NCBI GenBank assembly: GCA_024233215.1
Contig: JACKPW010000001.1
Span: 91,734-155,733, forward strand
Direction of reading: 5' to 3'
Length of the DNA stretch: 64,000 bases
From: Verrucomicrobiales bacterium
Lineage (GTDB): Bacteria > Verrucomicrobiota > Verrucomicrobiia > Limisphaerales > J093
The position numbers and the translations under genes were made by a program. The number at the start of each line of letters is the position of its first letter. Position 1 is the first letter of the stretch. The notes under the pieces are model-generated. The model made no database searches. It saw nothing but the letters and a program-made list of their open reading frames with translations, and was not told the origin of the DNA. This document shows, piece after piece, positions 1-64,000 of the stretch.

Positions 1-1994
1 ACCCGGTCGCCGCGGCGGTTGCTGACCTGGTAATGCCCGCCCATGCCCGCGAGTTTCTGCGGCTCCGGCCAGTCGAAGCCGTTCCGGCTGCGGCTCCAGT
101 AGAGTTCGCGGCCTTTGGTGTAGCGAGTGAACAACAGGAGGAACCCGCTGTCCGGTTGCGGCCACGGTTGCGGATAGGTCATCTCCCATTCGAGCACCCG
201 TTCAAACCGGTTGATTTCGTACGGTTGCTCGCCTCGGTAAATGAACCCTGGCCGGTGCCGCCCGCGCCCGCTGACGAACACCCACAACCGGCCGCTGTCG
301 TCCATCGAGAGGCTCGGGTTGTCGTGGGGATCGTTCACGCCCAGCTTGTCGTGGACGATCGTAGGCTGGCTCTCCAGGCCAGTAATAATGCTGTCGTACT
401 TGCCGATCATTGCCAGGAGATGCCGCTGGTCATCTTTCGCCCCGCCATAGACGAAGAAAGTGTGGCCGGCTTGTGGCGAGTAGATGGCTGTCGGGACGTG
501 CTTCGCGGTGTAGGTACCAAGACCGCCGGAGTACTTGTCGCCGTATTCGGAACGTTGCCCAAGCGTGAACCAGATCCCCCGGTAGCCATCCACGCTCTGA
601 GTGCCGGAGGCATGCTCCGGCTGCAGGGTGGCTCCTTTGTGGACCTCCGTTCGCCAGTCCTGAAGTGCCTCGCGCATGGCCTGGGTACGTTGGGGCGAAC
701 CGGCAGCCAGGTCGCGGGTTTCGCCGAGGTCGTCCTCCAGGTTGAACAAGTGAACCTGTTCGCGGGCGTCCTCCTGTCCTGACGTCCCACTCCCTTGAAC
801 GAGCAGTTTCCACGGCCCTTCGCGCATGGCCTGCTGGTTGCCGTATTCCCAGAACAGGGGACGGTCCGGCAGGTGTTCGTTCCGCAAGAGCAGGGGAACC
901 AGACTCCGGCCATCGAGCGGACGTTCCTTCGGTGCCGGCACTCCAGCAAGTTCCAGCAGCGTGGGCATGACATCGAGGCTGATGGCGGTTTCGGCGGACG
1001 TCTGGCCGGGAACGATCCGGCCCGGCCACCACGCGATCGCGGGCTCGCGGTGCCCGCCTTCCCAAAGCGATCCCTTGAACCCGCGCAACGGGCCGTTGCT
1101 GCCGCGCCGGGTGGCGCCGTTGTCGGAGAAGAAAAACACGAAGGTGTTGGTCTCCAGTCCGTGCCGCCGCAGCCTGGCGATGATTTCGCCGATGCCCTTG
1201 TCCATCTCCTCAACCATCTCGCGATAGGCCCGTTCCACCTGCCCGGCGGCGTAATTCAGCGGCGTGACTTCACCGGCGACACGCTGGGCCGGGTCGTTGG
1301 GACCTTGATAGGGATCGTGCGGTGCTTCGTAGGCGACGTAGAGACAGAACGGCCTGGCCGCATTCGCGTCGATGAACTCGACCGCATGACGGGTGATCCG
1401 GTGCGTGGAGTAACCCGGCTCGTCGGCCACCTCGGTGCCCTCCCACCAGTCCAGCACGCCCATCCGGTCGAAGTGCGAGTGGTAGTCGATATTGCCGCTG
1501 ACGTAGCCGTGGAATTCGTCGAAACCCTGGCGGGTGGGGTTGTAGGCGCGTTCGTAGCCGAGGTGCCATTTTCCCATGACGCCGGTGGCATAACCGGCTC
1601 CGTGCAGCAGTTCGGCGAATGTGACCTCCGTGGGTTGCAGACCGTGATGCCGGTTCTGGTCGAACCCGGCGAGGATCACGCCGGGGATGCCGGCGCGTTG
1701 CTGGTAACGCCCGGTCAGCAGTCCGGCGCGGGTCGGGGAACAGACCGGACCGCTGGCGTGGAAGTCGGTGAAACGCAGGCCTTGCGCGGCGAGTTCGTCC
1801 AGTCTTGGGGTGGGGATTTGGTCGTTGCCGTAACAGCCGAGGTCGCCGTAGCCGAGGTCGTCCGCCAGGAGGATCACGAAATTGGGTCTCGGTGTTTCCG
1901 CGGCCCCGACGGCCGAGGCGCTGACCGTGAGGACAGCCAGCGGCAGCGAGCGTGTCAGGGACTGCCACAGGGCGTTGCACCGGGTGAATCGCAT
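1..1994 (-). CDS. S1-family sulfatase (arylsulfatase-like), 3' end truncated by window start; carries an extra C-terminal beta-rich domain
   Basis: Reverse-strand translation from ATG at 1994..1992 gives MRFTRCNALWQSLTRSLPLAVLTVSASAVGA (signal peptide), then PNFVILLADDLGYGDLGCYGNDQIPTPRLDELAAQGLRFTDFHASGPVCSPTRAGLLTGRY, the canonical sulfatase CxPxR formylglycine motif. The frame stays open to position 1. It is absent from the ORF track because it has no stop inside the window. Confidence 0.85.
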   Translation of the reverse strand, partial: MRFTRCNALWQSLTRSLPLAVLTVSASAVGAAETPRPNFVILLADDLGYGDLGCYGNDQIPTPRLDELAAQGLRFTDFHASGPVCSPTRAGLLTGRYQQRAGIPGVILAGFDQNRHHGLQPTEVTFAELLHGAGYATGVMGKWHLGYERAYNPTRQGFDEFHGYVSGNIDYHSHFDRMGVLDWWEGTEVADEPGYSTHRITRHAVEFIDANAARPFCLYVAYEAPHDPYQGPNDPAQRVAGEVTPLNYAAGQVERAYREMVEEMDKGIGEIIARLRRHGLETNTFVFFFSDNGATRRGSNGPLRGFKGSLWEGGHREPAIAWWPGRIVPGQTSAETAISLDVMPTLLELAGVPAPKERPLDGRSLVPLLLRNEHLPDRPLFWEYGNQQAMREGPWKLLVQGSGTSGQEDAREQVHLFNLEDDLGETRDLAAGSPQRTQAMREALQDWRTEVHKGATLQPEHASGTQSVDGYRGIWFTLGQRSEYGDKYSGGLGTYTAKHVPTAIYSPQAGHTFFVYGGAKDDQRHLLAMIGKYDSIITGLESQPTIVHDKLGVNDPHDNPSLSMDDSGRLWVFVSGRGRHRPGFIYRGEQPYEINRFERVLEWEMTYPQPWPQPDSGFLLLFTRYTKGRELYWSRSRNGFDWPEPQKLAGMGGHYQVSNRRGDR

Positions 1995-2039
1995 GACTTC
2001 TGCATACGCCCTGAACGCCGGTCTGGGAAGGGATTTGAA

Positions 2040-2873
2040 TCAGTCTGTGACTTTGTGGAAGACGTAGCGGATGACGTAGGCCGTGGGGAACACCTGGTCG
2101 CTGCCGGTTCCGGCACTGACGCTTAGCAGGACCACCGCCTTGCCGAAGTGCGGCGCGGCCCCGTGACTGAGCTGGAGCTGTTTGGTCTGGAAGGCGGGCA
2201 CCGAGGGAGCGATCTCGATTCCGCTCTCTTCGAGGACGGAGAGCTCGAACTCCAGTTGCACCGGGAAACTGCCTCGGTCGGCATGCACAGGAGGTGGATT
2301 GGCGGCCAGCTTCACGATGAGGCCGACCTCCTGGTAGGTGACCGTATTGATCGCCTGGCCGGTTGGCATCACTCGCGTGCCGGCAATAACCGGTTTCTGA
2401 GTGCCCAGTCGGATCGTCTCCCCGCAGAGGTTCACGGTCTGATCGACCTTGTATAGGACTTGGGTGTCACCGAACTCACCCAGGGCCTTGGCCAGACTTC
2501 CTGCCGTGGCGGCCTTTGACTCCAGCGCCGGGGCCTCGAGTTGAGAAATCCGCGCCCTGGGCAGCCGCACCTCATAGACGGTTGTTTCGAAGCGGGCGGG
2601 CGCGATTTTGGTCGGCGGACTCAAGACCGACGCGGGCGAGCGCATGTTCACCCGCTGTGGTGTCGGGGCAGACCGACCACCCTCCGGCGGGGTGCGAAAG
2701 GTGCGCGAGCGGGGCAGGGGCTGGGAGGTGCCGGTGCTGTCTGCTTGCGTCGTCGGCCCACGTTCCACCCGTGCTTGCGGCTCTTGGGCGCTCGGACCGG
2801 GGGCGAACTGAAGGCCAACGAAAACCACCAGGGTTCGGGTGACCGTGCCGATGAACCTCTTGGAATGGGTCAT
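2040..2873 (-). CDS. hypothetical secreted protein, downstream in the same minus-strand operon
   Basis: ORF 2040..2912; likely start at internal M (MTHSKRFIGTVTRTLVVFVGLQFAPGPSAQE, signal-peptide-like). Protein-like composition and no recognisable catalytic motif. Its C-terminal half has a weak resemblance to a secretin/pilus-type beta domain that I cannot confirm. Confidence 0.4.
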   Translation of the reverse strand: MTHSKRFIGTVTRTLVVFVGLQFAPGPSAQEPQARVERGPTTQADSTGTSQPLPRSRTFRTPPEGGRSAPTPQRVNMRSPASVLSPPTKIAPARFETTVYEVRLPRARISQLEAPALESKAATAGSLAKALGEFGDTQVLYKVDQTVNLCGETIRLGTQKPVIAGTRVMPTGQAINTVTYQEVGLIVKLAANPPPVHADRGSFPVQLEFELSVLEESGIEIAPSVPAFQTKQLQLSHGAAPHFGKAVVLLSVSAGTGSDQVFPTAYVIRYVFHKVTD

Positions 2874-2932
2874 CACGGACTTCAGGTTGGAGCATTGTCG
2901 TCGGAATCTCAAGGCAGTCGTGTTGGTCTTTC

Positions 2933-5557
2933 TCAGTCTGCCCTGACTCTATAATACCTCTGGTCCTCCGAAGCCGGCGCTTTGCTCGTCCACGTCGTGG
3001 AGTCGAGGGGCCACTGGTCCGCGGGTGGCACTGGCTCCCAGGAAGCCGGCAGCAGGTTCCCAGACCACTCCACGGTGAATCGAAGGCCGGGCATGCTGGC
3101 GTCCCATTGCAGTTCGACTTGGCCTTCGGCTGTTCGGTTGATCCTCGTGATCCTCAACCCGGCCGGCCCCCAGTCGAAAGTGGTCAGGAATATCTCATAG
3201 TCGTGCGCCGAGTTCTGGCCGGTTAGATCGGCATTGGTGCACATCACCAGGTGCGAGCCGTCCCGATCCATCGAATACCAGTCCATCCAGTGCGTGCGAT
3301 CCTCCGTCGCTCCCGGGGTCCCCGGCAGGTTCGTCACTTGGACAAACGGGTCCAGGTCGTTCTGGTTCTCGTCATGGGAAACCCAGAGCTCCACGGACCC
3401 ATCGAGATTCTGTCCAGAGCCGCCAAGGTCCGCATTGGACAGGAACGCGATCTTCAAGCCGTCCCCGCTCAGGATGGGCCGGGAGTTGACGGAGTCTCCC
3501 GTGGTGTCGGTGATTTGCGTCACCCTCCCGGAGGGCAGTGCCACGGTGAAGATCTCGGCGTTTCCGTCCGCATTCCCGCCGGTCAGATCCCCCTCAGAGG
3601 CGAAGACCACGCGTCTTCCCGCGTCGTCCATTCCGAAGGCTGGAAACTCGCGCTCCACCACCAATTCCGCCGAGGTCAGTCGCTTGGGAGCGTCCTGTCC
3701 TTCGATCCAAAACAGCCCGTGGCGGCCTGAGGGGAGGGAGCCTTCGTCCAGATCGCGGTTGGAGACGAACACCACCCGGCTGCCGTCCGTGCTGACTCGC
3801 GGCCACAGGTTCGCTCCGGCTGCAGGTGTCTCGGCATCCCCGTCCAAGGTCCGGGTGAGTTGCCGGGTGGCTCCGGTGTTCAGGTCTTGCAGGTAAATCT
3901 CGTAGTTCTCGTCGGCGTTGGCTCCTTCCGGGTTGCCAACGGTGGGGATGTTCCGATTGCTGGCCCACACGCAGGAACCTCCATCGGAGGAGAGGTCCGC
4001 GTGCAGGTTGGCCATAGTGGGCCAGTCCTCCTCACCGAACCACGCGGCCGGACATCCGCCAGCCCGGATCGCCACGGCGTCGATCTCGTTCCATCCGGCC
4101 ACGGCGGGCGAGTTGATTTCAATTCGAACGGCATCCACCGGGTAAGCCGTGAGCGAAAAGGCCGCCTCCAAGGCGCGAGCGCCTTCGGACGTGGCAACCG
4201 CCTCTGCGGTCCACACCGTCGCCCAGGTGCCGTCATCGGCGCTGCGCACGGCGACGCGGTCCACAGCGCCCGGATGATCCGTTTCGTAGATGATGACCGT
4301 ATTGATGGGGCGTGGCTCCTCGTAGCCGAGTACGAGAAACTCGCGCTGCCCGTCCGCCGTGGCGCTGGCCCAGGCGTTGGCGTTGTCGCCGGCCTGCGGA
4401 TAGACATCCGGTTCACCCAGAACCCGTGAGGCCGACCAGCTGCCCGCGGAGTATTCGCTGCTGAAGTCCAGGACCTCCGTGGCCCAGCTTGTGAACGGAT
4501 CCACCGGGGGAGGCGGTGGATTCTCCCACGGCGGGCCCAAGGTGTCCGTGAGGGCCTGGATATTCCCCACGGTTGTCCAGGGATAGGCAAAGAGATCCCC
4601 GTTGGCGTCCGCGTTCCCCGGCAACTCAGGGCTTGAGGAGAGAACTGCGACTGTCGAGTCCGTGAAGTCGAAAGGAACTGAGATACCGGCATCCGTGGCC
4701 GTGAACTGATGGAAGACGTCGGGAGGAATGTCATACCGGAAGATCTCCGTGTTGCGCGTCGGGTTGGGATTGTCCGCCGCGTCATCCACGTTCCAAGTGG
4801 AGGCGAAGACGAATTGGTCTCCCGAGGGGGAAAGGATGGGCTGGCGATGGATGATCTGGCAGCAGGTGGGGCAAGGACCGCCACCAGCCCGTTCCGTTAC
4901 CTGGCGGAGGCCGAACGAGCTTCCCAAACGGATGTTGTCAAAGCCGACAGAGTCCTCCCCTGTATAGTATTCAGCCTCAATTCTCAGCTCGGTGATGTTC
5001 GTGATCAGATTTCCCCACGATCCGGCTGAAACAGTCCAGGTTGCCGGATCAATGCTCACGGAAAAGGACTGCCACGAGAAAGTCATTGCTCGGGCCATTG
5101 CCACTGTGGCGCTGCCTCCGGGGCCGGTAATCACGACATGCATGTTTGGTGGTGAGTCTGGCGTCCCCACGATCGCCCTGGACTCCACCGCCAGAGTCTG
5201 ATTCACGAAGGACCGCCAGTTCCCCAGGAATTTTGGCGGCGCGTAGATCCAATTGTGGCCACCGGCGTTTTGGTCGTCCACCCGCAAGAAGCCGCCGGGA
5301 TTCCCGCCTGACGACACCCAGGTCAGATCCCCGTCGGGCGCCACAGTCCAGCCGTCATCACTCTGTTCGAAGTCACTTACGACCGCACTGCGTGCGGGTT
5401 GTGAGGTATGCAGGGCGACGACTGTGGCCATCGACACCACGATGTTGAGCAAAGCTCCTCGCCGCACAAACGTGTTGTCTGACGCATTTTGACTTGGGCG
5501 GACTTGAGGCGCGTGCGGCTTCGTAATGGGATTCAACCTGGTGAGGTAGTTCTTCAT
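2933..5557 (-). CDS. secreted PD40/TolB-like beta-propeller repeat protein with C-terminal ~70-aa module ending YYRVRAD
   Basis: 874-aa ORF. Repeated PD40-type motifs (RVSTDGSRVVFVSNRDLDEG, RVVFASEGDLTGGNADGNAEIFTV, LSGDGLKIAFLSNADLGGSG, YEIFLTTFDW). N-terminal signal-like region. Start may be the internal M at ~5431. Confidence 0.7.
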   Translation of the reverse strand: MKNYLTRLNPITKPHAPQVRPSQNASDNTFVRRGALLNIVVSMATVVALHTSQPARSAVVSDFEQSDDGWTVAPDGDLTWVSSGGNPGGFLRVDDQNAGGHNWIYAPPKFLGNWRSFVNQTLAVESRAIVGTPDSPPNMHVVITGPGGSATVAMARAMTFSWQSFSVSIDPATWTVSAGSWGNLITNITELRIEAEYYTGEDSVGFDNIRLGSSFGLRQVTERAGGGPCPTCCQIIHRQPILSPSGDQFVFASTWNVDDAADNPNPTRNTEIFRYDIPPDVFHQFTATDAGISVPFDFTDSTVAVLSSSPELPGNADANGDLFAYPWTTVGNIQALTDTLGPPWENPPPPPVDPFTSWATEVLDFSSEYSAGSWSASRVLGEPDVYPQAGDNANAWASATADGQREFLVLGYEEPRPINTVIIYETDHPGAVDRVAVRSADDGTWATVWTAEAVATSEGARALEAAFSLTAYPVDAVRIEINSPAVAGWNEIDAVAIRAGGCPAAWFGEEDWPTMANLHADLSSDGGSCVWASNRNIPTVGNPEGANADENYEIYLQDLNTGATRQLTRTLDGDAETPAAGANLWPRVSTDGSRVVFVSNRDLDEGSLPSGRHGLFWIEGQDAPKRLTSAELVVEREFPAFGMDDAGRRVVFASEGDLTGGNADGNAEIFTVALPSGRVTQITDTTGDSVNSRPILSGDGLKIAFLSNADLGGSGQNLDGSVELWVSHDENQNDLDPFVQVTNLPGTPGATEDRTHWMDWYSMDRDGSHLVMCTNADLTGQNSAHDYEIFLTTFDWGPAGLRITRINRTAEGQVELQWDASMPGLRFTVEWSGNLLPASWEPVPPADQWPLDSTTWTSKAPASEDQRYYRVRAD

Positions 5558-5854
5558 GGGCCGTTCCTCGTTTCGGTGTCATTGTGAGTCTGGAAGACGC
5601 TACGGGTTGAGGCAAGACCGTATTCTGGGTCTGTCGTGTTCCAGAGCCCGCGGGAGAGGCTGGGCACGATGTCATTCCCTCTGGCGGAGGGCAAGCTGTC
5701 CTGCAGTCCCGCTTTCTCGATTCCCGATGCCGCGGGTTTGCGAGTCGGTCGCACGAGCGGGAACGAGCCCGATTCTCAAGTGCCGCGACGGGGCACCTTC
5801 TCCGACTGCTCGTCTGGCTGGCCAATCGCGCTGACTGTCGCTACCGTTCGCGGC

Positions 5855-6781
5855 ATGACTCTGCGACGAATCCTCTCCCGCCTACTTCTGGGCCTGCTGG
5901 CCCTGCTCCTCGTGCTTGCCCTCATCGCGGGCGGCCTCTGGTGGTACTTCCACCCGAGAATCGAGCGCACTGACGGCATCGTCTACGGTCACCGCGGCGA
6001 CCAGGAACTGTGCTTCGACGTGCTGCGCCCGGCGCATCCCAACGGGCTGGGCATTCTGGTGATGGTGAGCGGCGGGTGGAAGTCCGGCGAACCGGGGACC
6101 TTTGGTGCCTGGCTCACCTCGGCAGTGACGCGTCGTGGCTACACGGTGTTCCCCGTCTATCATGTGTCGCAGCCGCGGGCCAGTGTGCCGGAGATCATCC
6201 AGGACATGCATCGGGCGGTCCGGTTCATTCGTCATCACGCCAAGGAATACGGTGTCGATCCCGACCGGCTCGGCGTCACCGGCGGCAGTGCCGGGGGGCA
6301 CCTGAGCCTGATGCTCGCCACCACCGGTGGTCCGGGCCCGGCGGATGCGGAAGACCCGGTGGATCACGAAAGCAGTGCCGTCCAGGCGGTGGCCATCTTC
6401 TACCCGGTGACCGACCTGATCGACTTGGGCAAGTCCACCGAGAACCTCCACGATGGCGGACCGCCGAAGAGCTTTCGGAACTCGTTCGGCCCCGGCGCCA
6501 CGAACGTTGCGGTCTGGAAGGTGGTCGGTCGCGAATGTTCGCCGCTGCGCCTGATGTCCACGAATCTGCCGCCCACGTTGATCTACCACGGGGACGCCGA
6601 CACGCTGGTGCCGTTGGAGCAGTCGGAGTGGTATCGCGACAAGGCGCGGGAACTGGGTCAGACGGTGGAGTTGGTGGTGCACCCCGGCGGAAAGCACGGG
6701 TGGCTTTCCATGCCCTTTGACATCCGCAAGTTCGCCGACTGGTTTGATCGCTACCTGCATCCGGAGGAGGGGAATCGGTAG
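5855..6781 (+). CDS. alpha/beta-hydrolase esterase (HSL/CE10-like)
   Basis: In-frame ATG at 5855 (MTLRRILSRLLLGLLALLLVLAL, TM/signal). Nucleophile elbow GGSAGG (GxSxG). C-terminal HPGGKHGW. Acid/His region DADTLVP. Confidence 0.75.
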   Translation: MTLRRILSRLLLGLLALLLVLALIAGGLWWYFHPRIERTDGIVYGHRGDQELCFDVLRPAHPNGLGILVMVSGGWKSGEPGTFGAWLTSAVTRRGYTVFPVYHVSQPRASVPEIIQDMHRAVRFIRHHAKEYGVDPDRLGVTGGSAGGHLSLMLATTGGPGPADAEDPVDHESSAVQAVAIFYPVTDLIDLGKSTENLHDGGPPKSFRNSFGPGATNVAVWKVVGRECSPLRLMSTNLPPTLIYHGDADTLVPLEQSEWYRDKARELGQTVELVVHPGGKHGWLSMPFDIRKFADWFDRYLHPEEGNR

Positions 6782-6896
6782 GGCTGTCAGCGAACGATTC
6801 GCAGCCGCCGACCGCGGTGGGGGGGGCTTGGGGTGCGGGAGGAAGAAATGCGCGGACTGACGTCCGCGGCTACGGGGGGTGGTTGGGTGCCGCGGT

Positions 6897-8462
6897 CTAC
6901 TGGCCGGTCAACCGGATCAGTTCCTCCCGTAGCGAAGCCAGTTCCAGGTGCGGTTCGTGGTGCGTCCGCGCGTAGTCCAGCAGTTCACCGGCCAGCCGCC
7001 TGACGACTTCGGCGTGTTCCGGGCGGCCGATCACATTCCGCAGTTCGTGCGGATCGGTTTCGAGATCGAACAAGGCCGGCGGTTCCGCCGGTGCCACGAT
7101 CAGTTTGAACCGCCGCGTGAAGGCCCCCATCCAACCGTTGCCTTCTTCCTGATCCTCCGCGTCGGCCGCACCGGCTCCGGCGGGCGTGGGTCCACCGATC
7201 CGCACGAACGTGACATCGTTCCAGCCCGCCGGATCGGTCTTGCCGGTGAACAGGCCCGAGGCATCGCGCCCCTCGTCCGCCGTCGGGTCCGACACGCCCA
7301 TCAAGGACAGCAGGGTGGGCTTGAAATCGACGGTGCCCAACGCCTGTCGCACCACGGTGCCGGGTTGAATCAGTCCGGGAGCGTGGATCACAAAGGGGAT
7401 GCGGGCCGAGCCTTCCATCGGAACGCTCTTGTTGTGCCGGCCGTGCTCGCCACACAGGTCCCCGTGGTCCGACGTGAAGATCACAATGGTCCGCTCCAGC
7501 AAGCCGGTTTCACGCAAGGCGCTGAGCAACCGCCCGACATTGTCGTCGATGCACTTGACCATCCCGAAGTAGAGGGCCATTTGCCGCTGGTTGAACGGGC
7601 CTTTTAGCGTGGCTGCGTATCCCGGCAGTCCCTCCCCCGGGCTCAGGGCCGACACGGGTCGTTCAAAGTGCAGGTCGTTGAACATGGTGTCGTACGGTGG
7701 GCGGACCGAGTTGGGCCCGTGCGGGTCCGGGATGCTGAGCTGGAAACAGAACGGCCCGGAGCGATGTTGCCGGATGAACGCGATGGCGCGGTCGGTCAGG
7801 AAGTCCGTGGTGAAGCTCCGCTCGTCGGCGCCCGCCACGGAATAGGTCGGGGCGCCTTGGGCGTTTGTGGGGCCCACGCGCGGTCCGTTGGTGTCCTCCA
7901 CCAGGATCTTCCAGTGTCCGCGGTTGAAGAGGTACCGGTTGTCGCTCCAGCCAAAGTGTCGGTCGGGCGCAAACTGGGGTCGACCCGGACCGTCCAGATG
8001 CCACTTGCCGGCGTAACCGGTGGCGTAGCCGTGGCGACGCAGCACCTCGGCAAACGTCACCATTTCATCCCGCAGCGGCAGGTTGTTTCGAATCGCCCCG
8101 GTGTTCTGCGGGTAACGCCCGGTGGCGAAGGCTGCCCGTGACGGCGTGCAAACGGGGGAAGTGGCGTAGAACCGGTCGGCCACCGCGCCCTGGGTCGCCA
8201 GCCAGTCGATGTTCGGCGTCTCCACGACCACCCCCTTGCCCCACACAAAGGTCTGATCCTCCGGAAGCAGTGCCCGGTAACAGCCGAGGGTGCGGAAGTT
8301 GTGCTCGTCCGTCTGAATGATCAGGAGGTTCGGCGGCGTGACCTCCTGACGGGCAGCGGCGAGCGAGGGACGGGCGATTGCGAGGAGCAGACAGCACGCG
8401 GCGATCCCCTGGCGGGCAGGGCTCGACCGGGTATGTCCCGGGCAACGACGGATGGCTTTCAT
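6897..8462 (-). CDS. S1-family sulfatase
   Basis: 521 aa. Signal peptide, PNLLIIQTDEHNF, then FYATSPVCTPSRAAFATGRYPQNTG (CxPxR motif). Confidence 0.9.
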   Translation of the reverse strand: MKAIRRCPGHTRSSPARQGIAACCLLLAIARPSLAAARQEVTPPNLLIIQTDEHNFRTLGCYRALLPEDQTFVWGKGVVVETPNIDWLATQGAVADRFYATSPVCTPSRAAFATGRYPQNTGAIRNNLPLRDEMVTFAEVLRRHGYATGYAGKWHLDGPGRPQFAPDRHFGWSDNRYLFNRGHWKILVEDTNGPRVGPTNAQGAPTYSVAGADERSFTTDFLTDRAIAFIRQHRSGPFCFQLSIPDPHGPNSVRPPYDTMFNDLHFERPVSALSPGEGLPGYAATLKGPFNQRQMALYFGMVKCIDDNVGRLLSALRETGLLERTIVIFTSDHGDLCGEHGRHNKSVPMEGSARIPFVIHAPGLIQPGTVVRQALGTVDFKPTLLSLMGVSDPTADEGRDASGLFTGKTDPAGWNDVTFVRIGGPTPAGAGAADAEDQEEGNGWMGAFTRRFKLIVAPAEPPALFDLETDPHELRNVIGRPEHAEVVRRLAGELLDYARTHHEPHLELASLREELIRLTGQ

Positions 8463-8524
8463 GGGCGCTTGCGGTGTGCGGACGTGCGATTACTCCACGG
8501 AACGGGCGGGCGCGACAAGCGTGG

Positions 8525-9772
8525 ATGTCGTGCCGACCTGCTGCCGTGATCACCCTGCTCCCTCCCATTGACCGCGGCCGTCCCCTTCTGGAGAATGCGT
8601 GCGTGCAACCGACGCGTGAGCAACCCCCGTCGATCCTTGAACGCCACGGCATTCGCGTGACCCCGGTCGCGTGCGACCGCCGGGGAATTGCGCGTTTTCT
8701 GCGGGTGCCCTATGGCATCTATGACGGCGATCCGAACTGGGTGGCGCCGCTGGTGATGGACCTGCAGTTGGTGTTTCAGCCGCGCAATCCGCTGTTCGAC
8801 CACGCCGAGATGCAACTCTGGGTCGCCGAGCGGGACGGGCGGGATGTGGGGCGGATCATGGGGCTCGAGGAGCGGTCACACAACGAGGTCCACGGGGAGC
8901 GTACGGCGTTCTTTGGCTTCTACGAAAGCGTGGACGATCCCGGGGTGGCGGGATTGCTGTTCGAAGCCGTGCGGGACTGGGCCAAAGCCCGCGGCCTGAC
9001 CCGGTTGCTCGGTCCCACGAACCCCACCACGAACGACGAGTGCGGCCTGGTGGTGGACGGCTTCGACTCGCCGCCGTTGTTCATGATGCCGTACAACCCC
9101 CGCTACTACGTGGACCAGTTCGAATCCGAGGGCTTCACGAAGGCGAAGGACCTGCTGGCTTTTCACATCGACATTGCGGGCAGCCCCCACGATCGCTTGA
9201 ACCGGTTGGCGGCCCTCTGTCTCAAGCGGAATCCGGGCCTGCGCTGGCGGCCGGTGAAGAAGCAGACGTTGAAAGCCGACCTGGCGCGGATCAAGGAGGT
9301 CTACAACGCGGCGTGGGAGGACAACTGGGGGTTTGTCCCGATGACGGACGCGGAGATCGACTTCCTGGCTGCCCGGCTCAAACCCTTGCTGGTGCCCGGG
9401 TTGGTCTGCCTGATGGAGCATGAAGGCCGTCCCGTGGCGTTCATGCTGGCGGCCCCGGATTTCAACGAGGCGCTTCAGCCGTTGCGGGGCCGGCTGATGT
9501 CGCCTGCGCTGCCACGCTTCCTCACCTACGTCTTTGGCTGGCGCAGCACGCGGCTCTGCCGGGTGATCACCCTCGGCGCGGTGAAGGGTTGGCGGGGCAA
9601 GGGACTCGAGGCGGTCATGCTCAGCGAGGGGTTCAAGGTCGGTTTCGACCTCGGCTTCCAGGCGGCGGAGGCGTCCTGGGTGCTGGAGGATAACGTGGCC
9701 ATGTGCCGGGTGATCGAGACCATGGGCGGCCGCGTCTACAAGACCTACCGCCTCTACGAACGCCCCGTCTGA
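8525..9772 (+). CDS. GNAT-like N-acyltransferase family protein (~415 aa)
   Basis: ORF 8378..9772; the upstream part overlaps the divergent sulfatase, so the start is taken at ATG 8525. N-terminal motif FLRVPYGIYDGDPNWVAPL matches the widespread ~400-aa GNAT-fold acyltransferase family (FIRxPWxIYxxDPNWVPPL). Confidence 0.55.
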   Translation: MSCRPAAVITLLPPIDRGRPLLENACVQPTREQPPSILERHGIRVTPVACDRRGIARFLRVPYGIYDGDPNWVAPLVMDLQLVFQPRNPLFDHAEMQLWVAERDGRDVGRIMGLEERSHNEVHGERTAFFGFYESVDDPGVAGLLFEAVRDWAKARGLTRLLGPTNPTTNDECGLVVDGFDSPPLFMMPYNPRYYVDQFESEGFTKAKDLLAFHIDIAGSPHDRLNRLAALCLKRNPGLRWRPVKKQTLKADLARIKEVYNAAWEDNWGFVPMTDAEIDFLAARLKPLLVPGLVCLMEHEGRPVAFMLAAPDFNEALQPLRGRLMSPALPRFLTYVFGWRSTRLCRVITLGAVKGWRGKGLEAVMLSEGFKVGFDLGFQAAEASWVLEDNVAMCRVIETMGGRVYKTYRLYERPV

Positions 9773-9792
9773 GCTCGATTCATGCGGCAGTA

Positions 9793-9956
9793 ACCACGAA
9801 ATACACGAAATACACGAAGGGAGGAGCGAGGTACGGGTTGGCCGAGTGCCTTGCGCCGGTACGATCCGCCCCCTGTCACCACGGGGTAAGCTTGACGACA
9901 GGCTTGCCGAGCGGTTGTTGCCATGCGTTTTCGTGTGATTCGTGTATTTCGTGGTT
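9793..9956. repeat. intergenic palindromic element, copy A (CACGAA-repeat arms)
   Basis: Left arm AACCACGAAATACACGAAATACACGAA (9793-9819). Right arm TTCGTGTGATTCGTGTATTTCGTGGTT (9930-9956) is its imperfect reverse complement. ~110-nt variable loop. Lies immediately after the stop of the upstream + gene. Confidence 0.7.
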
Positions 9957-10044
9957 TGCTCAACGGCATGGATACGGCTGAGGAGTTCCAGCACGTTTTC
10001 AATTTCGTGGTTTTCCTGGCGGCTTCCCGGCTAGGATTCGCGCC

Positions 10045-11127
10045 ATGAAGATCGTACCCGTTTCGCTCGGTGACCGCAGCTATCGGATTCTGATCGGCGA
10101 CAGTCTCCTGCCCCGGTTGGGGCCGGAATGCGCGCGGCTGAAGCTCGGAAGACGCTGTGCCGTGATCACGGACTCGAACGTGGGTCCGCTCTACGCCGAA
10201 AGCGCCCTGAACTCGCTGCGCGGGGCCGGTTTCGATCCGATCCTGATCACCTTGCCCTCCGGTGAGCCGGCGAAACACCTGCGGCACGTGCAGGCGTGCT
10301 ACGATCAACTGGCGGTCCAGCGCCTGGAGCGACGTTCCTTCGTGGTGGCGTTGGGCGGGGGAGTGGTTGGGGATCTGGCCGGGTTCGTGGCGGCGACCTA
10401 TCTGCGGGGCATTGCGTTCGTGCAGGTGCCCACGTCCCTGCTCGCGCAGGTCGACAGCTCGGTGGGCGGCAAGGTGGGGGTGAACCTCAAAGCAGGCAAG
10501 AACCTGGTGGGTGCCTTTCATCAACCGCGGCTCGTGCTCTGCGACCTGGACACCCTGGGCACGTTGCCGGAGCGGGAACTCCGGGCCGGCCTCGCCGAGG
10601 TGATCAAGTACGGGATCATCCACGACGCGCCTTTCTTCCGTCGGTTGGAACGGGACCTGCAGAAACTGCTGGCCCTCGACGCGAAGACACTGGCGGCCGT
10701 GGTGGCCCGGTGTTGCCGGATCAAGGCCGAGGTCGTGGCCCAGGACGAGCGGGAGGGCGGTTTGCGGGCAATCCTGAACTTCGGCCACACGATTGGTCAT
10801 GCCATCGAGGCGATTTCCGGCTACGGCAAGTACCTGCATGGCGAGGCGATCTCGATCGGGCAGGTGGCCGCGGCGGAGTTGTCCGCGGCGTTGAAGGGGT
10901 TGCCGCCGCGGGATGTCAACCGCATCCGGGCGAGTTTCGAGCAAGCCGGGTTGCCGGTCTCCATCCGGTTGAATCCCCCCCAGCGGGAACGCCTGCTGGC
11001 GGCGATGAAACTGGACAAGAAGGTCAGCGGGGGGGAGGTGCGGTTCGTGCTGGCGGAAGCCATCGGCCGGGTGGTCTGGGGCCAACCGGTTCCGGCCGAC
11101 CTGATCGCGCGGGTGCTCGAGGCCTAG
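10045..11127 (+). CDS. aroB: 3-dehydroquinate synthase
   Basis: 360 aa. NAD-binding GGGVVGDLAGF, metal/substrate motifs KVGVNLKAGKN, NFGHTIGHAIE, HGEAISIG; the whole sequence reads as AroB. Confidence 0.9.
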   Translation: MKIVPVSLGDRSYRILIGDSLLPRLGPECARLKLGRRCAVITDSNVGPLYAESALNSLRGAGFDPILITLPSGEPAKHLRHVQACYDQLAVQRLERRSFVVALGGGVVGDLAGFVAATYLRGIAFVQVPTSLLAQVDSSVGGKVGVNLKAGKNLVGAFHQPRLVLCDLDTLGTLPERELRAGLAEVIKYGIIHDAPFFRRLERDLQKLLALDAKTLAAVVARCCRIKAEVVAQDEREGGLRAILNFGHTIGHAIEAISGYGKYLHGEAISIGQVAAAELSAALKGLPPRDVNRIRASFEQAGLPVSIRLNPPQRERLLAAMKLDKKVSGGEVRFVLAEAIGRVVWGQPVPADLIARVLEA

Positions 11128-11131
11128 TGGG

Positions 11132-12481
11132 GTGGGGTTTGTGCACCATTGCCACACGCGGCGGGGTGTCCTTATGCTGCGGGGCGTGAGCAGACACTTC
11201 ACGGCTCCCGCCCACCGGGTTCACTCCCTGGCCAACGGCGTCAATTTGGTTTTCGCGCCGATGCCGCACATGGCCAGCGTGAGCGTGGGTTTTTGGATGG
11301 CGGTGGGGGGGCGGCATGAGAGCGTGGAATTGAACGGCGTGTCGCACTTCATCGAGCACATGCTCTTCAAGGGCACGCGGCGTCGCAGCGCACGGCAGAT
11401 TTCCGAGGCGGTGGAGGGGGTGGGCGGCTACGTGAACGCCTTCACCAGCGAGGAACACACGTGCTACTACGCGCGGGCGCCGCAGAAACAGTTCGAACTG
11501 CTGGTGGACGTGCTGGCGGACATGGTGCGCAACCCGCTGTTCGAGAGCAGCGAAATCGACAAGGAACGGAGCGTGATCAAGGAGGAGATCGCCATGTACC
11601 TCGATCAGCCCCACCACTATGTGCAGGAGGTGCTGAACGCAGCCTTATGGCCGGAGCATCCGTTGGGGCGCTCGTTGACGGGGACGCCGGAGGGACTGGA
11701 CCGCCTTGGCCGCACGGAGTTGAAAGGCTTTCATCGGACGCACTACACCGGCGCGAACCTGACCATTTCCGTGGCGGGGAACCTCAGCGAACGCCGCCTC
11801 CTTGCCGCGTTGCGCCCGGTGGCCGCGGGCATGCCTCAGGGAACGGCCCGGCCGTATGAAGCCGCCCCGCCGGTTCCCAGGCGTCCGGGCGTCCGGTTGA
11901 TCACGCGCGACACCGAGCAGACGCAGGCGGCGCTGGGGGTGAGGACCTGCGCCCGGCATGACCCGCGGCGGTATGCGCTCCGACTGCTGAACGCGGTGCT
12001 GGGGGAGAACATGAGTTCGCGCCTCTTCGTTTCACTGCGCGAGGATCGCGGACTGGCGTATTCGGTTGGCAGCTCCATCAGCTTTTTTGAGGACGCGGGC
12101 GACCTGGTGGTGTCGCTGGGGTTGGAGACGAGGAACCTCCCCGAGGCGCTGAGGTTGATCACCGCGGAGATGCGGCGCCTGACCGAGAGAGCTCCGGGCC
12201 GGGTGGAATTCCAGCGGGCGCTCGACTATTCGCTGGGTCAGATTGACCTCGGCCTGGAGAGCACGGAAAGCCGGATGAACTGGCTGGGTGAGCAATACCT
12301 GGGTCATGGCCGTCTGGTGGCGCCGGCGGTGTTGAAGCGCCGGATGGCGGAGGTGCGCCCCGCGGATGTCCGGCAGGTGGCGCGGGAGTTCTTCCGCGCC
12401 GGACGGGCCAGCCTGGCGCTCGTGAGCCCGTTGAAGCGGGCAGGCCAGCTTCGTCCGTTGCTCGGCGGTTTGCCGGCGTAG
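11132..12481 (+). CDS. M16-family zinc peptidase (insulinase/pitrilysin-like)
   Basis: Inverted zinc motif HFIEHMLFKGT (HxxEH) with downstream E residues. ~440 aa. Start may be the internal ATG (MLRGVSRHF) at 11174. Confidence 0.8.
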   Translation: MGFVHHCHTRRGVLMLRGVSRHFTAPAHRVHSLANGVNLVFAPMPHMASVSVGFWMAVGGRHESVELNGVSHFIEHMLFKGTRRRSARQISEAVEGVGGYVNAFTSEEHTCYYARAPQKQFELLVDVLADMVRNPLFESSEIDKERSVIKEEIAMYLDQPHHYVQEVLNAALWPEHPLGRSLTGTPEGLDRLGRTELKGFHRTHYTGANLTISVAGNLSERRLLAALRPVAAGMPQGTARPYEAAPPVPRRPGVRLITRDTEQTQAALGVRTCARHDPRRYALRLLNAVLGENMSSRLFVSLREDRGLAYSVGSSISFFEDAGDLVVSLGLETRNLPEALRLITAEMRRLTERAPGRVEFQRALDYSLGQIDLGLESTESRMNWLGEQYLGHGRLVAPAVLKRRMAEVRPADVRQVAREFFRAGRASLALVSPLKRAGQLRPLLGGLPA

Positions 12482-12625
12482 TCGGGCCGGGGCGGCTGCC
12501 CGACACAGCCCGTTTGGAATCCCGATCTCAGACGGCATGCCGTCCCGACCGCCTGATGGCGATGGCGCGACTCCGGAACCGGGGCCGGTCCGATCCGCCT
12601 TCCTGGACGGGCTCAGAATGAAGCA

Positions 12626-12652
12626 GGGCGGCCCGAAGGCCGCCCGGTTTCG
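12626..12652. terminator. GC-rich stem-loop (GGGCGGCC-CGAA-GGCCGCCC) between convergent genes; possible bidirectional intrinsic terminator
   Basis: Perfect 8-bp GC stem with a 4-nt loop, followed by GGTTTCGTGG on + and by a moderately T-rich tract on the minus strand. Lies between the peptidase (+, stop 12481) and the DUF481 gene (-, stop 12741). Confidence 0.3.
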
Positions 12653-12740
12653 TGGAGTGTTCCAAGGAACCACCCCGTGGCACGCCGTCCGTCCGTGGGT
12701 CCCGCCGACCTGCGTCGGGACCCCGGGGTCGGCGGGCGGG

Positions 12741-13520
12741 TTAGAACTTGTAGGCGATGCCCGTGATGAGCTGGAAGTCGTTCTTGTTGCGTCCGGCTGC
12801 CGGCATGTTGCGGTAGGTGTCGATGCCCACCACGCGCAGGGAGAGGTTCTTCATGATGTCGGTCTCGAACCCAATCTCCGCCCGCAACAGGTAGTTCTCG
12901 AAGTCCTCCACCTCCGGATCGTAGCTCAGGGACTGCCAGAGCCGGGCACGGTCATTGATCTCCCAGGTGAACTTCTCACCGACATGCAGGCTGAAGTAGT
13001 CGTCACTCACGCCGCCAACCTCTTCCCAGATGTACCCGGGACCGAGTTCGCCGCTCAGGGTGAACTTGTCGTTCTTGATGAAGTAATAGCCGGCGCCCGG
13101 GCTGAGTCCGATGCGGTAGTTGACGTCGGCGAGTTTGTCCCGGGAGAAATCGACCCGGCCGTAAACGAAGAGCCGCTCGCTCACCAGGCGGTTGTACTGG
13201 CCGTAGGCGGCCATGTTGTTGGCGGTCTCCTTGTTGTCGGTCTCCCCGTAGGTGACGCTGAACCCGGCCCCGGCCTCGTTCTTGCCCCACTTCTTGATGG
13301 TGTCGATGGTGCCGTTGACGGTCAGGGTGTCGCTGTTACCGCGGGTCAGGGTGGCACCGATGGCGGCGCTGGTCTTCCAACTGGACGCCGGCTTCGGGGC
13401 TTCCGCTCCCTCGGGGGCGGCCGCGTCCTCGGCGGCGTTCACGGCGACGCACGCGGTGGCGAGCATCGCCAGGTCGCGGGTCATTCGAGCGCGTCCGGCA
13501 GGTCTGCGTTTGAGGTTCAT
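12741..13520 (-). CDS. DUF481 (YdiY-like) outer-membrane beta-barrel protein
   Basis: Signal peptide (MTRDLAMLATACVAVNA). TLTRGNSDTLTVNGTIDTIKKWGKNEAGAGFSVTYGETDN pattern typical of DUF481. Alternating beta-strand periodicity. Terminal aromatic (…GIAYKF). Confidence 0.7.
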   Translation of the reverse strand: MNLKRRPAGRARMTRDLAMLATACVAVNAAEDAAAPEGAEAPKPASSWKTSAAIGATLTRGNSDTLTVNGTIDTIKKWGKNEAGAGFSVTYGETDNKETANNMAAYGQYNRLVSERLFVYGRVDFSRDKLADVNYRIGLSPGAGYYFIKNDKFTLSGELGPGYIWEEVGGVSDDYFSLHVGEKFTWEINDRARLWQSLSYDPEVEDFENYLLRAEIGFETDIMKNLSLRVVGIDTYRNMPAAGRNKNDFQLITGIAYKF

Positions 13521-13670
13521 GATGTCTGCTTGTCTCTCGTGTCGAGTCGTTGTCAGTGATTGTCATCGGCCGGCCGCGATACCCGGGGCACCACGCCGGT
13601 CAGAGTTGGGGGAGAGTAGGTGCATTCCTGGGGGGCGAGTCAAGCGGACCCAGGAGTTTTCGTCATCGGC

Positions 13671-14618
13671 TCATCGGCGGAACTGTCCCGGGGCAACCCC
13701 ATGAACCCGCTTGAACACACGGGAGAAGTGGTAGGGATCCTGGAAGCCCACGGCGGCGGCGGTCCACTTCACGGAATGGTCTCCCTGCAGCAGCAACTCC
13801 GCCGCGTGGTCCATCTTGAGTCGGGTGAGGTACTGCAGTGGGGTCTCGTCGGTGAAACGGCGGAACAGGCGGGACAGGTATGCCGGCGCCAGGTGGCAGC
13901 GATGGGCCACTTCATCCACCGTCCGGAGGTCCAGGTAGTGCTCCTGAACATGCTGGCGGGCTCGCAGGAAGGTCCGATGGGCTTCGGAATGTCGTTCCCC
14001 CGTGGAATGAAGATCCTCGCGAAGCCGGGCGAGCAGCAGTTCGGTCAGCTTGGTGCCGATGCGACGCGACGCGGTCCGGGAGAGGTTCGCGCAGTCGAGC
14101 AGTTGATCAAAGATGTCGTGAATCCACCGGCTGTGGAGAATCCGGCGGGGACCGTCCTGCAGCAGTCGGGAGGCTTTCAGCAGGGCACCGGCCTCCCTGC
14201 CGGCAAAGTCGACGAAGAACTTCCCGGGTTGTCGGCCCGCCGTCGACCGGAGCCGGTAGCGGGTCTGCGGGCCGTAGGCAAAGACGGTTCCCGGCCCGAC
14301 CGGGAGGGAGCGCCCGACGATCTCAAGGTGCCACTGCCCGCTCACGATGTATTCCACCGCGTGGTAGCGAAACCCGTGGCGGGCGATGTGGTAATCCGGG
14401 GCACACTCCTCCCACCCGGCACACACCAGGGAAAGCGGCACCGCCGCCGGTGGCTGAAGATCGACAAACGCATAACGTCCCCGACGGACCTGCGTCGAGA
14501 TGAAGGCGGGGGTGGGCGCGGCGGGGATCGTTCCCATGAGGTCAAGAATGTCCATCCGATGGTCAAAAGGCGACATTTCAATCCACCTCCGGCTTCTGGT
14601 ACTCTGTGAAGCAAGCAA
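13671..14618 (-). CDS. AraC/XylS-family transcriptional regulator (cupin sensor + HTH)
   Basis: C-terminal AraC HTH signature (…AHRCHLAPAYLSRLFRRFTDETPLQYLTRLKMDHAAELL…GFQDPYHFSRVFKRVHGVAPGQFR). N-terminal cupin-like half. Start may be the internal M at 14576. Confidence 0.85.
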   Translation of the reverse strand: MLASQSTRSRRWIEMSPFDHRMDILDLMGTIPAAPTPAFISTQVRRGRYAFVDLQPPAAVPLSLVCAGWEECAPDYHIARHGFRYHAVEYIVSGQWHLEIVGRSLPVGPGTVFAYGPQTRYRLRSTAGRQPGKFFVDFAGREAGALLKASRLLQDGPRRILHSRWIHDIFDQLLDCANLSRTASRRIGTKLTELLLARLREDLHSTGERHSEAHRTFLRARQHVQEHYLDLRTVDEVAHRCHLAPAYLSRLFRRFTDETPLQYLTRLKMDHAAELLLQGDHSVKWTAAAVGFQDPYHFSRVFKRVHGVAPGQFRR

Positions 14619-14656
14619 TGACGATTTCCAGCATTCCTGTTCCGGGCGCGGCCGCG

Positions 14657-15670
14657 ATGAGCGACGGACTCGATCCCGCCGATGTGCCCCATCGCGTCCT
14701 GGCTTCGGGAGCCCGCATGCCCGCCATTGGCCTCGGCACCTTCGGTTCGGACCATGTGACCCCCAAGGCCGTGGCGGCGGCGGTGAAAGGGGCGGCCGCC
14801 GTCGGTTACCGGCACTTCGATTGCGCGTCGGTCTACGGTAACGAACGGGAGGTCGGCGGTGCCTTGCGCGAGATCGTCGCCGGCGGCATCCCGCGCGAGC
14901 AGCTGTGGATCACGTCCAAACTCTGGAACGACAAACACGGTGAGGCGGACGTCATTCCCCAATGCCGGCAGTCCCTCGCGGATCTTGGGCTCGATTACCT
15001 GGACACGTATCTGGTTCATTGGCCGTTCCCGAACTTCCATCCGCCCGGTTGCACGGTGGAGTCTCGCAGTGCCGATGCGCAGCCCTACATCCACGAGAAC
15101 TACCTTCGGACGTGGCGGCAGATGGAGAAACTTGTTGAGTTGGGGTTGGTGAAGCACATCGGCACCTCGAACATGACGATTCCCAAGCTGCGTCTGCTGT
15201 TGCGCGACGCCGTGGTTCGACCTGCGGTGAACGAGATGGAACTGCACCCGCACTTCCAGCAACCGGGGTTGTTCCAGTTCGTGCGGGATGAGGGCATCGA
15301 ACCGATCGGCTTTTGCCCCCTCGGATCGCCCAACCGGCCGGAGCGGGATCGCACCCCCGAGGACACGAATCCGCTGGAGGACCCGGTGATCGTTGCCATG
15401 GCCCGGGCGCACCGGGTTCATCCCGCGAGCATTTGCATCAAGTGGGGGGCGCAGCGCGGCCAGACGCCGATCCCGTTCTCGACCAATCCCGCCAACTACC
15501 TGGCCAATCTCAAGGCAGTGTCAGGAGACCCCTTGAGCGACGGGGAAATGCAGGCCATCGCCGGCATCGATCGCAACTGCCGGCTCATCAAGGGCCAGGT
15601 CTTTCTCTGGAAGGAAGGCCAGTCCTGGGAGGATCTGTGGGATACGGATGGTGTGATCACGCCGCCCTGA
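14657..15670 (+). CDS. aldo-keto reductase (candidate L-fucose/D-threo-aldose 1-dehydrogenase)
   Basis: ORF 14606..15670. Start taken at the third ATG (MSDGLD…) to leave a divergent promoter gap to the AraC gene. AKR hallmarks: IGLGTFG, DCASVYGNE, catalytic tetrad context WITSKLW, LVHWP. Confidence 0.8.
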   Translation: MSDGLDPADVPHRVLASGARMPAIGLGTFGSDHVTPKAVAAAVKGAAAVGYRHFDCASVYGNEREVGGALREIVAGGIPREQLWITSKLWNDKHGEADVIPQCRQSLADLGLDYLDTYLVHWPFPNFHPPGCTVESRSADAQPYIHENYLRTWRQMEKLVELGLVKHIGTSNMTIPKLRLLLRDAVVRPAVNEMELHPHFQQPGLFQFVRDEGIEPIGFCPLGSPNRPERDRTPEDTNPLEDPVIVAMARAHRVHPASICIKWGAQRGQTPIPFSTNPANYLANLKAVSGDPLSDGEMQAIAGIDRNCRLIKGQVFLWKEGQSWEDLWDTDGVITPP

Positions 15671-15716
15671 GCCGGTTCCGTTCTCCCCCTTTTCAACTGA
15701 ACCCACCGTCAATGCC

Positions 15717-16781
15717 ATGAGCCCCATGAAAGCCGCCTACCTGCCCGGCGACAGCACCACCGTCCTGAAGGAAGCCTCCGTTCCCGAACCGGGTTACGGA
15801 GAGGTGTTGCTCCGGATGAAAGCCTCGACGATCTGCGGGTCCGACATCCGTTGCATCTATCACGAGCACCTCGGGAAGGGACCCGAGGGATATCAGGGGG
15901 TCATCGCCGGTCATGAACCCGCCGGCCAGATCGTCAGGACCGGTCCCGGCTGCCGGCGGTTTCAGGAGGGGGACCGCGTCATCGTCTACCACATCTCGGG
16001 TTGCGGCGTGTGCAATGACTGTCGCCGCGGCTACATGATCTCCTGCACCAACCCGAAGTACCGTCGGGCCTACGGCTGGCAACGCGACGGTGGCATGGCG
16101 GATTACCTGCTGGCCGAGGAAAAGGACCTGGTCCTGCTGCCGGATGAATTGACCTTTGCCGACGGTGCCCAGGTGGCGTGCGGGTTTGGCACGGTGTACG
16201 AGGGACTTGAGAAGGTCGGCGTGAGCGGCAATGACGCGGTCCTGATCACCGGGCTCGGTCCCGTGGGATTGGCGACCGGGATGCTCTGCCGCGCGATGGG
16301 AGCCCGCCGGATCATCGGGATCGATGTGGTATCCGAACGAATGGAACTGGCCAAACGGTTGGGCCTCTGCGACGCAGTGCTGGCTTCAGGAACGGACAAT
16401 GTGTCGCAAGTCCTTGATCTGACCGGGGGCCACGGAGTCGAGCGCGCCGTGGATTGCTCGGCCCATCCCGTTGCCCGCGCCACGGCCATTCGTGCCACTC
16501 GCAAGTGGGGTCGCATCGTGCTGCTGGGCGAGGGGAACAGCGTGGAGTTCAATCCGTCGCCCGACATGATCCACGATCAGAAGACGCTTTACGGTTCCTG
16601 GGTGACCTCGATCTGGAAGATGGAGGAACTCGTGGAGCGCCTGGTGCGATGGAACCTGCACCCGGCCGACCTGATCACTCACCGTTTCGCCTTGGACCAC
16701 GTGGCCGATGCCTACTCGCTGATGGCCTCCGGCAAATGCGGCAAGGTCGCGGTCTGCTTTGACGAAGAACTGAAAGTGTAG
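15717..16781 (+). CDS. Zn-dependent medium-chain alcohol/polyol dehydrogenase
   Basis: GHEPAGQIV (catalytic Zn). Structural Zn cysteines GCGVCNDCRRG…C. Rossmann GLGPVGLA. Confidence 0.85.
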   Translation: MSPMKAAYLPGDSTTVLKEASVPEPGYGEVLLRMKASTICGSDIRCIYHEHLGKGPEGYQGVIAGHEPAGQIVRTGPGCRRFQEGDRVIVYHISGCGVCNDCRRGYMISCTNPKYRRAYGWQRDGGMADYLLAEEKDLVLLPDELTFADGAQVACGFGTVYEGLEKVGVSGNDAVLITGLGPVGLATGMLCRAMGARRIIGIDVVSERMELAKRLGLCDAVLASGTDNVSQVLDLTGGHGVERAVDCSAHPVARATAIRATRKWGRIVLLGEGNSVEFNPSPDMIHDQKTLYGSWVTSIWKMEELVERLVRWNLHPADLITHRFALDHVADAYSLMASGKCGKVAVCFDEELKV

Positions 16782-16794
16782 CTCCGAACAACTC

Positions 16795-16948
16795 ACCACG
16801 AATGAACACGAATTCACACGAATCTACCACGGACGCCGAGCGTCTTCGGGAGGTGGCTCAGCCCTTGCGAAGGGCAACGTGGCTACGACTCGAGAGCACC
16901 ACCGCGCAGGCCCTTGGGGATTCGTGTGAATTCGTGTTCATTCGTGGT
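16795..16948. repeat. intergenic palindromic element, copy B (perfect 30-bp inverted arms)
   Basis: Left ACCACGAATGAACACGAATTCACACGAATC (16795-16824). Right GATTCGTGTGAATTCGTGTTCATTCGTGGT (16919-16948) is its exact reverse complement. ~94-nt loop. A further CCACGAA follows immediately 5' of the next start codon. Confidence 0.8.
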
Positions 16949-16966
16949 TAACCCTCCTTCCACGAA

Positions 16967-17407
16967 ATGCTCAAAGGAATCGCACCCTGCATCAGCCCCG
17001 AACTCTTGAAAGTGCTCGCCGAGATGGGCCACGTCGACGAACTGATCCTGGCTGACGCACACTTTCCCGGCCACACCATGAACCCCCGCGTCCTGCGGGC
17101 CGACGGCCTCGGCATCGCGACACTGCTCGACGGGATCCTCCCGTTGTTCGAGTTGGACAGTTACGCCGACCCGCTGGTGATGATGGCGGCGGTTGAGGGC
17201 GACCAACTGGACCCTGCGGTGGAGGCGAGGTACCTGGCCGCCGTCCAACGGCATGTGCCGCAAGCCGGACCGCCCGTGCGCATCGATCGCTTCGCCTTCT
17301 ATGACCGTGCCCGGCAGGCGTTCGCCGTGGTGATGACCGGCGAGACCGCGAAGTACGGCAACATCCTCCTCAAGAAGGGGGTCACGCCGGTGGTGTCCCA
17401 ACACTGA
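16967..17407 (+). CDS. RbsD/FucU-family sugar mutarotase (L-fucose mutarotase/D-ribose pyranase)
   Basis: 146 aa. Family-typical MLKGI…[25 protein letters not shown]…, small cytoplasmic protein. Confidence 0.8.
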
Positions 17408-17417
17408 AGGGCGAACC

Positions 17418-19133
17418 GTGAAACCCCTGCAATTGACTGTCTGGACGTCCTTTCTGGCTGCTTGGGGCCTGATTTCCGTTTCAGGCATGGCCCAGGATAC
17501 CCAGCGGGAGAGGCCGGAGGCATGGAGGGCGCTGGTCTACGGCGGTCGGTTCATGGACCGCTTCCTGCCGAGCCCCGTGAGGAACCCGCTCACGTCCGGT
17601 ACCTGGGGGGTGGATGCGGTCAAGCCGCGCGATGTGCTGATCGGGATCGAGGAACCGGACTGGTCGTATTGGGGGGGCAACATCAAGCAGGTCGGCGATG
17701 CCTATCACCTCTTTGTGTGTCGCTGGCCGGAGGGGCACCCCAAAGGCCACATGGCGTGGCCGGAATCCGAAGTCGTTCACGCTGTTGCGCCCCATTCATG
17801 GGGTCCGTTCAAGGCGGTCCAGGTGATCGGCCCGGGGCACAATCCGGAAATCTATCGGGCCAGGGACGGCAGTTACGTCCTGTACGTGATCGGTGGCTAC
17901 TACCACGCGCCGGCAATTGCCGGCCCTTGGACGAGAAAGACATTCAGCTTCAACCCCCGCGGTCGTCGGATCATCGAGGGTCTCAGCAACCTCAGTTTCG
18001 CCCCCCGGGAAGACGGCTCGGTGCTCATGGTCTGCCGGGGCGGCGGCATCTGGGTCAGCGAGGACGGTCTCGGCCCCTGGCAACAGGTGTCGAACCGGCG
18101 CGTCTATCCCGACGTGGAAGGCGCCTTCGAGGATCCCGTCATCTGGCGGACCGGGGTCCAATACCACATGATCGTCAATGACTGGCGCGGCCGCATCGCC
18201 TGGTACCTTCGTTCCAAGGACGGTTTCGAATGGAAGGTCGACCCCGGGGAGGCCTACATGCCCGGCATCGACCGTTACGAGGACGGCACGAACGTGGACT
18301 GGTACAAGTATGAGCGGCTCAAGCTCCTCCAGGATGACCACGGGCGCCCCTACCAGGCCAATTTCGCTGTCATCGACTACTCGAAATGGGAGGACAAGCC
18401 GAACGACATTCACTCGTCGAAGAACATCACCATTCCGCTGACGGTTGAACGCCTCATTGCCGTGCTCGACGCGGACCCCATTCGTCAGGACACCCGGGCC
18501 ATCCGGCTCAAGGTCATGGCGGAGGCGGGGTTTGATCCGGGGAAGGACATGGACCTGGGCTCGCTCCGTTTCGGAACCCCCGACGAGGTGAACTTCGGAC
18601 GCGGCTGCCGGGTCACCGGATCGAGGGCCGACGGGGACGACCTCATCCTTACCTTCGACGGCCGGGGCAACGGCTTCACGGCGGACCACTTTGCGGGCAA
18701 GTTGCTCGGCCGGACTCCCACCGGGAAGCTGCTTTTCGGTTACTCCCGATTGCCCGGTGTGACCTACGGAGATGCCTTCTTGTCGGCGGACCTGCCGCGC
18801 GTGCACCTCGAAAACGGCCGGCTCCAAGTCCGCCTGGACATCAAGAACGTCGGTCTGACCGCTTCCCGGGCCGGAGAACTGATTGTCCGGTTCCAAGCCG
18901 GGAACGTGGATCACGCTTTCAGTCTTCCGGCTCCTTCACTGACGCCGCTTCAGGAGACGACCTTGACGGGTTTCCCGCCGTTCGAGCTGGATCCGGAACT
19001 GGCGTACCAAGTCAAGGTGACCGCTTCGTGGCAGAAGATTCCCCTGTTCGAGACCGAACCCCACAAGAAAGCGCCATTGCTCAAGGTGGAAGCGGCTTCC
19101 CCTGGACCCGATGGCGCCCCGCAGAACCCATGA
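17418..19133 (+). CDS. secreted beta-propeller glycoside-hydrolase-like protein (GH43/GH117-like fold) with C-terminal beta-sandwich domain
   Basis: Signal peptide (MKPLQLTVWTSFLAAWGLISVSGMA). Repeated blade-like segments (YHLFVCRWPE, SYVLYVIGGYYH, GIWVSEDG, YHMIVND). Family assignment is uncertain. Confidence 0.5.
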   Translation: MKPLQLTVWTSFLAAWGLISVSGMAQDTQRERPEAWRALVYGGRFMDRFLPSPVRNPLTSGTWGVDAVKPRDVLIGIEEPDWSYWGGNIKQVGDAYHLFVCRWPEGHPKGHMAWPESEVVHAVAPHSWGPFKAVQVIGPGHNPEIYRARDGSYVLYVIGGYYHAPAIAGPWTRKTFSFNPRGRRIIEGLSNLSFAPREDGSVLMVCRGGGIWVSEDGLGPWQQVSNRRVYPDVEGAFEDPVIWRTGVQYHMIVNDWRGRIAWYLRSKDGFEWKVDPGEAYMPGIDRYEDGTNVDWYKYERLKLLQDDHGRPYQANFAVIDYSKWEDKPNDIHSSKNITIPLTVERLIAVLDADPIRQDTRAIRLKVMAEAGFDPGKDMDLGSLRFGTPDEVNFGRGCRVTGSRADGDDLILTFDGRGNGFTADHFAGKLLGRTPTGKLLFGYSRLPGVTYGDAFLSADLPRVHLENGRLQVRLDIKNVGLTASRAGELIVRFQAGNVDHAFSLPAPSLTPLQETTLTGFPPFELDPELAYQVKVTASWQKIPLFETEPHKKAPLLKVEAASPGPDGAPQNP

Positions 19134-19134
19134 G

Positions 19135-21024
19135 ATGACGACGATGATCAAACGACATCTTCACTTCCTGACCATTTCCGTTCTCGCCTCCGGCTGGCTG
19201 GTCGGCCGCGCGCAGCCTTACGAACCGAATTGGGATTCGCTCAAGCAACACCCGGACGCGCCCGAGTGGTTTCGCGACGCCAAGCTGGGCATCTACTTTC
19301 ATTGGGGCGTCTATTCGGTGCCCGCGTTTGCCAGCGAGTGGTATCCGCGGATGATGTTCCTCAAGGGCGACCGGGTGAACCTCCACCACATCGCCACTTA
19401 CGGGGACCCGGCGGAATACGGCTACGACAAGTTCGCGGAGCAGTGGAAGACGCCGAAGTTCGATGCCGCGGAATGGGCGGCGTTGTTCCAGCGGGCGGGG
19501 GCGCGCTTCGCCGGCCCGGTGGCGGAGCATCATGACGGCTTCTCCCTTTGGAACAGTGCCGTGACTCCCTGGAACGCCGTGAACAAGGGACCGCATCGGG
19601 ACATTGTCGGGGAACTCGGGGCGGCCATGCGCGCGCAGGGCCTGAAGTTCATCACCACCTTCCACCACGCCCGCAATCACTACGGCCACTTCGACGGGAT
19701 GGTGAAGGACTACCCGCAGGCGATGGCCGATCCCGAGGTGGCGATCCTCTACGGGCAGATGCCCACCCCCAAGTTCCACGAATTCTGGTTGGCCAAGCTC
19801 AAGGAGGTCATCGACCAGTATCAGCCCGACATCATGTGGTTCGACAGTTGGCTCGACCAGATTCCGGAGGACTATCGGCAGCGGTTCTGCGCCTATTACC
19901 TGAACTCAGCGGCCCAGTGGGGCAGGGAGGTCGTGATCGTCCGCAAACAAAATGACCTGCCCATCGAGTTCACCGTCAACGACCACGAGAAATCGCGGGA
20001 GAGCAAATCATCACCACGGGTTTGGATGACCGACGACACCATCAGCACGGGCAGTTGGTGTTACACCCAGGACCTCAAGATCAAACCGGCCTCGAAGGTG
20101 ATCCACGCCCTCATCGACACCGTGGCGAAGAACGGGGTCGTTCTGCTGAACATCTCCCCGATGGCCGATGGCACCATCCCGGATGATCAGCGCGGCGTGC
20201 TGGAGGAACTCGGCGACTGGCTGCGGGTGAACGGCGAGGGGATCTACGCGACGCGCCCGTGGAAGGTGTTCGGCGAAGGTCCGACCGTGGAGCCCGAAGG
20301 CGGCTTCTCGGCGAGTGGTAAATTCCTGCGACTGGAGTATTCGGCGGAGGACATCCGTTACACGCAGAGCAAGGACGGTCGCACGCTGTACGCGTTCACG
20401 CTGGGGTGGCCCGGGGGCGAGATCGTGTTTTCCGCCGTCAAGATCAGGTCGGCCGGGCCGATGGCCAGAGTTCGGATGTTGGGTGGTCAGGAAGACCTGA
20501 AGTATTCGTTGAACGATCAGGGAAGGCTGGTGGTTCATCTGCCGGACCTGCCGGAAGCGAATCGGCCGGCGCGCCATGCCTTTGGCTTCGAGTTGACCGG
20601 GTTTGACATCGAGGCGGCCCGGCCGATCCGGCACGTGCCGCCCGTGGTGCTGTCGGCTGATCAAGCCGTATTGGACGGCGCCGCGATCGCGGTTGAGCAG
20701 AAGAACGGCCGGCCGAACATTGGCTTCTGGGACAACCCGTCCGAGAGTGCCCACTGGCTCGTCAAGATCCCCGAACCCGGCACCTACGCGGTGGAGGGCG
20801 AGTTCGCGGCGACGTCCGGCAACAGCCGCCTGATCCTCCGTTGCGGCGATCAAGCGATCGCGTTCAAGGCGCCCAATACCGGGGACTTCGGGAGGACTCT
20901 GAAGGCCGGGGTGGGGGAACTCACCTTCGATCAAGCCGGGGTCCAGCATCTGGTTCTCGCCGCGAATCCAGCCGGCTGGCGCGCCGTGAACGTCTGGCAA
21001 CTCCAGTTGACTTTCCGGCCCTGA
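19135..21024 (+). CDS. alpha-L-fucosidase, GH29, with C-terminal carbohydrate-binding-like domain
   Basis: In-frame ATG 19135 (MTTMIKRHLHFLTISVLASGWLVGRA, signal). GH29 signatures GIYFHWGVYSVPAF, AEHHDGFSLW, IMWFDSW. Start overlaps/abuts the previous stop. Confidence 0.85.
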   Translation: MTTMIKRHLHFLTISVLASGWLVGRAQPYEPNWDSLKQHPDAPEWFRDAKLGIYFHWGVYSVPAFASEWYPRMMFLKGDRVNLHHIATYGDPAEYGYDKFAEQWKTPKFDAAEWAALFQRAGARFAGPVAEHHDGFSLWNSAVTPWNAVNKGPHRDIVGELGAAMRAQGLKFITTFHHARNHYGHFDGMVKDYPQAMADPEVAILYGQMPTPKFHEFWLAKLKEVIDQYQPDIMWFDSWLDQIPEDYRQRFCAYYLNSAAQWGREVVIVRKQNDLPIEFTVNDHEKSRESKSSPRVWMTDDTISTGSWCYTQDLKIKPASKVIHALIDTVAKNGVVLLNISPMADGTIPDDQRGVLEELGDWLRVNGEGIYATRPWKVFGEGPTVEPEGGFSASGKFLRLEYSAEDIRYTQSKDGRTLYAFTLGWPGGEIVFSAVKIRSAGPMARVRMLGGQEDLKYSLNDQGRLVVHLPDLPEANRPARHAFGFELTGFDIEAARPIRHVPPVVLSADQAVLDGAAIAVEQKNGRPNIGFWDNPSESAHWLVKIPEPGTYAVEGEFAATSGNSRLILRCGDQAIAFKAPNTGDFGRTLKAGVGELTFDQAGVQHLVLAANPAGWRAVNVWQLQLTFRP

Positions 21025-21043
21025 ACCGGACCTTACGCCCGCA

Positions 21044-22780
21044 ATGAAACGCTTACTGTCCCGTCTCGTTGGTACCTGTCTGGCCGCCGGACTTCTTCAA
21101 GGTGCGGCCCGCCCGAATGTCATTCTCGTGATGAGTGATGACCAGGGCTATGGCGACGTGGCGTGTCTTGGCAACACGATGATCCACACGCCAAACCTGG
21201 ACCGGTTACACGGGCAAAGCGTGCGGCTGACGAACTTCCACGTGGACCCGACCTGTTCGCCGACGCGATCCGCGTTGATGACGGGGCATTACTCCACGCG
21301 TGCCGGAGTGTGGCACACCATTGCCGGCCGTTCGCTGCTCTACGCCGATGAAGTGACGATGGCCGACGTCTTTGCCGCGGCGGGCTATGCGACCGGCGTC
21401 TTCGGCAAGTGGCACCTGGGTGACAACTATCCGATGCGCCCGCAGGACCGGGGTTTTCAGGAAGTCCTGGTTCTGGGCGGGGGCGGGATCGGACAGACCC
21501 CGGATTACTGGGGTAACGACTACTTCGACGACACGTATTGGCACAACGGCCGGTTGGAGAAGGAAATGGGTTATTGCACGGACGTGTTCTTCGATCATGC
21601 GCTGAAGTTCATCGACAACCGCCGGGACCGTCCGTTCTTTCTCTACCTGCCCACCAACGTCGCCCATGGGCCGTTCAACGTCGCAGATAGCTACAGCAAG
21701 CCCTATCGCGACCGGGGCGTTCCCGCTACCATGGCGAACTTCTACGGCATGATCGACAACCTCGACGAGAACGTGGGGCGGTTGTTGACGCATCTTGAAC
21801 AAGTCGGTTTGGCGGAGAACACCATCCTCATCTTCATGACCGACAACGGCACCGCCGCGGGGGTGGCCAATCCGAACCGGCAGCAAACGGCCGGGGGCAA
21901 CGCCCCAACGTGGACCGGGTTCAACGCGGGAATGCGCGGTCAGAAGGGATCCCAATACGAAGGCGGCCACCGGGTGCCGTGTTTCTGGCGCTGGCCGGCG
22001 GGTGGGATTGGGGGAGGCAAGGACGTGGGGCGGTTGGCGGCCCATTTCGATCTGTTGCCGACGCTGATCGAGTTGTGCGGGCTGAGCAAACCGCCGGGCG
22101 TGCACTTCGATGGCCGCAGCCTGGCGCCGTTGCTCAAGGGGCAGGAAGCGGGCTGGCCGGACCGAACGCTATTCGTCAGCGTCCAGCGCCAGGAGCTCCC
22201 GCCGAAATGGGTTCGCAGCGCCGCGATGACGGATCGCTGGCGGCTGGTCAACGGGGAAGAGCTTTACGACCTGCCGGCCGATCCCGGTCAGCAGGCGGAT
22301 GTCGCCGCGAAGCATCCCGAGGTCGTGGCCTCTCTGCGCGCTGCCTACGAGGATTGGTGGTCAGACATGCAGCCGGCGATGGCGCGCTACGCAAGAATCG
22401 TGGTGGGTGCTCCGGAGGCAAACCCCACGAGCCTGACCTGCCACGACTGGCATTCGGACCAGGTGCCCTGGAACCAGGGCGCGATCCGGTCGGCTCCGTG
22501 GGCGAATGGCTGGTGGGCGATCGAGGTCGCCCGGCCGGGAACGTACGAGTTCACGCTGCGGCAACAACCGGCGGAAGCCGCGTTTCCCATCCAGGCCACG
22601 CAGGCGCGGGTCAGGGTGGGGGAAGCGGAGACCGCTGCGAGCGTGCCTGCGGGCGCAACCAGCGTGACTCTGACCCTCGACCTGCAGCCCGGTTCCGCGC
22701 GTCTCGAAACGTCGTTCACGGATGAAGAGGCCGGCAAATCGCGCGGCGCCTTCTATATCGATATCAACCGCAAGGACTAA
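21044..22780 (+). CDS. S1-family sulfatase
   Basis: Signal peptide. PNVILVMSDDQGYGDV. VDPTCSPTRSALMTGHY (CxPxR). Confidence 0.9.
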   Translation: MKRLLSRLVGTCLAAGLLQGAARPNVILVMSDDQGYGDVACLGNTMIHTPNLDRLHGQSVRLTNFHVDPTCSPTRSALMTGHYSTRAGVWHTIAGRSLLYADEVTMADVFAAAGYATGVFGKWHLGDNYPMRPQDRGFQEVLVLGGGGIGQTPDYWGNDYFDDTYWHNGRLEKEMGYCTDVFFDHALKFIDNRRDRPFFLYLPTNVAHGPFNVADSYSKPYRDRGVPATMANFYGMIDNLDENVGRLLTHLEQVGLAENTILIFMTDNGTAAGVANPNRQQTAGGNAPTWTGFNAGMRGQKGSQYEGGHRVPCFWRWPAGGIGGGKDVGRLAAHFDLLPTLIELCGLSKPPGVHFDGRSLAPLLKGQEAGWPDRTLFVSVQRQELPPKWVRSAAMTDRWRLVNGEELYDLPADPGQQADVAAKHPEVVASLRAAYEDWWSDMQPAMARYARIVVGAPEANPTSLTCHDWHSDQVPWNQGAIRSAPWANGWWAIEVARPGTYEFTLRQQPAEAAFPIQATQARVRVGEAETAASVPAGATSVTLTLDLQPGSARLETSFTDEEAGKSRGAFYIDINRKD

Positions 22781-22800
22781 CTCACATCCTTACAGGGGAG

Positions 22801-22955
22801 GGAACCACGAAATCCACCAATTGCACGAAAGCAGCGGGAAGCTGCGGTCCGCGTCATGGTCTGCGGAATCACCGTTCGGTGATCGGGGCTGAGCCACGAG
22901 ACCATCGGCAGCGACTCGCGTTTCCTTTCGTGTAATTCGTGTGTTTCGTGGTTCC
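22801..22955. repeat. intergenic palindromic element, copy C
   Basis: Left GGAACCACGAAATCCACCAATTGCACGAAAG (22801-22831). Right CTTTCGTGTAATTCGTGTGTTTCGTGGTTCC (22925-22955), an imperfect reverse complement. Directly after the sulfatase stop. Confidence 0.7.
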
Positions 22956-23111
22956 ATTGAATCGATGCCTCGAAGATTGTCCGAAAACTCCCAGAACCAC
23001 GTAGCCGACGTGAGGAGGCTGATTCACACCGCTCAGACCACGGGTGGTCCATGGTCTTGAGCCTCCTCACGTCAGCAGCCACGGTTTCTTAAACTCCCTC
23101 TCGAAACCATC

Positions 23112-24635
23112 ATGCGAATTCCAGCACTTCTCTTCTCACTCTGCGGCGTTCTGACCCTGGGTGCTTTGGCTGCCGATCGACCGAACCTCCTCTTCATCGT
23201 CGTCGACGACCAATCGCCGTTCGACCTGAGAGTCTACGATCCGAACTCCGCCTTGCAGACCCCCACCTTGGACCGGTTGGCCGCGGAGGGCATGGTCTTT
23301 GACGGGGCCTACCACATGGGGTCGTTCAGTGGCGCTGTTTGCACGCCGTCCCGGCACATGATCATGAGCGGGCGCACGGTGTGGCACCTGCCGATCGGCC
23401 CCACCCGTGCGGAGCATTGTCCGCCCAATCTCGAAACGAACACGTTGGCCGCCGTCTTCAACCGGGCCGGCTACGCCACCATGCGCACCTGCAAGAAGGG
23501 GAACTCGTACCAGGCCGCCAACCAGCAGTTCACCGTGCGACATGACGCGGACAAGCGAGGGGGGACGGACGAGAGCGGCAGTGCCTGGCACGCCGAGCAG
23601 GTGTTAAACTACCTCAATGACCGCGAGGCCGGGGGGGACAAGACGCCGTTCCTGATCTACTTCGGGTTCTCCCATCCGCATGACACTCGAGACGGCAAAC
23701 CGGAGCTGCTGGCGAAATATGGCGCCGTGAATCATCGCGACCGCGACTCGTTCCCGCCGGCGAATCCGAAGCAGCCGAAACTTCCCCCCAACTACCTCCC
23801 GGCGCATCCGTTTCATCACGGCCATCCCGGCCTGCGCGACGAGGTCAACGTCAGCGGCGTGTGGCGAAACCGCGACGAGCAGACCATCCGCAACGAACTG
23901 GGGCGGGAGTTTGCCTGCAGCGAGAACATCGATATTCAGATCGCACGGGTGCTGGGCAAACTGAAGGCGATGGGGGAGTTGGAAAACACCTACATCTTCT
24001 ACACGGCCGACCATGGGATTGCGATTGGCCGACACGGCTTGCAGGGCAAGCAGAACCTCTATCAGCACACCTGGCGGGTTCCTTTCATTGCCTGGGGGCC
24101 GGGCATCAAGGCCGGTTCGCGTGTCCCGGGGAACATCTACCTGCTCGACACCCTGGCCACACTTTGCGATCTCGCCGGCATCCGGGCTCCGGACACCAAC
24201 GAGGGACTGAGCTTCAAGCCGGTGCTCTTTGGGCGACAGGAGACCGTGCGCGATGTGCTTTACGGCGTCTACAACGGCGGCACCAAACCCGGGATGCGAT
24301 GCGTGAAACAGGGCGACTGGAAACTCATCAAGTACGACGTGCTCGACGGCAAGGTGAGACAGACGCAGTTGTTCAATCTCGCGGAGAACCCCAACGAACT
24401 GCTGCTGCAACATCAGGATCCGAACGTCATCCGCTTGACCGGTATCACGCCGACTCTCGGGCAGGTGAACCTCGCCCGGGACCCTCGCTACGCGGACAAA
24501 CTCGCCGAGATGGAGGCCCTGTTGCTCGCCGAGATGCGGCGCGTGGACGATCCCTACCGCCTCTGGGATCAGCCGGATGACGGCTTGATTTCGCCCGAAC
24601 AGCAGCAGGACCAGGGACCCAGGGCGTCGCAGTAA
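23112..24635 (+). CDS. S1-family sulfatase
   Basis: Signal peptide. PNLLFIVVDDQSPFD. GAVCTPSRHMIMSGRT (CxPxR). Confidence 0.9.
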   Translation: MRIPALLFSLCGVLTLGALAADRPNLLFIVVDDQSPFDLRVYDPNSALQTPTLDRLAAEGMVFDGAYHMGSFSGAVCTPSRHMIMSGRTVWHLPIGPTRAEHCPPNLETNTLAAVFNRAGYATMRTCKKGNSYQAANQQFTVRHDADKRGGTDESGSAWHAEQVLNYLNDREAGGDKTPFLIYFGFSHPHDTRDGKPELLAKYGAVNHRDRDSFPPANPKQPKLPPNYLPAHPFHHGHPGLRDEVNVSGVWRNRDEQTIRNELGREFACSENIDIQIARVLGKLKAMGELENTYIFYTADHGIAIGRHGLQGKQNLYQHTWRVPFIAWGPGIKAGSRVPGNIYLLDTLATLCDLAGIRAPDTNEGLSFKPVLFGRQETVRDVLYGVYNGGTKPGMRCVKQGDWKLIKYDVLDGKVRQTQLFNLAENPNELLLQHQDPNVIRLTGITPTLGQVNLARDPRYADKLAEMEALLLAEMRRVDDPYRLWDQPDDGLISPEQQQDQGPRASQ

Positions 24636-24685
24636 CAAGCCGGGGTTGGGATTCCACCGACATCGCTGATTACATTTGTCAAGTC

Positions 24686-26047
24686 ATGCGAATGCCCCTC
24701 CCTCTCTTCAGGCTGAACCGTGGTGCCGGCTCTCCCTGTGGGGTGCCGGCTGGAAACTCAGCGCGACAAGGTCTCAACAGCCCACGAGGGCGAGGCGCAC
24801 ACCTGGTCCGGGGGGTGCTCCTGGCAACCGTTGCGTTGCTGCCGGTCACGGGGCAGGCAGCCGACGAAGGCGGCTTTCCCTACATCCTGCCGATGTCCAA
24901 GCCCGCCCGCCCGCTGAGTGCGGCGATGGAGCGGCTTTACGACGACTATTCCGCCCCGACTCCGGAATCGAACGAACTCTACTCCACCTTCAAATTCACG
25001 CCCTTGGAAGGGCTCGACTACCACGATGGCGACGGGACCATCTCCCGCCGCGACCCCTCCAAGGTCATTCGTGCCAACGGCAGGTATTATGTCTGGTACA
25101 CGCATCGCCAGACATCAACGCCGCCGCGTGGAGCTGAACTCGGCACGGACACCGTGCCGTCCACCGATTGGGACCTGGCGGAAATCTGGTACGCCACCAG
25201 CGAGGACGGATTCCACTGGGAGGAGCAGGGGGTGGCGGTTCCTCGCCCGCCCAAGCCCCATCCGGGTTGGCGTTCCGTTTCGACCACCGACATCCTGATC
25301 TGGAAGGGAAAGTACTACCTGTACTACCAGGGCTTCCTGGAAATGTCGGGCCGGCGGGGCGATGACTGTCCGGTGGCGGTATCCGTGGCGGATTCGCCCG
25401 ACGGACCCTGGGAGGCGATGAACCGGATCGTGATCCCCAACGGTGCGCCGGGGGAGTGGGATCAGCACTCCATCCACGATCCGTATCCGCTCGTGTACCA
25501 GGGGCGCATCTACCTCTATTACAAGTCGGACTTCAACAATGCGTCGCCCCACGTGCGGGGGCACGGGTTGGCAATTGCGGACGATCCGCTCGGCCCGTTC
25601 ACGAAACACCCGCTGAACCCGATCATGAACTCGGGCCACGAGACCACGTTGTTCCCGTTCCGGCAGGGGATTGCCGCCTTCGCGATCCACAACGGGCTTG
25701 AGCATAACACCATACAATACGCCCCCGACGGCGTGAACTTCCGGATCGCCGCCGTTTCCAGCCTGATGCCCGTGGCGGCCGGCCCCTATGTGCCCGACGC
25801 GTTCACTGACACCAAGGACGGCCGCGGCATCACCTGGGGCCTCTGCCACATCACCGCCGTCGGCCCCCCGGACAAGCGCTACAGCATCCTGGCCCGGTTC
25901 GACTGCGACCTGAGCCGCGACTGGGACGATCCCCGGATGAAGCAGACCGACCTCTTCCTCAAACCGGAGGAGTACTTCTCCCAGGGCCTCTGGCGCAACC
26001 AACGCGAACGCATCGAACGTGCGAATCGCGAAGCCCTTGGCGAATAG
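24686..26047 (+). CDS. five-bladed beta-propeller glycoside hydrolase (GH43/GH117-like)
   Basis: RRDPSKVIRANGRYYVWYT (typical GH43-type DP motif). Repeated blade motifs WYATSEDGFHWEE, KGKYYLYYQG, GRIYLYYKSD. Start uncertain. Confidence 0.6.
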   Translation: MRMPLPLFRLNRGAGSPCGVPAGNSARQGLNSPRGRGAHLVRGVLLATVALLPVTGQAADEGGFPYILPMSKPARPLSAAMERLYDDYSAPTPESNELYSTFKFTPLEGLDYHDGDGTISRRDPSKVIRANGRYYVWYTHRQTSTPPRGAELGTDTVPSTDWDLAEIWYATSEDGFHWEEQGVAVPRPPKPHPGWRSVSTTDILIWKGKYYLYYQGFLEMSGRRGDDCPVAVSVADSPDGPWEAMNRIVIPNGAPGEWDQHSIHDPYPLVYQGRIYLYYKSDFNNASPHVRGHGLAIADDPLGPFTKHPLNPIMNSGHETTLFPFRQGIAAFAIHNGLEHNTIQYAPDGVNFRIAAVSSLMPVAAGPYVPDAFTDTKDGRGITWGLCHITAVGPPDKRYSILARFDCDLSRDWDDPRMKQTDLFLKPEEYFSQGLWRNQRERIERANREALGE

Positions 26048-26300
26048 TCGCAATGCGAAGGGTTACGAGGCGTTCCGCCGGGTGCGTCGCTTGGAGCACC
26101 CCGGGGGAGTTGGTGATCGTAGCGACACCCGAATACGTTATCGTCCGCAAGCTTGAGTACCACCGTCAGGGGGGATCCGGGAAGCACCTGCGGGATCTCC
26201 GAGCGATGATGGCCGTGTCCCGATCACAGTTGGACCGGGCGGAGATTCACCGGCGCGGTTTCGATAAGGAATGGCGCTCGACGATCGGGTGACCCTTCCA

Positions 26301-27647
26301 TCAGCCAACGCTCCACGGTTCCCGGAGGAGACGTTCCAAACGACGGTTCGCCTCCTCACTGTTGGCAAAGCGCTCTTTCCCGGGGGCCCACTGGAGTTTC
26401 TCGCCGGTCTCAATGGCGATCAAGCCGAGTTGACACAGGCTGTTGGTGCGATGGCCGGTCTCCGCGGGGATCAGGGTCGGCCGGCCCTTTGCGATGCCGT
26501 CGATGAAATCCAGTTTCTCATTCACTTGCCGTGACGTGAAACCATCCGGTTCGAGCGGAGCCTGGGTGATGTCCGGATGGCTGGCCGTAACTCCCTTCCA
26601 CCACTCCGCTTCCACCCAGCCGGCCGTGCCCTCGAACCGGATGAATGGCCGACCCGCCATGCGGTAGTGCAGTCGGATGCCGTCGGCGTAGGCATAGTCG
26701 ACTTCAAACGCACTCAAGACGCCGGACAAGCCGCTCGCGGGATGGAAGGTCCCTTTGCCTTCCACCTGAATCGGCCCGGTGCGTTCGGTCCCCAGTGTCC
26801 ACTGGACGATGTCGAGCAGGTGCGTCCCCCAGTTGCAGATCATGCCGTCGCAGTAATCGCGGATGAGCATCCAGCCGGGACGCGCGCCGTGGTTCTTGGG
26901 GGTATGCACCCGTTTCTCAGTGTAGGGAGCCTTCGGTGCGGGCCCCAGCCACATCGGGTAGTCGAGTTCGTCCGGAACCGGTGTGGGGGCTTGCACAGGG
27001 ACCGGAGCCTGCTCCTCGGGCACGCCGGCGATGACAGTCTGGACTTGGCCGATTCTCCCCGTGCGGACGATCTGTCGCAGTTGCCGGAAATCCTTCGAAC
27101 TGCGCACCTCGGTGTCCGTCCGGAAGACGCAGCGGTTCGCTTGAACGGCGTCGGCGATGGCACGGCCTTGCCGGATCGACAACGAAATGGGCTTTTCCAA
27201 CGCGACGTGCTTGCCCGCTTTCGCGGCGGCGACGGCCATCACGGCATGCCAATGATCGGGGCTTGAGATCATGACCGCGTCCACATCACTTCGAGCCAGC
27301 ACATCGCGGAAGTCCCCGGTGGTCAGGCAGCCGCGGTAGCCGCTCGGCCGGTTCGCGGAGTAGTGGTTCTCAACCCGCTGCAGCCCTTGCTGGAGGCGCC
27401 ACTGGTCCACGTCGCAGAGCGCCACGACCTGCGTCTCCGGTGAGGCCAGAAACGGCAGCAGGTTCGCATGGTACGCCTGTCGGCCCAGGCCAAGGAAGGC
27501 CACCCCGATCCGGCTGTTCGGGGCGTTTTGCCCCAGAATGCCCGGCGGGGCGAAGGCCGGGGCGCTGACCAGGGCGGTCGCGGTCAGCAGGGATTTCTTC
27601 AGGAACTGACGGCGGTTGGCTTGCGGGAGTTGGGGGCTCGTGGACAT
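26301..27647 (-). CDS. Gfo/Idh/MocA-family NAD(P)-dependent oxidoreductase with twin-arginine signal (GH109-like architecture)
   Basis: RRQFLKKSLLTATALVSAPAFA (TAT signal). Rossmann IGVAFLGLGRQA. EKP motif (HVALEKPISL). Confidence 0.8.
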   Translation of the reverse strand: MSTSPQLPQANRRQFLKKSLLTATALVSAPAFAPPGILGQNAPNSRIGVAFLGLGRQAYHANLLPFLASPETQVVALCDVDQWRLQQGLQRVENHYSANRPSGYRGCLTTGDFRDVLARSDVDAVMISSPDHWHAVMAVAAAKAGKHVALEKPISLSIRQGRAIADAVQANRCVFRTDTEVRSSKDFRQLRQIVRTGRIGQVQTVIAGVPEEQAPVPVQAPTPVPDELDYPMWLGPAPKAPYTEKRVHTPKNHGARPGWMLIRDYCDGMICNWGTHLLDIVQWTLGTERTGPIQVEGKGTFHPASGLSGVLSAFEVDYAYADGIRLHYRMAGRPFIRFEGTAGWVEAEWWKGVTASHPDITQAPLEPDGFTSRQVNEKLDFIDGIAKGRPTLIPAETGHRTNSLCQLGLIAIETGEKLQWAPGKERFANSEEANRRLERLLREPWSVG

Positions 27648-27724
27648 GGCAATTCTCGGGAGAACCTAACGAGGACCCGGCGGCGACACCACTGCTTTTT
27701 GAGGTGTATCCGTGCAGTGAAGGA

Positions 27725-27927
27725 AACCACGAATGAACCTGGAAACCGCAGATGAACGGGGATGAACGCAGATAAGTCCCTCGACGTGAGCCCCCCACGT
27801 CCGCCGGATGTCTTCACCCATTGGGTGTGACGCGAAAATCGCGCAAGTCCTTGGGTATCTGCGTCTATCTGTGTCGATCTGCGGTTCAACTGCTTTTTCT
27901 AGGATGAACACGAATCCACACGAAAGG
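27725..27927. repeat. intergenic palindromic element, copy D (divergent/composite variant with GATGAAC-type sub-repeats)
   Basis: AACCACGAATGAACC…CCGCAGATGAACGGGGATGAACGCAGATA (left) versus TATCTGCGTCTATCTGTGTCGATCTGCGG (right, ~22/29 reverse-complement match). Then CTGCTTTTT…GATGAACACGAATCCACACGAAAGG. The direct repeat ACTGCTTTTT occurs at 27691 and 27888. Confidence 0.55.
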
Positions 27928-27976
27928 CGGGTCGTTTCCCCGTGCCAAGGAGTGGGAGCTGCGTCCGGGAGGCGGA

Positions 27977-28411
27977 TTACCCGTCCTCGGATCTGAGCGT
28001 GGAAAACGGGTTCAGCAGCCGGGCGCCGGTGTTGCGGTATCCCGATTCGTCACGGCTGACCACGATGAGATCGTGAACCATCGCCGTCGCAGCGATCAGA
28101 GCGTTCAGGGTCGGCACGGGTTGCCGCAGCCCCATCCGGCCCCATTGGTTGGCCACCCGTTTGTCCACGCCGAGGATGCGATCCTCGAACTGCGTGCTCA
28201 GGCGCTGCAGCCATCGTTCCAACGTCGTGGCTTGGCGGGCGTCACGCTGCTTGATGCGTTCGATGCCCTGACGGATTTCCCCCAGCACCAGCACGCTCAC
28301 GAACAGGCCGTCAGGGTCCGCCGATTCGATCCAAGTCCGTACTCCCGGGTTGCAGCGGGCCGCTTTTCGAAGTTCGCTCAGGATGTTGGTGTCAAGCAGA
28401 TGGCCGTTCAT
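27977..28411 (-). CDS. vapC: PIN-domain toxin (VapC/FitB-like)
   Basis: MNGHLLDTNILSELRK… (conserved D at the PIN N-terminus). Further acidic residues. 144 aa. Confidence 0.85.
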   Translation of the reverse strand: MNGHLLDTNILSELRKAARCNPGVRTWIESADPDGLFVSVLVLGEIRQGIERIKQRDARQATTLERWLQRLSTQFEDRILGVDKRVANQWGRMGLRQPVPTLNALIAATAMVHDLIVVSRDESGYRNTGARLLNPFSTLRSEDG

Positions 28412-28644
28412 AACTCGACCGGGCGGGGAATCTGGGGGGCGCGCTGGAAATCAGCATCTTCGCCCACATCAGGCATCGAGAGCAGGAAGTCCCTGAAGGA
28501 TTGCCTTCCGCCGCCCGGTCCCAGCAACGCCTCACGCAGGATGCGCCGATGCTCTTCCTCCATCGAGACCCCGTGCTGACCGGCAAGTTGTTTCAACTTC
28601 TTCACCACGTTCTCATCGAGTTTTCTGACCAGGAGTTGCGGCAT
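28408..28644 (-). CDS. vapB: ribbon-helix-helix antitoxin (FitA/VapB-like)
   Basis: 78 aa. MPQLLVRKLDENVVKKLKQLAGQHGVSMEEEHRRILREAL is a typical FitA/Arc-type N-terminus. 4-nt overlap with the toxin start. Confidence 0.75.
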   Translation of the reverse strand: MPQLLVRKLDENVVKKLKQLAGQHGVSMEEEHRRILREALLGPGGGRQSFRDFLLSMPDVGEDADFQRAPQIPRPVEL

Positions 28645-28860
28645 GGTTCTTCAATCGTTCGATCTGCTATCAATGATAGCGCTCGGATCGCATTGTCCAA
28701 GGATTTGTTTCCGGCAATTCGCATGTTGGCGTGGAGCGCGGGCTGGCAGCCGGGACCTGGCGCGACAGTGCCTTGAGCCGGTACCATGTGGGCGCTGTGC
28801 GTGACGGAGTCTCCGGGCACGAGGATTGTGGAGTCGTCATCGGGATGGTATTCAGAGCTC

Positions 28861-30612
28861 ATGCACTCGCGATTTCTGCAAGGCACACTCGCCCTCATCG
28901 CCGGCGCGATGATGGGAGGGACCTCCTCGGTCGGGGCCGACGCCGTCCGGTTCGATCCCGTGATTCGGGACATCGAGGGATGGACCGTGGAGGTGGATCC
29001 GGCATTGCTCGAGGGGGAACATGCGGAGGAGGGGCGACGCGCACTCACGATGCTGGCGAACCACCTTCAGCGGATCAGCATCCTCGTGCCGGAGGAAGCG
29101 CTTGCCCGCCTCAAACAGATCGGGATTTGGATCGAGCGCAGCCATCCCCGTCTGAAGGCGATGCAGTATCATCCCAGCAAGGAGTGGCTGGTGGAGCATG
29201 GACACGATCCGCGCCTTGCCAGGAAGGTGCACATCACCCACGCGCGGGAGTTGCTGTCGCGTGAGCAGATGCTGAAGCATCCGGCCGTGATTCTCCATGA
29301 GCTGGCCCACGCCTATCACGATCAGGTCCTGGGCTTTGACAATCCGGAGATTCTCGCGGCCTACGAGCGGGCCAAGGCCGCCGGCAGCTACGAGAACGTT
29401 CTGCTCTACACCGGAGAGCGGGTGCGGCATTACGGCCTGACCGATCACAAGGAGTATTTCGCGGAGGGCACGGAGGCCTACTTCTATCGAAACGACTTCT
29501 ACCCCTTCGTTCGAGCGGAACTCAAGGAACACGATGCGGCGCTACACGATCTGCTCAAGCAGATCTGGGAGGATGAGAGTCTTCAACAGCCGTTGTTCGT
29601 CAGCGGTCAGGACGGTTATCACACCTACCGCATTCCGGCGCTGGCGGTGACCACGAACCGGACGCTGCTCGCCTTTTGCGAAGGGCGGCAGGGCGGTCGG
29701 GGCGACAGTGGAAACATCGACCTGCTGGTGAAGCGTTCCACTGACGGAGGTCGGACCTGGAGCCCGCACCAGGTGATCTGGGACGACGCCGGCAACACCT
29801 GTGGCAATCCGTCGCCGGTAGTGGACGAGTCGACCGGGACGATCTGGCTCCTCATGACGTGGAATCGTGGCGACGATCACGAAAGCCAGATCATTGCGCA
29901 AACGAGCCGGGACACGCGCCGCGTTTTCGTAACGCGATCCGTTGATGATGGGCGGACCTGGGCTGCGCCCGAAGAGATCACCGGATCGGCGAAACTTCCG
30001 AACTGGACCTGGTATGCCACCGGGCCGGGCGCGGGAATCCAACTGCGGAACAGCGACGCGCGCGGTCGGTTGGTGATTCCCTGCGATCACATCGAGGCGG
30101 GGACGAAGCGCTACTTCTCGCACGTCATCTATTCCGACGACCACGGTCGGACCTGGAAACTGGGGGGCACCACGCCGCAGGACCAGGTCAACGAGTGCGA
30201 GGTGGTCGAACTCAAGGACGGGCGCCTCCTGCTCAACATGCGCAATTACGATCGCTCGAAGCATCAACGTCAGGTTGCGTTCAGTGAGGACGGCGGGCTG
30301 ACTTGGAAGAGTCAGCGTTTCGATGTTGCGCTGGTCGAACCGATCTGTCAGGCGAGCATCCGCCGTTGTGGCGACGTCATTCTCTTTTCCAACCCGGCCA
30401 GCGAGAAGAGCCGCGTGAACCTGACCGTGCGGCTGAGCGACGACGAAGGCCTGACCTGGCAGGCGGCACGCGCCCTGTGGGCCGGACCGGCCGCGTACTC
30501 CGACCTGGCCGATCTCGGCGGTGGTCGGGCTGCCTGTCTCTACGAACGCGGCGACACCCAACCGTACGAGACCATCACCTTCGCGAGCTTCGGTCTCGGT
30601 TGGCTGCGGTGA
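28861..30612 (+). CDS. secreted two-domain protein: N-terminal HExxH zincin-like domain fused to GH33 sialidase/BNR-repeat beta-propeller
   Basis: In-frame ATG 28861 with signal peptide. HELAHAYH plus downstream E ([10 protein letters not shown]). Then YRIPAL (sialidase RIP motif) and five Asp-box/BNR repeats ([40 protein letters not shown]). Confidence 0.75.
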
Positions 30613-30913
30613 ACCCCACGCAACGGTGGATTCGCGGAAGCCCTGAAGATGGAGCGGGGACGGCTCGTCCCCGGCATGGGGCTTGGCGGAGCGGGGGGCA
30701 ACGGGCTGTAGGCTCTCGGACTCAGGGATCCGATCCGGGGCTCTCCCCGGCTCCACGACTCCCCGCATTTTGTATTGGTGCGGTTCTTCGCCATTTGGTA
30801 ACAGGAGGGCGACAAGTTATCAGCCCTTCGGCCGCCCCGGGAGCCCGTCGCTCCGATCCGGAAGGTTGGGGAGGGCTGGAACCCGTTGGGCATCGAAGCA
30901 CAGGCACAGGCTT

Positions 30914-33088
30914 ATGTTGGAAATCTTCCTTTACGTCGTCGGAGGCATTGTGGCGGTCCTGTTCGTCTCCGTCTTCCTGGTCTGCATTCGCAAGATCCAG
31001 CCCGGTCGGGCCGGCGTGAAGACCGGTTGGGGCGGCATCAAGGTGTCCTTCGACTACATGATCCGCCTGCCCCTGCTGCAGACCTATCACATCGTCGACA
31101 TCTCGGTGAAGAAACTCGAGATCTCGCGCAAGGGAAAGGACGGTCTGGTCTGCAAGGACAACATCCGCGCCGACATCACGGTCGCCTTCTACATCCGGGT
31201 GGAGGCCACGGAGGAGAGCGTCCGGAAGGTCGCCCAGATGCTGACGCCCGAACGGGTGTCCGACATGGACAAGCTGCGCGAGTTGTTCGAGGCCAAGTTC
31301 TCGGAGGCGCTCAAGACCGCGGGCAAACAGATGGAGTTCCACGAGTTGTTCACGGAGCGCATCAAGTTCCGCGACCGGATCCAGGACACCATTGGCAAGG
31401 ATCTCGACGGCTTCCTGTTGCAGGACGTCGCCATCGATTATCTGGAGCAGTCCCCGCTCGAGGAGCATGATCCCAGCAACGTGCTCGATGCCGAGGGCAT
31501 CAAGAAGATCACGCAGATCACGCAGCGCGAACGGGTCATTGCCAACGAACACACCCAGCGCGCCGCCGTCCAGATCGAGAAGGAGAACGCCGACGCCGAG
31601 ATCGCCAAGCGCGAGCAAAAGCGCCGGAACGAGGAGGACTCCGCCAAGCAGCAGCGCGCCATCACCGAGGTTCAGGCCAACGAGGAGGCCGAGGCGCGCA
31701 AGGTGATTGAGGTCCGTCGCATGGAGGTGGAGGGCAAGCGCATCGAGACCGACGAATCCATCCGCCTCCGTACCGAGGACATGAACCGCGCCGTCCAGGA
31801 ACGCGAATACACCGTTCGCAAGGAGAAGGAGCGGTTGGAGCAGGAGGCGGTCCAGGAAGGGGAGGAGGCCCGCGTCCGTCGCGAACGCACCGTCTCACTG
31901 GCGGACATGGACAAGGAGGTCAAGGTGGCCGAGGCCGCGGTCGAGGTGGAACGGAAGCGCGCGATTGTGGTGGCCGAGCAGAAGGCCGTGGTCCAGCAGG
32001 AGGAGGAGAAGCTGAACATCGAGGCGGAGATGACGGCGAACCGCGTTCGCGAGGTCACGTTGATCGAGGCCGACATGAACGCCAAGAAGGCCCAGGTCGA
32101 GAAGGTCGTGGCCGCCGAGGCGCAGAAGGATGCGGACCGGCACCTGGCCGAGGCCGAAAAGATCAAGGCGGTCGTGGCCGCCGAGGCCGGTCGGGAAGCC
32201 GCGCTACGCGAATCCGAGCGCATCCAGACCCTGGCCGATGCGGAGGCGAAGGCCTCGGACAAGAAGCGCCACGCGATGGAACAGGAAGCCGAGGGGTTGG
32301 CCGCGCAGGAGGCGGCACCGGGTTTGGCGGAGGCCCGCGTGATCACCGCCAAGGCGGGCGCCAAGAAGGCGGACGCGGAAGGCGTGCGCGAACTGGGACT
32401 GGCGGAGGCCGACGTCATCAAGGCGAAGGGCACTTCGACGGCCGAAATCACGGAGCAGCAGGCCGAGGCCGAGGCCGAGGGGGTGAAGGACAAGGAACTG
32501 GCGACCGCTGCCGGCATCGAGGCCAAGGGCCTGGCCGAAGCCAGGGGCATCGAGGAAAAGGCGAAGGCGATGAAGTTGCTCCAGGCCGCCAGCCAGCAGC
32601 ACGAGGAGTTCCGCCTCAAGCTGGCGAAGGAACGCGACGTGGATCTGGCCGCGCTCAACGTGCAACGGGAGATCGCCAAGGCGCATTCCACCGTGGTGGG
32701 CGAGGCCCTCAAGCACGCCAACATCGACATCGTCGGCGGCGAGAACGACTTCTTCGAGAAGATCGTCCGCTCGGTCGGCAACGGGAAATCCGTGGACCGG
32801 CTGCTCGAAAACAGCCGGGCGCTGCGCGACGTCAAGAACACGTTCTTCACCGGCGACCGGGAACAGCTCAAGTCGCAGTTGCAGCAGTGGGCCCGGGATT
32901 TCAACGTCGGTTCCGAGGACATCAAGAACCTCACGGTGGCGGCGTTGCTGGCGAAGTTCATGGCATCGACCGACGACAACGTCTTGAAGTCGCTGCTGGA
33001 GTCTGCCCGGGGAATGGTGCAGGAGGCCGGGTTGGCGGATCTCAAGGCTTCCGTCCTGTTGGAGGACAAGAAACCGGCGAAGGCCTGA
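30914..33088 (+). CDS. flotillin-like SPFH/band-7 membrane protein with long Glu/Ala/Lys-rich coiled-coil (~724 aa)
   Basis: In-frame ATG 30914 (MLEIFLYVVGGIVAVLFVSVFLV, N-terminal TM). SPFH core (GWGGIKVSFDYMIRLPLLQTYHIVDISVKKLEISRKGKDGLVCKDNIRADITVAFYIRV). ~450 aa of EAxK-type heptad-rich flotillin-domain sequence. Confidence 0.85.
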   Translation: MLEIFLYVVGGIVAVLFVSVFLVCIRKIQPGRAGVKTGWGGIKVSFDYMIRLPLLQTYHIVDISVKKLEISRKGKDGLVCKDNIRADITVAFYIRVEATEESVRKVAQMLTPERVSDMDKLRELFEAKFSEALKTAGKQMEFHELFTERIKFRDRIQDTIGKDLDGFLLQDVAIDYLEQSPLEEHDPSNVLDAEGIKKITQITQRERVIANEHTQRAAVQIEKENADAEIAKREQKRRNEEDSAKQQRAITEVQANEEAEARKVIEVRRMEVEGKRIETDESIRLRTEDMNRAVQEREYTVRKEKERLEQEAVQEGEEARVRRERTVSLADMDKEVKVAEAAVEVERKRAIVVAEQKAVVQQEEEKLNIEAEMTANRVREVTLIEADMNAKKAQVEKVVAAEAQKDADRHLAEAEKIKAVVAAEAGREAALRESERIQTLADAEAKASDKKRHAMEQEAEGLAAQEAAPGLAEARVITAKAGAKKADAEGVRELGLAEADVIKAKGTSTAEITEQQAEAEAEGVKDKELATAAGIEAKGLAEARGIEEKAKAMKLLQAASQQHEEFRLKLAKERDVDLAALNVQREIAKAHSTVVGEALKHANIDIVGGENDFFEKIVRSVGNGKSVDRLLENSRALRDVKNTFFTGDREQLKSQLQQWARDFNVGSEDIKNLTVAALLAKFMASTDDNVLKSLLESARGMVQEAGLADLKASVLLEDKKPAKA

Positions 33089-33745
33089 TTGCTTGTGGTT
33101 GTGCCCACCCAGGCGGGATCAGTGGTTCGGTGGCTGAAGTCCCGGCTTCGGCACGGGGGGCCAGGGAGGTTCGGCGCAACCTTCGGAGCCCTGTTGGGTT
33201 TGGCCGTTGTCGTGGTGGGGTGTTCGGGATCGGGTGGCGAGGACGCCGCCGACATGTCGAAGACCACTGAGGCGACTGAAAGCGACCTTACGACCAAGGT
33301 TTTCGAGCGGGACACGGACGGGGATGGCAAGCCTGACTTTCGCATGGAGACCTTCCTCCGAGGGGGGCGAAAGGTCTTGGTGCTCACCAGCAAGCCCGAT
33401 CAAAAGGGGGGTATGATCGTTCGGACGAGGTCCTACTTGGTGGGTGGAAACAGCGTCTTCACGGAGGCGGACGAGGATGGGGACGGCGTCTTCGAGAGGT
33501 TGGTTGCCTGGCTTCCACAGACCAATGTTGTTGAGGTGTTTGTTCGCCGGCCGGACGGGACAGTGCGTCCGGCCGGAACGAGGGTGGTTGAGCTGTATGA
33601 GGAGCAACTGTCCGCGATGGACGACTTCTTTGAGGAGGTGTTCGAAAGAGGCGCCGATCTTGTTGACTCGGAGGACCTCGGGGAGTTGTTGCACAAGGCG
33701 CAGAAGCGGATTCAAGACGCCGAGGCTGAGAAGAGGCGACAGTAG
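33089..33745 (+). CDS. small lipoprotein (lipobox VVGC), acidic, function unknown
   Basis: Starts 1 nt after the flotillin stop (TTG/GTG start candidates 33089-33150). LGLAVVVVGCSGSGGED lipobox. Asp-rich calcium-binding-like DTDGDGKPD, DEDGDGVFE. Confidence 0.5.
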   Translation: MLVVVPTQAGSVVRWLKSRLRHGGPGRFGATFGALLGLAVVVVGCSGSGGEDAADMSKTTEATESDLTTKVFERDTDGDGKPDFRMETFLRGGRKVLVLTSKPDQKGGMIVRTRSYLVGGNSVFTEADEDGDGVFERLVAWLPQTNVVEVFVRRPDGTVRPAGTRVVELYEEQLSAMDDFFEEVFERGADLVDSEDLGELLHKAQKRIQDAEAEKRRQ

Positions 33746-33770
33746 GTAGTCACCGGAGTCCACGTAAGTT

Positions 33771-36700
33771 ATGGCCGAAGTCCCTGGACAACCGAATCTC
33801 CCCGAGCAGGAAACCTCCGTCGCTCCCGTCCCCGGAAAGACGGCGACTCAAGCGGCACCGGCTCTCGGCGACGCGACCTACGAGATCATCCGGCAACGGT
33901 TGGACACCCACGCGGCCACGTTGCGCGAACGGCTGAGTCGGTTGGATGCGCGGCGGCAGGAGGTCTTTGGCGCCATCGAATACAAGCTGCTGCAGGCCGA
34001 TCGTATCGTCACGGCCAACAACTGTGTGCCCCGCGACATGGTGCCGCTGGCGGGCGGGCGCTTCCTGTTTGGTTTCAACGTGCGTTTCGGGCTCAAACAG
34101 GAGATCGATTTGGCCGACGTGTTCGCGATCTACCACCGCGACGAAACCACCGGCGCCTGGAAGGAGGCCGGGTTGGACCCGCTGCAGGACGCCGCGTTCC
34201 TCCGCGATTTCAAGCGTCTGTACAACGTCTATGCGAAGACTGTTTTCCGGAAGTTCTCGGTGATCGACGGTCAGCTTTACCTGGTGTTCGGCGTGGGCGC
34301 CGGCGTGGAAGACATCGCCGTCTTCAAGTGGGCTTACAACGACGGCGAACCGCGTTATGTCGATGGTCGGGCGGAGGCGGACTTTCGGCGGGTCGGGTTT
34401 CCGGCGGCGCACGCCTTTCGGTGGCAGATTCCGGATCGCGAGTCCTTCCGTTACGGCGACCACCCGCATCTCTCGATCGAGGACCGGGTCTTCGTGGAGT
34501 GCATCGGGGGCGACCTGACGATCAAGGTGGAGGACAACACGGCGAGCGGTGAGGGCATTTACGAGGAACCGGTCGAGGACCGATACCAGAAGGTGGATGA
34601 CGCGGAAGTGGCCTACGCGGCGTTGGACCATCTGATCCTGCTGAAGATTCGTCCCTACAAGGAAACGGTCACCCGCTACTTCATCTTCAACGAGAAGCTG
34701 CGGCAGGTGGTGCGGGTGGATTCAATCGGCGAATCCTGCGTGCGGTTGCCGGAGGATCAAGGGTTGGTGTTCCCGGACGGCTACTACCTGTCGACGGGTG
34801 AACTGAAACGGTTCGAAGGGCGAACCGTTGGGATGCTCATCGAGCGCGTGATCCCGGCACCGAACGGCGAGGACACGTTGTTCGTGTTCTACAACCGGAC
34901 GAGCGGCGAATACGTGTTGATGCCCTACCGGTTGATCCAACAACGGATCGAGGAGCGGCTGACCTGCCAGGGCTTTTCCCTGTTTCCCAACGGTCATTTG
35001 CTCTCCTTTCGCGCGGAACCGGAGGCACAGAAACACCATCTCATCCAGCTTCGCCAGACCCCGTTCCACCAAGCCGGTCACGAGCCGCCCGGCCAGAAGG
35101 AGGCGTTCCTTTACCAAGTGGGCAACAAGGACGTGGTGCGCGCCCTTTCGGATGGCACCGAAATCCTGACCCTCCTGCGCAAGCCCGATCCTTACGCCGC
35201 GCTCTACACCGACCTCGTCAAACGCTGTGAAGCGGTGCTCGATTCCTACCCGTGGCTCGCGTCGCCGGATGGGTTCGGAGTCGATGAGGCCCTGCGGGCG
35301 GTCCGGGGCGCGGCGGACAAGGCGGTTGCCGAATTCGACAAGGTGCGGCGACTTCGGGCGGAAGCGGCGCGGCAGGTGAAGGAAATCCGCACGCGTTGTC
35401 AGGACCGGTTTGACCTGATCCGGCGCGCCGATTTCAAGAGCCTCAACGACTTTGTCCAGCACCTGACCGCACTCCGGCAGTTGCGGGGCGAGTTGATCAC
35501 GCTGCGCGAGGTGCGGTACATCGATGTCGCGGCGCTTGACGCCGTCGAGGAGACGGTCACGAAACAGGGCGAACACCTCTCGGCGGCCTGCGTGAAGTTC
35601 CTGTTGCGTCCGGAAGCGCTCGAACCGTATCGGAAGGAGGCGGCCTCGCAGTTGGCGGCGGTCGATTCGGTGACCAAGGTCGCCGAGGGACGCGACCTCG
35701 AGAAGACCGTGGCGAAGACCGGTGGCGAACTCGAGATGCTCATCGAAATCGTCAACGGGTTGAAGATCGAGGATGCCACCGAAACGACGCGGATCATCGA
35801 CAGCATCACGGCGGTCTTTGCGACGTTGAACCAGGTTCGGGCGGCGCTGAAGCAGCGACTCAAGAGCCTGGCGGCCGCCGAAGGCGCGGCCCAGTTCGAT
35901 GCCCAGATGAAGCTGCTGGGGCAGTCGGCGGCCAGTTACCTCGACCTGTGCGACACCCCCGCCCGTTGCGACGAGTACCTCAACCGGATCTCCGTCCAGA
36001 TCGAGGAACTTGAAGGTGCATTCGCGGATTTCGAGGAATACACCGTCCAGCTGGCCGAACGGCGCACCGAGCTTTACGAGGCGTTCGAGCAACGCAAAGT
36101 CGCCCTCGTCGAGCAACGCAACAAACGGGCCAACGCCCTCATGACCGCCGCCGAGCGGGTGTTGAAGGTCATTCGCAACCGGTTGGCCGGCTTCCAGACG
36201 CTCGACGCGATCAACGCCTACATGGCGTCGGACCTGATGATCGCCCGGGTCCGGGAGACCATCGACCAGCTGCTCGCTCTTGAGGATTCGGTCAAGGCGG
36301 ACGATTTGCAGGGCCGGCTGAAGAGCGCCCAGCAGGAGGCGGTCCGGCAGTTGAAGGATCGCCAGGAGTTGTTCGTCGGCGGGCAAGACGTCATCAAGCT
36401 CGGGCGCCACCATTTCAACCGGAACACCCAGCCCCTCGACCTCACCATCGTCCAGCGCGACGGCGTCCAGCACCTGCACCTGACGAGCACCAAGTATTTC
36501 GAAGCGATCAACGATCCCGGGTTCAATGCCACGTGGGCGGTCTGGGACCAGGAACTGGTTTCGGAAAACGCCGACGTCTATCGAGCGGAGTACCTCGCCT
36601 GGCAATTGCTGAAGCAAACCGATGGGAGCGCGGGCGGCCCGGCCGCAGCAGCCGGGGAGCCGTTTGGCACGAAGTCGGCGGAACCGCCGGACAGGCGCAC

Positions 36701-39317
36701 GGGGAGGGAGATGCTGCAGCGTTCCAGGGGACCGTCGGGCGGGCCGCCCGACGGGACAGGCGGGCCGCCTGTGCTCCCGGAGGAGTCACATCTCGCTCAG
36801 GTACAGGCATTCGCCGCCACCCGGTATCAGGAGGGTTACACCAAGGGGGTGCACGATCTGGACGCCGCGCTGATTTCCCGCGCGTTGCTGTCGACCCATG
36901 CCGCCTTGGGACTTGCCCGTTACCGTCCCGCTGCCCGGGGCTGCGCCGCCGTCTTCTGGCACCGTTTCTGTCCGGAGAACGTGAAGACCCTTTGGACGCA
37001 CAAGCTTGCCGCCTTCGCGGAGCGTAACCGGTTGTTCCCCGGCGACCCCACCCAACGCGACTACGTCATGGCACTGGCGAGACTGCTCAAGGGATTCGCC
37101 GAGGGCACCGGGCTCTTTCCGACTGCGCTCGCGGACGAGGCGGGCGGTTATCTTTTTCAGCAGCTCACCGCCGGCGGGCCGTTTGTGGTCAGCCGGGAAG
37201 GGGACCGGTTGCTGGCCGGGTTCCGCCAGCACTTGGTACAGCAGGATCGCGAGACGGCATTCACGGAATCGCGCCAACGCCTCGCCGATCATCCGGAGAG
37301 CGAACTCGAACTGGTCCGGGACTGGGTGCGCGGTTTTCTCCTCAACCGGCCGGAAACCCAGCGCCACCTGGATGAGGTGGTCGGCGTGCTGTTTTGCGGC
37401 GAGGCGTTCGAGGGCCGGCCGGTGGAAGCCGACAGCGCGTGCGAGATCGAGGGGCTGAAGGGGAGCCATCGCCGGATTCAGGACGGGCGCTACCATTTCG
37501 ATTACCTCGACTTTAGGGATCGCCTCGAGCATTTCGCATCGACCGTCCAGCCGGAGTTCGAGCGGTTCCATGCACTCAAGCAACAGCTCCTGCAACGCGA
37601 ACGCGAACGGCTGCGGCTCGAGGAATTCTCGCCGCGCGTCCTCACTTCCTTCGTCCGGAACCAGCTGATCGACGAGGTCTACCTGCCGCTCATCGGCGAC
37701 AACCTGGCCAAACAGGTCGGTGCCGCGGGCGATCGGAAACGCACCGACCTGATGGGCCTGCTCCTGCTGATCTCCCCGCCGGGCTACGGCAAGACCACGT
37801 TGATGGAATACATCGCCAACCGGCTGGGCATCATCTTTGTCAAGGTGAACGGACCGGCCCTGGGCGATCGGGTGACTTCACTGGATCCGGCCGACGCGCC
37901 CAACGCCGCGGCCCGCGAGGAGATCGAGAAACTCAACCTTGCCCTGGAGATGGGGGACAATGCGATGCTCTACGTCGACGACATCCAGCATTGCAGTCCG
38001 GAGTTTCTCCAGAAGTTCATCTCGCTGTGCGATGCGCAGCGGAAGATCGAGGGCGTGTGGCGGGGGCGTTCGCGCACCTACGATTTGCGCGGCCGGAAGG
38101 TGGTCGTGGTCATGGCCGGGAATCCCTACACCGAAAGCGGACAGAAATTCCGCATTCCGGACATGCTGGCGAACCGCGCCGATACCTACAACCTCGGCGA
38201 CATCATCGGCGGCAATCCGGCCTGGTTCAAAGCCAGTTACCTCGAGAACGCCGTCACGTCGAACGCGCTCCTTGCACCACTGGCCAACAAGAGCCAGAAC
38301 GACGTCCGGCATTTCATTCGACTGGCCGAGACCGGCGAGCGCGATCTCAGCGGCTTTGACGGGAGCTACTCGGCGCAGGAGGTCGACGAGATCCTGTCCG
38401 TGATGAAGAAACTGGTGCAGCTCCGCGAAGTCATCCTGCGGGTCAACCAGGAGTATATCGCCTCCGCCGCCCAGGCCGACGAGTTCCGCACCGAACCGCC
38501 GTTCAAGCTCCAGGGATCCTATCGGAACATGAACCGGCTTGCGGAGAAGGTGGTGCCGGTCATGACCGACGAGGAAGTGAGCGCGCTGGTTCTGGAACAC
38601 TACCGGGGCGAGGCGCAGACGCTCACGACCGGGGCCGAGGCGAATCTTCTGAAGTTCAGGGAACTCGTGGGTGCGCAGACCGAATCCGAGGCCTCGCGTT
38701 GGCAGGAGATCAAGCGCACGTTCAATCGAAACCAACGTACGGGACGCGTGGACCCGTCGGATTCGGTCGGTCGCGTGGTGGCGCAGTTGGCCGGTTTCCA
38801 GGACGGTCTCGAGTCAATTCAGAACACATTGGCGCAACGCCTTACGGAGACGCGCCCGCCGGTGACCCTGGATCTGGGGCCGGTGGCGGAAGGGCTTGCC
38901 GGCATTCGTGCGGTCGTCGAGCAGCAACTTGCCGGCGTCAACCAGGCCACGCAGCCGGAGGTTCGTCCTGATCCCGGGGAACTGGCACGCCAGTTGAGCG
39001 AGGGACTCCACGCCTTACGTTCCGACCTCAGCCGCGCGATCACCGAGGTTCACACGGGCGCGATGGCGGAGAAAGTCACCAGCCTGTCGCACGAAATGGA
39101 GATGTTGCACAGCACGCTGGCCACTTTGAAGGACGTCGCGGCCCGGCAGCGCGATTATCTTCGGAACGTCGAGGCCATGCTGGTCGAGCAGGCCCGGAAG
39201 GGGGCGGTTGAATTTGAGTTGACCCAGGAGATGCTGACGAACGAACAGGCGTTCCTGGACAAGTTCCATGAGATGCTCGGCGAAAGGGAAGCGCCGCCAC
39301 CACCGGCGGCGACTTGA
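33771..39317 (+). CDS. giant (1848 aa) multidomain protein with C-terminal-third MoxR/AAA_5-type ATPase core; function unknown
   Basis: Walker A LISPPGYGKTT (~37767-37799). Walker B NAMLYVDDIQH (~37965-37990). Sensor/arginine region VVVMAGNPYTESGQKFRIPDMLANRADTYNL, analogous to the MoxR ATQNP…LDRF region. >1300 aa upstream has a beta-rich N-domain and long helical regions. Starts 25 nt after the lipoprotein stop. Confidence 0.75.
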   Translation: MAEVPGQPNLPEQETSVAPVPGKTATQAAPALGDATYEIIRQRLDTHAATLRERLSRLDARRQEVFGAIEYKLLQADRIVTANNCVPRDMVPLAGGRFLFGFNVRFGLKQEIDLADVFAIYHRDETTGAWKEAGLDPLQDAAFLRDFKRLYNVYAKTVFRKFSVIDGQLYLVFGVGAGVEDIAVFKWAYNDGEPRYVDGRAEADFRRVGFPAAHAFRWQIPDRESFRYGDHPHLSIEDRVFVECIGGDLTIKVEDNTASGEGIYEEPVEDRYQKVDDAEVAYAALDHLILLKIRPYKETVTRYFIFNEKLRQVVRVDSIGESCVRLPEDQGLVFPDGYYLSTGELKRFEGRTVGMLIERVIPAPNGEDTLFVFYNRTSGEYVLMPYRLIQQRIEERLTCQGFSLFPNGHLLSFRAEPEAQKHHLIQLRQTPFHQAGHEPPGQKEAFLYQVGNKDVVRALSDGTEILTLLRKPDPYAALYTDLVKRCEAVLDSYPWLASPDGFGVDEALRAVRGAADKAVAEFDKVRRLRAEAARQVKEIRTRCQDRFDLIRRADFKSLNDFVQHLTALRQLRGELITLREVRYIDVAALDAVEETVTKQGEHLSAACVKFLLRPEALEPYRKEAASQLAAVDSVTKVAEGRDLEKTVAKTGGELEMLIEIVNGLKIEDATETTRIIDSITAVFATLNQVRAALKQRLKSLAAAEGAAQFDAQMKLLGQSAASYLDLCDTPARCDEYLNRISVQIEELEGAFADFEEYTVQLAERRTELYEAFEQRKVALVEQRNKRANALMTAAERVLKVIRNRLAGFQTLDAINAYMASDLMIARVRETIDQLLALEDSVKADDLQGRLKSAQQEAVRQLKDRQELFVGGQDVIKLGRHHFNRNTQPLDLTIVQRDGVQHLHLTSTKYFEAINDPGFNATWAVWDQELVSENADVYRAEYLAWQLLKQTDGSAGGPAAAAGEPFGTKSAEPPDRRTGREMLQRSRGPSGGPPDGTGGPPVLPEESHLAQVQAFAATRYQEGYTKGVHDLDAALISRALLSTHAALGLARYRPAARGCAAVFWHRFCPENVKTLWTHKLAAFAERNRLFPGDPTQRDYVMALARLLKGFAEGTGLFPTALADEAGGYLFQQLTAGGPFVVSREGDRLLAGFRQHLVQQDRETAFTESRQRLADHPESELELVRDWVRGFLLNRPETQRHLDEVVGVLFCGEAFEGRPVEADSACEIEGLKGSHRRIQDGRYHFDYLDFRDRLEHFASTVQPEFERFHALKQQLLQRERERLRLEEFSPRVLTSFVRNQLIDEVYLPLIGDNLAKQVGAAGDRKRTDLMGLLLLISPPGYGKTTLMEYIANRLGIIFVKVNGPALGDRVTSLDPADAPNAAAREEIEKLNLALEMGDNAMLYVDDIQHCSPEFLQKFISLCDAQRKIEGVWRGRSRTYDLRGRKVVVVMAGNPYTESGQKFRIPDMLANRADTYNLGDIIGGNPAWFKASYLENAVTSNALLAPLANKSQNDVRHFIRLAETGERDLSGFDGSYSAQEVDEILSVMKKLVQLREVILRVNQEYIASAAQADEFRTEPPFKLQGSYRNMNRLAEKVVPVMTDEEVSALVLEHYRGEAQTLTTGAEANLLKFRELVGAQTESEASRWQEIKRTFNRNQRTGRVDPSDSVGRVVAQLAGFQDGLESIQNTLAQRLTETRPPVTLDLGPVAEGLAGIRAVVEQQLAGVNQATQPEVRPDPGELARQLSEGLHALRSDLSRAITEVHTGAMAEKVTSLSHEMEMLHSTLATLKDVAARQRDYLRNVEAMLVEQARKGAVEFELTQEMLTNEQAFLDKFHEMLGEREAPPPPAAT

Positions 39318-39331
39318 GGACGCTGCAGAGG

Positions 39332-39486
39332 GACCACGAATGAACACGAATGGACACCAATCCGAACGGAGGAGGCTTCGAAGGGCGGCCTTGAAGGACC
39401 TCGCCGGCATCGGAAGCCCGGGTTGCTGTGGCGTTGACCTTGAACCCCTCGCTCCCATTCGTGTCCATTCGTGTGGATTCGTGGTC
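39332..39486. repeat. intergenic palindromic element, copy E
   Basis: Left GACCACGAATGAACACGAATGGACACCAATCC (39332-39363). Right CCATTCGTGTCCATTCGTGTGGATTCGTGGTC (39456-39486), an imperfect reverse complement. 14 nt after the giant ATPase stop. Confidence 0.7.
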
Positions 39487-39515
39487 ACGGCAGGAGTCGT
39501 CAGATCGTGCACAAC

Positions 39516-40385
39516 ATGAAGAAGTTCATTCAGAAGATCCAAAGACTGGGGCAGCGAGCCACCGAGCTGAAGGAGGCCGTCCAACGCGTGCCGCCCAAGG
39601 TCGCCGGTATCCGGAACGCCGTGGTCCTCACCGGCGGGCAACTCAGGGAACTGGGCGTCCAGGTGCAGAACAGCATTGCCGGGCTCAAGGCGGATCGAGA
39701 GGACGATCTTCTCAACGCCCTGAGGGAGGTCAACGACAGCGCGGGCATCATCCGGCAGGCGGGCTTCGAGCTTGGCGGGATTGATTTCGAGCTCAGCCCG
39801 GTCCAGCGCCTGATCGTTCACCTGCAGCGACGCGAGGATGTGCGGACCGCCGTGCTGGAATCCTTGCGCGACGCGTCGAGTGCCCGGCCGACCGTGCATG
39901 CCCTGTTGACTTCCCTGGTCCGGGCCGAGGAAACGGCCGACAGCGTGCACATAACCGATCTCTCCTACCACACGCTGGTGATTCACATTGGCCCCGCCCC
40001 CACGGTGCGCCTTTGCTGGCGGCCTGCGCCATCCCTGGCGCAGGGCGCCAACGCCAGCGTGCTGGCGACTGCGTCGACCGTTCCGGCGAGCCCTTCGGAA
40101 GCCCCGGACCGGCCCTCGTTCTTCGGTGAGAACCCGCCCGCCACGGATGGGTTCACGAGCCGTGAAGCCGTGGCTGAGGATGAGCCGCCCTCCCCGGCTT
40201 CCTCCGAGCCGCCGGCACCCCGGACCGGGCCGACGCCGGAACCGGTGAGGGTTGTCAGGCCGGCTTCGCCGCCCCCGCCCCCTCCACGCGAGGTGATTGG
40301 GAAGAAGGAGGCCCCACCCGTCTGGAACAGCGACGCGCTTCAGCGGTTCAAAACCATGCCCAAGGCATCGAAGTACCGCCGGTAA
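39516..40385 (+). CDS. hypothetical protein: ~190-aa helical N-domain plus Pro/Ser/Ala-rich disordered tail
   Basis: ATG 39516 (MKKFIQKIQRLGQRATELKEAVQRV…). Protein-like composition. The antisense alternative (39015..40568 -) is Arg-rich junk. C-terminus PASPPPPPPREVIGKKEAPP. Confidence 0.45.
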   Translation: MKKFIQKIQRLGQRATELKEAVQRVPPKVAGIRNAVVLTGGQLRELGVQVQNSIAGLKADREDDLLNALREVNDSAGIIRQAGFELGGIDFELSPVQRLIVHLQRREDVRTAVLESLRDASSARPTVHALLTSLVRAEETADSVHITDLSYHTLVIHIGPAPTVRLCWRPAPSLAQGANASVLATASTVPASPSEAPDRPSFFGENPPATDGFTSREAVAEDEPPSPASSEPPAPRTGPTPEPVRVVRPASPPPPPPREVIGKKEAPPVWNSDALQRFKTMPKASKYRR

Positions 40386-40690
40386 AGGGGACATTCGGCA
40401 ACCGGTGGTTCCCACGTTCGAAGAAAGCTGCCGTTGTCGCGACGAACCGGTGCTCGCCGAATGCCTTGCTGTCCGCACGCGGACTCGGCGGTCCGCGCTC
40501 CTGTTCTCCTGGTGTTGTCTTCGTGCTGGAGCGTCAGCCGGAGCAGGCCCGGCGCCTGAACAACACAATCATGGAACTGACGGGCTCCGCTCGGCCCGCG
40601 GTCTCGAAGCCTGTGGACGATGGGCTCACTGCGATCCATCAACGCCAGTCCTGGGTTGCCGCCGGGGGGCGGTGCGGGCATGAATAGGCC

Positions 40691-41341
40691 ATGACGGCTG
40701 GCATGGCGGCGACGCTTCTTGTGTTCACCGGCGGGTTCATCGTGATGATCCTGGAGATTGTCGGGGCGCGGTATTTGTCGGGAGAATTCGGGGGTTCCTT
40801 CTACGTCTGGGTGAGCCAGATCGGTGTGGTCATGATTGCGCTGGCGGCCGGTTACTACCTCGGTGGCGCGCTCGCCGATCGCTGGCAATGCCTGCGGCGG
40901 CTGGCCTGGCTGCTGGTGCCCGCAGGCCTGCTGGTGATGGGAGTTCCCGGTTACGCCCCGCCGATCCTGGAGCGGATCGTGCTCCGGCATCCGGCCGAGT
41001 TGCCTGTGCCATTGCTGTGGAAGAAACTCGATCCCGCGCTGGGCAGCGCCGTGGTTTTCCTGCTGCCCTGCCTGGTGCTGGCGATGCTGACGCCCTATCT
41101 GATTCGTCTGAGCGCCCGCGGTGTGGCCCACCTGGGTCGGCTCAGCGGTCGCATCATCGCCTGGAGCACGCTGGGGAGCATCGCCGGGGTGTTCGTGGCG
41201 GGGTATGTGCTCATCGATCTGCTGCGGCTCTCGACGATCTTCCGGCTCACGGGGCTGGCGATGGTGGGGCTGGGCCTGTTGTGCCTCCCACTGGATCGCG
41301 CCTTTGCATCCGGACCCGTTCCGGTGGATGATGAGCCCTGA
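40691..41341 (+). CDS. polytopic membrane domain protein (N-terminal module of spermidine-synthase-like membrane proteins)
   Basis: 6 predicted TM helices (MTAGMAATLLVFTGGFIVMILEIVGA…). Stop overlaps the start of the next ORF in another frame. Confidence 0.6.
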   Translation: MTAGMAATLLVFTGGFIVMILEIVGARYLSGEFGGSFYVWVSQIGVVMIALAAGYYLGGALADRWQCLRRLAWLLVPAGLLVMGVPGYAPPILERIVLRHPAELPVPLLWKKLDPALGSAVVFLLPCLVLAMLTPYLIRLSARGVAHLGRLSGRIIAWSTLGSIAGVFVAGYVLIDLLRLSTIFRLTGLAMVGLGLLCLPLDRAFASGPVPVDDEP

Positions 41342-42341
41342 AATGCACACGCCCCGTTCTGTTGTCGCTGCTGCGAATGTCCGCTTCACGCCGCGGGTCG
41401 GTTCCCTGCGGTGCGCACCGATCTGGGGTCGACGAATCGCCCCCGCCGGAATCCTGCTGATCCTGGGCGGACTGTTGCTCCTGCCGGTCGCGCGCGTCAC
41501 GGGCGGCGTGATTTACGAAACGACCTCCGCCTACCACCGGATACAGGTCGTTGATCAACGGGGACTGCGGACCCTTAGTTTCAATGGGACCGAGGAGACC
41601 CGCATGTCCCTGGCCAACCCCTTGCAGGGCCATTTCCAATACATCGAATACTTCTTCATGCCCTGGTGCTGGAACACGAACCTGACCAACGTTCTCATGG
41701 TGGGGCTTGGCGGCGGCAGCGTTCAGCGGTTGTATGCGGCCCACTGTCCGAATGTCAGCATCGATACCGCGGAGATCGACCCGACGGTGAGGGAGGTGGC
41801 GGAGAAGTATTTCCGGTATGAGCCGGGTCCCCGGCAGCGGGTGTTCGTGGAGGACGGCCGGGTGTTCCTGCGCCGGAGCACGACGCGCTATGGTGCGATC
41901 GTGATGGACGCCTACCGGAAGGGGCGCTACGGATCCGGCATTCCGGCTCATCTGGCCACGCAGGAGTTCTTCAAGCTGGCCCGGGAACATCTGACTGATG
42001 ACGGAGTGCTGGCCTACAACGTGATCGGCAGTGTGGGGGGGTATCGGGCCGAGATCGTGGGGTCGATCTACCGCACGATGCAGACTGTGTTTCCCCACGT
42101 GTACGTTTTCCCCGCACCGGACAGCATCAACGTGGTGATGGTGGGCACCGTGGCGGAGTATCCGGTCACGATGGCGTGGCTGCTCGATCGTGCCCGGGCC
42201 GTCTCCGAGTCCGGAGCAGTCGCACTGCCGACTCTGACCCAAAGGGTGCGGGCGTTCCGAGCCCTGCCTCCGCCGAATTTGCCCCAATGTCCGGTGCTGA
42301 CCGACGACTATGCGCCGGTGGACGGTTTGCTGGGGGAATAA
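41328..42341 (+). CDS. spermidine-synthase-like (PABS/class-I methyltransferase fold) protein with one N-terminal TM helix
   Basis: Start candidates ATG 41328/41331/41344. ILLILGGLLLLPVA (TM), then VIYETTSAYHRIQVVD, VLMVGLGGGS (nucleotide-binding GxGxG), DAY…G. Confidence 0.65.
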   Translation: MMSPEMHTPRSVVAAANVRFTPRVGSLRCAPIWGRRIAPAGILLILGGLLLLPVARVTGGVIYETTSAYHRIQVVDQRGLRTLSFNGTEETRMSLANPLQGHFQYIEYFFMPWCWNTNLTNVLMVGLGGGSVQRLYAAHCPNVSIDTAEIDPTVREVAEKYFRYEPGPRQRVFVEDGRVFLRRSTTRYGAIVMDAYRKGRYGSGIPAHLATQEFFKLAREHLTDDGVLAYNVIGSVGGYRAEIVGSIYRTMQTVFPHVYVFPAPDSINVVMVGTVAEYPVTMAWLLDRARAVSESGAVALPTLTQRVRAFRALPPPNLPQCPVLTDDYAPVDGLLGE

Positions 42342-42359
42342 CCACTCGTTGACTGGCTC

Positions 42360-42800
42360 ATGATCACGCCACCCAAGCCGAAACCGAAGAGTCCGTGGGG
42401 CAATCGATTTGCCATCCGCTTCTTCACGCTGCTGCTCGGCGTCTTGATCTTCTGGCTGCTGGGCTTCTTCGTGCAGGACATCAAGTCCATCCCGGGGCCG
42501 GATTACGAGGCCTTGAAGCGGAAGCACATCGATCCCGCCCTGCCGAAGCAGCAGGAGGAACGGGCGGCCCGGTTGGCGGAGACGCAGCGGAAACTCAAGT
42601 CGCTGCAGGAGGAACAGGGGATTGCCCGGGACAGTTCCCAGAACCTGCAGCGCACGATTGGTCAGTTGCTGGATCTGCGGAAGCTCAGTCTGGAGAAGGA
42701 CGTGGCCCTGTCGGCCGCGGATCAGTCCTCACGGTTGGTGGAGGGAGCGCCGCCAACAACTGCAGGACCGACCCTGTCGTTCGCCCATCGATTTACGTGA
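42360..42800 (+). CDS. hypothetical small membrane/coiled-coil protein
   Basis: 146-aa ORF 19 nt after the previous stop. N-terminal TM ([18 protein letters not shown]), then charged helical region. No homology recognised. Confidence 0.35.
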
Positions 42801-42807
42801 ACCCGAG

Positions 42808-44277
42808 ATGAAACGGATTGCACGAATTGCCGGGCGGCCGGGGTGCGCGGCTCCCCCCGGTGTGTGGTTGCGGCTGAGTGCCCTGCTGCTGCTGCTGGCG
42901 GGCACCTCGTGGGCGCTGGTGGCCGCGCAGCCGCCCAACGTCCTGTTGATCTGCGTGGATGACCTGCGTCCCGAGCTTCACTGCTATGGCGTGGACTACA
43001 TCCGGACGCCGAACATCGACTCCCTGGCGGCGGAGGGGCGGGGGTTTCGACACCAGTATGTCCAGGCGCCCACTTGTGGCGCGTCGCGTTACACCCTGTT
43101 GACCGGACGGTATGGCGGGGCGGGCAACGGGGCCCTGTTTGATCGGGCGAAACAGATCGCGAGACAACCCGACAAGGTGCCGCCAAGCATGCCTGCCTGG
43201 TTTCGTCAGCACGGCTATGTGACCGTGTCGGTGGGCAAGATCTCCCATCATCCGGGCGGTCGCGGGGGGCCGGATTGGGACGACGAGGCGATGCCGGAGA
43301 TGCCGGGTTCCTGGGACCGGCACCTGTTGCCGGCGGACCTCTGGCAGCATCCACGGGGCTGGATGCACGGGTTGGCCAATGGCGAGATTCGGGTGAACGC
43401 GAAGGAGATGGCGGTTTACCAAAGCGTGGAAGGCCCGGACACGATCTATCCGGATGGACCGAACACGGCGGAGGCGCTGCAGCAGTTGGAGGAACTGGGT
43501 TCCGGCGATGGCGGAAAGCCGTTCTTCCTCGCGTTTGGCATTCTGCGACCGCATCTCCCCTTCGGCGCGCCCGCCCGTTACCTCGAACCCTATCGCGACC
43601 TGGAATTGCCGGCGATCCCGCACCCGCAGAAGCCCGAGGGAATCAGCACCTGGCATGGCTCGGGCGAGTTCATGCAATACGATCGCCGGGGTCGCGATCC
43701 CAGGGAGGATGCCGCTTTTGCGCTGGAAGTCCGACGCCACTACGCGGCGTGTGTGAGCTTTGCGGACGCCCAGGTGGGGGCGATCCTCAAGCGCCTCGAC
43801 AGCCTCGGCCTGCGTGATTCCACCATTGTGGTGCTTTGGGGCGACCACGGCTGGCACCTGGGGGAGCACGCCATCTGGGGCAAACACTCCCTGTTCGAGG
43901 AGTCGCTGCGCTCGCCGCTGATCGTCCGGTATCCCGGCATTCCGCATCCCGGGGTGATGACCGATGCGGTGGTGGAGACCCTGGACGTGTTTCCCACGCT
44001 GACGGACCTGGCGGGGTTGCCGGCCCCGGACTTCGCACAGGGTGTGTCCCTACGCCCGTGGCTGGAGACCCCGGACCAAGCGGGGCACGCGGCCTTTTCC
44101 TATCAAGGCAACGCCCGGACGATTCGGACCGCGACGCACCGGTTGGTTGCGCACAACAACGGGCAACTCGAACTCTATGACCATCGCACCGTCGAGGCGG
44201 AAACCCGGAATCTGGCAGCCTCGGAGCCCGAGTTGACGGCGCGATTGCTCAAGCAGCTCCATGACCGCCTTGATTGA
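42808..44277 (+). CDS. S1-family sulfatase with non-canonical C-G-A-S-R (CxAxR) maturation motif
   Basis: In-frame ATG 42808 with signal peptide ([18 protein letters not shown]). [33 protein letters not shown], read directly from codons gcg ccc act tgt ggc gcg tcg cgt. Confidence 0.8.
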
Positions 44278-45220
44278 CCTGAGCGTAGCGGCGAACCGGC
44301 GTTCGCCATCCTGGCATTCGCAGGCGGGCGGGAAAGGCAGGCGGCTCAAAGTGCTTCGTCGCCTCCCTTGCCTGTGCCTTGGCGGGTTTGGTCTGGCATT
44401 CATCCTGAGCCTGGCGGCGGGGGAATTCCCGGATCTTCGCAGCGTGCCGGCGGATCTCGTTGTGCCGCCGTTGGTCATTGACGCCCCGCAGCCCGGGGTG
44501 CGAGTGAAGCAGACGCTGCCCGGCTATGCGGGCACGGAGGTGTATCACGTGTTATATCTGCCGACCGACTGGCGACCCGACACCCGCCTGCCCGTTCTGG
44601 TCGAGTATGCGGGCAACGGCGGATACACCAATCAGTACGGTGATGTGTCCCTGGGCCTGCCGGAGGGGAGCAAGCTCGGCTACGGCATCTCGGCGGGGCA
44701 GGGGTTCATCTGGCTTTGCCTGCCCTACGTCGACGTGGGGCGCACGAACCTCTGCACGCGCTGGTGGGGCGACGTGGAGGCGACGCTGGATTACTGCCGC
44801 GAGGCTGTTGGCGAGGTTTGCCGGAACTATGGGGGCGATGCCTCGGAGGTGATTCTGACGGGATTCTCCCGGGGGGCGATCGCCTGTGGTTTCCTGGGTT
44901 TGCATGACGACGAAACGGCGGGGTTATGGCGGGCGTTCATCCCCTACAGCCATTACGACGGGGTGATTTCCTGGCCGTATCCGGGGTCGGATGCCGCTTC
45001 GGCCATCGAACGCATGCAGCGTCTGAATGGCCGGCCTTCATTCATCTGCCACGAGGGCAGCGTGGAGAGGACGCGGCAGTTCATCGAAGCCAGCGGGGTG
45101 ACGGCGCCGTTCACGTTCCAGGCCGTGCCGTTCCGTAATCACAACGACGCCTGGATCTTGCGGGACACGCCGGCCCGGCGGGCTTTGCGGTCCTGGTTGG
45201 CGGGGGTCCTGGCCCGGTGA
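44261..45220 (+). CDS. alpha/beta-hydrolase esterase (PHB-depolymerase/CE-like), secreted
   Basis: Nucleophile elbow GFSRGA (GxSxG). Signal/[17 protein letters not shown]. Overlaps the previous stop by 17 nt (start may be later). Confidence 0.65.
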
Positions 45221-45292
45221 GCGCGCGCTTGTCCCCACTCTTCGCGGCGGCGAGCCGGCGTTCGCCGTCCGTCCCAGGCCCTCCGCCTGCGA

Positions 45293-46333
45293 TCAGGTCA
45301 CCGGCAGGTGCTGCTCGAACCAGGCCAGCATGGATTGCCACATTGGCCGGGTGTACTCGTGTCCCACGCCCGGATGCACCTGGCAGTCGAAGGCTTCCGC
45401 GAGTCCGTGGAGTCCATAGACTTTGCGGACCTTCTGCTCGATCTGGCGGATGCCGGCCACCGGCGAGCCCGGGTCGCGGTCGCCGTTCATGAGGAGCAGG
45501 GGGCGCGGGGCCACGAGGGACAGCACGGCTTCCGTGTCGAAGTGGTTCAGAAAGCCGGGAACGTAGTAGTAGATGCCGTGCTCGTTCAATCCGCCGCCGG
45601 CAATGAGATCCTGGTAGCGCGTCAGGCAGGCCACCGCCACCCCGGCCCGGAGACGTTCATCCAGGGCCATCAACCACCAGGCCCTCGTGGCGCCCATGCT
45701 GATGCCGGTCACGCCAATACGGCGCGGGTCGATCTCCGGGCGGGTTGCGAGGTAGTCCAGCGCAATGAGATCGTCGCGCAGGAGCATGCCCCAGAGGGTG
45801 CGGCCGAACCAAAGGTGGAACTTGCTGGCCGCGGCCTCCCCGGCTTCGCCGTTCTGCCGGGGACCACCGGGCCCCTTTCCCTGGCGGGATCCGAAGCAGG
45901 GGGCATCGATCGCCAGCACGGCGAAGCCGCGTCGGGCCAGGGCGGCGGCCGGGGCCTCCGGGGTGTGGGTGGACTCGAACACCTCCACCTTGCCCTTGCC
46001 GTACTCGCCGCCGTGCCAGTGACAGTAAAGCAGGGCGGGCACGCGAGCCCGGCGTTGGAGCGGCAGCAACAGCACGCCGGGGAGGGTCTCGCCGGCGCCG
46101 TTGTCGATGCTGAACTTCTCCGTCACGAAGTGCTCCGCCTCAAACCGACCGTGGCAGGTGACCTGCGGACGTTTGGGCCGGGGCGGCAGGTTCCCCAGCA
46201 ACCGCCAGAGGGTGGATTGGGTTTCGCGTCGCTGGCGCACCCAGGCGTCGAGGCTCGATGGCAGGTTGAATTCCGGCACCACCGGGACGTGTGCCAGATG
46301 GTTGGCGATGACTGAATCCGGAGCGGAGCCCAT
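45293..46333 (-). CDS. alpha/beta-hydrolase (acetyl-xylan-esterase/dienelactone-hydrolase-like)
   Basis: Real start at the internal M (MGSAPDSVIANHL…, ATG at 46333..46331). The upstream 142 codons of the listed ORF overlap the next gene and are junk. GISMGA (GxSxG). HG…CHWHGGEYGKG. Confidence 0.7.
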   Translation of the reverse strand: MGSAPDSVIANHLAHVPVVPEFNLPSSLDAWVRQRRETQSTLWRLLGNLPPRPKRPQVTCHGRFEAEHFVTEKFSIDNGAGETLPGVLLLPLQRRARVPALLYCHWHGGEYGKGKVEVFESTHTPEAPAAALARRGFAVLAIDAPCFGSRQGKGPGGPRQNGEAGEAAASKFHLWFGRTLWGMLLRDDLIALDYLATRPEIDPRRIGVTGISMGATRAWWLMALDERLRAGVAVACLTRYQDLIAGGGLNEHGIYYYVPGFLNHFDTEAVLSLVAPRPLLLMNGDRDPGSPVAGIRQIEQKVRKVYGLHGLAEAFDCQVHPGVGHEYTRPMWQSMLAWFEQHLPVT

Positions 46334-46378
46334 GAAGCGCAAGGTTGAGAAAGGGACGAACCGCTGGCGAGGGGAATT

Positions 46379-48163
46379 TTGCCTTTCGGCCGCGGGGTTG
46401 GTTTCGTCATGCTGACGGCGATGAGTTTGCTGCCTTTCGGAGAGTTGACGCCGTATGAGGCGAGGAGGTTCGTGCCTGCGCGGGCGCGGATGGGGGACTG
46501 GGCCGAGGTCGAGCCGTTGTTTGACCAACTCGAACAACGCCTGGACGCGGCCCGGGACGGTGCGGCACTGGCAACCTGGTTGGAGGATTGGAGCGAGCTT
46601 TCGGCCGCCCTCGACGAGGAAATGGCGCGGCGTTACATCGCGATGACCTGTCACACGGACGATCCGGAGGCGGAGAAGGGGTATCTGGAGTTCGTGGAGC
46701 AGGTGGAGCCGAGGACCAAGCCGCGGCAGTTCCGATTGGAGCGGCTTTACCTCCGACACCCCGCAGTGGGGGATCTTCCGGAGGAGACCTATGAAGTCTT
46801 CAATCGCGGGGTGCGGGTGAGCGTGGGCCTGTTCCGGGAGGAGAACGTCCCCCTCGAGACCGAGGAGGCGAGGTTGGGGCAGCAGTATCAGAAAGTGACG
46901 GGGGGCATGACCGTTGAGTTCGACGGAAAGGAGCAGACCCTCGTGCAGATGGGACGCTACCAGGAGGACCCGGACCGCGCGTTACGCCAGCAGGCCTGGG
47001 AGACGGTGGTCGCCCGACGGTTAAAGGAACGGGAAGTGTTCGATGGATTGTTTGACCAACTCGCGGACTTGCGGGGACGGATCGCGAAGAACGCCGGTTT
47101 CGACAGCTACCTGGGGTACGCGTTCCGTCGGCTGCAGCGGTTCGACTACACACCGGAAGACTGTCTCGGCTTCCATGCCGCGGTGGAGGCGGAGGTGATG
47201 CCGCTGGTGCGGGAATTGCAGGAGACCCGGCGGCGGCAAATGGGGGTGGAGACTCTGCGACCGTGGGACCTGGGAGTCGACCCGCTGGGCCGGCCGGCGT
47301 TGAAACCCTTCCAGGGCGGGGCGGAATTGACCGACCGTACCGCACGCGTGTTTGAGCAGCTCGACCCGGAACTCGCCGCCGGTTTCCGTCGGATGGATGA
47401 CTTGCGTCTGCTGGACTTGGACAACCGGAAGGGCAAGGCCCCCGGGGGGTATCAGTACAGCCTGGCGGAGGCGCGTCTGCCGTTCATCTTCATGAATGCC
47501 GTGGGGTTGCAGCGGGATGTCGAAACGCTTTTCCACGAGGCCGGGCATGCGTTTCATGCGCTGGCGGCGCAGGATCAACCACTGCACGCCTATCGCCACG
47601 CGCCGATTGAGTTCTGCGAGGTGGCCTCCATGAGCATGGAATTGCTCGGCAACGACTTTCTTGGCGCGTTCTATGGCGACGAGGAGGCGCGGAGGGCGAA
47701 GCGGAAACACCTCGAGGGGGTGATCGACGTGCTGCCCTGGATTGCGACGGTGGATGCGTTTCAACACTGGTTGTACACGCATCCGGGACACGGAACGGAG
47801 GAGCGTCGGGACGCCTGGTCAGAGTTGATGAAGCGGTTTGGGGGAACCGTGGACTGGAGCGGGCACGAGGCGGCGCGGGCCAGCCTCTGGCACCGACAGC
47901 TTCATATCTTCCTGCACCCGTTCTACTACATCGAGTACGGCCTGGCCCAGTTGGGGGCGCTTCAAGTCTGGGCGAACTACCGCCGGGATCGGTCCGGAGC
48001 GTTGGGCGACTACAAGGCGGCGCTGGCGTTGGGCGGGTCCAGACCTCTGCCAGACCTGTTTGCCGCGGCGGGGGCCCGGCTTTGCTTCGAGCCGGCGGAC
48101 CTCCGGCCGCTGATGCTCCTGGTCCGGGGCGAACTGTCGAGACTCCAGGATCGAGGAGGATGA
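46379..48163 (+). CDS. pepF: M3-family oligoendopeptidase (PepF-like)
   Basis: HEAGHAFH (HExxH) with the downstream glutamate region typical of M3B. ~590 aa. Start may be 46409. Confidence 0.85.
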   Translation: MPFGRGVGFVMLTAMSLLPFGELTPYEARRFVPARARMGDWAEVEPLFDQLEQRLDAARDGAALATWLEDWSELSAALDEEMARRYIAMTCHTDDPEAEKGYLEFVEQVEPRTKPRQFRLERLYLRHPAVGDLPEETYEVFNRGVRVSVGLFREENVPLETEEARLGQQYQKVTGGMTVEFDGKEQTLVQMGRYQEDPDRALRQQAWETVVARRLKEREVFDGLFDQLADLRGRIAKNAGFDSYLGYAFRRLQRFDYTPEDCLGFHAAVEAEVMPLVRELQETRRRQMGVETLRPWDLGVDPLGRPALKPFQGGAELTDRTARVFEQLDPELAAGFRRMDDLRLLDLDNRKGKAPGGYQYSLAEARLPFIFMNAVGLQRDVETLFHEAGHAFHALAAQDQPLHAYRHAPIEFCEVASMSMELLGNDFLGAFYGDEEARRAKRKHLEGVIDVLPWIATVDAFQHWLYTHPGHGTEERRDAWSELMKRFGGTVDWSGHEAARASLWHRQLHIFLHPFYYIEYGLAQLGALQVWANYRRDRSGALGDYKAALALGGSRPLPDLFAAAGARLCFEPADLRPLMLLVRGELSRLQDRGG

Positions 48164-48350
48164 CGATTACGAGGCCGAGATTGAAGAAGCTGAGGCGCAC
48201 GGGACGCATCTCGTAACAAAAAACTACTTGAGTACAGCGACTTCCGACGTAGGTTAAGGCCTGTGCGGACCCTCGTGCCCCGAGTCTTGTTGTATCGTCG
48301 TGCGAATGTGCGGGGCCGTTTGATTTTCTGAACCCAATACCCTCCGGATT

Positions 48351-51300
48351 ATGACCACCTCCATGTCATCGTTCGTTCAAAGAAACTCGATTCGTTCCCT
48401 CGCCCGGATGGGCGTCTCCTCCGGTCGCTGTGGCCCGGCCTGCCTGGCGATGGTGGGCCTGGTCCTGGTGGCGTTCCCCATCGCGCATGGCGCCGCCATT
48501 GCCAACTGGAACAAGGGCACCACCCCCGGCACCTACAACGAACCCGCGAACTGGTCGCCGGCCGTGGTGCCGCTCAACGGAGGCGGCAACACCTACGTGG
48601 TGGAGATTCCCGCCAATGCCCAGGTGAGTTACGACGTCAGCGGCACGGGGCAGGTGGACTCCTTCCGGTTGGCCCAGGCGGCGACGTTCACCCTCGATGG
48701 CACGAGGGAATTCGCCGTGCAGGGCATCTCGATCATCAACGGGCCGGTCACCGCCACCGGCGCCGGCGCGGTCTTCGAATCGGTGCTCTCCCCGGCCACC
48801 CTTAGCGGTTATGCCACCCTGAATGCCTCCGCTGGCGGCAGAATCAGCGTAACCGCGCCGGGATTCGAACTCCCGTCCGACTGGCGCGCGAGTCGGTCGT
48901 TGTTGATCGCCGACGGGGCCGGTTCGGAAATTGACCTGGCGACGTTGAAGTCACTGACGGTCTATGGCGGTCACAGTGGTGCCTGGGACTACCGGGTGAC
49001 GGCGAGCAACGGGGGCGTCATCGACCTCGGGGACCTGACCACCGCCACGGGACCGCGCACCGACGACTTTTCGAACGACGACTGGCTTTCCTTCCGGCAG
49101 GAGACCGGGGGGACCATTGACCTGGGCAGCCTCTTCAAGGTGCAGCGTCGGACGCGGTTCATCTCCGACGCCAACTGGACCATGCCTGCGCTGGAGGTGG
49201 TGGAGATGGGCTATTTCCAGCCCGGCCCGGCGGTGACCTACGATCTGCCTGAGTTCTTCCGGATGGAGTCCGGCACCCTGAGCGTGCCGGATACCGCGAT
49301 CATCAACGCCCCCAAGCTGACCGCGATCCGTGGATCCACCATCGATGTCGCGGCCGGGGGACAGCTGAATGCGGGGCTCGTGTCGGATATCAGCGGCAGT
49401 GTGGTGACGCTGGACCCGGGCGAGACGTTGCAGTTGGGGACGGTGGATGTCATCGACCAGATGAGCTTTGTCGCCAAGGCGACGCCGACCTTCGGCTTCA
49501 GCGCGACGAGTTACACCCTGCCAGAGGACTGGCGTGCGAGCCGGAAGTTGTTCGAGGCGGATGGAGCCGGGGTGGCGCTCCACATCGACAGCCTGAACAC
49601 CTTGACCGTTGGAGGCGGGTGGAGCGGAGCCTGGGATTATTCCGTCCGCGCCAACAATGGGGCCACGCTGGGCCTTTCCGGGCTGACCAGCGCCATCGGG
49701 CCTCGGACCGACAACTACAGCAACGACGATTGGTTGAGCTTCTACTTCCAGAACGGGGGGCAGATTGACCTGTCCTCCCTGGCGAGCGTTTCACGCAAGG
49801 TCCGCTTTCTGCCGGACTCCGGCCAGTCGGTCACCCTGCCTGCGCTGGAGGATGTTGACGGTGCGTACTTCAACATCCTGAGCGGGTCGACGTTGAGTGC
49901 CCCGTCCCTGATTCGGGCCAACAACGCCCGTTTCGACGTGGACTTCGCCGGATCGATCAGTGCCCCGGCGATGACGGAGATGCGCGGGACCTCGCTCAAT
50001 GTCCAGCCCGGGGGCACGTTCAACGCCCCTGCGTTGGCGGATGTTTATGCCAGCTCGCTGCCGCTGGGTGGCGGGGGCAGTGTGACCCTCGGGCCGCTCA
50101 GCATGATTGACGGTGCGACCTTCGTCATGACGGGCCCGTCGCCCCTGACATTCACGGCCACCAGCTATTCCATCTGGGAGGATTACCGTGCTTCCCGGCA
50201 GATCTTCCATGCGTCCGGTGCCGGCGCCGTGCTCAACCTCGCCTCCATCCAGACCATTTCCACCCCGGGGGGCTGGGGTGGCGGGTGGGACTACTCCATC
50301 CTCGCCGAGAACGGCGGGGTGGTTGACCTCTCGGGCCTGACCCACGCGACCGGGCCCCGGACCGATGCGTACGACAACGACGACTATCTCAGCTTCCATC
50401 TGAGGAGCGGCGGGCAAATCGATCTGTCGTCTTTGGCGACGACCGACCAGCGGGTCCGCTTCACCACGGAGGAGGACTGGACGCTGCCCAGTTTGGAAAC
50501 CGCGAACCGGGCGTATTTCTATCCTGGGTCCGGGACCACGCTGAACCTGCCGGCATTGGTTACCCTCGGCGCGGGAGTGATGGACGTGCCCTTCAGCACC
50601 ACCGTCAATGCGCCCTTCGCCACCGCTATTCGCTCCACGAGCATCACGGTGGCTCCGGGTGGCCGACTGGATGCACCGCAGGTGAGCGACCTGACCTGGA
50701 GTGCCATTGAAATCAACGCCGGTGAGGAGTGTCTCCTCGGCGACATCAGCGTGTTCGACGGCCTCAGCCTGGTGGCGTATCAGACGCCGGCCTTCACATT
50801 CTCGGCAACCTCGTACGAACTGCCCGAGGATTACCGGGCAAGCCGGACGCTGTTCCATGCCGAGGGGGGCGGGGTCGTTCTGGACCTGAGTTCGTTGAAA
50901 TCAGTCCTGGTTCGGGGCGGTTGGAGCGGAGCTTGGAACTACCCGTTCACGGCCAAGAACAGCGCCTTCGTGGATCTGTCCGGCCTGGAGACCGTCGTGG
51001 GCGGGCGCACGGATACCTACAGTGCCGACGACTGGGTGTCGCTGCGCACGGAACTCGGGGGTCGGATGACCTTGGGCGACCTGACCCTGTCGCGAGTGTC
51101 CCGGGTGCAAATCGTGGATTCCTCGGCGTCGATTCAGGGGAGTTCGCTGACCTTCCAGGCGCCGGCGCGGCTTGAGGTGACCGATTTCGGAACGCTTGAG
51201 CTGACCCGGGGATTGAGCTTCAACAACACCGACGAAAGCCAGATCTCCACGCACAACGGCATCGTGAAGTTCACGGGCGTCGGCGAGAAAACGCTGGAAG

Positions 51301-54023
51301 TCGGGGGCACGGACTCCGGCCCGGCCGGGTTCACGAGTGGGAACTTTGGCATCGGCCGCCTCGAAGTGGGCGCGCCGGGGCAGCCCGCGACGCTCAAACT
51401 CGTGGATCTGGTGGACAACGGCAACCGGGGTGACGGATCCGAGGCGCTTTACCTGTATGGGGTCGATACCGAGGGATTGGTCCTGCACAGCGGTTCTAAA
51501 CTGGTGATCGGGGACCTCAATGTCTACGTGCTTCACGGGGGAACGATGGTGCACTTGAACGCGCTCCTCGCGGGGGGTGACACCATCAGCTACGGGGGGG
51601 GTGTGATCGGGCGGTTTGGAGGTCCGGCGGTGATCGCGATGAACCCGGATGTGCCGACGCTTCCAGTGGTGGACCACGTCGACATCACCTTCGACACGCC
51701 GATCAACCCGGCGACCTTCACCACCGCGGACGTGCAGATCACGGGACCCAGCGGGGCAATCCCTGTGAGTTCGGTGAGTCAGATCGCCGGTCCCGACTAC
51801 CGGATCAGCTTCCCCGGCCAGAGTGATCATGGCTATGTCACTGTGCGCGTCGGCCCGAACATTCAGGATATCACCGGGTTGCTGACGCAGATGGACCAGA
51901 ACGGCAACGGTGTCTACGGGGAGCCGGGGGACGTGTTCGAAGGCCGCTTCCTGGTGGATATCCGGGGGCCGGCGGTGGTTTCGGCGGTGGTCATGCGGGA
52001 TGGCGGTCTCGTGGGCGTGCGCTTCGACGAGAAGGTCGAGGGGGGCAGCCTGGTGGATCCCGCGAACTATGCCATTGGCGGCGTGCAGCCGGATCCGGTC
52101 GTGGCGAGCCCCTCCGGGTATCCGGGGGATGATCTTTCGGAGGTGGACTACGCGGCGCTCTACTTCACACCGGTGACGGGCGACTCGTTCGTACTGGACA
52201 CGGTCAACCTGGAGGATCTGCTGGGGAACGTGGTGAGCATTCCTCAGCACACCACCGGCACGGTGCTCCCCCTGAGCAGTGTCAAGATTGGGGGACCCAC
52301 CGGGGTCCATGAGGCCTTCACGTTGGACGGGGCCACCTTCCGGGTGCGGGCGCAGTACAGTGCCCTGGGCGGCGGCACGGACAGCATCCAGTTCTTCTGC
52401 GAGCCGCGACAGGGGGACTTCGACGTCAAGATGCGGGTCCGGAGTCTGACCGGTGCCTCGTATTGGGCCCGGGTCGGTCTGGAAGTCCGGGAGTATTCCG
52501 GCAGCAACAGCCGCAACCTGAACACCGTGGTTTACCAGTCGAACCAACGCAACAACTACGCCTTCTACCGGAGGCTGACCCAGGGGGCGAGCTACGACAA
52601 CTGGGCCGGCGAGGTCGGCGGCGTGCCTTACCCGAATGCCTGGCTTCGGCTGCAGCGCGTGGGCAACACTTTTCGAGCCTACAGCAGCACGGATGGCGAG
52701 AACTGGGTCGCACGGGCCGAGACCACATTTGACCTTCCGGATGAAACACTGGTGGGCTTCTTCCTGGCTTCGGAGGACGGCAGCCTGAGCAACAACGCTT
52801 ACGCGAACATCACCGACTGGGGCGACTACTCGCCGTCCTTCGTGCGGCAACCGGAGAGCCAGACGGTGTTCCGAAACCAGACCGCCCGGCTCGTCGCTGA
52901 GGCCCGGGGGGTCGGGACACTGACTTACCAGTGGTATTTCAATGACGCCGTGTTGCCGGGTGCCACCGGGAACGCCCTCGAACTGGCCGGCATCCAGCCA
53001 GCCCAGGGAGGCGAGTATTACGTCATCGCCCAAAACAGCATCGGTTCGGTGACCAGTCGCACCGCCACGGTGGTGGTCGACACCTCCGATCCCGGGGCGG
53101 GCTTCGAGGCTGATCTCATGCCGCGAAACAGCGGGGACGGCACGTTGACGGTGAGCGACTGGACCATGGTGGGGAGGATGGCGGTGGGACTCGAGGATCC
53201 CGCCAACGCCAGCGAGTTTGCCCGGGCGGATTGTGCGCCGCGCAGCACGCTGGGGAATGGGGTGATCGGCATTGCCGATTGGGTCCAGGCCGGGCGCTAT
53301 GCCGCCGGGCTGGATCCCAAGACCGCTGCCGGCGGACCAAACGGAATCTCGCCGCTCGGTGAAGGGGGTTTGGCAGGAGTTCCCACCGCCGCCCGGCAGA
53401 TCGCCCTCACTGCGTTACCTTCGCCGGCCGACACCGTCCGCGTGGCGGTCCGTTTGCTGGCGCTGGGGAACGAGAACTCGGTGGGCTTCAGCCTCGGGTT
53501 CGACGCTTCCGCCCTGGAGTATTCCGCCGTGGTCGCGGGGAGCGGGGCTGCTGGAGCGCTGGTGATGAACAACAGCACTCGTGCCTCCGAAGGCGGGGTC
53601 GGCGTGGCGCTGGCTTTGCCCGCCGGCGGGCGCCTGCGCACCGGGGATATCGAGGTTGCCGTGGTGGAGTTCAAGCGCCGCCTGCCGGGCGACGTGGAAC
53701 TGCGGCTCAGGGGTACGCCGGTTGCCATCGAGGCAGCCAGCGCCCTGGCGGAGCCGCTGGCCTTGGAGGCTTCCGCGGCAGCTTATTCCATCCGGGATGT
53801 CGGCGCGGGGGTGCTCCAGGTAAGTTCCGGCGTCGAGGCCGGGGGTGTCCTGCTCGAATTCACGGGGCAACCGGGGGACCGGGTGGTGCTCGAAGCCTCG
53901 GCGGATCTCGCCAGTTGGGCCCCGGTGGGCAGTGAGACCGTGGTGGACGACAGCGGGACCATCCAGTTCGCGCAGGAGGCCGGTGGTTCCCACCGCTTCT
54001 TCCGCATCCGCAAGGTGGACTGA
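48351..54023 (+). CDS. giant secreted modular surface protein (1890 aa): four ~217-aa tandem repeats, Ig-like and cohesin-like modules, C-terminal FFRIRKVD module
   Basis: Signal peptide (CLAMVGLVLVAFPIAHGAA). Repeats marked by PEDWRASR…GGWSGAWDY…GPRTD.YSNDDWLSF at ~650-nt period (48.9-51.3 kb). Ig I-set-like FVRQPESQTVFRNQTARLVAEARGVGTLTYQWYFND. Cohesin-like segment near the C-terminus. Confidence 0.8.
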   Translation: MTTSMSSFVQRNSIRSLARMGVSSGRCGPACLAMVGLVLVAFPIAHGAAIANWNKGTTPGTYNEPANWSPAVVPLNGGGNTYVVEIPANAQVSYDVSGTGQVDSFRLAQAATFTLDGTREFAVQGISIINGPVTATGAGAVFESVLSPATLSGYATLNASAGGRISVTAPGFELPSDWRASRSLLIADGAGSEIDLATLKSLTVYGGHSGAWDYRVTASNGGVIDLGDLTTATGPRTDDFSNDDWLSFRQETGGTIDLGSLFKVQRRTRFISDANWTMPALEVVEMGYFQPGPAVTYDLPEFFRMESGTLSVPDTAIINAPKLTAIRGSTIDVAAGGQLNAGLVSDISGSVVTLDPGETLQLGTVDVIDQMSFVAKATPTFGFSATSYTLPEDWRASRKLFEADGAGVALHIDSLNTLTVGGGWSGAWDYSVRANNGATLGLSGLTSAIGPRTDNYSNDDWLSFYFQNGGQIDLSSLASVSRKVRFLPDSGQSVTLPALEDVDGAYFNILSGSTLSAPSLIRANNARFDVDFAGSISAPAMTEMRGTSLNVQPGGTFNAPALADVYASSLPLGGGGSVTLGPLSMIDGATFVMTGPSPLTFTATSYSIWEDYRASRQIFHASGAGAVLNLASIQTISTPGGWGGGWDYSILAENGGVVDLSGLTHATGPRTDAYDNDDYLSFHLRSGGQIDLSSLATTDQRVRFTTEEDWTLPSLETANRAYFYPGSGTTLNLPALVTLGAGVMDVPFSTTVNAPFATAIRSTSITVAPGGRLDAPQVSDLTWSAIEINAGEECLLGDISVFDGLSLVAYQTPAFTFSATSYELPEDYRASRTLFHAEGGGVVLDLSSLKSVLVRGGWSGAWNYPFTAKNSAFVDLSGLETVVGGRTDTYSADDWVSLRTELGGRMTLGDLTLSRVSRVQIVDSSASIQGSSLTFQAPARLEVTDFGTLELTRGLSFNNTDESQISTHNGIVKFTGVGEKTLEVGGTDSGPAGFTSGNFGIGRLEVGAPGQPATLKLVDLVDNGNRGDGSEALYLYGVDTEGLVLHSGSKLVIGDLNVYVLHGGTMVHLNALLAGGDTISYGGGVIGRFGGPAVIAMNPDVPTLPVVDHVDITFDTPINPATFTTADVQITGPSGAIPVSSVSQIAGPDYRISFPGQSDHGYVTVRVGPNIQDITGLLTQMDQNGNGVYGEPGDVFEGRFLVDIRGPAVVSAVVMRDGGLVGVRFDEKVEGGSLVDPANYAIGGVQPDPVVASPSGYPGDDLSEVDYAALYFTPVTGDSFVLDTVNLEDLLGNVVSIPQHTTGTVLPLSSVKIGGPTGVHEAFTLDGATFRVRAQYSALGGGTDSIQFFCEPRQGDFDVKMRVRSLTGASYWARVGLEVREYSGSNSRNLNTVVYQSNQRNNYAFYRRLTQGASYDNWAGEVGGVPYPNAWLRLQRVGNTFRAYSSTDGENWVARAETTFDLPDETLVGFFLASEDGSLSNNAYANITDWGDYSPSFVRQPESQTVFRNQTARLVAEARGVGTLTYQWYFNDAVLPGATGNALELAGIQPAQGGEYYVIAQNSIGSVTSRTATVVVDTSDPGAGFEADLMPRNSGDGTLTVSDWTMVGRMAVGLEDPANASEFARADCAPRSTLGNGVIGIADWVQAGRYAAGLDPKTAAGGPNGISPLGEGGLAGVPTAARQIALTALPSPADTVRVAVRLLALGNENSVGFSLGFDASALEYSAVVAGSGAAGALVMNNSTRASEGGVGVALALPAGGRLRTGDIEVAVVEFKRRLPGDVELRLRGTPVAIEAASALAEPLALEASAAAYSIRDVGAGVLQVSSGVEAGGVLLEFTGQPGDRVVLEASADLASWAPVGSETVVDDSGTIQFAQEAGGSHRFFRIRKVD

Positions 54024-54065
54024 GGGCGGCCGGGCCGCGGAACTGATCAACCCGGAGGTTGAGCC

Positions 54066-57000
54066 ATGAAACGAACCTGCTGCTTACGGGTCGCGACGCT
54101 GGGGTGTGTCGCGAGCATTCTCCTCCTGGCCCAGGGCCGGGCGGCACCCGCGCTGGGGCTGCCCACGGTGCCGGCCGTGGACACCCAACCGGTCACCGTG
54201 CCGGTCACACTCACCGCGGAGGGCGGCGAAAACTCCCTCGGGTGGAGTGTGTCCTTCGATCCCGAACGTCTGCTCTACCAGCAGTCCCTGCTCGGCGAGG
54301 GCGCCACCGGTGCCATCCTGTTCCTGAACGGGTCGGCCGCTGACGTCGGTCAACTCGGGGTGCTCCTCTCCCTGCCGCCAGGGGAGTCCTTTGACGCGGG
54401 CGAGCACACCGTGCTGGAGCTGCGTTTCCTGGCCCGGGGCGGGGCCGGCAACGTGCCCCTGGTGTTCACGGACACGCCCGTGCCGCGGTCGACCGCCGAC
54501 GTCAACGGCGCCGGCATCACCACCAGCTATGAGAACGGTGCGGTTCAGATCGCGACGCTGTTTGCCCCGACGATCACGCAGGAACCGGCGGACCAGGCGG
54601 TCTATGCTGGCGCCAATGCGGTCTTCCGAGTGGCGGTCGCCAGTGATGCGCCGGAAAGTTACCAGTGGCGCAAGAACAGCGTGAACCTGCCCGGTGAGCA
54701 GGGGGCGGTTCTGGTGGTGAGGGGGGCCTCGGCGGGGGATGAGGGCACCTACAGCGTGGTGGTGGCCAACGGCGCCGGCAGCGTGACGAGCCGCGGCGCG
54801 GCGTTGACGGTGGCCCCCGGGTTGCGGGGGGACCTGATCGGCCAATGGGACTTCGATGGCGGCGACCTGGTGGCGAGCGTGGGGCGGGATCTCCTCTACC
54901 GGGGGAACACCGCGGAGGTGACCACCTACCAGACCCAGGACATGGCGGGGGCTCCGGCCCAAACCATGGGATTTCCCCGGGCAGCACAATCCCAGGGGTA
55001 TCGCTTGTTCCAGGATGCGGGGGGCAACGGGGGCGGCGCCCGGTTGAACCAGTACACCTTTATTGCGGACGTGATGTTCCCAGCGGCGTCGGATCGCCAA
55101 TGGCGGGCATTGCTGCAGACCGACCCGAACAACGCCCAGGATGCGGAGTTCTACGTGGGAACGCAGAACGGTCTCTGGATGACCGGCGAGGGGGAACACG
55201 GAAATGGCTCGGTGACTCCGGGTGTCTGGCACCGCCTGGCGTTCGTGGTCAACGTGAACGCCGGCACGGTGGGCAAGTTCGTCGATGGGGTTCTGGTCCA
55301 TCGCCACAGTATTTCCGGGACCATAGACAACGCGTTTTCGCTTGGACCGGAATCACTCTTGTTCACGGAAAACAACAGCGAGACCCGGGCCGGTTTCGTC
55401 AACAGCGTGCAGATCTATCGCCGGGTGCTGACCGACAACCAGATTCAGGAACTGGGTCAACCGGTTGCCGAAGGACTGCCGAAGGGCGAGCTGGATCAGT
55501 TGCGGCCCACGTTGCTCGTGCAGCCCGCCGGGCAGACGGTGCACGACGGGGAGGCCGTCACTCTCACGGCGGTGGCTCGAGGGACGCCTCCGCTGACCTA
55601 TTCCTGGACCCTTGACGATACGCCGGTGCCGGGGGCGGCTTCACCGAGGCTGCAGTTGCCGGCGGTCGGCGAGTCCACGGTGGGAGCCTACCGGGTGACG
55701 GTGGCGAACGCGCTAGGTTCCATCACCAGCGCGCCTGCGACGGTCGCCCTCAGCGACACCGAACGCGTGCTGCAGGTCGGCACCGTGGAAATCCTGCAGG
55801 GCCGGACTGTTGACTTGCCCGTGACGCTTGCCGCCCTGGGGGGAGAGGCCGGTGGCTCCTGGTCGGTGGAATACGACCCCGAGCTTTTGCGGTTCGTCCA
55901 GGTTTTGGGGGTTGGCGGTGCGTCGGTCTTTGCCAACACCTCCCAAGTTGGGGAGGGCAGGGTAGGGGTGTTGTATTCCTTGCCCCCCGGTCAGGCGCTC
56001 GCCGCCGGGACCCGCACGCTTGCGAATCTCCGGTTCGTCGCCATCGGCGAGGCGGTCGCAGCCGCTGTCACTGTGGGGGCCGCCCCATTACCGGTCGATT
56101 TCGTCGACAACGCCGGAAACGCGCGGGCGATCACACCGGCGGCTGGGCAGGTGGACATCCTGTCCGTGCCAAGGATCACGTCGCAGCCCGAAAGTACCGC
56201 CGGGGCGGCCGGCGGCTCGGTGGCGTTCAGTGTCGAGGTGACCGGGACGGAGCCCATGACCTACCGCTGGCGCTTCAATGGGACGAATCTCTCGGATGGC
56301 GAGGGAGTCTCGGGTGCGACCACTCCCACCCTGCTTCTTGAAGACCTGCAACCCGAGGATGCCGGCCTCTACTCCGTGTCCGTACAGAATCGCGTCGGTT
56401 CTGCCGTGAGCGAGGGCGCCCGGTTGGTGATCGGCCGCCTGCTGCGCGTGGACTCCGTCCGCGGCTTCTCGGCGGAGCGGGTCGAGGTGCCACTGATGCT
56501 CTTCGCCCTTGGCGGAGAAAACTCGGTGGGCGCCAGTGTCTGGCTGGACGTGGACCGGGTGGAACTGCTCGAAGTGGTGGCGGGAGGCGATGTCCCGGGG
56601 GCCACGCTCCTGTCCAACGAATCCGAACCCGGCCACGTTGGCATTGGTGTTGCCCTGCCTGCCGGTGGGAGCTTCGCCCAAGGGTGGCACGAGATCGCCC
56701 GGCTGGCGCTTCGCACGGAGATCCCCGTGGAGGCTGTTCCGCTCACGCTGGAGAACTCCCCGGTGGCAATCGAGGTGACCGATGCCCTGGCCGAGCCGCT
56801 GCCGACCGAGATCATGGACGGCAGTCTGACCACCAGCGTTCGGCCGATCGACGTCGAGCAACTTCCTGATCTGTTGCCGCTTGCCTTGACCGCTCCGGCT
56901 TCGAGCCAGATGGGGCAGCCGATCCTGATTCAGTGGCGCGTGCGAAACGAAGGGCGGCAGCCCGCAGTGGCTCCCTGGCGGGAGGCGCTCTACGTCGCCC

Positions 57001-60000
57001 CCACCCCTGACGGCGCCGATCGCAAGCTGATCGCTCAGATCACGGCCTCCGAAGATCTGCCGCCGGATACGGAAATCCAGCGCAGCCAGACGCTCGTGCT
57101 ACCGCCCGCGGCCGCCGGCGTGAATTACCTCATCGTCGAGGTCGACGTGCAGAACTCCATTGCCGAGCGAATCGAGACGAACAACCGCGCTCCGAGCGCC
57201 GGTACCATCACGTTGCGAGCGCCGGACTTGGTAGCGGCCAATCTCGCAGCGCCCGGCAGCGCGCTTCAGGGGGCGACCATCAACGTCGCGTGGGACGTGC
57301 GCAACGACGGTTCCGCACCGACGACCGCTGACTGGCTGGACCGTCTGGTGTTGGTGCCCGCCCTGGGAACCCTGGTGGACGGCCTGGAACTGGCGACCCT
57401 TTCGCCGGTGACCCACCCGTTGCCCGACGGGGGACAGTACCACCAGAGCGTCAGTGTCCCCCTGCCACTGAGCCACTCGTGGCCGCCGGGTGCCTACCGC
57501 CTGGTGGCGGTCACGGATTATGGCAATGCCCAGGCGGAGCTGGATGAAGGAAACAACCAGGCTTCGCAGCCGTTCGAACTCACCACCCCGCCCCTGCCGG
57601 ACCTGACCGTCAACTCGGTCACGGCCCCCGCCACCGCGCGCCCGGGCGTGCCGTTTAACCTGAGTTGGGAGGTCGAGAATCGCGGGAACGCCCCGGCTGC
57701 GGCGCCGTGGGTGGAGGCGATCAGCTTCGTTCATCCCAGCACGGGCGAACGCTCCCTGGCCCTCGTGAATGTGACTGCCGGACTTGCCGCCGGTTCCAAG
57801 ATCACCCGTCAGGCCAGCATCACCCTGCCGGACAACTGCCCGACCGGCGACCTGTTCCTGGCCGTGCAAACCGATGCCCGCGACGATCTCGTGGAGCAGA
57901 ACGAGAACAACAACCGCCGTGAATCCGGTTCGGCGACCACGGTCTCGAAGGTGCTGACTCTGCGCCTGCCGTTGACCCAGATCCGCGAGGACGCGGCACC
58001 GCCGACCTTCCTGGCCACCCTTGCCCGGAGCGGGGATCGCACCAGTGCGCTGACGGTGAACATCGCCAACAGCGATGCCTCGGAACTTGTTGCGCCCACC
58101 GCCGTGGACATTCCCGCGGGTCGCAGCGAAACCACCTTCACCCTGCGCGTGTTGGGTGACGGCATGGTCGACGGCCCGCAGGTGGTGACCCTGACCGCCT
58201 CGGCCCCGGGACACCTGGATTCCCAGGCCAGTCTGACCGTGCTCGACGTGGACATCCCGCGGTTGATCCTCGCCTTCGAGCAGCCGCAGGTCCGGGAGGA
58301 TCAGCGGGCCCGGTTGACGGTGACCCGCGAGATCGTGACCGCCCAGCCGTTGACGGTGGTCTTCGAAACTCCCACCCCCAATCAGATCGTGGCTCCCGGG
58401 GCACTGGTCATTCCGGCCAATCAGGCCTCCGCCGTGACCGAGGTGATCCCGGTGGAGGACGTCCTGCTCGAAGCCACCCAGTCCTACGAAGTGCGGGCGA
58501 TGGCGACCGGTTATCAGGTTGGAACCGCCAGCCTGAGCGTGGTGGACAACGACATTCCCACCATCACGGTCACCCTGGACCGGGCCAGCATCAGCGAAGG
58601 GGACGGGCCTCAGGCGGCCAACGTGACGGTGACCCGTAACCCGACCGGGCCTCAGGACCTTGAGGTGGAGCTGGAGAGCTCTGACATCACGGAACTGGAA
58701 ACCCCGGCGCGGGTGGTGATTTCCGCCAACAAGACCTCCGCGAGCGCTCCCGTGGCGGCGGTGGAGGACGAGGTGGTGGACGGTGACAAGACCGTGGTCG
58801 TGCGCGCCTTTCCGTTGGCGACCACCTCCCGGGTGCGACTGGGTGAGGGGAGTTCGACCCAGATTCGGGTCCAGGACAATGACGGTCCGGCGCTGGCCGT
58901 GGTGGTGGACCGCAAACTGGTGGCGGAGGGCTTGACGCCGGCTACCACGGCCCGGGTCACCCGGAACACCCCGCCGGACCAGGCCTTGACGGTGCAGCTC
59001 AGCAGCAGCGATGAGACCGAAGCCACGGTGCCTCCGAGCGTGGTCATTCCGCAGGGGCTGGACTCCGCAACCTTCCCGATCAACAGCGTTTTCGACGAGG
59101 AGGCGGATGGGGATCAGACGGTGACAGTGATCGCCAGTGCAGCGGGTTTTTCCAGCGGTGAGGACACTCTGGTGGTCAGCGACCGCGACCTTCCGGATCT
59201 TGTGGTGGGCCGGGTTTCCGCCCCGGAGTTTGTCAATACCGACACCCTGTTCAACATCACTTACAGCGTGGTGAACCAGGGGTTGACGACCGCCGGAACG
59301 AACTGGCTCACGCGCATCTACCTCTCGACCGACCCGGTGGTGGGCGATGACCAGTTGCTGCGACAATACAGCTTCACCGGGAACCTCCCGGTGAACCAGC
59401 AATTCGAGCAGACCATCGCAGCCCAATCCCCCATCAAGGCCGGCAACTACTGGATCGTGGTGGTGACCGACGTGGCGCAGCAGATCAACGAAGGGCTCGA
59501 AAGCAACAACGCGCGCGTCTCCGCCGTGCCGATGACCGTGCGCCCATCCTACAACGTGACGGTGGCCACGGACCTGGAGCAGGCCCTCGCCGGTACGCCG
59601 GTGGAGTTCCACGGCATGGCCCGGAACGGTCTGGGGAATCCAACCCCCTCGGTGCTGGTGAACATTCACATCAAACTCCGGGGGACCACGCGCCTGATTT
59701 CCGCCCTCACGAAGGCCGACGGCTCCTTTAGCACCATCTGGACGCCGCTGCCCACGGAGGCTGGCTTCTACGAGGTGGGGGCCGCCCATCCCGGCGTGGA
59801 TGTGGCCGACGTGCAGGACAGCTTCACCCTCATCGGCATGCGGCTCGATCCCACGCAACGAAGCTTCACGGTGATCGAGGAGGGCAGTAGCAGCGGGTCC
59901 ATCCGGGTCATGAACCTCAGTCCAATTCCCATTACCGGCCTTGCGGTCGAGGTGGTGGAGAAACCGGACAACATGACCGTGGAAACCACGCTGGGGTCCA

Positions 60001-63000
60001 CCACGCTTCCTGGCGTGGGAGAGGTGGCGCTGAACTACACCGTGTCGGCACTCGACGCCACCATTCACGGTGGGTTGGTCCGACTCCGGATCAGCAGCAA
60101 CGAGGGCGCCGGGGGGGAAGTCCTCTTCGGTGTCACGGTCGAGGCCCTGCGTCCCAAGCTGGTCGCCCGGCCATCCTCGCTCCAGGCCGGCGTCCTGCGC
60201 GGCAAGTCCCGTGCACTCGAATTCTCCGTCTCCAATGAGGGCGGACGCGAAAGCGGCACTTTGAATGTTGCGCTACCTGACGTTCCCTGGATGTCGCTCG
60301 CCTCGGTCAATCCGATCCCTTCCCTGCAGCCGGGACAGTCCAATATCGTCACCCTGCAACTCACCCCGTCCGCGGACCTTCCGCTCGGCCTTTACACGGG
60401 AAACCTCGCCATCGCCAGTGACACCACCTTCCTGAGCGTGCCCTACAACTTCCGGGCACTCTCCGACGGGGTGGGCAACGCCCTGATCACGGTCGTGGAC
60501 GAATACACGTACTACGCCGAGGGCGCGCCGAAGGTGGAGGGAGCAACTGTCACTCTGCGTGATCCGTTCACCTACGCTGTCGCTGCCCAGGGCCAGACCG
60601 GTGCCGATGGGACGTTCCAGACCATCGATCTGATGGAGGGCTACTACAACCTGGAGGTGACGGCGCCCAAGCACACCACGACACGGTATTCCATCCTGAT
60701 CGAACCGGGGAACACGCTCGAGGAAACCGTGTTCATTTCGCGCCAGACGGTCACCTACACGTGGAAGGTCGAACCGGTCGAAGTCGAGGACCACTACAAG
60801 ATCGTCATCGAGACGGAGTTCGAGACCGTCGTGCCAACCCCGGTGATCACCGTGGAACCCTCCGTGATCGACCTGGCCAAGGTCACCACGGACATCACCC
60901 AGGTCAACATCACCATCACGAACCACGGCTTGATCGCCGCCGACGCGGCCCGGCTCAATGTGCCGACTCATCCCGACTGGCTGTTCGAACCGTTGATTGA
61001 GGAAATCGGCATCCTGCCTGCCCGCAGTTCGCTCTCAATCCCCATGACAATCCGGCGGGTGAAGGGTGCGGTCGGACTGGCCTCCCTGCCGCAACCCCGT
61101 GCACCCACCAGTGAACTCTCGGAGGGCGCCAGGCAACTGCTCAACCGGGCCTCCCTGAAGGCGGGACCCTGTCATACCTCGGCCACGGTGACCTGGGAGG
61201 TCAAGTGCGGGCCGTTCAACAACACCTATTCGACCACCATTTCCATTCCCAACGCCGGCAGCGGTTGCGGTGGAACGGGGCCGGTGGGCCCGGGCGGCGG
61301 GGTTTGGATCGGCTACGGCCCTGGTGGCGGTGGATGTTGCGGTGGCCCCGGCGGCGGTCCTTCCAGCGGCTATAGTGGCCCCTCGGTCAGCATCGCAATC
61401 CAGTGCGATCCGCTGTGCGTCGCCATCGCCCTCTGGGGCTGTATTCCCGGCGTGAACTGCGTGCCGGCGCTTGCGGGATGCGCCTACGGCTGGGCCTCCG
61501 GCGGGTTCAATGCGCTCACCTTCTTTGACTGTGCGATGGGCATTCTGGGTTGCACATTCCCGCCCGCTGCCCTGCCGACGTGTCTCTACGCCCTGGCCCG
61601 CTGCTTCATCGGCCCGGGCAGCAGTGCCCTGGCGCTGGCGGAGGTTGCCACCGTGCTGGGCGGCGATCCGCGGGCGGTTGCCACCTCGGGCGTGGGAGAC
61701 GCCCTGGAGGCATTCGAGCCCGGGGTCAGAGCGAACCTGGCCCTGGTGGAGACGCTCATCGGTGGCGACCTCGCCACCTGGGTCAACGAGGCCGGCCCCG
61801 ACACCGGGGAGTGGTTCCTCAAGGTCCGGGACGCGCTGGCTGAGGATTCCGATGGTGGCCGTGAGATCACCGCCGCCGAACTGGATGAAATCAATGCGGG
61901 CGTGCAGCCCCCGGGAGTGCCTGCCGCCGAGGTGCAGCGGGTCCTTGCGCGGCTGAACCGCACCGTCCAGAACTGGGCCTCCGGCGTCCTCACCCCCCAG
62001 GTGGCCCTGGCCAACGGGGACAGCGGGGACTTCGTGGACTACGACCTGATCCTGCCGCAAATGGAGGTCGTGCAGGAGGAGAACCGCAAGGCCCGCGATG
62101 CGGGTTACGAGACTTCGGTCACCGCCATGATGGACATTGTCCAGGAACTCAAGGATGGCGATTCCGGCACCTGCGCCAAGGTCAAGCTGCGGCTTGAGCA
62201 GGAGGCGGTCATCACGCGGGATGCCTTCCAGGCCACCCTGGAGATCAGCAACGACGACTCCACCACCCTCGAGAACATCAAGGTTGATGTGAAGGTGTAT
62301 GACACCGGAGGTCGGGACGTCTCGGATCTGTTCGGGGTGCGCGATCCGGAACTCACCGGGCTTACCGATGTGTCGGGTACCGGCCGGATCTCGGCCGGCG
62401 GTTCCGGGACGGCCAAATGGCTCATCATCCCCACCGTCGACGCGGCCCCGGAGACGCCGCTCGAGTTCTTCGTGGCCGGTGAGTTCAGCTACGTGCTGGA
62501 AGGCACCAAGATCACCGTGCCGCTCGAACCGGTCAGCATCACTGTCCTGCCCACCCCGCTGCTCTACCTGAAGTACTTCCACCAGCGGGACGTCTATAGC
62601 GACGATCCCTTCACGCCTCAGATCGAACCGAGCATTCCGTTCAACCTTGCCGTGATGGTGGAGAACCGCGGGTACGGACTCGCCAAGGACTTCCGCATCA
62701 CCTCCGCCCAGCCGGAGATTGTGGAGAACGAGAAGGGCCTGCTCATCGACTTCAAGATCATCGCCACCGAGGTCGCCGGGAAAAACATGGTCCCATCGCT
62801 CACCGCAGAGTTCGGCGACATCGATCCCGGCACCAGCGTGGTCGGTCGATGGCTGATGACATCGACCCTGCAGGGACTGTTCACCAGCTATGAGGCCAGC
62901 TTCGAACACGTGGACGGCCTCGGCAACCCGCGGCTCTCCCTCATTCAGGACCTCAGCATCCACGAGATGATCAAACTGGTTCAGGCGGGCGGCGAGTTCG

Positions 63001-64000
63001 AGGACGGTCTTCCGGACTTCTTCGTCAACGAGTTGCCCGACGCCCTCGATTTCGGGGACACCCTCTACCTTAGCAGCGGCGAGACCAACCGGGTCGAGCT
63101 CGTCGAGGTCGGCACCGTGGACAGTCCGCCCTCCGAGTCCGATCTCGTGGTGGAACTCTCCGCCGATATGCCCGGGGGATGGACGTACCTGCGCATTCCC
63201 GATCCGGCCAACGGACTGTTCCGGTTGGAGCGCGTCGAACGCTCCGATGGCACCGAAATTCCCGTCGACGTCAATGTCTGGGTCACCGACCGGACTTTCG
63301 TCGGGCTGGGCAAGAAACCGCGGCGGGAGAACATCCTGCACCTGCTGGACTACGACAGCACCGGCGCCTACACCCTGACCTATGTCCGGCCGCCGGAGCT
63401 GGATCTCGTGCCGCCGGTCAGTGCGGTGAACGCCCTGCCGTCCGACAGCCGGGTGCTGATCCCATTGACCTGGGGTGGCACCGACAACGCGGGCGGCAGT
63501 GGCATAGCCGCCTACGACATCTACGTTTCCGAGAACGGCGGCGCTTTCCGGCGCTGGCTCTGGAACACGCCGGGCACCGCGGGCAGTTTCCTCGGTCAAC
63601 CGGACTACACCTATGCGTTCTACAGCCGGGCCATGGACGCCGCCGGCAACCTCGAGGATGCGCCTTCGTCCGCCGACGCTCAAACCAAGGTCACCATCCT
63701 GAACAACCCGCCGGTCCTGGATCCGATTGCGGATCAGGTGATCATGGAGGGCGATCAACTGGTGCTTTACCTCAGCGGAGCGGACCTCGACGGGGACACC
63801 CTGACCTATGCGCTGGAGGGTACGCCGCCGCCTGGGATGACGGTCAACGGCCAGAACGGCGAACTGCGCTGGACCACCGGCGAAGGTTTGGGTGGTCAGG
63901 TCTACAACATCACGGTCAGCGTCCTGGACAGCGGCACCCCGCGCCTCGGGGTGACGCGCAGTTTCAAGGTCACGGTGCGCGACTTCAACAACGCGCCGAT
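54066..64000 (+). CDS. giant secreted adhesin-like protein (>3300 aa, 3' end beyond window): cohesin-like x3, Ig-like x3, LamG/ConA-like, CARDB-like, Calx-beta-like modules, Cys/Gly-rich segment
   Basis: ATG 54066 (overlapping ATGA with the upstream ORF stop) followed by a signal peptide (MKRTCCLRVATLGCVASILLLAQGRAAPA). Frame 0 contains no stop-terminated ORF in the track for the remaining 9.9 kb. Hand-checked stretches translate cleanly (e.g. RLILAFEQPQVREDQRARLT at ~58.26 kb; the cysteine-rich stretch at 61.26-61.62 kb). Confidence 0.75.
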   Translation, partial: MKRTCCLRVATLGCVASILLLAQGRAAPALGLPTVPAVDTQPVTVPVTLTAEGGENSLGWSVSFDPERLLYQQSLLGEGATGAILFLNGSAADVGQLGVLLSLPPGESFDAGEHTVLELRFLARGGAGNVPLVFTDTPVPRSTADVNGAGITTSYENGAVQIATLFAPTITQEPADQAVYAGANAVFRVAVASDAPESYQWRKNSVNLPGEQGAVLVVRGASAGDEGTYSVVVANGAGSVTSRGAALTVAPGLRGDLIGQWDFDGGDLVASVGRDLLYRGNTAEVTTYQTQDMAGAPAQTMGFPRAAQSQGYRLFQDAGGNGGGARLNQYTFIADVMFPAASDRQWRALLQTDPNNAQDAEFYVGTQNGLWMTGEGEHGNGSVTPGVWHRLAFVVNVNAGTVGKFVDGVLVHRHSISGTIDNAFSLGPESLLFTENNSETRAGFVNSVQIYRRVLTDNQIQELGQPVAEGLPKGELDQLRPTLLVQPAGQTVHDGEAVTLTAVARGTPPLTYSWTLDDTPVPGAASPRLQLPAVGESTVGAYRVTVANALGSITSAPATVALSDTERVLQVGTVEILQGRTVDLPVTLAALGGEAGGSWSVEYDPELLRFVQVLGVGGASVFANTSQVGEGRVGVLYSLPPGQALAAGTRTLANLRFVAIGEAVAAAVTVGAAPLPVDFVDNAGNARAITPAAGQVDILSVPRITSQPESTAGAAGGSVAFSVEVTGTEPMTYRWRFNGTNLSDGEGVSGATTPTLLLEDLQPEDAGLYSVSVQNRVGSAVSEGARLVIGRLLRVDSVRGFSAERVEVPLMLFALGGENSVGASVWLDVDRVELLEVVAGGDVPGATLLSNESEPGHVGIGVALPAGGSFAQGWHEIARLALRTEIPVEAVPLTLENSPVAIEVTDALAEPLPTEIMDGSLTTSVRPIDVEQLPDLLPLALTAPASSQMGQPILIQWRVRNEGRQPAVAPWREALYVAPTPDGADRKLIAQITASEDLPPDTEIQRSQTLVLPPAAAGVNYLIVEVDVQNSIAERIETNNRAPSAGTITLRAPDLVAANLAAPGSALQGATINVAWDVRNDGSAPTTADWLDRLVLVPALGTLVDGLELATLSPVTHPLPDGGQYHQSVSVPLPLSHSWPPGAYRLVAVTDYGNAQAELDEGNNQASQPFELTTPPLPDLTVNSVTAPATARPGVPFNLSWEVENRGNAPAAAPWVEAISFVHPSTGERSLALVNVTAGLAAGSKITRQASITLPDNCPTGDLFLAVQTDARDDLVEQNENNNRRESGSATTVSKVLTLRLPLTQIREDAAPPTFLATLARSGDRTSALTVNIANSDASELVAPTAVDIPAGRSETTFTLRVLGDGMVDGPQVVTLTASAPGHLDSQASLTVLDVDIPRLILAFEQPQVREDQRARLTVTREIVTAQPLTVVFETPTPNQIVAPGALVIPANQASAVTEVIPVEDVLLEATQSYEVRAMATGYQVGTASLSVVDNDIPTITVTLDRASISEGDGPQAANVTVTRNPTGPQDLEVELESSDITELETPARVVISANKTSASAPVAAVEDEVVDGDKTVVVRAFPLATTSRVRLGEGSSTQIRVQDNDGPALAVVVDRKLVAEGLTPATTARVTRNTPPDQALTVQLSSSDETEATVPPSVVIPQGLDSATFPINSVFDEEADGDQTVTVIASAAGFSSGEDTLVVSDRDLPDLVVGRVSAPEFVNTDTLFNITYSVVNQGLTTAGTNWLTRIYLSTDPVVGDDQLLRQYSFTGNLPVNQQFEQTIAAQSPIKAGNYWIVVVTDVAQQINEGLESNNARVSAVPMTVRPSYNVTVATDLEQALAGTPVEFHGMARNGLGNPTPSVLVNIHIKLRGTTRLISALTKADGSFSTIWTPLPTEAGFYEVGAAHPGVDVADVQDSFTLIGMRLDPTQRSFTVIEEGSSSGSIRVMNLSPIPITGLAVEVVEKPDNMTVETTLGSTTLPGVGEVALNYTVSALDATIHGGLVRLRISSNEGAGGEVLFGVTVEALRPKLVARPSSLQAGVLRGKSRALEFSVSNEGGRESGTLNVALPDVPWMSLASVNPIPSLQPGQSNIVTLQLTPSADLPLGLYTGNLAIASDTTFLSVPYNFRALSDGVGNALITVVDEYTYYAEGAPKVEGATVTLRDPFTYAVAAQGQTGADGTFQTIDLMEGYYNLEVTAPKHTTTRYSILIEPGNTLEETVFISRQTVTYTWKVEPVEVEDHYKIVIETEFETVVPTPVITVEPSVIDLAKVTTDITQVNITITNHGLIAADAARLNVPTHPDWLFEPLIEEIGILPARSSLSIPMTIRRVKGAVGLASLPQPRAPTSELSEGARQLLNRASLKAGPCHTSATVTWEVKCGPFNNTYSTTISIPNAGSGCGGTGPVGPGGGVWIGYGPGGGGCCGGPGGGPSSGYSGPSVSIAIQCDPLCVAIALWGCIPGVNCVPALAGCAYGWASGGFNALTFFDCAMGILGCTFPPAALPTCLYALARCFIGPGSSALALAEVATVLGGDPRAVATSGVGDALEAFEPGVRANLALVETLIGGDLATWVNEAGPDTGEWFLKVRDALAEDSDGGREITAAELDEINAGVQPPGVPAAEVQRVLARLNRTVQNWASGVLTPQVALANGDSGDFVDYDLILPQMEVVQEENRKARDAGYETSVTAMMDIVQELKDGDSGTCAKVKLRLEQEAVITRDAFQATLEISNDDSTTLENIKVDVKVYDTGGRDVSDLFGVRDPELTGLTDVSGTGRISAGGSGTAKWLIIPTVDAAPETPLEFFVAGEFSYVLEGTKITVPLEPVSITVLPTPLLYLKYFHQRDVYSDDPFTPQIEPSIPFNLAVMVENRGYGLAKDFRITSAQPEIVENEKGLLIDFKIIATEVAGKNMVPSLTAEFGDIDPGTSVVGRWLMTSTLQGLFTSYEASFEHVDGLGNPRLSLIQDLSIHEMIKLVQAGGEFEDGLPDFFVNELPDALDFGDTLYLSSGETNRVELVEVGTVDSPPSESDLVVELSADMPGGWTYLRIPDPANGLFRLERVERSDGTEIPVDVNVWVTDRTFVGLGKKPRRENILHLLDYDSTGAYTLTYVRPPELDLVPPVSAVNALPSDSRVLIPLTWGGTDNAGGSGIAAYDIYVSENGGAFRRWLWNTPGTAGSFLGQPDYTYAFYSRAMDAAGNLEDAPSSADAQTKVTILNNPPVLDPIADQVIMEGDQLVLYLSGADLDGDTLTYALEGTPPPGMTVNGQNGELRWTTGEGLGGQVYNITVSVLDSGTPRLGVTRSFKVTVRDFNNAP

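Follow-up and report, generated by a model that had tools for sequence, protein, structure and literature searches.

The window analysed here, a stretch of 64,000 nucleotides, carries five intergenic sites built on tandem CACGAA units, which are probably gene-less, non-autonomous copies or fragments of a widespread hairpin-forming insertion family with a PD-(D/E)XK cassette as its full-length form. This cassette is about 450 bp long and consists of one nuclease gene of ~125 aa (Pfam PDDEXK_3 / NCBIfam GxxExxY) placed between inverted arms of about three 8-10-bp units, C-R-C-N-R-A followed by 2-4 nt, usually with AACC...GGTT ends. The proposal of the first-pass annotation that the sites are REP/MITE-like elements is thus supported and can be sharpened, since the insertions are missing in relatives and the arm type is common to PD-(D/E)XK nuclease cassettes.

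Analysis of the five sites, all of which had been described as palindromic, revealed inverted arms in four of them (A, B, C and E), while the CACGAA pieces of the fifth, D, were found in the same orientation. The four palindromic elements are the following.

9792-9956, no strand assigned: element A, arms 9792-9818 and 9930-9956, 93% complementary, centre of 111 nt.
16795-16948, no strand assigned: element B, arms 16795-16824 and 16919-16948, 30 nt, 100% complementary, centre of 94 nt.
22801-22955, no strand assigned: element C, arms 22801-22831 and 22925-22955, 9-nt units, 87% complementary, centre of 93 nt.
39332-39486, no strand assigned: element E, arms 39332-39368 and 39450-39486, 10-nt units, 84% complementary, centre of 81 nt.

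Each arm was found to contain three CACGAA hexamers as direct repeats at about the helical turn that had been proposed, with a spacing of 9 nt in A and C and of 10 nt in B and E. The arms of element A each comprise three 9-nt CACGAAATA-type units with AACC...GGTT ends, and the arm of element B comprises three 10-nt units, CACGAATGAA, CACGAATTCA and CACGAATC; the sequence quoted earlier for this arm and its perfect reverse-complement match over 30 nt are correct. The middle unit of the left arm of element C has decayed to CACCAA. The outer ends read AACC/GGTT in A, C and the inner element of site D described below, ACC/GGT in B and GACC/GGTC in E. The centres of A, B, C and E (81-111 nt, 63-68% G+C) are GC-rich and unrelated between copies, as had been reported. 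The RNA fold of element A has an energy of -89.7 kcal/mol (z = -7.0), and the z-scores of the folds of B, C and E are -9.3, -6.0 and -4.1, respectively. The window elements measure 143-165 bp with arms of 27-37 nt and are without Pfam-recognisable coding content; A, B, C, E and the inner element of D all fit a pattern of two convergent arms, each with 2-4 tandem C-R-C-N-R-A units plus a 2-4-nt spacer at a period of 8-10.

The positions relative to genes agree with the earlier description, A, B, C and E starting 13-20 nt past the stop codon of a plus-strand ORF and D lying between two minus-strand ORFs. Element A is found 20 nt past the stop of the ORF 8378-9772 (+) and upstream of a 3-dehydroquinate-synthase-like gene at 10045, B with a Zn-dehydrogenase gene (stop at 16781) on one side and FucU (ATG at 16967) on the other, C between two sulfatase genes, and E 14 nt past the stop of a 1848-aa DUF3686/AAA ATPase ORF (33771-39317). 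The pattern CACGAAN{3,5}CACGAA occurs 14 times in the window, far above the 0.10 expected from shuffles, and every match lies at the five reported intergenic sites. With a generalised three-unit pattern, 10 arms were found where shuffles gave 0.24; nine are parts of these elements, and the one at 37262 lies in coding sequence.

Two isolated terminal units were also identified.

10003-10012, no strand assigned: TTTCGTGGTT, an outermost right-arm unit 47 nt downstream of element A.
16959-16966, plus strand: TCCACGAA, directly before the FucU ATG.

Judged from their sequences, the first is probably the relic of a decayed element and the second is probably a relic as well. The latter includes the extra CCACGAA already noticed before the FucU start codon (16961-16966), and is missing from the FucU leaders of loci L201-L203. 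An exact-sequence look-up of the window FucU returned no record.

Since both CACGAA pieces of copy D (27725-27927) have the same orientation, they are not inverted arms, and the real palindrome of this site is an element of a second type, with 10-nt CGCAGAT/CACAGAT units and AACC...GGTT ends. The features of the site are the following.

27724-27738, plus strand: 5' piece of a CACGAAT-type left arm, AAACCACGAATGAAC, read from the sequence.
27744-27886, no strand assigned: second-type element, arms 27744-27774 (AACCGCAGATGAACGGGGATGAACGCAGATA) and 27856-27886 (TATCTGCGTCTATCTGTGTCGATCTGCGGTT), 77% complementary, centre of 81 nt.
27910-27927, plus strand: 3' piece of the same left arm, ACGAATCCACACGAAAGG, read from the sequence.

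The CGCAGAT element lies in the 171 nt (27739-27909) between the two pieces, and a regular three-unit arm, AAACCACGAATGAAC followed directly by ACGAATCCACACGAAAGG, results when 27724-27738 is joined to 27910-27927. The hexamer ATGAAC stands at both junctions (27733-27738 and 27904-27909), and the CACGAAT arm appears to have been split by a nested insertion of 27739-27909. No right-hand CACGAA arm follows downstream, the first minus-strand CACGAA being found only at 34491, so that the CACGAAT arm of copy D is a solo arm. ATGAAC is the sole candidate for a target-site duplication; inspection revealed none at A, B, C and E. The earlier reading had overlooked the second unit type in D, the wide distribution among phyla and the link to a gene.

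The terminator function suggested in the first-pass annotation was not supported, and the elements were rejected as intrinsic (Rho-independent) terminators: the sequences past the stems (GGTTTGCTC, GGTTAACCC, GGTTCCATT and GGTCACGGC) have no U-tract, a terminator scan over 9600-28100 returned nothing at the CACGAA elements A-D, and the sites lie inside co-directional gene strings. The sole nearby match of the scan is a small hairpin with a T-run at 27881-27893, overlapping the right-arm end of the inner CGCAGAT element. The statement that the elements are not a duplicated ncRNA gene was upheld. No gathering-score match to Rfam was obtained for the window as a whole, nor any match at E<=10 for the region around element A, and the centres showed no similarity between copies and were no more structured than shuffled sequence (folding z-scores -2.3 to +1.1).

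The very stable stems and the location of all five window sites in co-directional gene strings would also suit host-selected RNA elements, in which stems of ~30 bp serve as RNase III processing sites, 3'-end protectors or translational insulators of the operon transcript, the nuclease gene uses the stems for its own expression, and gene-less copies are kept for tuning operons. We regard this explanation as unlikely. The missing U-tract speaks against it, and so do further observations given below on relatives, on arm pairing and on solo arms.

Comparison of two orthologous junctions revealed that the window elements there, A and B, are insertions that close relatives lack in whole or in part. 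The ADH-FucU junction of L201-L203, with flanking ADH genes 88-94% identical, has a spacer of 13-24 nt and no element B, while that of L204 (ADH 87% identical) carries a CACAGAGG-type element instead. At junction A, L211 has no element A and L212 has the right arm only (28/29 identical); the element at this junction is inherited vertically, with the arm well kept. Close relatives manage without the element at the same junctions, which counts against RNA elements selected by the host. The window copies differ from one another in spacers and centres, so that they did not arise by recent copy-paste in the way of a typical MITE burst.

The association of the arms with the nuclease gene was seen in both directions. 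The arms of locus L103 enclose a PDDEXK_3 ORF and the PDDEXK_3 ORFs of L060 and L096 are flanked by hairpins. PDDEXK_3 was the sole family standing out among 85 ORFs adjoining hairpins in other genomes, which were mostly unrelated housekeeping genes; the commonest Pfam families of these 85 ORFs and the window ORFs scanned included neither a transposase, of the Y1 type or otherwise, nor an integrase. In the reverse test, convergent arms of at least two units were present on both sides in 47/68 unrelated metagenomic GxxExxY loci with usable flanks and at least one arm in 61/68, compared with 1/93 in shifted control windows. Both unit types of the window, CACGAAT and CGCAGAT, also occur around GxxExxY genes, the CGCAGAT-type units bracketing them in L127, L134 and L144, and elements with and without the gene, but of one unit type, were found together on single contigs from elsewhere (L126, L127, L129, L134 and L140). 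The longest ORFs listed for arm pairs 200-800 nt apart revealed, by eye, no other recurrent cargo. In the 64-kb window, tblastn and an 80-sequence HMM in all six frames detected no GxxExxY gene or remnant, and the centres of the window elements carry no trace of a deleted nuclease gene.

Verrucomicrobial examples of the cassette sit exactly between host genes, namely carA and purA, and a BMC shell gene and ackA. The start codon of the nuclease gene often lies within an arm, many GxxExxY N-termini (MDTNxHE or MNTN) being translated arm sequence, and the ATG context of the arm is kept in elements B and E. According to crude longest-ORF calls, the gene and its upstream neighbour point the same way in a ratio of 48:15. 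A start codon buried in the arm and co-orientation with host transcription would likewise be expected if the stems were RNA elements used for expression of the gene. The catalytic motif of the nuclease is intact, and the unit period follows the protein clade, the clade-1 loci having a strict period of 10 nt (20/20). The family is large, with 3,622 cluster representatives matched at E<=1e-10 in one search, and its function was listed as unknown in a 2012 survey of the superfamily. Searches by sequence found no solved structure, and comparison with PADLOC and PHROGs gave no family except for a marginal Cas4 match.

A scan of GTDB species genomes revealed the triple-unit architecture at at least 120 loci. 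Among the loci listed, at least two TTCGTG were present within 350 nt downstream for 74 of 171 triple-unit matches, against 13 upstream, and the hosts were Verrucomicrobia, Planctomycetes, Acidobacteria, Chloroflexi, Proteobacteria, Firmicutes, Bacteroidota and one archaeon. Carriers available in culture include Herpetosiphon aurantiacus DSM 785, Desulfobacter vibrioformis DSM 8776, Rhodocyclus purpureus DSM 168 and Flavobacterium spp. BLAST with a 41-nt model arm gave one 20-nt chance match in PLSDB plasmids and none in INPHARED phages. Hairpins do occur in some IMG/VR viral contigs; no GxxExxY gene was found in the stretches examined of these contigs, and phage carriage of the full cassette is therefore not supported. 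Literature searches with the hexamers and with 16-17-mers returned chance matches or none.

In an alignment of arms (A4), columns 2-5 were at least 80% AACC. Changes on both sides of the arm pairing were observed in 23/33 pairs versus 16.1 in shuffles (0/500), and this compensated pairing, together with hairpin junctions in other genomes that are mostly co-directional (19, with 7 convergent and 3 divergent), is what RNA elements would also show. The covariation and the correlation between clade and period could, however, reflect shared descent instead of selection. Transition mismatches in the arm pairs, read on the sense strand, do not favour wobble (G.U 33 vs A.C 37), so that there is no sequence signal of selection at the RNA level. 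Pairing alone also leaves unexplained the conserved hexamer at helical spacing and the arms found in direct solo-arm arrays (L100 and L126).

Arms that occur alone or in direct arrays, and units recurring at 9-10 bp with invariant C1, C3 and A6, would be in keeping with arrays of binding sites for a chromosomal DNA-binding protein, such as a global regulator or nucleoid protein, the phased hexamers placing several protomers on the same side of the helix. Sites of this kind have been described in Geobacter metallireducens as 'predicted global regulator binding sites' of classes 1-3 (Aklujkar et al. 2009, PMC2700814); in that description they are intergenic and consist of 3-5 tandem repeats of 7-9 nt, mostly in opposite-strand pairs at variable distance. 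As published, they resemble the present elements in having three tandem repeats of ~8-9 nt in opposite-strand intergenic pairs, and the class 2 unit given there, TCTCCGTS[Y], is the reverse complement of the CACGGAGA units around the GxxExxY gene of L185. The account of these sites in PMC2700814 concerns one genome and reads the paired three-repeat TCTCCGTS[Y] sites as those of a regulator or IHF/HU; unlike the present analysis, it reports there no nuclease link, mobility or spread across phyla. For the elements studied here we consider such binding-site arrays rather improbable, because the sites lie past stop codons within operons and not at promoters, the two arms of an element have complementary variable spacers, which protein binding does not need, the presence or absence of elements varies among relatives, and the arms tightly enclose one gene family in 47/68 loci.

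On the reading that we favour, that of insertions related to the nuclease cassette, cassettes and gene-less relatives would occupy short spacers of co-transcribed genes, typically just past a stop codon. The GxxExxY nuclease would act on the arms: copies encoded elsewhere in the genome may recognise the phased units, whether in duplex form or extruded as a hairpin or cruciform, and cutting at the units may drive the copying or maintenance of full and gene-less elements, as RAYTs do for REPINs or transposases for MITEs. An inserted element would be transcribed with its operon and fold into an RNA stem of ~30 bp, a plausible RNase III substrate that may influence how stable the flanking mRNA is or how it is translated. 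Several observations speak against this reading: neither a GxxExxY gene or remnant nor, at A, B, C and E, a target-site duplication was found in the window, the window copies diverge in spacers and centres, the centres bear no trace of the gene, and hairpins occur in viral contigs with no GxxExxY gene in the stretches examined.

The elements resemble the REPIN/RAYT system in being short intergenic hairpins made from two inverted repeats, with many gene-less copies per genome and a cognate gene flanked by the repeats, and, at junction A, in their vertical inheritance. They differ in that the gene codes for a PD-(D/E)XK nuclease of ~125 aa and not for a HUH/Y1 (IS200-like) transposase, that it is multi-copy and lies inside the hairpin, that the arms consist of three tandem 8-10-nt units starting AACCAC while REP is single with a GTAG head, and that the centres can be ~100 nt long and mutually unrelated. 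Like MITEs, they are small, have terminal inverted repeats, lack coding capacity, and are present in several copies with gene-carrying partners that have the same ends; unlike MITEs, they show no target-site duplication, the copies are not near-identical, the ends consist of phased sub-repeats, and the same-ended partners, found in other genomes, encode a putative PD-(D/E)XK nuclease and no recognised transposase.

Stems flanking the intervening sequences of 23S rRNA are excised by RNase III. The intervening sequence of Coxiella carries a small ORF, S23p, which PMC4990558 describes as part of a selfish genetic element. It is similar in that a small ORF is embedded in a host transcript, while the ORF there is S23p and not a PD-(D/E)XK nuclease and the host site is rRNA and not an operon spacer.

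Integron-type attC sites with gene cassettes handled by a tyrosine integrase share with the elements imperfect palindromes conserved in structure, variable centres, AAC...GTT at many ends, and small promoterless ORFs co-oriented with upstream genes. Such an origin is nevertheless very improbable, as the arm units are direct tandem repeats and not inverted boxes (R''-L''...L'-R'), the ORF lies within the palindrome and not between successive sites, the elements lie dispersed, one at a time, in housekeeping operons and not in ORF-then-attC arrays next to intI, and no integrase is among the window ORFs scanned.

More broadly, the GxxExxY gene with its tandem-unit arms might represent an unrecognised class of minimal selfish elements, a possibility that we advance tentatively and rate at somewhat below even. 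Such an element, of ~450 bp with a single Cas4-like nuclease of ~125 aa and present in many phyla, would spread in the spacers of operons, rely on read-through from the host for its expression and sustain large numbers of gene-less hairpins, such as those of the five window sites, as a PD-(D/E)XK counterpart of REPIN-RAYT. If the nuclease mobilises or maintains the arms, these would be among the smallest self-contained mobile or selfish units of prokaryotes and a second, independent case of REPIN-like genome residents. For PDDEXK_3/GxxExxY, widespread and uncharacterised, the defined DNA architecture gives a testable enzyme substrate, and the link between gene and arms offers an explanation for intergenic palindromes that one genome paper took as regulator-binding sites. 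The elements place stems of ~30 bp between the genes of operons and generate spurious ORFs (MNTN..., ...IRVHSW), and they may matter in the assembly and annotation of environmental genomes.

Direct reading of the five CACGAA sites in the window, together with an inverted-repeat search, confirmed four of the five palindromic copies claimed in the first-pass annotation (A, B, C and E) as inverted-arm elements; the fifth, D, proved to be a composite.

Coordinates and architecture of the five sites
9792-9956: element A, arms of 27 nt, 93% complementary, unit period 9 nt
16795-16948: element B, arms of 30 nt, 100% complementary, unit period 10 nt
22801-22955: element C, arms of 31 nt, 87% complementary, unit period 9 nt
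27724-27738 and 27910-27927: site D, CACGAA stretches in the same orientation
27744-27774 and 27856-27886: site D, arms of a complete inner element of CGCAGAT/CACAGAT units
39332-39486: element E, arms of 37 nt, 84% complementary, unit period 10 nt

The arms of A, B, C and E consist of three CACGAA hexamers, with (A)ACC at the opening and GGT(T) closing the other side. The pattern CACGAAN{3,5}CACGAA occurred 14 times in the window against 0.10 expected, and all 14 matches lie at the five reported sites; a generalised three-unit pattern gave 10 arms against 0.24 in shuffles. The centres between the arms (81-111 nt, 63-68% G+C) showed no mutual similarity and, folded alone, were no better than shuffled sequence, and no Rfam family was matched in the window or around element A (E<=10), so that the earlier argument against a duplicated ncRNA gene, conserved arms around unconserved loops, is supported. 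Open reading frames starting at the left-arm ATG span the whole of B (16802-16951, 49 codons, TAA stop directly past the right arm) and of E (39340-39519, 59 codons, TGA stop overlapping the ATG of the next gene as ATGA); both may be due to chance, since such open length is unremarkable at 64.5% G+C. Lone outermost units near A (TTTCGTGGTT, 10003-10012) and near B (TCCACGAA, 16959-16966, directly 5' of the FucU start codon) are probably relics of decayed elements.

Site D cannot be retained as a CACGAA palindrome, because its two CACGAA stretches point the same way and enclose an element of a second type. Joined together, the stretches yield one regular three-unit left arm, and ATGAAC is present at both junctions; we infer a nested insertion in an older, partnerless arm. 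A PIN-domain (VapC-like) ORF (27977-28411, minus strand) directly adjoins the site. The nesting has parallels in a Flavobacterium and a Chitinophagaceae locus, where CACGAATT-type arms lie beside or around CACAGATT-type and CACGGAA-type hairpins, which suggests that the elements are prone to land in or beside each other.

Elements A, B, C and E begin 13-20 nt past the stop of a + strand ORF, within strings of co-directional genes, and D lies between two minus-strand genes, as first described. The window is a region for the use of fucose and sulfated glycans, with genes for sulfatases, alpha-L-fucosidase, FucU, a GH43 enzyme and a BNR sialidase-like protein. A Verrucomicrobiales MAG encodes a protein 100% identical to the dehydrogenase upstream of B, and the closest relatives of this dehydrogenase carry the Pedosphaerales label. 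Element E is located between a 1848-aa ORF (33771-39317, + strand; DUF3686, 'ATPase involved in DNA repair', DUF7902 and an AAA domain) and the next ORF. The suggested terminator function found no support, as no terminator was called at the CACGAA elements in 9600-28100 (A-D), whose stems are without a U-tract. The sole terminator-like match near any element is a small hairpin with a T-run (GCGGTTCAACTGC TTTTTC, 27881-27898, + strand), between two minus-strand genes and overlapping the right-arm end of the CGCAGAT element. No match to a transposase, an integrase or a PD-(D/E)XK family was obtained among the window ORFs scanned, and BLAST of a 41-nt model arm against plasmid and phage collections (PLSDB, INPHARED) returned nothing similar. 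A reading of the palindromes as attC-like sites is given very little credence.

The three-unit pattern was present at at least 120 loci in GTDB species genomes; by our estimate about 70 matches are expected by chance in 596 Gb, and single matches may therefore be noise. Among the matches listed, TTCGTG was present two or more times in the 350 nt downstream of 74 of 171 and in the 350 nt upstream of 13, and dozens formed clear hairpins with loops of 9 to >200 nt, in Verrucomicrobia, Planctomycetes, Acidobacteria, Chloroflexi, Gamma-, Beta- and Deltaproteobacteria, Heliobacteria, Bacteroidota, Hydrogenedentota and one Thermoplasmata MAG. Spacers are variable between copies, yet match between the two arms of each copy, and the related unit types CACAGAT, CACGGA, CACTAAT and CGCTAAT occur alongside CACGAA. 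Arm order was convergent in about 85% of cases; it was divergent, TTCGTG first and CACGAA second, in four loci from Pyrinomonadaceae and other Acidobacteriota (L010, L057, L051, L008). Arms can also multiply as modules, since direct arrays of left arms without inverted partners were found in loci L100 (5250-5750, minus strand; two alternating arm variants, ~16-nt spacers) and L126 (1880-2660; a 68-nt unit of arm plus ~38 nt, about 12 repeats).

The hairpin neighbours were ordinary housekeeping genes with PDDEXK_3, a PD-(D/E)XK nuclease of ~125 aa, as the sole exception: its ORF lies within the hairpin in a Kiritimatiellota locus (L103), and hairpins flank such ORFs in Syntrophobacter (L060) and Nitrosomonas (L096). 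For the reverse test, 80 metagenomic loci were taken that encode proteins related to it (NCBIfam TIGR04256, 'GxxExxY protein'), and 68 of these loci had usable flanks. Convergent arms of at least two units stood on both sides in 47 of the 68 and at least one arm in 61, against 1 of 93 shifted control windows. The gene-arm link comes from other genomes, the source genome being seen as a 64-kb window; the CACGAAT type of the window surrounds GxxExxY genes in L128, L150 and L170, and its CGCAGAT type does so in L127, L134 and L144. The arms are tight around the ORF (arm-to-arm roughly 370-560 nt). In Verrucomicrobia this cassette fits exactly between host genes, running from the TAA of carA through AACCGCGAATGGACGCGAATGGACGCGAAT, the ORF and ATTCGCGTCCATTCGCGTCCATTCGCGGTT to purA, and in a verrucomicrobial microcompartment operon its right arm ends at the ackA ATG. 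In many GxxExxY proteins the N-terminus is the translated arm (MDTNxHE, MNTN or MDTD), and B and E retain the in-arm ATG (MNTNSHE... and MNTNGHQ...). The gene was co-oriented with its upstream neighbour 48:15 by crude, mechanical ORF calls. The unit period tracks the protein clade: all 20 loci with proteins at least 49% identical to that of L103 have strictly 10-nt units with an in-arm ATG, units of 9 nt prevail in the more distant clade, and both periods are present in the window.

The GxxExxY protein resembled the Dna2 nuclease domain (9.0), Cas4 Pcal (8.6) and lambda-exonuclease-like enzymes (8.0) and, more distantly, Hjc resolvases (6.8), in agreement with Foldseek; a search for a sequence-related solved structure found none. 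Among 36 homologues there is no variation at P73-D74...D84-x-K86 or at two glutamates of the GxxExxY region, so the predicted active site looks intact. PADLOC and PHROGs held no GxxExxY family, apart from one marginal Cas4 match. A 2012 superfamily survey listed the function of the family as unknown, with multiple transfers between divisions, and in the open-access literature no paper was found that ties GxxExxY/PDDEXK_3/PF13366 to repeats or mobility.

In three relatives whose flanking ADH is 88-94% identical, the dehydrogenase and FucU genes are separated by a 13-24-nt spacer without an element, against 185 nt including B in the window, and a fourth relative (L204) carries a different, CACAGAGG-type element at this junction. 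The latter (2557-2821) is bracketed by a second small-hairpin pair (GTACGACGGGCTTCTCAGCCCGTCG ... CGACGGGCTGAAAGCCCATCGTAC) that looks like another repeat family. At junction A, a relative with flanking proteins about 89-90% identical to those of the window has the right arm alone, 28/29 identical to that of the window, within a diverged spacer, and another has no arm. Presence and absence at these junctions indicate that elements were gained, inherited and partly lost; in the one case at hand an arm outlasted its surroundings in conservation. No target-site duplication was found.

We regard the window sites as rather probably non-autonomous members and relics of the GxxExxY cassette family, a reading built on the observed architecture, gene association, insertion/loss polymorphism, operon-spacer placement, gene co-orientation and intact nuclease motif. 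The nuclease would recognise the phased units and cut at the arms, as duplex or as extruded hairpin or cruciform, and cutting could support copying or maintenance in trans; RNase III might process the transcribed stems, or the stems might affect how neighbouring genes are expressed. The REP/MITE-like character proposed at first is supported in a more specific form, REPIN-RAYT and MITE-transposase pairs being the closest apparent functional analogues. Membership fails in both cases, as there is no Y1 transposase or GTAG head for REPIN-RAYT and no target-site duplication or recognised transposase for MITEs.

Alignment of 44 elements with a ten-nt period gave standard pairs at 85.7% of stem positions, counted over all elements together, and changes on both sides in 23 of 33 pairs against 16.1 in shuffles (0/500), values that relatedness can inflate; in slid registers pairing fell to 28-39%. 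Such pairing would also be expected of purely RNA-level stems selected by the host, which we consider unlikely; transition mismatches on the sense strand (G.U 33, A.C 37) gave no sign of RNA-wobble selection on either strand. Across the family, pairing is poorest at unit position 4 (11-17 of 44 unpaired). In the Nitrosomonas MAG locus L096 (1200-3500), CACGAAT units in one arm face ATTAGTG (complement CACTAAT) in the partner, with a mismatch at position 4 of every unit.

The closest description found in the open-access literature, in Aklujkar et al. 2009 (PMC2700814), concerns intergenic sites of G. metallireducens in which 7-9-nt repeats stand three to five in tandem, most of the sites being paired on opposite strands at variable distance, for which unidentified global regulators or IHF/HU were proposed as binders. 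Binding arrays for a chromosomal protein, as published there, are a distinctly improbable account of our elements; one of the Geobacter repeats, TCTCCGTS[Y], is the reverse complement of the CACGGAGA units around a GxxExxY gene (L185).

In IMG/VR viral contigs (L213-L332) the three-unit pattern was present at at least 120 loci, with clear hairpins in about 17 of the 120 listed; the stretches of these contigs examined held no GxxExxY gene. One of them (L230) has a widely spaced arm pair enclosing a 248-aa ORF.

Follow-up and report, generated by a model that had tools for sequence, protein, structure and literature searches.

The window, by which we mean the whole 64,000-nucleotide stretch of DNA analyzed here, carries a gene whose predicted product joins a zincin domain to a sialidase in one exported polypeptide. 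From the N terminus, the protein consists of a signal peptide, an HExxH domain (aa 27 to 240), and a GH33 sialidase (aa 243 to 583). We lean towards the view that this is a real, lineage-specific bifunctional exoenzyme whose two domains plausibly share a sialylated glycoconjugate as their substrate. This reading would have the join exist in a living genome, both domains be active, the zincin be a peptidase, and the two domains share a substrate, each of which we infer from sequence. Both domains are of known kinds; what is new is their combination, which has been seen only once.

The coding sequence of the fusion spans 28861 to 30612 on the forward strand and encodes 583 aa plus a stop, an assignment that draws on the open reading frame, on domain scans, and on the start called in a related contig from another assembly (L001; GCA_020440125.1). 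A longer open frame of 608 aa leads to the same stop (28786 to 30612, forward strand). The ATG at 28861 is the better start because it yields a classical Sec signal peptide and is also the start called in L001. The hydrophobicity profile predicts a signal peptide of aa 1 to 26 (28861 to 28938, forward strand) with a hydrophobic core at aa 5 to 20, probable cleavage after VGA, and a mature part that starts with DAV. Signal peptides also open the stand-alone zincin homologues described below. The corresponding NCBI protein, MCP5519997.1, is 100% identical but is a 447-aa call that starts at the internal Met137. The window comes from a Verrucomicrobiales MAG and has a G+C content of 62 to 68%.

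To judge from its sequence, the C-terminal half is an ordinary and complete GH33 sialidase in which six of six catalytic residues are kept. The exo-alpha-sialidase beta-propeller (aa 243 to 583; 29587 to 30609, forward strand) matches Pfam BNR_2 (PF13088; 2.6e-40, 139 bits against a cut-off of 31.4) and BNR_3 (PF13859; 7.3e-24, 85 bits against a cut-off of 27). The best solved relative is the Micromonospora viridifaciens sialidase (7.8e-49; 1w8n and 1eur at ~1e-48 over aa 242 to 582). Aligned to that enzyme, whose residue numbers equal the chain index plus 42, the window protein has an arginine triad at R257, R461, and R518 (R68, R276, and R342 in M. viridifaciens), a nucleophile pair at Y546 and E445 (Y370 and E260), and an acid/base at D282 (D92). 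An earlier note, made from the DNA letters alone, had described a sialidase RIP motif and five Asp-box repeats in this half, and both are borne out by motif scan. The YRIP motif lies at aa 256 to 259 (29626 to 29637, forward strand) and, by alignment, includes R257, the first arginine of the triad. Scanning for S-x-D-x-G-x-T/S-W located exactly five Asp-boxes, all on the forward strand: STDGGRTW at aa 293 (29737 to 29760), SVDDGRTW at aa 360 (29938 to 29961), SDDHGRTW at aa 425 (30133 to 30156), SEDGGLTW at aa 475 (30283 to 30306), and SDDEGLTW at aa 526 (30436 to 30459). Retaining exo-alpha-sialidase activity is predicted for this domain, and its substrate could be another nonulosonic acid. 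The closest relatives of the sialidase are stand-alone Verrucomicrobial proteins of 391 aa (73 to 74% identity) with signal peptides of their own, and no zincin neighbor was found beside them.

An LF/PPEP-like (M34-like) gluzincin domain makes up the N-terminal half (aa 27 to 240; 28939 to 29580, forward strand). The HELAHAYH sequence and downstream glutamate that the earlier note had placed behind a signal peptide are present as the zinc-binding and catalytic motif HELAH at aa 146 to 150 (H146, E147, and H150; 29296 to 29310, forward strand) and as EYFAE at aa 198 to 202. The latter closes a segment from Y191 to E202 (29431 to 29466, forward strand) that, by profile alignment to anthrax lethal factor (LF), contains the putative catalytic tyrosine and the glutamate that would be the third zinc ligand.

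Homologues of this domain are numerous and strongly conserved. A word-indexed search returned more than 6,000 at an E value of 1e-3 or below, and an exhaustive HMMER scan resolved the family into 2,395 clusters at 50% identity. The top 120 homologues are 212 to 367 aa long, nearly all stand-alone and secreted, and share 74 to 81% identity; across Verrucomicrobiota and Planctomycetota, identity within the subfamily is 72 to 81%. The 80 zincin loci found in reference genomes belong overwhelmingly to these two phyla, and the cultured carriers include Rubritalea profundi SAORIC-165, Rhodopirellula europaea 6C, and Planctomycetaceae bacterium SH139. The HExxH motif, the tyrosine, and the glutamate are invariant in the homologues examined. 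HELAH and E202 are unchanged in all three family alignments (A1, A2, and A3), and the catalytic residues are invariant in the 49 single-domain relatives of alignment A3, which reach down to ~38% identity. In domain numbering, the invariant residues of the Y191-E202 segment in A3 are Y167, E174, F176, and E178. The H/E/H/E columns are also invariant in 64 multidomain relatives.

Against Pfam, the window protein falls below the gathering cut-offs of both ATLF (PF07737; 15.7 bits against 27.4) and M90 (PF06167; 12.8 bits against 26.2); the ATLF match is stronger in some relatives, with a best E value of 7.2e-14 among the 64. No NCBIfam model matched the N-terminal domain. Searched against the PDB, a narrow family profile (A1) had no match and the broader A3 profile matched LF only, weakly (E = 0.01), placing HELAHAYHD on HEFGHAVDD (HEFGH being LF residues 686 to 690) and the Y191-E202 segment on LF SYGRTNEAEFFAE. 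By this weak alignment, H146, E147, H150, Y191, and E202 would be equivalent to LF H686, E687, H690, Y728, and E735. No PPEP chain was matched by the family profiles at E values up to 10. An AlphaFold model of the zincin, built on 30 homologues (pLDDT 85, pTM 0.84), matched PPEP-3 (score 12.3), PPEP-2 (11.3), and anthrax lethal factor (10.4), followed by the putative Bacteroides zincin 4l7a (8.1) and MtfA (8.0). Foldseek gave the same set with a probability of ~1 and a TM score of ~0.5, and the modeled domain thus has the LF/PPEP three-dimensional fold.

The earlier note had named two findings that would speak against a peptidase relation, namely loss of HExxH in orthologues and a match of the domain to a known non-peptidase family. 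HExxH is conserved and the closest fold is that of peptidases (PPEP and LF), so both objections fail. We consider the zincin a probable peptidase on the basis of its residues and modeled fold. We describe the family as M34-like, since it belongs neither to M34 itself nor to the PPEPs as defined in the literature. It appears uncharacterized, having no Pfam or NCBIfam model and no description in the literature searched, where we found nothing relevant on LF-like zincins in PVC bacteria and no activity data for any family member.

The domain is frequently built into larger proteins. In reference genomes, it occurs as a C-terminal module behind SASA (sialate-O-acetylesterase-type) esterases (L006, L008, L016, and L044 by Pfam; L022 and L037 by the GQSNMEG motif), behind a GH28 beta-helix (L049) or a methyltransferase (L066), and behind a second, different zincin (L007, L013, and others). 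In other representatives, it is N-terminal and is followed by a GH27 alpha-galactosidase with NPCBM, a GH95 fucosidase, SASA, alpha/beta-hydrolase esterases, gluconolactonase, or ThuA. A census of 64 multidomain representatives counted sulfatases (seven), SASA (four), and ThuA, DUF1080/3-keto-disaccharide hydrolase, and metallophosphoesterase (two each), with single cases of GH95, GH27, GH43, DPP-IV, PdxA, cyclophilin, and others. Zincin matches fall in two or three stretches in 21 of the 64 entries, consistent with tandem duplication. The genes next to stand-alone zincins are heterogeneous, the commonest being sulfatases (10 of 111) and glucuronoyl-esterase-like genes (5 of 111); the sulfatase count is weak evidence because sulfatases are very abundant in Planctomycetota and Verrucomicrobiota. 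Just 5' of the fusion gene, the window itself contains a GH29 fucosidase, two sulfatases, and a GH43-like gene. The repeated joining of this zincin family to sulfatases, carbohydrate esterases, and exo-glycosidases lends some weight to the idea of joint attack.

The specific pairing with a sialidase was found once. The earlier note had proposed asking whether the fusion is conserved, and the answer is negative: we found the join in no further protein, genome locus, or metagenome contig. No protein with both domains was found in 5.8 billion clusters; with the full-length query, the best match is NCBI's own 447-aa call of this gene and all the others cover the sialidase only, and with a 120-aa query centered on the junction, matches cover one half only. 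Neither a wobble-tolerant junction pattern nor a geometry-based pattern (PFVRAE...YRIPA...W-N), the latter validated on the window beforehand, had a match among the 241 million JGI metagenome records scanned. Other assemblies have no record of the exact 583-aa or 608-aa product. Among the 80 reference-genome loci there is no second fusion, and among the 64 multidomain representatives no sialidase partner. The Rosetta-stone expectation that stand-alone zincins should sit beside sialidases was rejected, as none of the 80 loci has one within ±10 kb. The flanking genes of the window are shared with none of these loci, and an attempt to rebuild the ancestral locus by synteny was unsuccessful. The literature searched contained nothing relevant on sialidase-metallopeptidase fusions.

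Three sets of apparent relatives of the fusion were set aside. Sialidases of ~545 aa with 67 to 70% query coverage have an N-terminal region of ~200 aa that lacks both HExxH and any Pfam hit, and the extra coverage reflects alignment over-extension. Protein P0245 (86% identity, 376 aa) could be taken for a piece of this fusion, but it ends in a low-complexity read-through tail that matches no Pfam model. Matches to the junction query with 65 to 78% coverage are ordinary sialidases with signal peptides.

With no second instance, and with a related contig that ends at the junction, the fusion rests on one assembly, and evolution gives no backing for a specific protease-sialidase partnership. The absence of sialidases near stand-alone homologues, together with their heterogeneous neighbors, means that there is no independent evidence for joint action of this zincin with a sialidase.

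The join itself (IWEDES/LQQPLF; 29578 to 29592, forward strand), located from the domain ends of stand-alone relatives, has no linker and is the natural boundary of both modules. On the zincin side, the stand-alone proteins end 0 to 23 aa (mostly 4) past the last aligned residue in all 80 reference-genome homologues; for comparison, P0117 ends RIWENSE*, where the window has IWEDES. On the sialidase side, stand-alone enzymes read DQQPLFVSG after the signal peptide, and in other natural sialidase fusions the N-terminal module is attached just 5' of this P[IL]FVSG start. Past the join, the reading frame continues without a stop for 1,023 nt, and third-position G+C (GC3) is alike in the two halves (0.78 and 0.79).

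L001, the only closely related contig, raises the question of whether the join was made in a cell or by an assembler. It is syntenic with positions 24518 to 29588 of the window at 96 to 99% identity, is identical to it over its final 113 nt, and breaks off at 29588, within the Q243 codon at the junction. A contig end at a point specified in advance is improbable by chance (we estimate ~0.5% for an end within ~10 nt of a given point in a ~5-kb contig), which suggests an assembly-graph branch at the join. Structural polymorphism, duplication of the sialidase, or a mis-join in the assembly of the window could each have given rise to it. If it were a mis-join, the window protein would be an assembly or strain chimera: the zincin would stop after IWEDES, the sialidase would lie elsewhere with its own signal peptide, and the contig path at 29580 to 29590 would connect two loci or two strain variants. 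The exact break in L001 fits such a chimera, as do the failure to find the fusion elsewhere and the fact that NCBI did not call the full-length gene. However, a random mis-join would have to be in frame and to meet both natural domain boundaries, one of which is the very start at which other sialidase fusions attach their modules, and the 64-kb window lacks any repeat or extra copy of the two halves that could mediate it. GC3 is uniform over the join, and the source contig of 904 kb (904,168 bp) belongs to a contiguous, not fragmentary, assembly. A branch in the sister sample is explained equally well by a real structural polymorphism in which fused alleles coexist with unfused ones, or by duplication of the sialidase. 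We therefore regard a chimera as unlikely and the fusion as quite probably real in a living genome.

If the fusion is real, a simple origin can be proposed. A complete, stand-alone gene for a secreted zincin, lacking only its stop codon, would have been joined in frame to a GH33 propeller lacking its own signal peptide, giving a lineage-specific gene fusion in which the zincin signal peptide exports both domains. In the exported protein, zinc would be bound by H146, H150, and E202, with E147 serving as general base and Y191 stabilizing the transition state, and the sialidase would act through the R257/R461/R518 triad, the Y546/E445 nucleophile pair, and the D282 acid/base. With the two domains rigidly abutted and no linker between them, the zincin may cut the peptide backbone of a glycoconjugate outside the cell while the tethered sialidase strips terminal sialic or other nonulosonic acids from the same substrate, much as related zincins may act when their tethered partner is a sulfatase, acetyl-esterase, fucosidase, or galactosidase. 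It is plausible that the two domains attack sialoglycoproteins jointly, and the mucin-type glycoprotein substrate suggested by the earlier note is conjecture.

A real fusion could also be functionally incidental. [quoted passage not shown] The fusion is a singleton without a conserved gene pair, and the subfamily identity of 72 to 81% is easier to reconcile with a fixed target, possibly an endogenous one, than with diverse environmental glycoproteins. Among characterized proteins the PPEPs are the nearest relatives, and their targets are adhesins of the producing cell (PMC8610288). Some partners of the family have no connection with glycans (DPP-IV, cyclophilin, PdxA, and methyltransferase). 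Against this, sulfatases, carbohydrate esterases, and exo-glycosidases form the largest identifiable class of partners, in both orientations and in many lineages, a pattern not easily explained for a domain unconnected with the breakdown of glycoconjugates. An incidental fusion seems to us improbable, and we continue to favor an exoenzyme whose domains share a substrate.

The partners of the family invite a wider and more speculative proposal, which we offer tentatively and think rather doubtful. The ~220-aa LF/PPEP-like domain may represent a new and very abundant family of glycoconjugate-directed hydrolases of Planctomycetota and Verrucomicrobiota, either glycan-guided endopeptidases for sulfated or sialylated glycoproteins and proteoglycans or zincins acting on non-peptide bonds in glycans, that serve as plug-in modules beside de-capping enzymes (sulfatases, acetyl-esterases, fucosidases, galactosidases, and, in the window, a sialidase); the window fusion would then be a Rosetta-stone clue to the class of substrate. 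A separate reading has the domain keep a zincin fold without being a peptidase. It would then be a metal-dependent hydrolase of a non-peptide bond in complex glycans, for example where a substituent is attached through an amide or ester link, and a new carbohydrate-active module that follows or precedes de-capping enzymes, the sialidase among them. In favor of it, partners and frequent neighbors are largely carbohydrate sulfatases, esterases, and glycosidases, peptidase partners are rare (one DPP-IV/S9 fusion), the domain scores below the Pfam cut-offs of two peptidase families, ATLF and M90, and the weaker structural matches include zincin-like HExxH folds with non-peptidase chemistry (leukotriene A4 hydrolase and the HExxH oxygenase 8s5f). 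We consider this reading very unlikely.

Sialidases and zinc endopeptidases are well known, and one case of their fusion, from one MAG, is no more than a small curiosity. Of broader interest is a strongly conserved family of secreted LF/PPEP-like zincins with thousands of members and no Pfam model, carried by Planctomycetota and Verrucomicrobiota, which are specialists in the degradation of sulfated and complex glycans. If its members prove to be glycan-aware proteases, they would constitute a new enzyme class for the turnover of environmental glycoproteins and proteoglycans and a possible addition to the glycoprotease toolbox for glycoproteomics.

Among known systems, the closest in structure are PPEP-1/Zmp1, PPEP-2, and PPEP-3 (M34; PDB 5a0p, 6fpc, and 9g0j), with a structure-based identity to the window zincin of 14 to 20%. 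Bona fide PPEPs have been reported from Clostridiales and Bacillales only, are recognized by homology to PPEP-1 or PPEP-2 at E values of 1e-25 or below, and carry cell-wall anchor domains as their extra domains, with no glycosidase fusion reported (PMC8610288). The present family, in contrast, belongs to Verrucomicrobiota and Planctomycetota. The catalytic domain of LF (M34; PDB 1yqy and 2l0r) is part of a four-domain toxin that is delivered by protective antigen and acts inside cells, and its sequence match to the window zincin is marginal; LF Y728 and PPEP-1 Y178 are catalytic tyrosines, and Y191 of the window protein would correspond to LF Y728. MtfA (peptidase M90; PDB 3dl1), to which the window protein matches below the Pfam threshold, is a cytoplasmic regulator-associated aminopeptidase and is not secreted. 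The propeller of the window protein aligns end to end with NedA (1eur and 1w8n) and with bacterial GH33 sialidases (4bbw and 4fj6), sharing their Asp-boxes and RIP motif. In known bacterial sialidases, the accessory modules are of the lectin, CBM, or Ig-like kind; within the window's own sialidase clade, the extra modules are a second GH33 domain, an N-terminal module of ~200 aa without a Pfam hit, or GH16, and the window protein is the only one found there to combine a zincin domain with GH33. A parallel in concept is with the glycan-guided metalloproteases of mucins and O-glycoproteins, such as the M60-like BT4244, StcE (M66), and ZmpB/C (M26), which are secreted zincins with glycan-directed modules. 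These belong to other zincin families, and their partners are non-catalytic carbohydrate-binding modules, whereas the partner in the window protein is a catalytic glycosidase.

The NCBI gene model for the fusion locus (window 28861-30612), MCP5519997.1, is a 447-aa protein named "exo-alpha-sialidase" that begins at the internal Met137. The zincin domain is thereby split through its middle and the signal peptide is lost; the Met137 start is therefore probably mis-called.

Upstream of the fusion gene, window 19111-27647 is a glycan-utilisation cluster that comprises a GH29 alpha-L-fucosidase (at 19111), two sulfatases (at 21044 and 23112), and a GH43-like protein (at 24686). It also includes, on the minus strand at 26301, an oxidoreductase of the Gfo/Idh/MocA type that bears a Tat-like signal, RRQFLK. 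The 571-aa ORF at 17418 has no Pfam match. Directly 5′ of the fusion gene, and separating it from this cluster, we observed two genes on the minus strand, for a VapC-type PIN toxin (27977-28411) and a FitA-like RHH antitoxin (about 28408-28644). A stretch of approximately 165 bp (27739-27903) is missing from the sister contig L001, which is elsewhere 96-99% identical. It contains imperfect inverted arms of 31 nt (27744-27774 and 27856-27886) that are 77% complementary, and it occurs only once within the window. Possible identities for this stretch are a hairpin element and an insertion of the MITE-like kind. On the 3′ side of the fusion gene, window 30902-39317 encodes two proteins of 728 and 1,848 aa. 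The first is rich in Glu, Ala, and Lys, appears to be coiled coil, carries a hydrophobic segment at its N terminus, and has no Pfam match; the second carries DUF3686, DUF7902, and AAA ATPase domains.

The closest stand-alone sialidases, found in the loci L082 and L084, are directly preceded by a 165-aa ORF (7344-7841 and 7234-7731, respectively) that has no Pfam match in either locus. This pairing occurs in two unrelated contexts, and the ORF may be a dedicated partner.

Among zincin homologues, we observed additional architectures. In several Verrucomicrobiota, a second, distinct HExxH domain (…ILIHEFAHNIHLRG…HHEYFAEGVQSWFDNNRENDHDHNHVNTR…) is joined upstream of the zincin domain (L007, 4217-6055; L013, 8834-10642; also L011, L014, L018, and L071), for which Pfam gives at most a weak M91-like hint, in L013. 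In 21 representative clusters the zincin domain matches in two or three stretches, a pattern consistent with tandem copies.

Zincin homologues with 65-75% identity are present in four MAGs labelled as Klebsiella pneumoniae, Candidatus Nealsonbacteria, Crocinitomicaceae, and Luminiphilus (L009, L015, L050, and L066); because the remaining zincin family is PVC, bin contamination or mislabelling is likely. In addition, many stand-alone 250-aa zincin proteins (P0004, P0006, P0009, and others) carry the JGI name "dipeptidyl-peptidase-4", which is misleading for such proteins. One architecture among the multidomain relatives is a zincin fused to a DPP-IV/S9 domain, and the name was probably transferred from this rare fusion.

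Follow-up and report, generated by a model that had tools for sequence, protein, structure and literature searches.

Bacterial flotillins and polymers of the ESCRT-III-like protein PspA are believed to have roles in membrane organisation and repair. An operon that combines a flotillin gene with genes for a 3TM YqiJ/YuaF (NfeD2-like) protein and a coiled-coil and β-propeller AAA+ ATPase and, in its full form only, with a CesT/Tir–PspA dyad was described computationally by Ravi et al. (2024; PMC11237479). In the operon descriptions of that paper, this operon and its abbreviated forms are presented as partners of PspA with a link to phage-shock membrane stress, and the ATPase is present 'in some cases'. 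The full module has the gene order CesT/Tir-like, PspA, YqiJ/NfeD-like, flotillin, β-propeller–AAA+ ATPase. Other described NfeD2–flotillin arrangements are yqiJ–yqiK of Escherichia coli and yuaF–floT of Bacillus subtilis. Genetic coupling of an SPFH scaffold to an AAA+ machine is likewise found in HflK/C–FtsH and prohibitin–m-AAA. In B. subtilis, the SPFH protein YdjI is required for membrane localisation of PspA (PMC11188069). A 2025 review notes that no Vps4-like, ATP-driven regulator is known for PspA in bacteria (PMC7619361).

The locus described here is located in a 64-kb stretch of DNA from a Verrucomicrobiales bacterium, hereafter the window, and is an ordinary member of the published operon class. 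All four ORFs of the preliminary description were confirmed at their places on the plus strand: A, encoding a YqiK-type flotillin of 724 aa (positions 30914–33088); B, an acidic lipoprotein (33122–33745); C, an ATPase of 1848 aa (33771–39317); and D, a soluble basic protein of 289 aa (39516–40385). The spacer between A and B measures 0 or 34 nt, depending on whether B starts at TTG 33089 or at the more likely GTG 33122; B and C are 25 nt apart.

The families of the flotillin and the ATPase, their order, and their strand are the same as in the operon described by Ravi et al. (2024; PMC11237479), so that the architecture can no longer be called undescribed. Namely, A is a flotillin with one N-terminal TM helix and a match to YqiK (E 8.4e-42), and C corresponds to the coiled-coil and β-propeller AAA+ ATPase encoded directly downstream of the flotillin. 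The 3TM YqiJ/YuaF protein and the CesT/Tir–PspA dyad are missing from the window, while the additional genes B and D do not appear in the operon descriptions of that paper. The locus is an abbreviated Verrucomicrobial variant, which lacks YqiJ, CesT, and PspA and has gained D. Our analysis adds to this operon class a quantified coupling to the flotillin, the AAA+ clade and domain layout of the ATPase, and the definition of the D family. On balance, we regard the locus as a probable copy, modified in this lineage, of an envelope-stress module that is widespread and in which C would use ATP to remodel assemblies of flotillin (and PspA).

Protein A is composed of a TM anchor, an SPFH/band-7 domain, a long coiled coil rich in E, A, and K, and a conserved C-terminal domain. 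The single N-terminal hydrophobic helix comprises residues 1–31, and E, K, R, A, and Q account for 63% of residues 201–560. Searches with A produced no matches in Pfam and NCBIfam, even at E 10, nor by sequence in the PDB; the sole match in a PDB profile search was QmcA (E 0.005), inside the coiled coil. The decisive evidence, and the only one that establishes the assignment of A to the flotillin-like SPFH proteins, is the profile comparison with E. coli YqiK. At the E value given above, the family alignment A2 matched YqiK with an hhalign probability of 100% and 29% identity over 391 columns, which extend from the TM helix over the SPFH domain to the coiled coil. With 553 residues, YqiK is about 170 residues shorter than A, whose C-terminal part did not align. 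Homologs of A carry the names flotillin or YqiK at NCBI and JGI. The initial reading of this gene as a 724-aa SPFH protein with an N-terminal TM helix and a long coiled coil agrees with the helix and the coiled-coil composition seen in A itself and, via the YqiK profile, with the SPFH domain. Since basic residues follow the TM helix, most of A is predicted to be cytoplasmic.

Protein C has a mass of 207 kDa, and no hydrophobic segment was found in it. With one TM helix in A and none in C, both proteins are predicted to face the cytoplasm. Pfam searches with C identified DUF3686 (E 2.6e-160), DUF7902 (E 4.2e-26), and, weakly, AAA/AAA_5 (E about 5e-6). The family is large, with 871 clusters at 50% identity and relatives confirmed in at least 585 matching stretches of GTDB species genomes. 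According to confident AF2 models (pLDDT 86.7 and 86.8), the N-terminal half of C is predicted to consist of a β-rich, propeller-like domain (DUF3686; residues 51–493, positions 33921–35249), preceded by a long helix (residues 34–66), and of spectrin-repeat-like helical bundles (residues 446–867, positions 35106–36371) that include DUF7902 (residues 615–698). The AAA+ module with its lid domain occupies residues from about 1295 to 1660 (positions 37653–38750). Long helices of lower model confidence (pLDDT 40–75) form the C-terminus (residues from about 1665 to 1848, positions 38763–39314). The β-domain has weak structural matches only, which makes its binding role a guess.

C carries invariant ATPase motifs. 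They include Walker A (GYGKTT, residues 1338–1343) and Walker B, which reads DD (residues 1403–1404) as opposed to DE in MoxR proteins; N1451 and R1469 were assigned by position as sensor 1 and arginine finger, respectively. C shares with midasin, dynein, and MoxR modules a β-hairpin ahead of the sensor-1 strand, and the lid domain follows. Structure comparisons placed the AAA+ fold nearest to midasin, dynein, and two MoxR proteins, CbbQ and NorQ, with RavA also among the best matches. Accordingly, the AAA+ module of C has the fold of the MoxR/dynein clade. However, MoxR proteins are about 300 aa long and have VWA/MIDAS partners, whereas C, at 1848 aa, combines helical rods and a propeller with a single AAA+ module; a VWA family was detected neither in A, B, C, or D nor among the 25 commonest families of 143 flanking ORFs. 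The suggestion that this ATPase stands outside the characterised families is thus upheld by its DUF3686 assignment and by the missing VWA partner.

C is labelled a 'DNA repair ATPase' by its NCBI product name and in Pfam's description of DUF3686, and weak matches to the N-terminal P-loop region of RuvB (E 6.7e-5) point the same way. A flotillin would then either tether a repair enzyme near the membrane or be unrelated to it. This reading is very improbable. The RuvB matches are confined to the Walker A region and reach 23 bits against a family cut-off of 282, and searches of C revealed neither a nuclease nor a helicase, SMC-hinge, or DNA-binding domain. C has membrane proteins as its conserved partners (YqiJ-like, flotillin, and PspA), and a literature search for DUF3686/PF12458 gave no supporting paper. 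The database name looks unfounded.

In 61 of the 64 genome loci collected with C, a homolog of A (37–79% identity) was located directly upstream of C and in the same orientation; three ATPase loci, L018, L019, and L044, had no flotillin next to C. Conversely, C followed A in all 52 metagenome loci collected with A in which the downstream DNA extended for 1.5 kb or more. The linked genome loci come from Verrucomicrobiota, Planctomycetota, Bacteroidota, Desulfobacterales, Clostridia, and Chitinispirillaceae, and the identities of A and C to the window copies are correlated (r = 0.93, 99 loci). That three unrelated genes were packed together by chance is excluded for A and C, given the order conserved in 61/64 and 52/52 loci from at least six phyla; their adjacency is not incidental. 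For this flotillin subfamily, the coupling is almost obligatory. The pairing of an SPFH protein with the ATPase was proposed to be a system unless relatives of C usually occurred apart from SPFH genes, and these counts show the opposite.

The incidental reading is correct for lipoprotein B alone. This protein has a signal peptide with the lipobox VVVG↓C, a mature pI of 4.6, and two DxDxDG loops; no Pfam family was identified, and matches to EF-hand and FG-GAP were below threshold. A homolog of B was present in just one of 163 related loci (L093, 42% identity). Even L163, the closest relative (86% identity to C in its ATPase), lacks B. The A–C spacer is an insertion hot spot among related loci. 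Thus, the lipoprotein, absent from 162 of the 163 loci, drops out of the system in which it was first included; B is a recent lineage-specific insertion, not a conserved component, and probably represents passenger DNA in an insertion-prone spacer.

The preliminary description also set the locus apart from the classical pairing of flotillins with NfeD-type proteins. This contrast does not apply to most relatives, which carry a YqiJ/NfeD2-like gene upstream of A (53 of 80 genome loci and 52 of 67 metagenome loci). The upstream family matched E. coli YqiJ with an hhalign probability of 97.1% (E 6.4e-11), just as A resembles YqiK. The gene is missing only from the clade of the window, where neither tblastn nor an HMM built from 53 family members found a match within the 64 kb; it may be located elsewhere in the genome. 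The window thus differs from yqiJ–yqiK and yuaF–floT in lacking an NfeD-type gene, and from the E. coli operon also in possessing an ATPase gene. PspA and CesT-like genes were likewise without a match in the window. PspA_IM30 (13), CesT_Tir_1 (10), and an HTH regulator (10) were the commonest Pfam families in the 143 flanking ORFs, and the loci behind the corresponding clusters of upstream ORFs were all from Bacteroidota. These Bacteroidota loci reproduce the gene string given for Dokdonia donghaensis in Table S3 of Ravi et al. (2024; PMC11237479) and agree with the text of that paper. Overall, PspA was encoded nearby in 33 of 162 related loci.

The same neighbourhoods bear on a possible defence role, which had been suggested earlier. 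An anti-phage or abortive-infection system that senses membrane perturbation during infection could be imagined from a PIN-domain toxin gene 2.5 kb upstream of the operon (27977–28411, minus strand), a type XIII retron adjoining one related locus, a weak resemblance of the Bacteroidota regulator to CapH-type HTH proteins, and the name 'phage shock' borne by PspA. We consider it improbable. Proteins A, B, and D had no match in PADLOC-DB 2.0, and those of C were weak and limited to the coiled-coil region (LmuB, E 4e-4; PbeC, E 5e-3). The sole recurrent match to PADLOC models in the 143 flanking ORFs was a generic HTH regulator; the flanks otherwise contain ordinary housekeeping genes, which differ between loci. 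No relatives were found in IMG/VR viral contigs, and no effector domain (nuclease, NADase, or pore former) was detected. A defence role is therefore unsupported by PADLOC, gene neighbourhoods, and viral contigs.

The protein with a Pro-rich tail noted after the operon is indeed present. In protein D, a Pro-rich linker connects a conserved N-terminal domain (about 170 aa) to the likewise conserved C-terminal motif ALxRFKxMPxxSK(YRR). Homologs of D are encoded directly downstream of C in 11 related loci (L001–L004, L006, L085, L087, L088, L093, L095, and L163), and near C on the opposite strand in six others (L008, L009, L098, L100, L164, and L165). None of the 253 proteins of this family is named. 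D is a Verrucomicrobia-specific partner of the A–C pair and represents a new family.

From these data we infer that the A–C pair most likely serves to remodel assemblies of flotillin (and PspA) at the inner membrane at the expense of ATP. Protein A would be anchored in the inner membrane through its N-terminal helix and, by analogy with other SPFH proteins, may form an oligomeric cage or patch at the cytoplasmic side. Protein C, which is soluble, would form a ring via its MoxR-like AAA+ domain (about 1.2 MDa as a hexamer) and dock onto the flotillin assembly by its β-propeller and spectrin-like rod. ATP would be spent on assembling, disassembling, or remodelling the flotillin scaffold in response to envelope stress and, where PspA is present, also on the flotillin-recruited, ESCRT-III-like PspA polymer. 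Since PspA accompanies just 33 of 162 loci, the action of C may instead be limited to flotillin or to clients other than PspA; in the window, which lacks PspA, CesT-like, and YqiJ-like genes, a link to PspA depends on genes elsewhere in the genome. In the Verrucomicrobial clade of the window, the operon has lost the YqiJ-like membrane partner and has acquired D, which carries a C-terminal peptide motif and probably serves as an adaptor or regulator.

In an alternative that we rate as unlikely, a MoxR-like chaperone uses the flotillin only as its platform or cage; its clients would be other membrane proteins or cofactor complexes, the scaffold would not be a substrate, and PspA would be irrelevant. 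Such an arrangement might resemble HflK/C–FtsH and the prohibitin–m-AAA protease, or the maturation of enzyme targets by CbbQ and NorQ. However, C has neither a TM segment nor a recognisable protease domain, unlike the AAA+ partners of HflK/C and prohibitin, and a cytoplasmic location is predicted for both A and C, whereas those assemblies are located on the periplasmic or intermembrane side. A VWA/MIDAS partner is missing from the operon and from the 25 commonest flanking families, and no candidate client gene is conserved beside the module.

Remodelling of flotillin and PspA assemblies by C invites comparison with ESCRT-III/Vps4 of archaea and eukaryotes and with PspA–YdjI of B. subtilis. 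The full operon co-encodes PspA, an SPFH protein, and an AAA+ ATPase, and the analogy is functional. The almost obligatory flotillin coupling, the abundance of relatives, and the co-encoded PspA in Bacteroidota make C a candidate for the missing Vps4-like regulator. Features of Vps4 itself, an N-terminal MIT domain and an AAA fold of the classical clade, were not found in C, whose AAA+ module resembles MoxR-type chaperones more closely than it does Vps4 or other classical unfoldases. In a reading that we consider unlikely, C is the bacterial counterpart of Vps4: a ring of the MoxR clade, attached to a flotillin cage through its β-propeller and spectrin-like arm, would spend ATP on turning over flotillin and PspA polymers in membrane repair, and in Verrucomicrobia D, with a C-terminal docking peptide, would take the place of the NfeD-type partner as a new adaptor. 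If so, the β-propeller and helical-repeat front end of C would make it a bacterial membrane-coat-like machine.

The C–D spacer is 198 nt long in the window, as compared to 44–55 nt in L001 and L163. It contains the palindromic CACGAAT-repeat element noted earlier at the end of the operon, which is 155 nt long (39332–39486, no strand) and has inverted arms of 37 nt that are 84% complementary. Its motif has nine matches in the window, with 0.03 expected by chance; they include a second full copy of the element at 16797–16946. The element is a genome-dispersed repeat inserted in the C–D spacer and lies outside the system.

At positions 30914–40385 the window, which has a G+C content of approximately 64%, carries an abbreviated and lineage-modified form of an operon class that has been published but is experimentally untouched. 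The locus comprises four open reading frames (ORFs) on the forward strand. These are the flotillin-like gene A (30914–33088; 724 aa), the lipoprotein gene B (33089 or 33122 to 33745), the giant ATPase gene C (33771–39317; 1848 aa, 207 kDa), and gene D (39516–40385; 289 aa), whose product ends in a Pro-rich tail. The spacers measure 0 or 34 nt (A–B), 25 nt (B–C), and 198 nt (C–D), and a scan for promoters and terminators yielded nothing above chance level. Protein A possesses a single N-terminal hydrophobic helix with basic residues after it and a long stretch rich in E, A, K, R, and Q. The signal peptide of protein B terminates at the lipobox VVVG|C; the mature form has a pI of 4.6 and carries two DxDxDG loops. 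No hydrophobic segment is present in C. The preliminary description of these genes was accurate, and the observation as such is confirmed; its interpretation was right in part only.

Searches with A gave no match in Pfam, NCBIfam (even at E 10) or, by sequence, the PDB, and a profile search of the PDB returned QmcA alone, by a coiled-coil match. The SPFH domain of A escapes the Pfam Band_7 model entirely. NCBI and JGI annotate homologues of A in Verrucomicrobia/Limisphaerales (75–95% identity) as 'flotillin family protein' or 'YqiK'. An alignment of the A family (31 sequences) was compared by hhalign with YqiK, the flotillin encoded by E. coli yqiJ-yqiK, giving a probability of 100% and E 8.4e-42. 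The aligned region spans 391 columns with 29% identity and takes in the TM helix, SPFH domain, and coiled coil. This match bears out the flotillin-like nature of A and marks it as a putative YqiK-type flotillin, which differs from YqiK in being approximately 170 residues longer, with a C-terminal part that is not aligned.

Protein C matched the Pfam families DUF3686 (E 2.6e-160) and DUF7902 (E 4.2e-26), and weakly AAA and AAA_5. The AlphaFold2 models, obtained with a 63-sequence alignment, were confident (pLDDT 86.7 for residues 1–960 and 86.8 for residues 1010–1848). They predict a long helix (residues 34–66), a β-rich domain (72–429), helical bundles (446–867), a small β-domain (874–912) followed by a low-complexity linker, a helical domain (about 1010–1290), and an AAA+ α/β domain in which a β-hairpin precedes the sensor-1 strand; a lid comes next, and then long C-terminal helices. 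On the basis of these models, the AAA+ module is assigned to the MoxR/dynein clade. A set of 28 diverse homologues shows no variation in Walker A (GYGKTT), Walker B (DD), N1451, or R1469, so that C is expected to be active as an ATPase. The NCBI name of the family, 'DNA repair ATPase', follows the Pfam description of DUF3686 and is backed by no DNA-related domain and no paper that was found; full-text searches for DUF3686, PF12458, or 'DNA repair ATPase' in combination with flotillin retrieved no paper. A protease pairing of the HflK/C-FtsH kind was rejected for A and C, since C has neither a TM segment nor a protease domain.

A search with residues 1–700 of C against 1.84 billion representative proteins revealed 871 matching clusters (50% identity), the typical length in the family being 1600–1900 aa. 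Looking up the exact C sequence of the window turned up no contig. In GTDB (one genome per species), at least 585 relatives were confirmed of 600 matching stretches listed. The best 80 of these, among the matches listed, were taken as genome loci for comparison; they originate from Verrucomicrobiota, Planctomycetota, Bacteroidota, Desulfobacterales, Clostridia, and Chitinispirillaceae. Within this set, 64 loci extend 2.6 kb or more upstream of C, and in 61 of them a homologue of A (37–79% identity) was located upstream on the same strand; in the other three (L018, L019, and L044) unrelated genes occupy this position. The reverse survey, which started from A in metagenome contigs, identified C downstream on the same strand in all 52 loci that extend 1.5 kb or more beyond A. 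Identities of A and C to the window copies were correlated across 99 loci (r = 0.93). The A–C pair is therefore a conserved unit and not an incidental adjacency, and the coupling of flotillin and ATPase proposed at the outset stands. In L018 (4378–7023), where C has no adjacent flotillin, genes for a STAND-type NTPase (NACHT/AAA_16) and a TPR protein occur approximately 3–5.5 kb upstream of the ATPase gene.

Clustering of all ORFs from the genome loci (the best 80 among the matches listed) revealed a third conserved gene, which encodes approximately 200–260 aa and is located directly upstream of A in 53 loci. Its product combines TM helices with an acidic loop rich in DxD and a β-rich C-terminal part. 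The match to E. coli YqiJ (hhalign 97.1%, E 6.4e-11) and a weak match to Pfam YqiJ_N identify it as an NfeD2-type partner. The models most commonly matched by the 143 flanking ORFs in a Pfam scan were PspA_IM30 (13), CesT_Tir_1 (10), and an HTH regulator (10). The upstream-ORF clusters of PspA, CesT-like, and HTH genes were all derived from Bacteroidota, in which the gene order is HTH (divergent), CesT-like, PspA, YqiJ-like, flotillin, and ATPase. No YqiJ-like, PspA, or CesT-like gene was present in the 64 kb of the window, and the YqiJ-like gene is likewise absent from its Limisphaerales-type relatives.

The divergent regulator in Bacteroidota is of the XRE-type HTH class and approximately 250 aa long (for example, 4900–5655 in L053 and 3942–4652 in L015, both on the reverse strand); it weakly matches the PADLOC models of CapH and 'control protein'. 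The regulator of the full operon is given as an HTH+protease fusion in Table S3 of Ravi et al. (PMC11237479). The features of the XRE-type regulator hint at de-repression of the operon by its proteolysis.

Ravi, Anantharaman et al. (mSystems 2024, PMC11237479) report an operon that joins CesT/Tir-PspA with three further genes. The gene string listed for Dokdonia donghaensis in their Table S3 is the one seen in other Flavobacteriaceae loci here; comparative genomics has therefore already made the system known, and the claim of an undescribed architecture does not hold. No ATPase is mentioned by Hinderhofer et al. (2009) in their account of SPFH operons, and our literature search found no experimental work on the flotillin/β-propeller-AAA+ operon. 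According to a 2025 review (PMC7619361), bacterial PspA still seems to lack a regulator of the Vps4 kind. The additions that were not found in the accessible parts of the published description are modest: flotillin and ATPase are coupled near-obligately, the AAA+ module is assigned to the MoxR/dynein clade from confident models, the Verrucomicrobia-specific partner D appears where the NfeD-type gene is missing, and the lipoprotein is a passenger in an insertion-prone spacer.

The lipoprotein had initially been counted among the operon components. No homologue of B was detected in the 81 genome loci and only one in the metagenome loci (L093, 42% identity), again between A and C. The closest available relative, L163, whose C is 86% identical, contains A, an 82-nt spacer, C, and a D homologue, and lacks the lipoprotein. 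Across the family, the A–C spacer varies in length between about 0 and 2.4 kb and carries unrelated cargo, namely other lipoproteins, a DMP19-like protein, IS200/RAYT-type transposases, DUF559 endonuclease-like genes, and REP-like tandem repeats (L021, L024, L027, L029, L036, L038, L041, L070, L086, L087, and L002), with A and C on the same strand throughout. The spacer is an insertion hot spot across phyla, and B, a recent passenger, does not belong to the system.

Homologues of D directly follow C in every Limisphaerales-type locus with sufficient downstream DNA, and a more distant Verrucomicrobial subclade encodes them close by, on the opposite strand. A relative with only 25% identity to D also adjoins an A–C pair, beside a PLD-superfamily gene. 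The D family is small and comprises 253 proteins, all unnamed and from Verrucomicrobiota only, and occurs exactly in the clade without the YqiJ-like gene. The proteins share a conserved domain of approximately 170 residues. In the Limisphaerales type a Pro-rich, disordered linker comes next, and then the motif ALxRFKxMPxxSK, which is conserved at the C-terminus; the shorter opposite-strand copies in the alignment lack both. Such a layout would be typical of an adaptor or regulator docking by a terminal peptide. The idea that D is a displaced NfeD-like protein was set aside solely because D lacks a TM segment. The PLD-superfamily (PLDc_2) gene lies beside the D–ATPase–flotillin cluster in marine Verrucomicrobiota (L164, 5503–6207; L165, 4693–5397), and a PLD (HKD) hydrolase is noted for proteobacterial operon versions by Ravi et al. 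(PMC11237479).

In the best-supported reading, A would assemble into a flotillin scaffold that is anchored to the inner membrane and faces the cytoplasm, and C would be an AAA+ ring that binds this scaffold or its partners via the propeller and the rod. ATP spent by C may then drive assembly, disassembly, or remodeling of flotillin, and of PspA where present, during envelope stress. The gene identities, folds, motifs, and gene order in this model are observed; we infer the interaction, the oligomeric state of C, the substrate, and what triggers the system physiologically. In the main rival reading, flotillin would do no more than position C, as a MoxR-like chaperone acting on other membrane clients. 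The defence role suggested in the preliminary description lacks support: PADLOC models give weak coiled-coil hits at most, the flanks show no enrichment of defence genes, and a scan of IMG/VR revealed no relative in viral contigs. In a single related locus the module adjoins a type XIII retron, recognised by RT, SWIM, and WGR models with E down to 0 (1 of 143 flanking ORFs).

Upstream of the operon, the window contains a PIN-domain (VapC-like) gene (27977–28411, reverse strand) and a BNR/sialidase-like gene (28786–30612, forward strand), neither of which recurs beside the module in relatives. Downstream, a multi-TM ORF (40691–41341) is overlapped in another frame by an ORF with TM and spermidine-synthase-like regions (41121–42341), both on the forward strand; the two could be one frameshifted gene. 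Fusions of 7TM and spermine synthase domains occur in other PspA operons according to Ravi et al. (PMC11237479). As members of the system, the genes at 40691–42341 were rejected: no homologue was found near any of the 163 related loci, so their adjacency is probably due to chance. The C–D spacer, 44–55 nt long in relatives versus 198 nt in the window, contains a palindromic element of approximately 155 nt (39332–39486), composed of tandem CACGAAT(N3) units in inverted arms. The repeat also occurs at 16797–16946 and 27909–27925, and the CACGAAT motif has nine matches in the window versus 0.03 expected by chance. The element looks like a dispersed repeat of the REP or MITE type.

Follow-up and report, generated by a model that had tools for sequence, protein, structure and literature searches.

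A 64,000-nucleotide stretch of a Verrucomicrobiales genome, called the window here, encodes a protein of 1848 aa with an AAA+ ATPase core, and the question raised by this locus is what such a giant ATPase is and what it might act upon. The gene is a single open reading frame (ORF) at 33771..39317 (+), with an ATG start and 1848 codons followed by a stop. Because more than 2,500 database proteins match its product and full-length homologs in Verrucomicrobiota are 64-87% identical to it, the gene is not a chance ORF.

A first-pass annotation of this DNA had regarded the layout of the protein as unclassified. This view was not upheld: the N-terminal part falls under Pfam DUF3686 and the central part under DUF7902, and the full architecture, described as "β-propeller + coiled-coil + AAA-ATPase," has been reported in flotillin/YqiJ/PspA operons (Ravi et al. 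2024, mSystems, PMC11237479); by Pfam, NCBI naming, and that study, an existing family essentially covers the full-length protein. The same study proposed a role in sub-membrane dynamics, grouped the system with PSP, and also reported abbreviated forms of the CesT/Tir-PspA-YqiJ/YuaF-Band-7/flotillin operon. The 1848-aa protein is an ordinary ortholog of this already catalogued, widespread DUF3686-AAA bacterial family.

Members of the family range from about 1600 to 1900 aa. Full-length orthologs are encoded in the genomes of at least 590 species from at least 8 phyla, and NCBI has given thousands of full-length orthologs the product name "DNA repair ATPase." We inspected 80 loci, in which the orthologs are 43-67% identical to the query over about 1650 aa; this sample comprises Verrucomicrobiota, Planctomycetota, Bacteroidota, Desulfobacterota, Kiritimatiellota, Hydrogenedentota, Omnitrophota, and Clostridia, and the family occurs further in Pseudomonas, Proteus, Vibrio, Streptomyces, and Deinococcus, with copies on megaplasmids (pQBR103 and Hymenobacter and Streptomyces plasmids). 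Clustered at 50% identity, DUF3686 domains fall into 649 groups, and in full-length members (1600-1930 aa) it is nearly always N-terminal. Literature searches for DUF3686 or PF12458 and for flotillin-"DNA repair ATPase" operons returned nothing, a search on SPFH with MoxR returned a reference-list coincidence only, and a search for experiments on any DUF3686-AAA family member found none.

The architecture of the 1848-aa protein was drawn from Pfam, AlphaFold2, and Foldseek results together with conservation across the family, as follows:

aa 1-31: disordered N-terminus (AlphaFold2 models)
aa 32-66: N-terminal helix before the β-propeller (AlphaFold2 models)
33984..35057 (+), aa 72-429: β-propeller, core of Pfam DUF3686 (Pfam, AlphaFold2, and Foldseek)
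35106..36371 (+), aa 446-867: helical-bundle/coiled-coil arm of ~420 aa (AlphaFold2)
35613-35864 (+), aa 615-698: Pfam DUF7902 (PF25472), inside the helical arm (E 4.2e-26)
36393..36506 (+), aa 875-912: small β domain (strands in the AlphaFold2 model, lower confidence)
36621..36776 (+), aa ~951-1002: low-complexity G/P/A-rich linker, a lineage-specific insertion
36777..37640 (+), aa ~1003-1290: orphan all-α domain directly before the ATPase (model)
37641..38210 (+), aa ~1291-1480: AAA+ α/β core
38211..38750 (+), aa 1481-1660: conserved helical lid region (conservation profile and model helices)
38751..39314 (+), aa 1661-1848: variable C-terminal helical tail (conservation and model)

The earlier domain sketch, a beta-rich N-domain, a long helical stretch, and a further domain before the ATPase, was broadly correct and is refined here with the AlphaFold2 models; the ATPase core had also been placed correctly, in the last third (aa ~1291-1480 of 1848). 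PF12458 (DUF3686) matched aa 51-493 with an E-value of 2.6e-160 in Pfam, and AlphaFold2 modeled the propeller with a mean pLDDT of 80.8; its clearest single-domain Foldseek matches were WD40-type and peptidase propellers (DCAF1 at 7e-6, prolyl oligopeptidase, and tricorn). The region thereafter had been described as coiled-coil-like, and its helices were indeed found over aa 446-867 (14-58 residues long, with pLDDT mostly 75-90), but AlphaFold2 arranged them as packed bundles rather than one continuous coiled coil; across phyla, 14% of the columns of this arm reach at least 95% conservation. In an alignment of 79 family sequences, the region of the small β domain was 53-57% identical to the window protein across phyla, and the linker at aa 951-1002 showed 73% gaps and 3% identity to the window protein in other phyla. 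A ~350-aa mixed domain had been proposed ahead of the ATPase; the domain is there, but aa ~1003-1290 were modeled as all-α, with pLDDT above 90 over aa ~1030-1270. A second, degenerate AAA domain upstream of the ATPase was rejected, given this all-α model. The C-terminal tail, modeled by AlphaFold2 as long helices at low pLDDT, has no column conserved at 95% or more across phyla; its first 50 aa show 11% gaps and 31% identity to the window protein, and aa 1701-1848 show mostly 48-67% gaps and ~10% identity. No transmembrane segment was found in the 1848-aa protein by a hydropathy scan, and NCBIfam and PADLOC profile searches of it returned no informative family. GTPase, nuclease, and VWA domains were not found by Pfam, NCBIfam, or PADLOC, in agreement with the first-pass annotation, which had seen no other enzymatic motifs.

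A propeller followed by α-helical repeats could denote a membrane-coat-like or vesicle-shaping protein in which the AAA+ module merely regulates coat assembly. Protocoatomer-like and IFT-A-like propeller and α-repeat proteins have been reported in the PVC superphylum, and the host is a member of the Verrucomicrobiota. Of all Foldseek matches, an IFT-A subunit gave the lowest E-value (8.7e-7, for the N-terminal half), with clathrin heavy chain also matched; however, the IFT-A match has a TM-score of 0.11 within a range of 0.09-0.16, a range that points to nothing more specific than a propeller with helices, and propellers of a single domain do equally well. The IFT-A/clathrin-like match was rejected as coat-protein evidence at these TM-scores (≤0.16). 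Moreover, the model displays long bundle or coiled-coil helices and no α-solenoid, and the family is not confined to PVC bacteria, which makes a coat-like protein very unlikely.

The motifs of the AAA+ module were located as follows:

37773-37799 (+), aa 1335-1343: Walker A, SPPGYGKTT
37965-37991 (+), aa 1399-1407: Walker B with flanks, MLYVDDIQH
aa ~1425-1438: pre-sensor-1 β-hairpin (model)
38106-38198 (+): sensor 1 (N1451) and candidate arginine finger (R1469)

The segments singled out from the sequence earlier, i.e., LISPPGYGKTT (aa 1333-1343), VDDIQH (aa 1402-1407), VVMAGNPYTE (aa 1446-1455), and RIPDMLANRADTYNL (aa 1461-1475), all lie where they had been placed. All 79 of the 79 aligned family sequences agree in Walker A, Walker B, sensor 1, and the arginine finger, with SPPGYGKTT, DDIQH, MAGNPxTE, and PDML..RAD.YN.G all present in the window protein; across phyla, identity to the window protein in the AAA core is 74-84%. 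A degenerate pseudo-ATPase, which the first-pass annotation had named as an outcome that would undo its finding, was rejected, as the motifs do not decay among homologs. By its predicted motifs, the family is probably a catalytically competent AAA+ ATPase. In the lid region, QGSYR (aa 1581-1585) is invariant and N1586 is ~99% conserved; this stretch resembles the "G-x-S-x-R" lid motif of MoxR, which makes R1585 a candidate for the sensor-2 arginine. The Walker B motif DDIQH reads D-D, not D-E, which may signify slow or switch-like hydrolysis instead of motor activity. An aromatic pore-loop residue is missing from the β2-α2 loop (NGPALG..VTSLDP), which casts doubt on polypeptide threading of the classical kind.

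Pfam placed AAA_5 at 27.0 bits against a cut-off of 22, with PF00004 equal in score. The AAA core was modeled by AlphaFold2 with moderate confidence, the P-loop strand and arginine-finger segment having pLDDT below 50, and structural comparison of this core put NorQ on top and CbbQ among the best, with ClpB, Lon, RuvB, and Vps4 within 1 Z unit; a helix-2 insert was not evident in the model. A family profile search against the PDB retrieved no solved MoxR structures, and both single-sequence and profile searches gave matches confined to the P-loop region of p97 and RuvB; because the PDB sequence matches are so limited, the AAA+ clade is not assignable from sequence. The model suggests an AAA+ module with a pre-sensor-1 hairpin, nearest MoxR (NorQ/CbbQ) and RuvB, with several other clades scoring almost equally.

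MoxR proteins are known to pair with VWA proteins, as in NorQ/NorD, CbbQ/CbbO, and RavA/ViaA. The structural matches to NorQ and CbbQ, the AAA_5 score above the Pfam cut-off, and the MoxR-like sensor-1, arginine-finger, and lid motifs would all fit a canonical maturation chaperone of this type, one that inserts a cofactor or activates an enzyme together with a VWA partner. However, ClpB, Lon, RuvB, and Vps4 are nearly equal in structural score, and no VWA/MIDAS protein was present in the window neighborhood or among the conserved neighbor families. The protein is also five to six times the size of MoxR, with 1300 aa of N-terminal domains; its size relative to MoxR had rightly been pointed out before. 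We consider a chaperone of this kind highly improbable.

The gene neighborhood of the ATPase in the window contains the following:

30914..33088 (+): 724-aa flotillin-type SPFH protein, with the start taken at M78 of an ORF opening at 30683
33089..33745 (+): lipoprotein-like 218-aa ORF between the flotillin and AAA genes
39516..40385 (+): 289-aa protein with function unassigned, downstream, counted from M16 of an ORF opening at 39471

The flotillin gene directly upstream is the most informative feature of the locus that the first-pass annotation missed. Its product has one predicted transmembrane helix, at the N-terminus, and a Band_7/SPFH domain (PF01145, E 6.5e-11 in a search with the first 278 aa), followed by a coiled coil that is long and rich in E, A, and K; its C-terminal region is conserved. 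RefSeq names the equivalent upstream genes "flotillin family protein" or "SPFH domain-containing protein." An SPFH gene lies directly upstream of the AAA gene on the same strand in 73/80 loci, an arrangement that the window shares with one non-conserved ORF in between. Five of the seven remaining loci simply lack upstream sequence, and in the other two (L027 and L028) no adjacent SPFH gene was seen within 10 kb of upstream sequence; thus, flotillin is adjacent in about 97% of the loci having enough flanking sequence. A search for a docking peptide at the flotillin C-terminus gave only a weak "G-[LI]-[AGS]-[DN]" pattern ~15 residues from the end, which is unconvincing.

In the 218-aa ORF, VVVGC comes after a hydrophobic segment and DxDGDG occurs twice, with no match in Pfam, NCBIfam, or PADLOC and no homolog in 81 related loci. 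The closest relative lacks it, its flotillin and AAA genes being 83 nt apart, and other genomes carry unrelated insertions at the same intergenic position; as a component of the module it was rejected, being conserved in none of the related loci examined. The 289-aa protein likewise has no Pfam, NCBIfam, or PADLOC match. It is 62% identical to the product of the gene directly after the ortholog in the closest relative, with homologs in 11 loci, all Verrucomicrobial; judged by sequence and gene order, it is a putative third, lineage-specific component of the module.

Other lineages have a larger module, with an NfeD-type membrane protein that resembles YqiJ/YuaF and with PspA paired with CesT/YjfI. 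In 47/80 loci, flotillin is preceded by a YqiJ-like gene; no homolog of this YqiJ/YuaF-like gene with three transmembrane segments was found in the 64-kb window (tblastn, E 1e-3), and it is likewise missing from L001-L008 and L081, which are the closest of the Verrucomicrobial loci. PspA (PF04012, 4e-41) and a CesT/YbjN-like gene are adjacent in Bacteroidota (14/80 loci), no PspA or CesT homolog was found in the window, and the gene order on pQBR103 is YjfI-PspA-...-YqiJ-like-SPFH-AAA. The remaining window neighbors have roles in housekeeping or in carbohydrate degradation. Operon boundaries are based on spacing and synteny only, because a promoter and terminator scan of 30300-41000 performed no better than shuffled sequence.

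This neighborhood bears directly on the name used in NCBI and Pfam annotation, under which the protein would be an ATPase of DNA repair. The product names "DNA repair ATPase" and "ATPase involved in DNA repair" speak for it, as do weak RuvB_N and RuvB matches in the P-loop region only; however, the RuvB models reach 20-23 bits against cut-offs of 282-299, i.e., generic AAA+ similarity, and DNA-binding, nuclease, and SMC/Rad50 ABC-type head domains were not detected in the protein, whose ATPase is AAA+, not ABC. The literature search lent the name no support, and the conserved neighbors are membrane proteins (flotillin, YqiJ-like, and PspA), not repair genes. We find a role in DNA repair scarcely credible, and as an evidence-based annotation, "DNA repair" is effectively refuted. 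Because a flotillin-type gene is almost always adjacent, remodeling of a scaffold is more probable than DNA repair.

The explanation that we favor, with moderate confidence, is that of a soluble cytoplasmic AAA+ ATPase genetically coupled to a flotillin-type SPFH scaffold, which remodels the flotillin scaffold and possibly PspA. Genomic synteny suggests the coupling of the AAA gene to flotillin. The AAA+ modules would assemble into a ring, and the propellers at the ends of the helical arms would bind, on the inner face of the cytoplasmic membrane, the flotillin assembly, PspA, or clients held in that assembly. The energy of ATP hydrolysis would then go into assembly, disassembly, or turnover of the flotillin scaffold, and this remodeling could serve membrane maintenance or an envelope stress response. 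Possible functional analogs are Vps4 on ESCRT-III, NSF on SNAREs, and FtsH inside HflK/C cages.

PspA, a bacterial ESCRT-III, could instead be the main target, with the protein a non-homologous Vps4 analog that depolymerizes or recycles PspA and with flotillin and YqiJ serving as a membrane platform only. PspA and a CesT/YjfI-like gene do share the operon in Bacteroidota and on pQBR103, and the system is grouped with PSP in PMC11237479. Consistent with this, the SPFH protein YdjI is cited in PMC7619361 as required for PspA localization in Bacillus subtilis, i.e., an SPFH protein recruits PspA there, and according to the same 2025 review (PMC7619361), bacteria seem to have no Vps4-like regulator of PspA. 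Against this, PspA is adjacent in a minority of loci compared to flotillin in about 97% of those with enough flanking sequence, the 64-kb window has no PspA gene, and an MIT-like domain is absent. PspA as the main target is thus an unlikely alternative.

The size of the protein and the megaplasmid copies also bring anti-phage defense into consideration. Large AAA+, STAND, and MoxR-type proteins in many cases serve as the NTPases of anti-phage or conflict systems, and with its size, its several domains, and a β-propeller potentially suited to sensing, the present NTPase might act there as a sensor or effector switch. PADLOC-DB v2 gave weak matches to LmuB (4e-4) and PbeC (5e-3) within the coiled-coil region, but these are composition-level only, and flotillin, the 289-aa protein, and the 218-aa ORF had no match in this database. 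Furthermore, neither the protein nor its conserved neighbors contain an effector domain (nuclease, protease, TIR, or pore-former), zero matches were found in 50,697 phage records, and the surroundings in the window are of the housekeeping and carbohydrate-degrading kind noted above. Conservation across phyla is very high for a defense gene (74-84% in the AAA core), and synteny is stable; a defense function is quite improbable.

Returning to the remodeling of the flotillin scaffold, a bolder and more tentative form of this proposal is that the family might be the missing machine that uses ATP to build, dismantle, or recycle flotillin (SPFH) cages, PspA (ESCRT-III) polymers, or both, a bacterial functional counterpart of Vps4 or NSF. 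SPFH proteins can form cages around AAA+ machines, and flotillin likewise forms a cage (PMC11260169). A MoxR/RuvB-like, not classical, AAA+ module would power such a machine, which would hold the scaffold with its propeller arms and, through the D-D Walker B, would be set for a regulated, switch-like mode of hydrolysis. The family may bear on how flotillin microdomains and PspA assemblies are built up and dismantled in bacteria, and a giant AAA+ protein with intact motifs, syntenic with flotillin across many phyla, is an obvious candidate for a Vps4-like regulator. Tractable hosts carry the family, i.e., Proteus mirabilis, P. fluorescens SBW25 (pQBR103), and Streptomyces. The window's own value is modest, as it adds one more ortholog; it shows the name "DNA repair ATPase" to be unfounded and documents a minimal Verrucomicrobial module of flotillin, the AAA gene, and the 289-aa protein, without YqiJ or PspA.

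Compared to the DUF3686-AAA family as described (PMC11237479), the window protein has the same domain order and Pfam signature, with the flotillin gene upstream on the same strand. Unlike many family loci, its lineage has no adjacent YqiJ-like, PspA, or CesT genes; the protein adds the G/P-rich insert at aa 951-1002 and a longer variable C-terminal tail, and the locus adds the non-conserved lipoprotein-like ORF and the lineage-specific 289-aa downstream partner. The MoxR proteins (NorQ, CbbQ, and RavA; AAA_5/AAA_3) differ in being about 300 aa, compared to about 1850 aa here, in having a VWA partner, and in a D-E rather than D-D Walker B.

Ma et al. are said to have reported in 2022 that the SPFH cage HflK/C houses the AAA+ machine FtsH. 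In HflK/C-FtsH and the prohibitin-m-AAA protease, an SPFH scaffold and an AAA+ ATPase are coupled both in their genes and in function at the cytoplasmic membrane; in the present family the pairing is known from the genes. FtsH is a membrane-anchored, classical-clade AAA+ protease, whereas the window protein is soluble and has no protease domain; the propeller and long helical arms are features of the latter, whose association with a cage would be by analogy. A resemblance to Vps4/CdvC acting on ESCRT-III lies in the operon that the AAA+ gene of the present family shares, in some lineages, with PspA, an ESCRT-III-superfamily protein. Homology to Vps4/CdvC is limited to the AAA+ fold, as the window protein has no MIT domain and is not of the classical clade, and the PspA linkage is found in a minority of loci and is absent from the window. 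The role proposed to be shared with Vps4/CdvC would be the recycling of a membrane-bound polymer.

The AAA gene (window 33771..39317, forward strand) is a single ATG-initiated open reading frame of 1848 codons, and each motif quoted in the first-pass annotation was found in its place in the 1848-aa protein. The frame is a real gene: among 5.8 billion proteins searched, more than 2,500 matched it significantly, and the 120 top matches are full length, almost all with 97-100% coverage, at 63-87% identity. Its two halves were modelled separately by AlphaFold2 with 37-sequence alignments (mean pLDDT 80.8 and 73.9), and Pfam models already covered the greater part of what lies beyond the ATPase.

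Features of the AAA protein, encoded on the forward strand (structural rows from AlphaFold2)
aa 1-31, disordered
aa 32-66, helix
aa 51-493, Pfam PF12458 (DUF3686, "ATPase involved in DNA repair"), E 2.6e-160
aa 72-429, β-propeller
aa 446-867, helices of 14-58 residues, packed as bundles
aa 615-698, Pfam PF25472 (DUF7902), E 4.2e-26
aa 875-912, small β domain
aa ~951-1002, low-complexity linker
aa ~1003-1290, all-α domain, confidently modelled
aa ~1291-1480, AAA+ α/β core, with a β-hairpin at aa 1425-1438 before sensor 1
aa ~1315-1456, Pfam AAA, AAA_5, AAA_22 and RuvB_N, E 5e-6 to 7e-5
aa 1333-1343, Walker A segment LISPPGYGKTT
aa 1402-1407, Walker B segment VDDIQH
aa 1446-1455, VVMAGNPYTE
aa 1461-1475, RIPDMLANRADTYNL
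aa 1481-1660, helical lid region
aa 1661-1848, long helices, low confidence

The core is certainly an AAA+ fold. Foldseek matched the C-terminal half to NorQ (6e-4), RuvB (1e-3) and CbbQ (1.8e-3), and matches of the AAA-region family profile to solved structures were confined to the P-loop surroundings (p97 and RuvB, ~1e-6). Our best guess is a pre-sensor-1-hairpin, MoxR/RuvB-like affinity, with membership of MoxR itself not established; the MoxR-like flavour noted in the first pass was correct. A canonical MoxR-VWA chaperone would fit such a core; no VWA partner lies nearby, and we regard this reading as highly implausible. The propeller, a partner-binding type of domain carried on the long helical arm, matched DCAF1 (7e-6), prolyl-oligopeptidase and tricorn propellers, and also IFT-A at 8.7e-7, yet with a TM-score of only ~0.1. 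A hydropathy scan detected no transmembrane segment, and the protein is a soluble, multidomain one. A coat-like role might be read from the propeller and arm, and is very unlikely.

When 79 sequences representing 8 or more phyla were aligned, all of them shared Walker A SPPGYGKTT, Walker B DDIQH, sensor-1 MAGNP.TE and the PDML..R(1469)AD.YN.G segment without variation, which rules out a pseudo-ATPase. Columns at least 95% conserved made up 54% of the AAA core, 20% of the propeller, 14% of the helical arm, 5% of the α domain and 0% of the C-terminal tail, and the linker was absent in other phyla. The Walker B pair, usually D-E, is D-D in every sequence (VDDIQH; aa 1399-1407 with its flank, window 37965-37991), which may indicate slow or regulated hydrolysis. 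The β2-α2 loop, the expected pore-loop site, is without an aromatic residue.

Relatives are encoded in at least 590 species (one genome scanned per species), and the best 80 of these loci, 43-67% identical over aa ~30-1690, span Verrucomicrobiota, Planctomycetota, Bacteroidota, Desulfobacterota, Kiritimatiellota, Hydrogenedentota, Omnitrophota and Clostridia. A plasmid collection added Pseudomonas fluorescens SBW25 pQBR103, Proteus mirabilis, Vibrio, Photobacterium, Halomonas, Streptomyces, Nonomuraea and Deinococcus. A defence-system NTPase, conceivable for a gene also carried on plasmids, is very unlikely. NCBIfam and PADLOC gave no meaningful match to the protein, and none of 50,697 phage records carries the DUF3686 domain. 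That domain alone forms 649 clusters at 50% identity among 1.84 billion representatives, and DUF3686 proteins are one coherent family of fixed architecture, since full-length members measure 1600-1930 aa with the domain almost always N-terminal. Of the unusual and unclassified layout claimed at first reading, the architecture stood and the lack of classification did not: the family is catalogued in Pfam and NCBI, its operon is described in the literature, and the window gene is an ordinary orthologue. NCBI and UniRef name orthologues "DNA repair ATPase", "AAA family ATPase" or "MoxR-like ATPase"; the first of these names is unsupported, and a DNA repair ATPase is the least probable reading of all. 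We found no experimental study of the DUF3686-AAA family in the literature, and its function is worth testing experimentally.

The gene lies in DNA of ~64% GC, with sulfatase and sialidase genes as neighbours, and its closest relative belongs to a Verrucomicrobiales MAG (86% identity); taken together, these features assign the window to the Verrucomicrobiota.

Other features of the window
30914-33088, forward, 724-aa protein directly 5' of the AAA gene
33089-33745, forward, 218-aa lipoprotein-like ORF between these two genes
39516-40385, forward, 289-aa protein 3' of the AAA gene
40691-41341 and 41328-42341, forward, ORFs in different frames overlapping by ~14 nt
48351-54023, forward, 1890-aa ORF, repetitive and apparently secreted, with internal repeat units of ~230 aa

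The 724-aa protein combines a Band_7/SPFH domain (6.5e-11) with a single N-terminal TM helix and a long coiled coil rich in E/A/K, and so is a flotillin-type scaffold. At 73 of the 80 loci a flotillin homologue lies immediately 5' of the AAA gene on the same strand. Of the other seven loci, five offer under 1.6 kb of upstream sequence, and the gene is truly missing only at L027 and L028. Flotillin synteny is near-obligate, and that of YqiJ and PspA is frequent. A YqiJ-like gene (~225 aa, TM helices, acidic stretch, C-terminal β domain; weak YqiJ_N match) precedes flotillin in 47/80, and in Bacteroidota the operon also takes in a divergent HTH-S24 regulator, a CesT/YbjN-like gene and PspA (PF04012, 4e-41). 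On the megaplasmid pQBR103 (84.4-97.6 kb) the genes are annotated, in order, as YjfI, PspA, rhomboid, DUF2491, DUF350, DUF1190, glutathionylspermidine synthase, YqiJ-like gene, SPFH and "DNA repair ATPase"; two PSP operon classes of the literature meet in this long operon, whose host is genetically tractable. Proteus mirabilis carries YqiJ-like, flotillin and AAA genes, Streptomyces flotillin and AAA, and the window lineage a minimal form of flotillin, AAA gene and 289-aa protein. Flotillin partners share a weakly conserved G-[LI]-[AGS]-[DN] ~15 residues from the C-terminus, a weak candidate for a peptide on which the propeller might dock.

The 289-aa protein has no known domain and homologues only in Verrucomicrobial loci; the copy in the closest relative (L081) shares 62% identity with it and has the same C-terminal peptide, PPVWNSDALQRFKTMPKASKYRR. 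At three more distant loci (L009, L011, L012) its homologue lies on the opposite strand beside a PLD/HKD-like gene, echoing the phospholipase D noted by Ravi et al. (PMC11237479). The 218-aa ORF, in which a hydrophobic stretch precedes VVVGC and two DxDGDG motifs resemble calcium-binding ones, is not conserved, being absent from the 86%-identical relative and without homologue in 81 related loci; elsewhere its site holds unrelated insertions, e.g., DUF559 endonucleases and genes resembling transposases or toxin-antitoxin systems. The overlapping ORFs match N-terminal 4-182 and C-terminal 276-480 of NCBIfam NF037959 'fused MFS/spermidine synthase', and would be either a split or a frameshifted gene. 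The pair is not conserved beside the module in relatives; genes for polyamine metabolism are a recurrent element of PspA/flotillin operons (PMC11237479), including that of pQBR103. After the module of L029, a Verrucomicrobiales locus, lie two very large ORFs, 15748-18897 (1049 aa) and 19838-24925 (at least 1695 aa), unrelated to the AAA protein.

Altogether, the protein is probably a flotillin/PSP-linked remodeller. Its AAA+ modules would form a ring, the propeller arms would bind the flotillin cage, clients inside it or else PspA at the cytoplasmic membrane face, and ATP turnover would drive scaffold assembly, disassembly or recycling during membrane maintenance or stress; a dedicated disassembly or recycling machine is a tentative, narrower version. 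A PspA-directed Vps4 analogue would suit the loci with PspA, in a setting where a Vps4-like regulator is apparently absent in bacteria according to a 2025 review (PMC7619361), and is unlikely beside the near-obligate flotillin partner. The flotillin/AAA+ operon was described by Ravi et al. (2024, mSystems; PMC11237479), who found abbreviated operons (band-7/flotillin plus YqiJ, sometimes with an AAA+ ATPase) more widespread and list a "Betapropeller+Coiled-coil+AAA-ATPase" in Dokdonia in a supplementary table. For a flotillin/PSP-linked remodeller, mechanistic precedents are SPFH-PspA coupling via YdjI in B. subtilis and the HflK/C-FtsH and flotillin cage structures.
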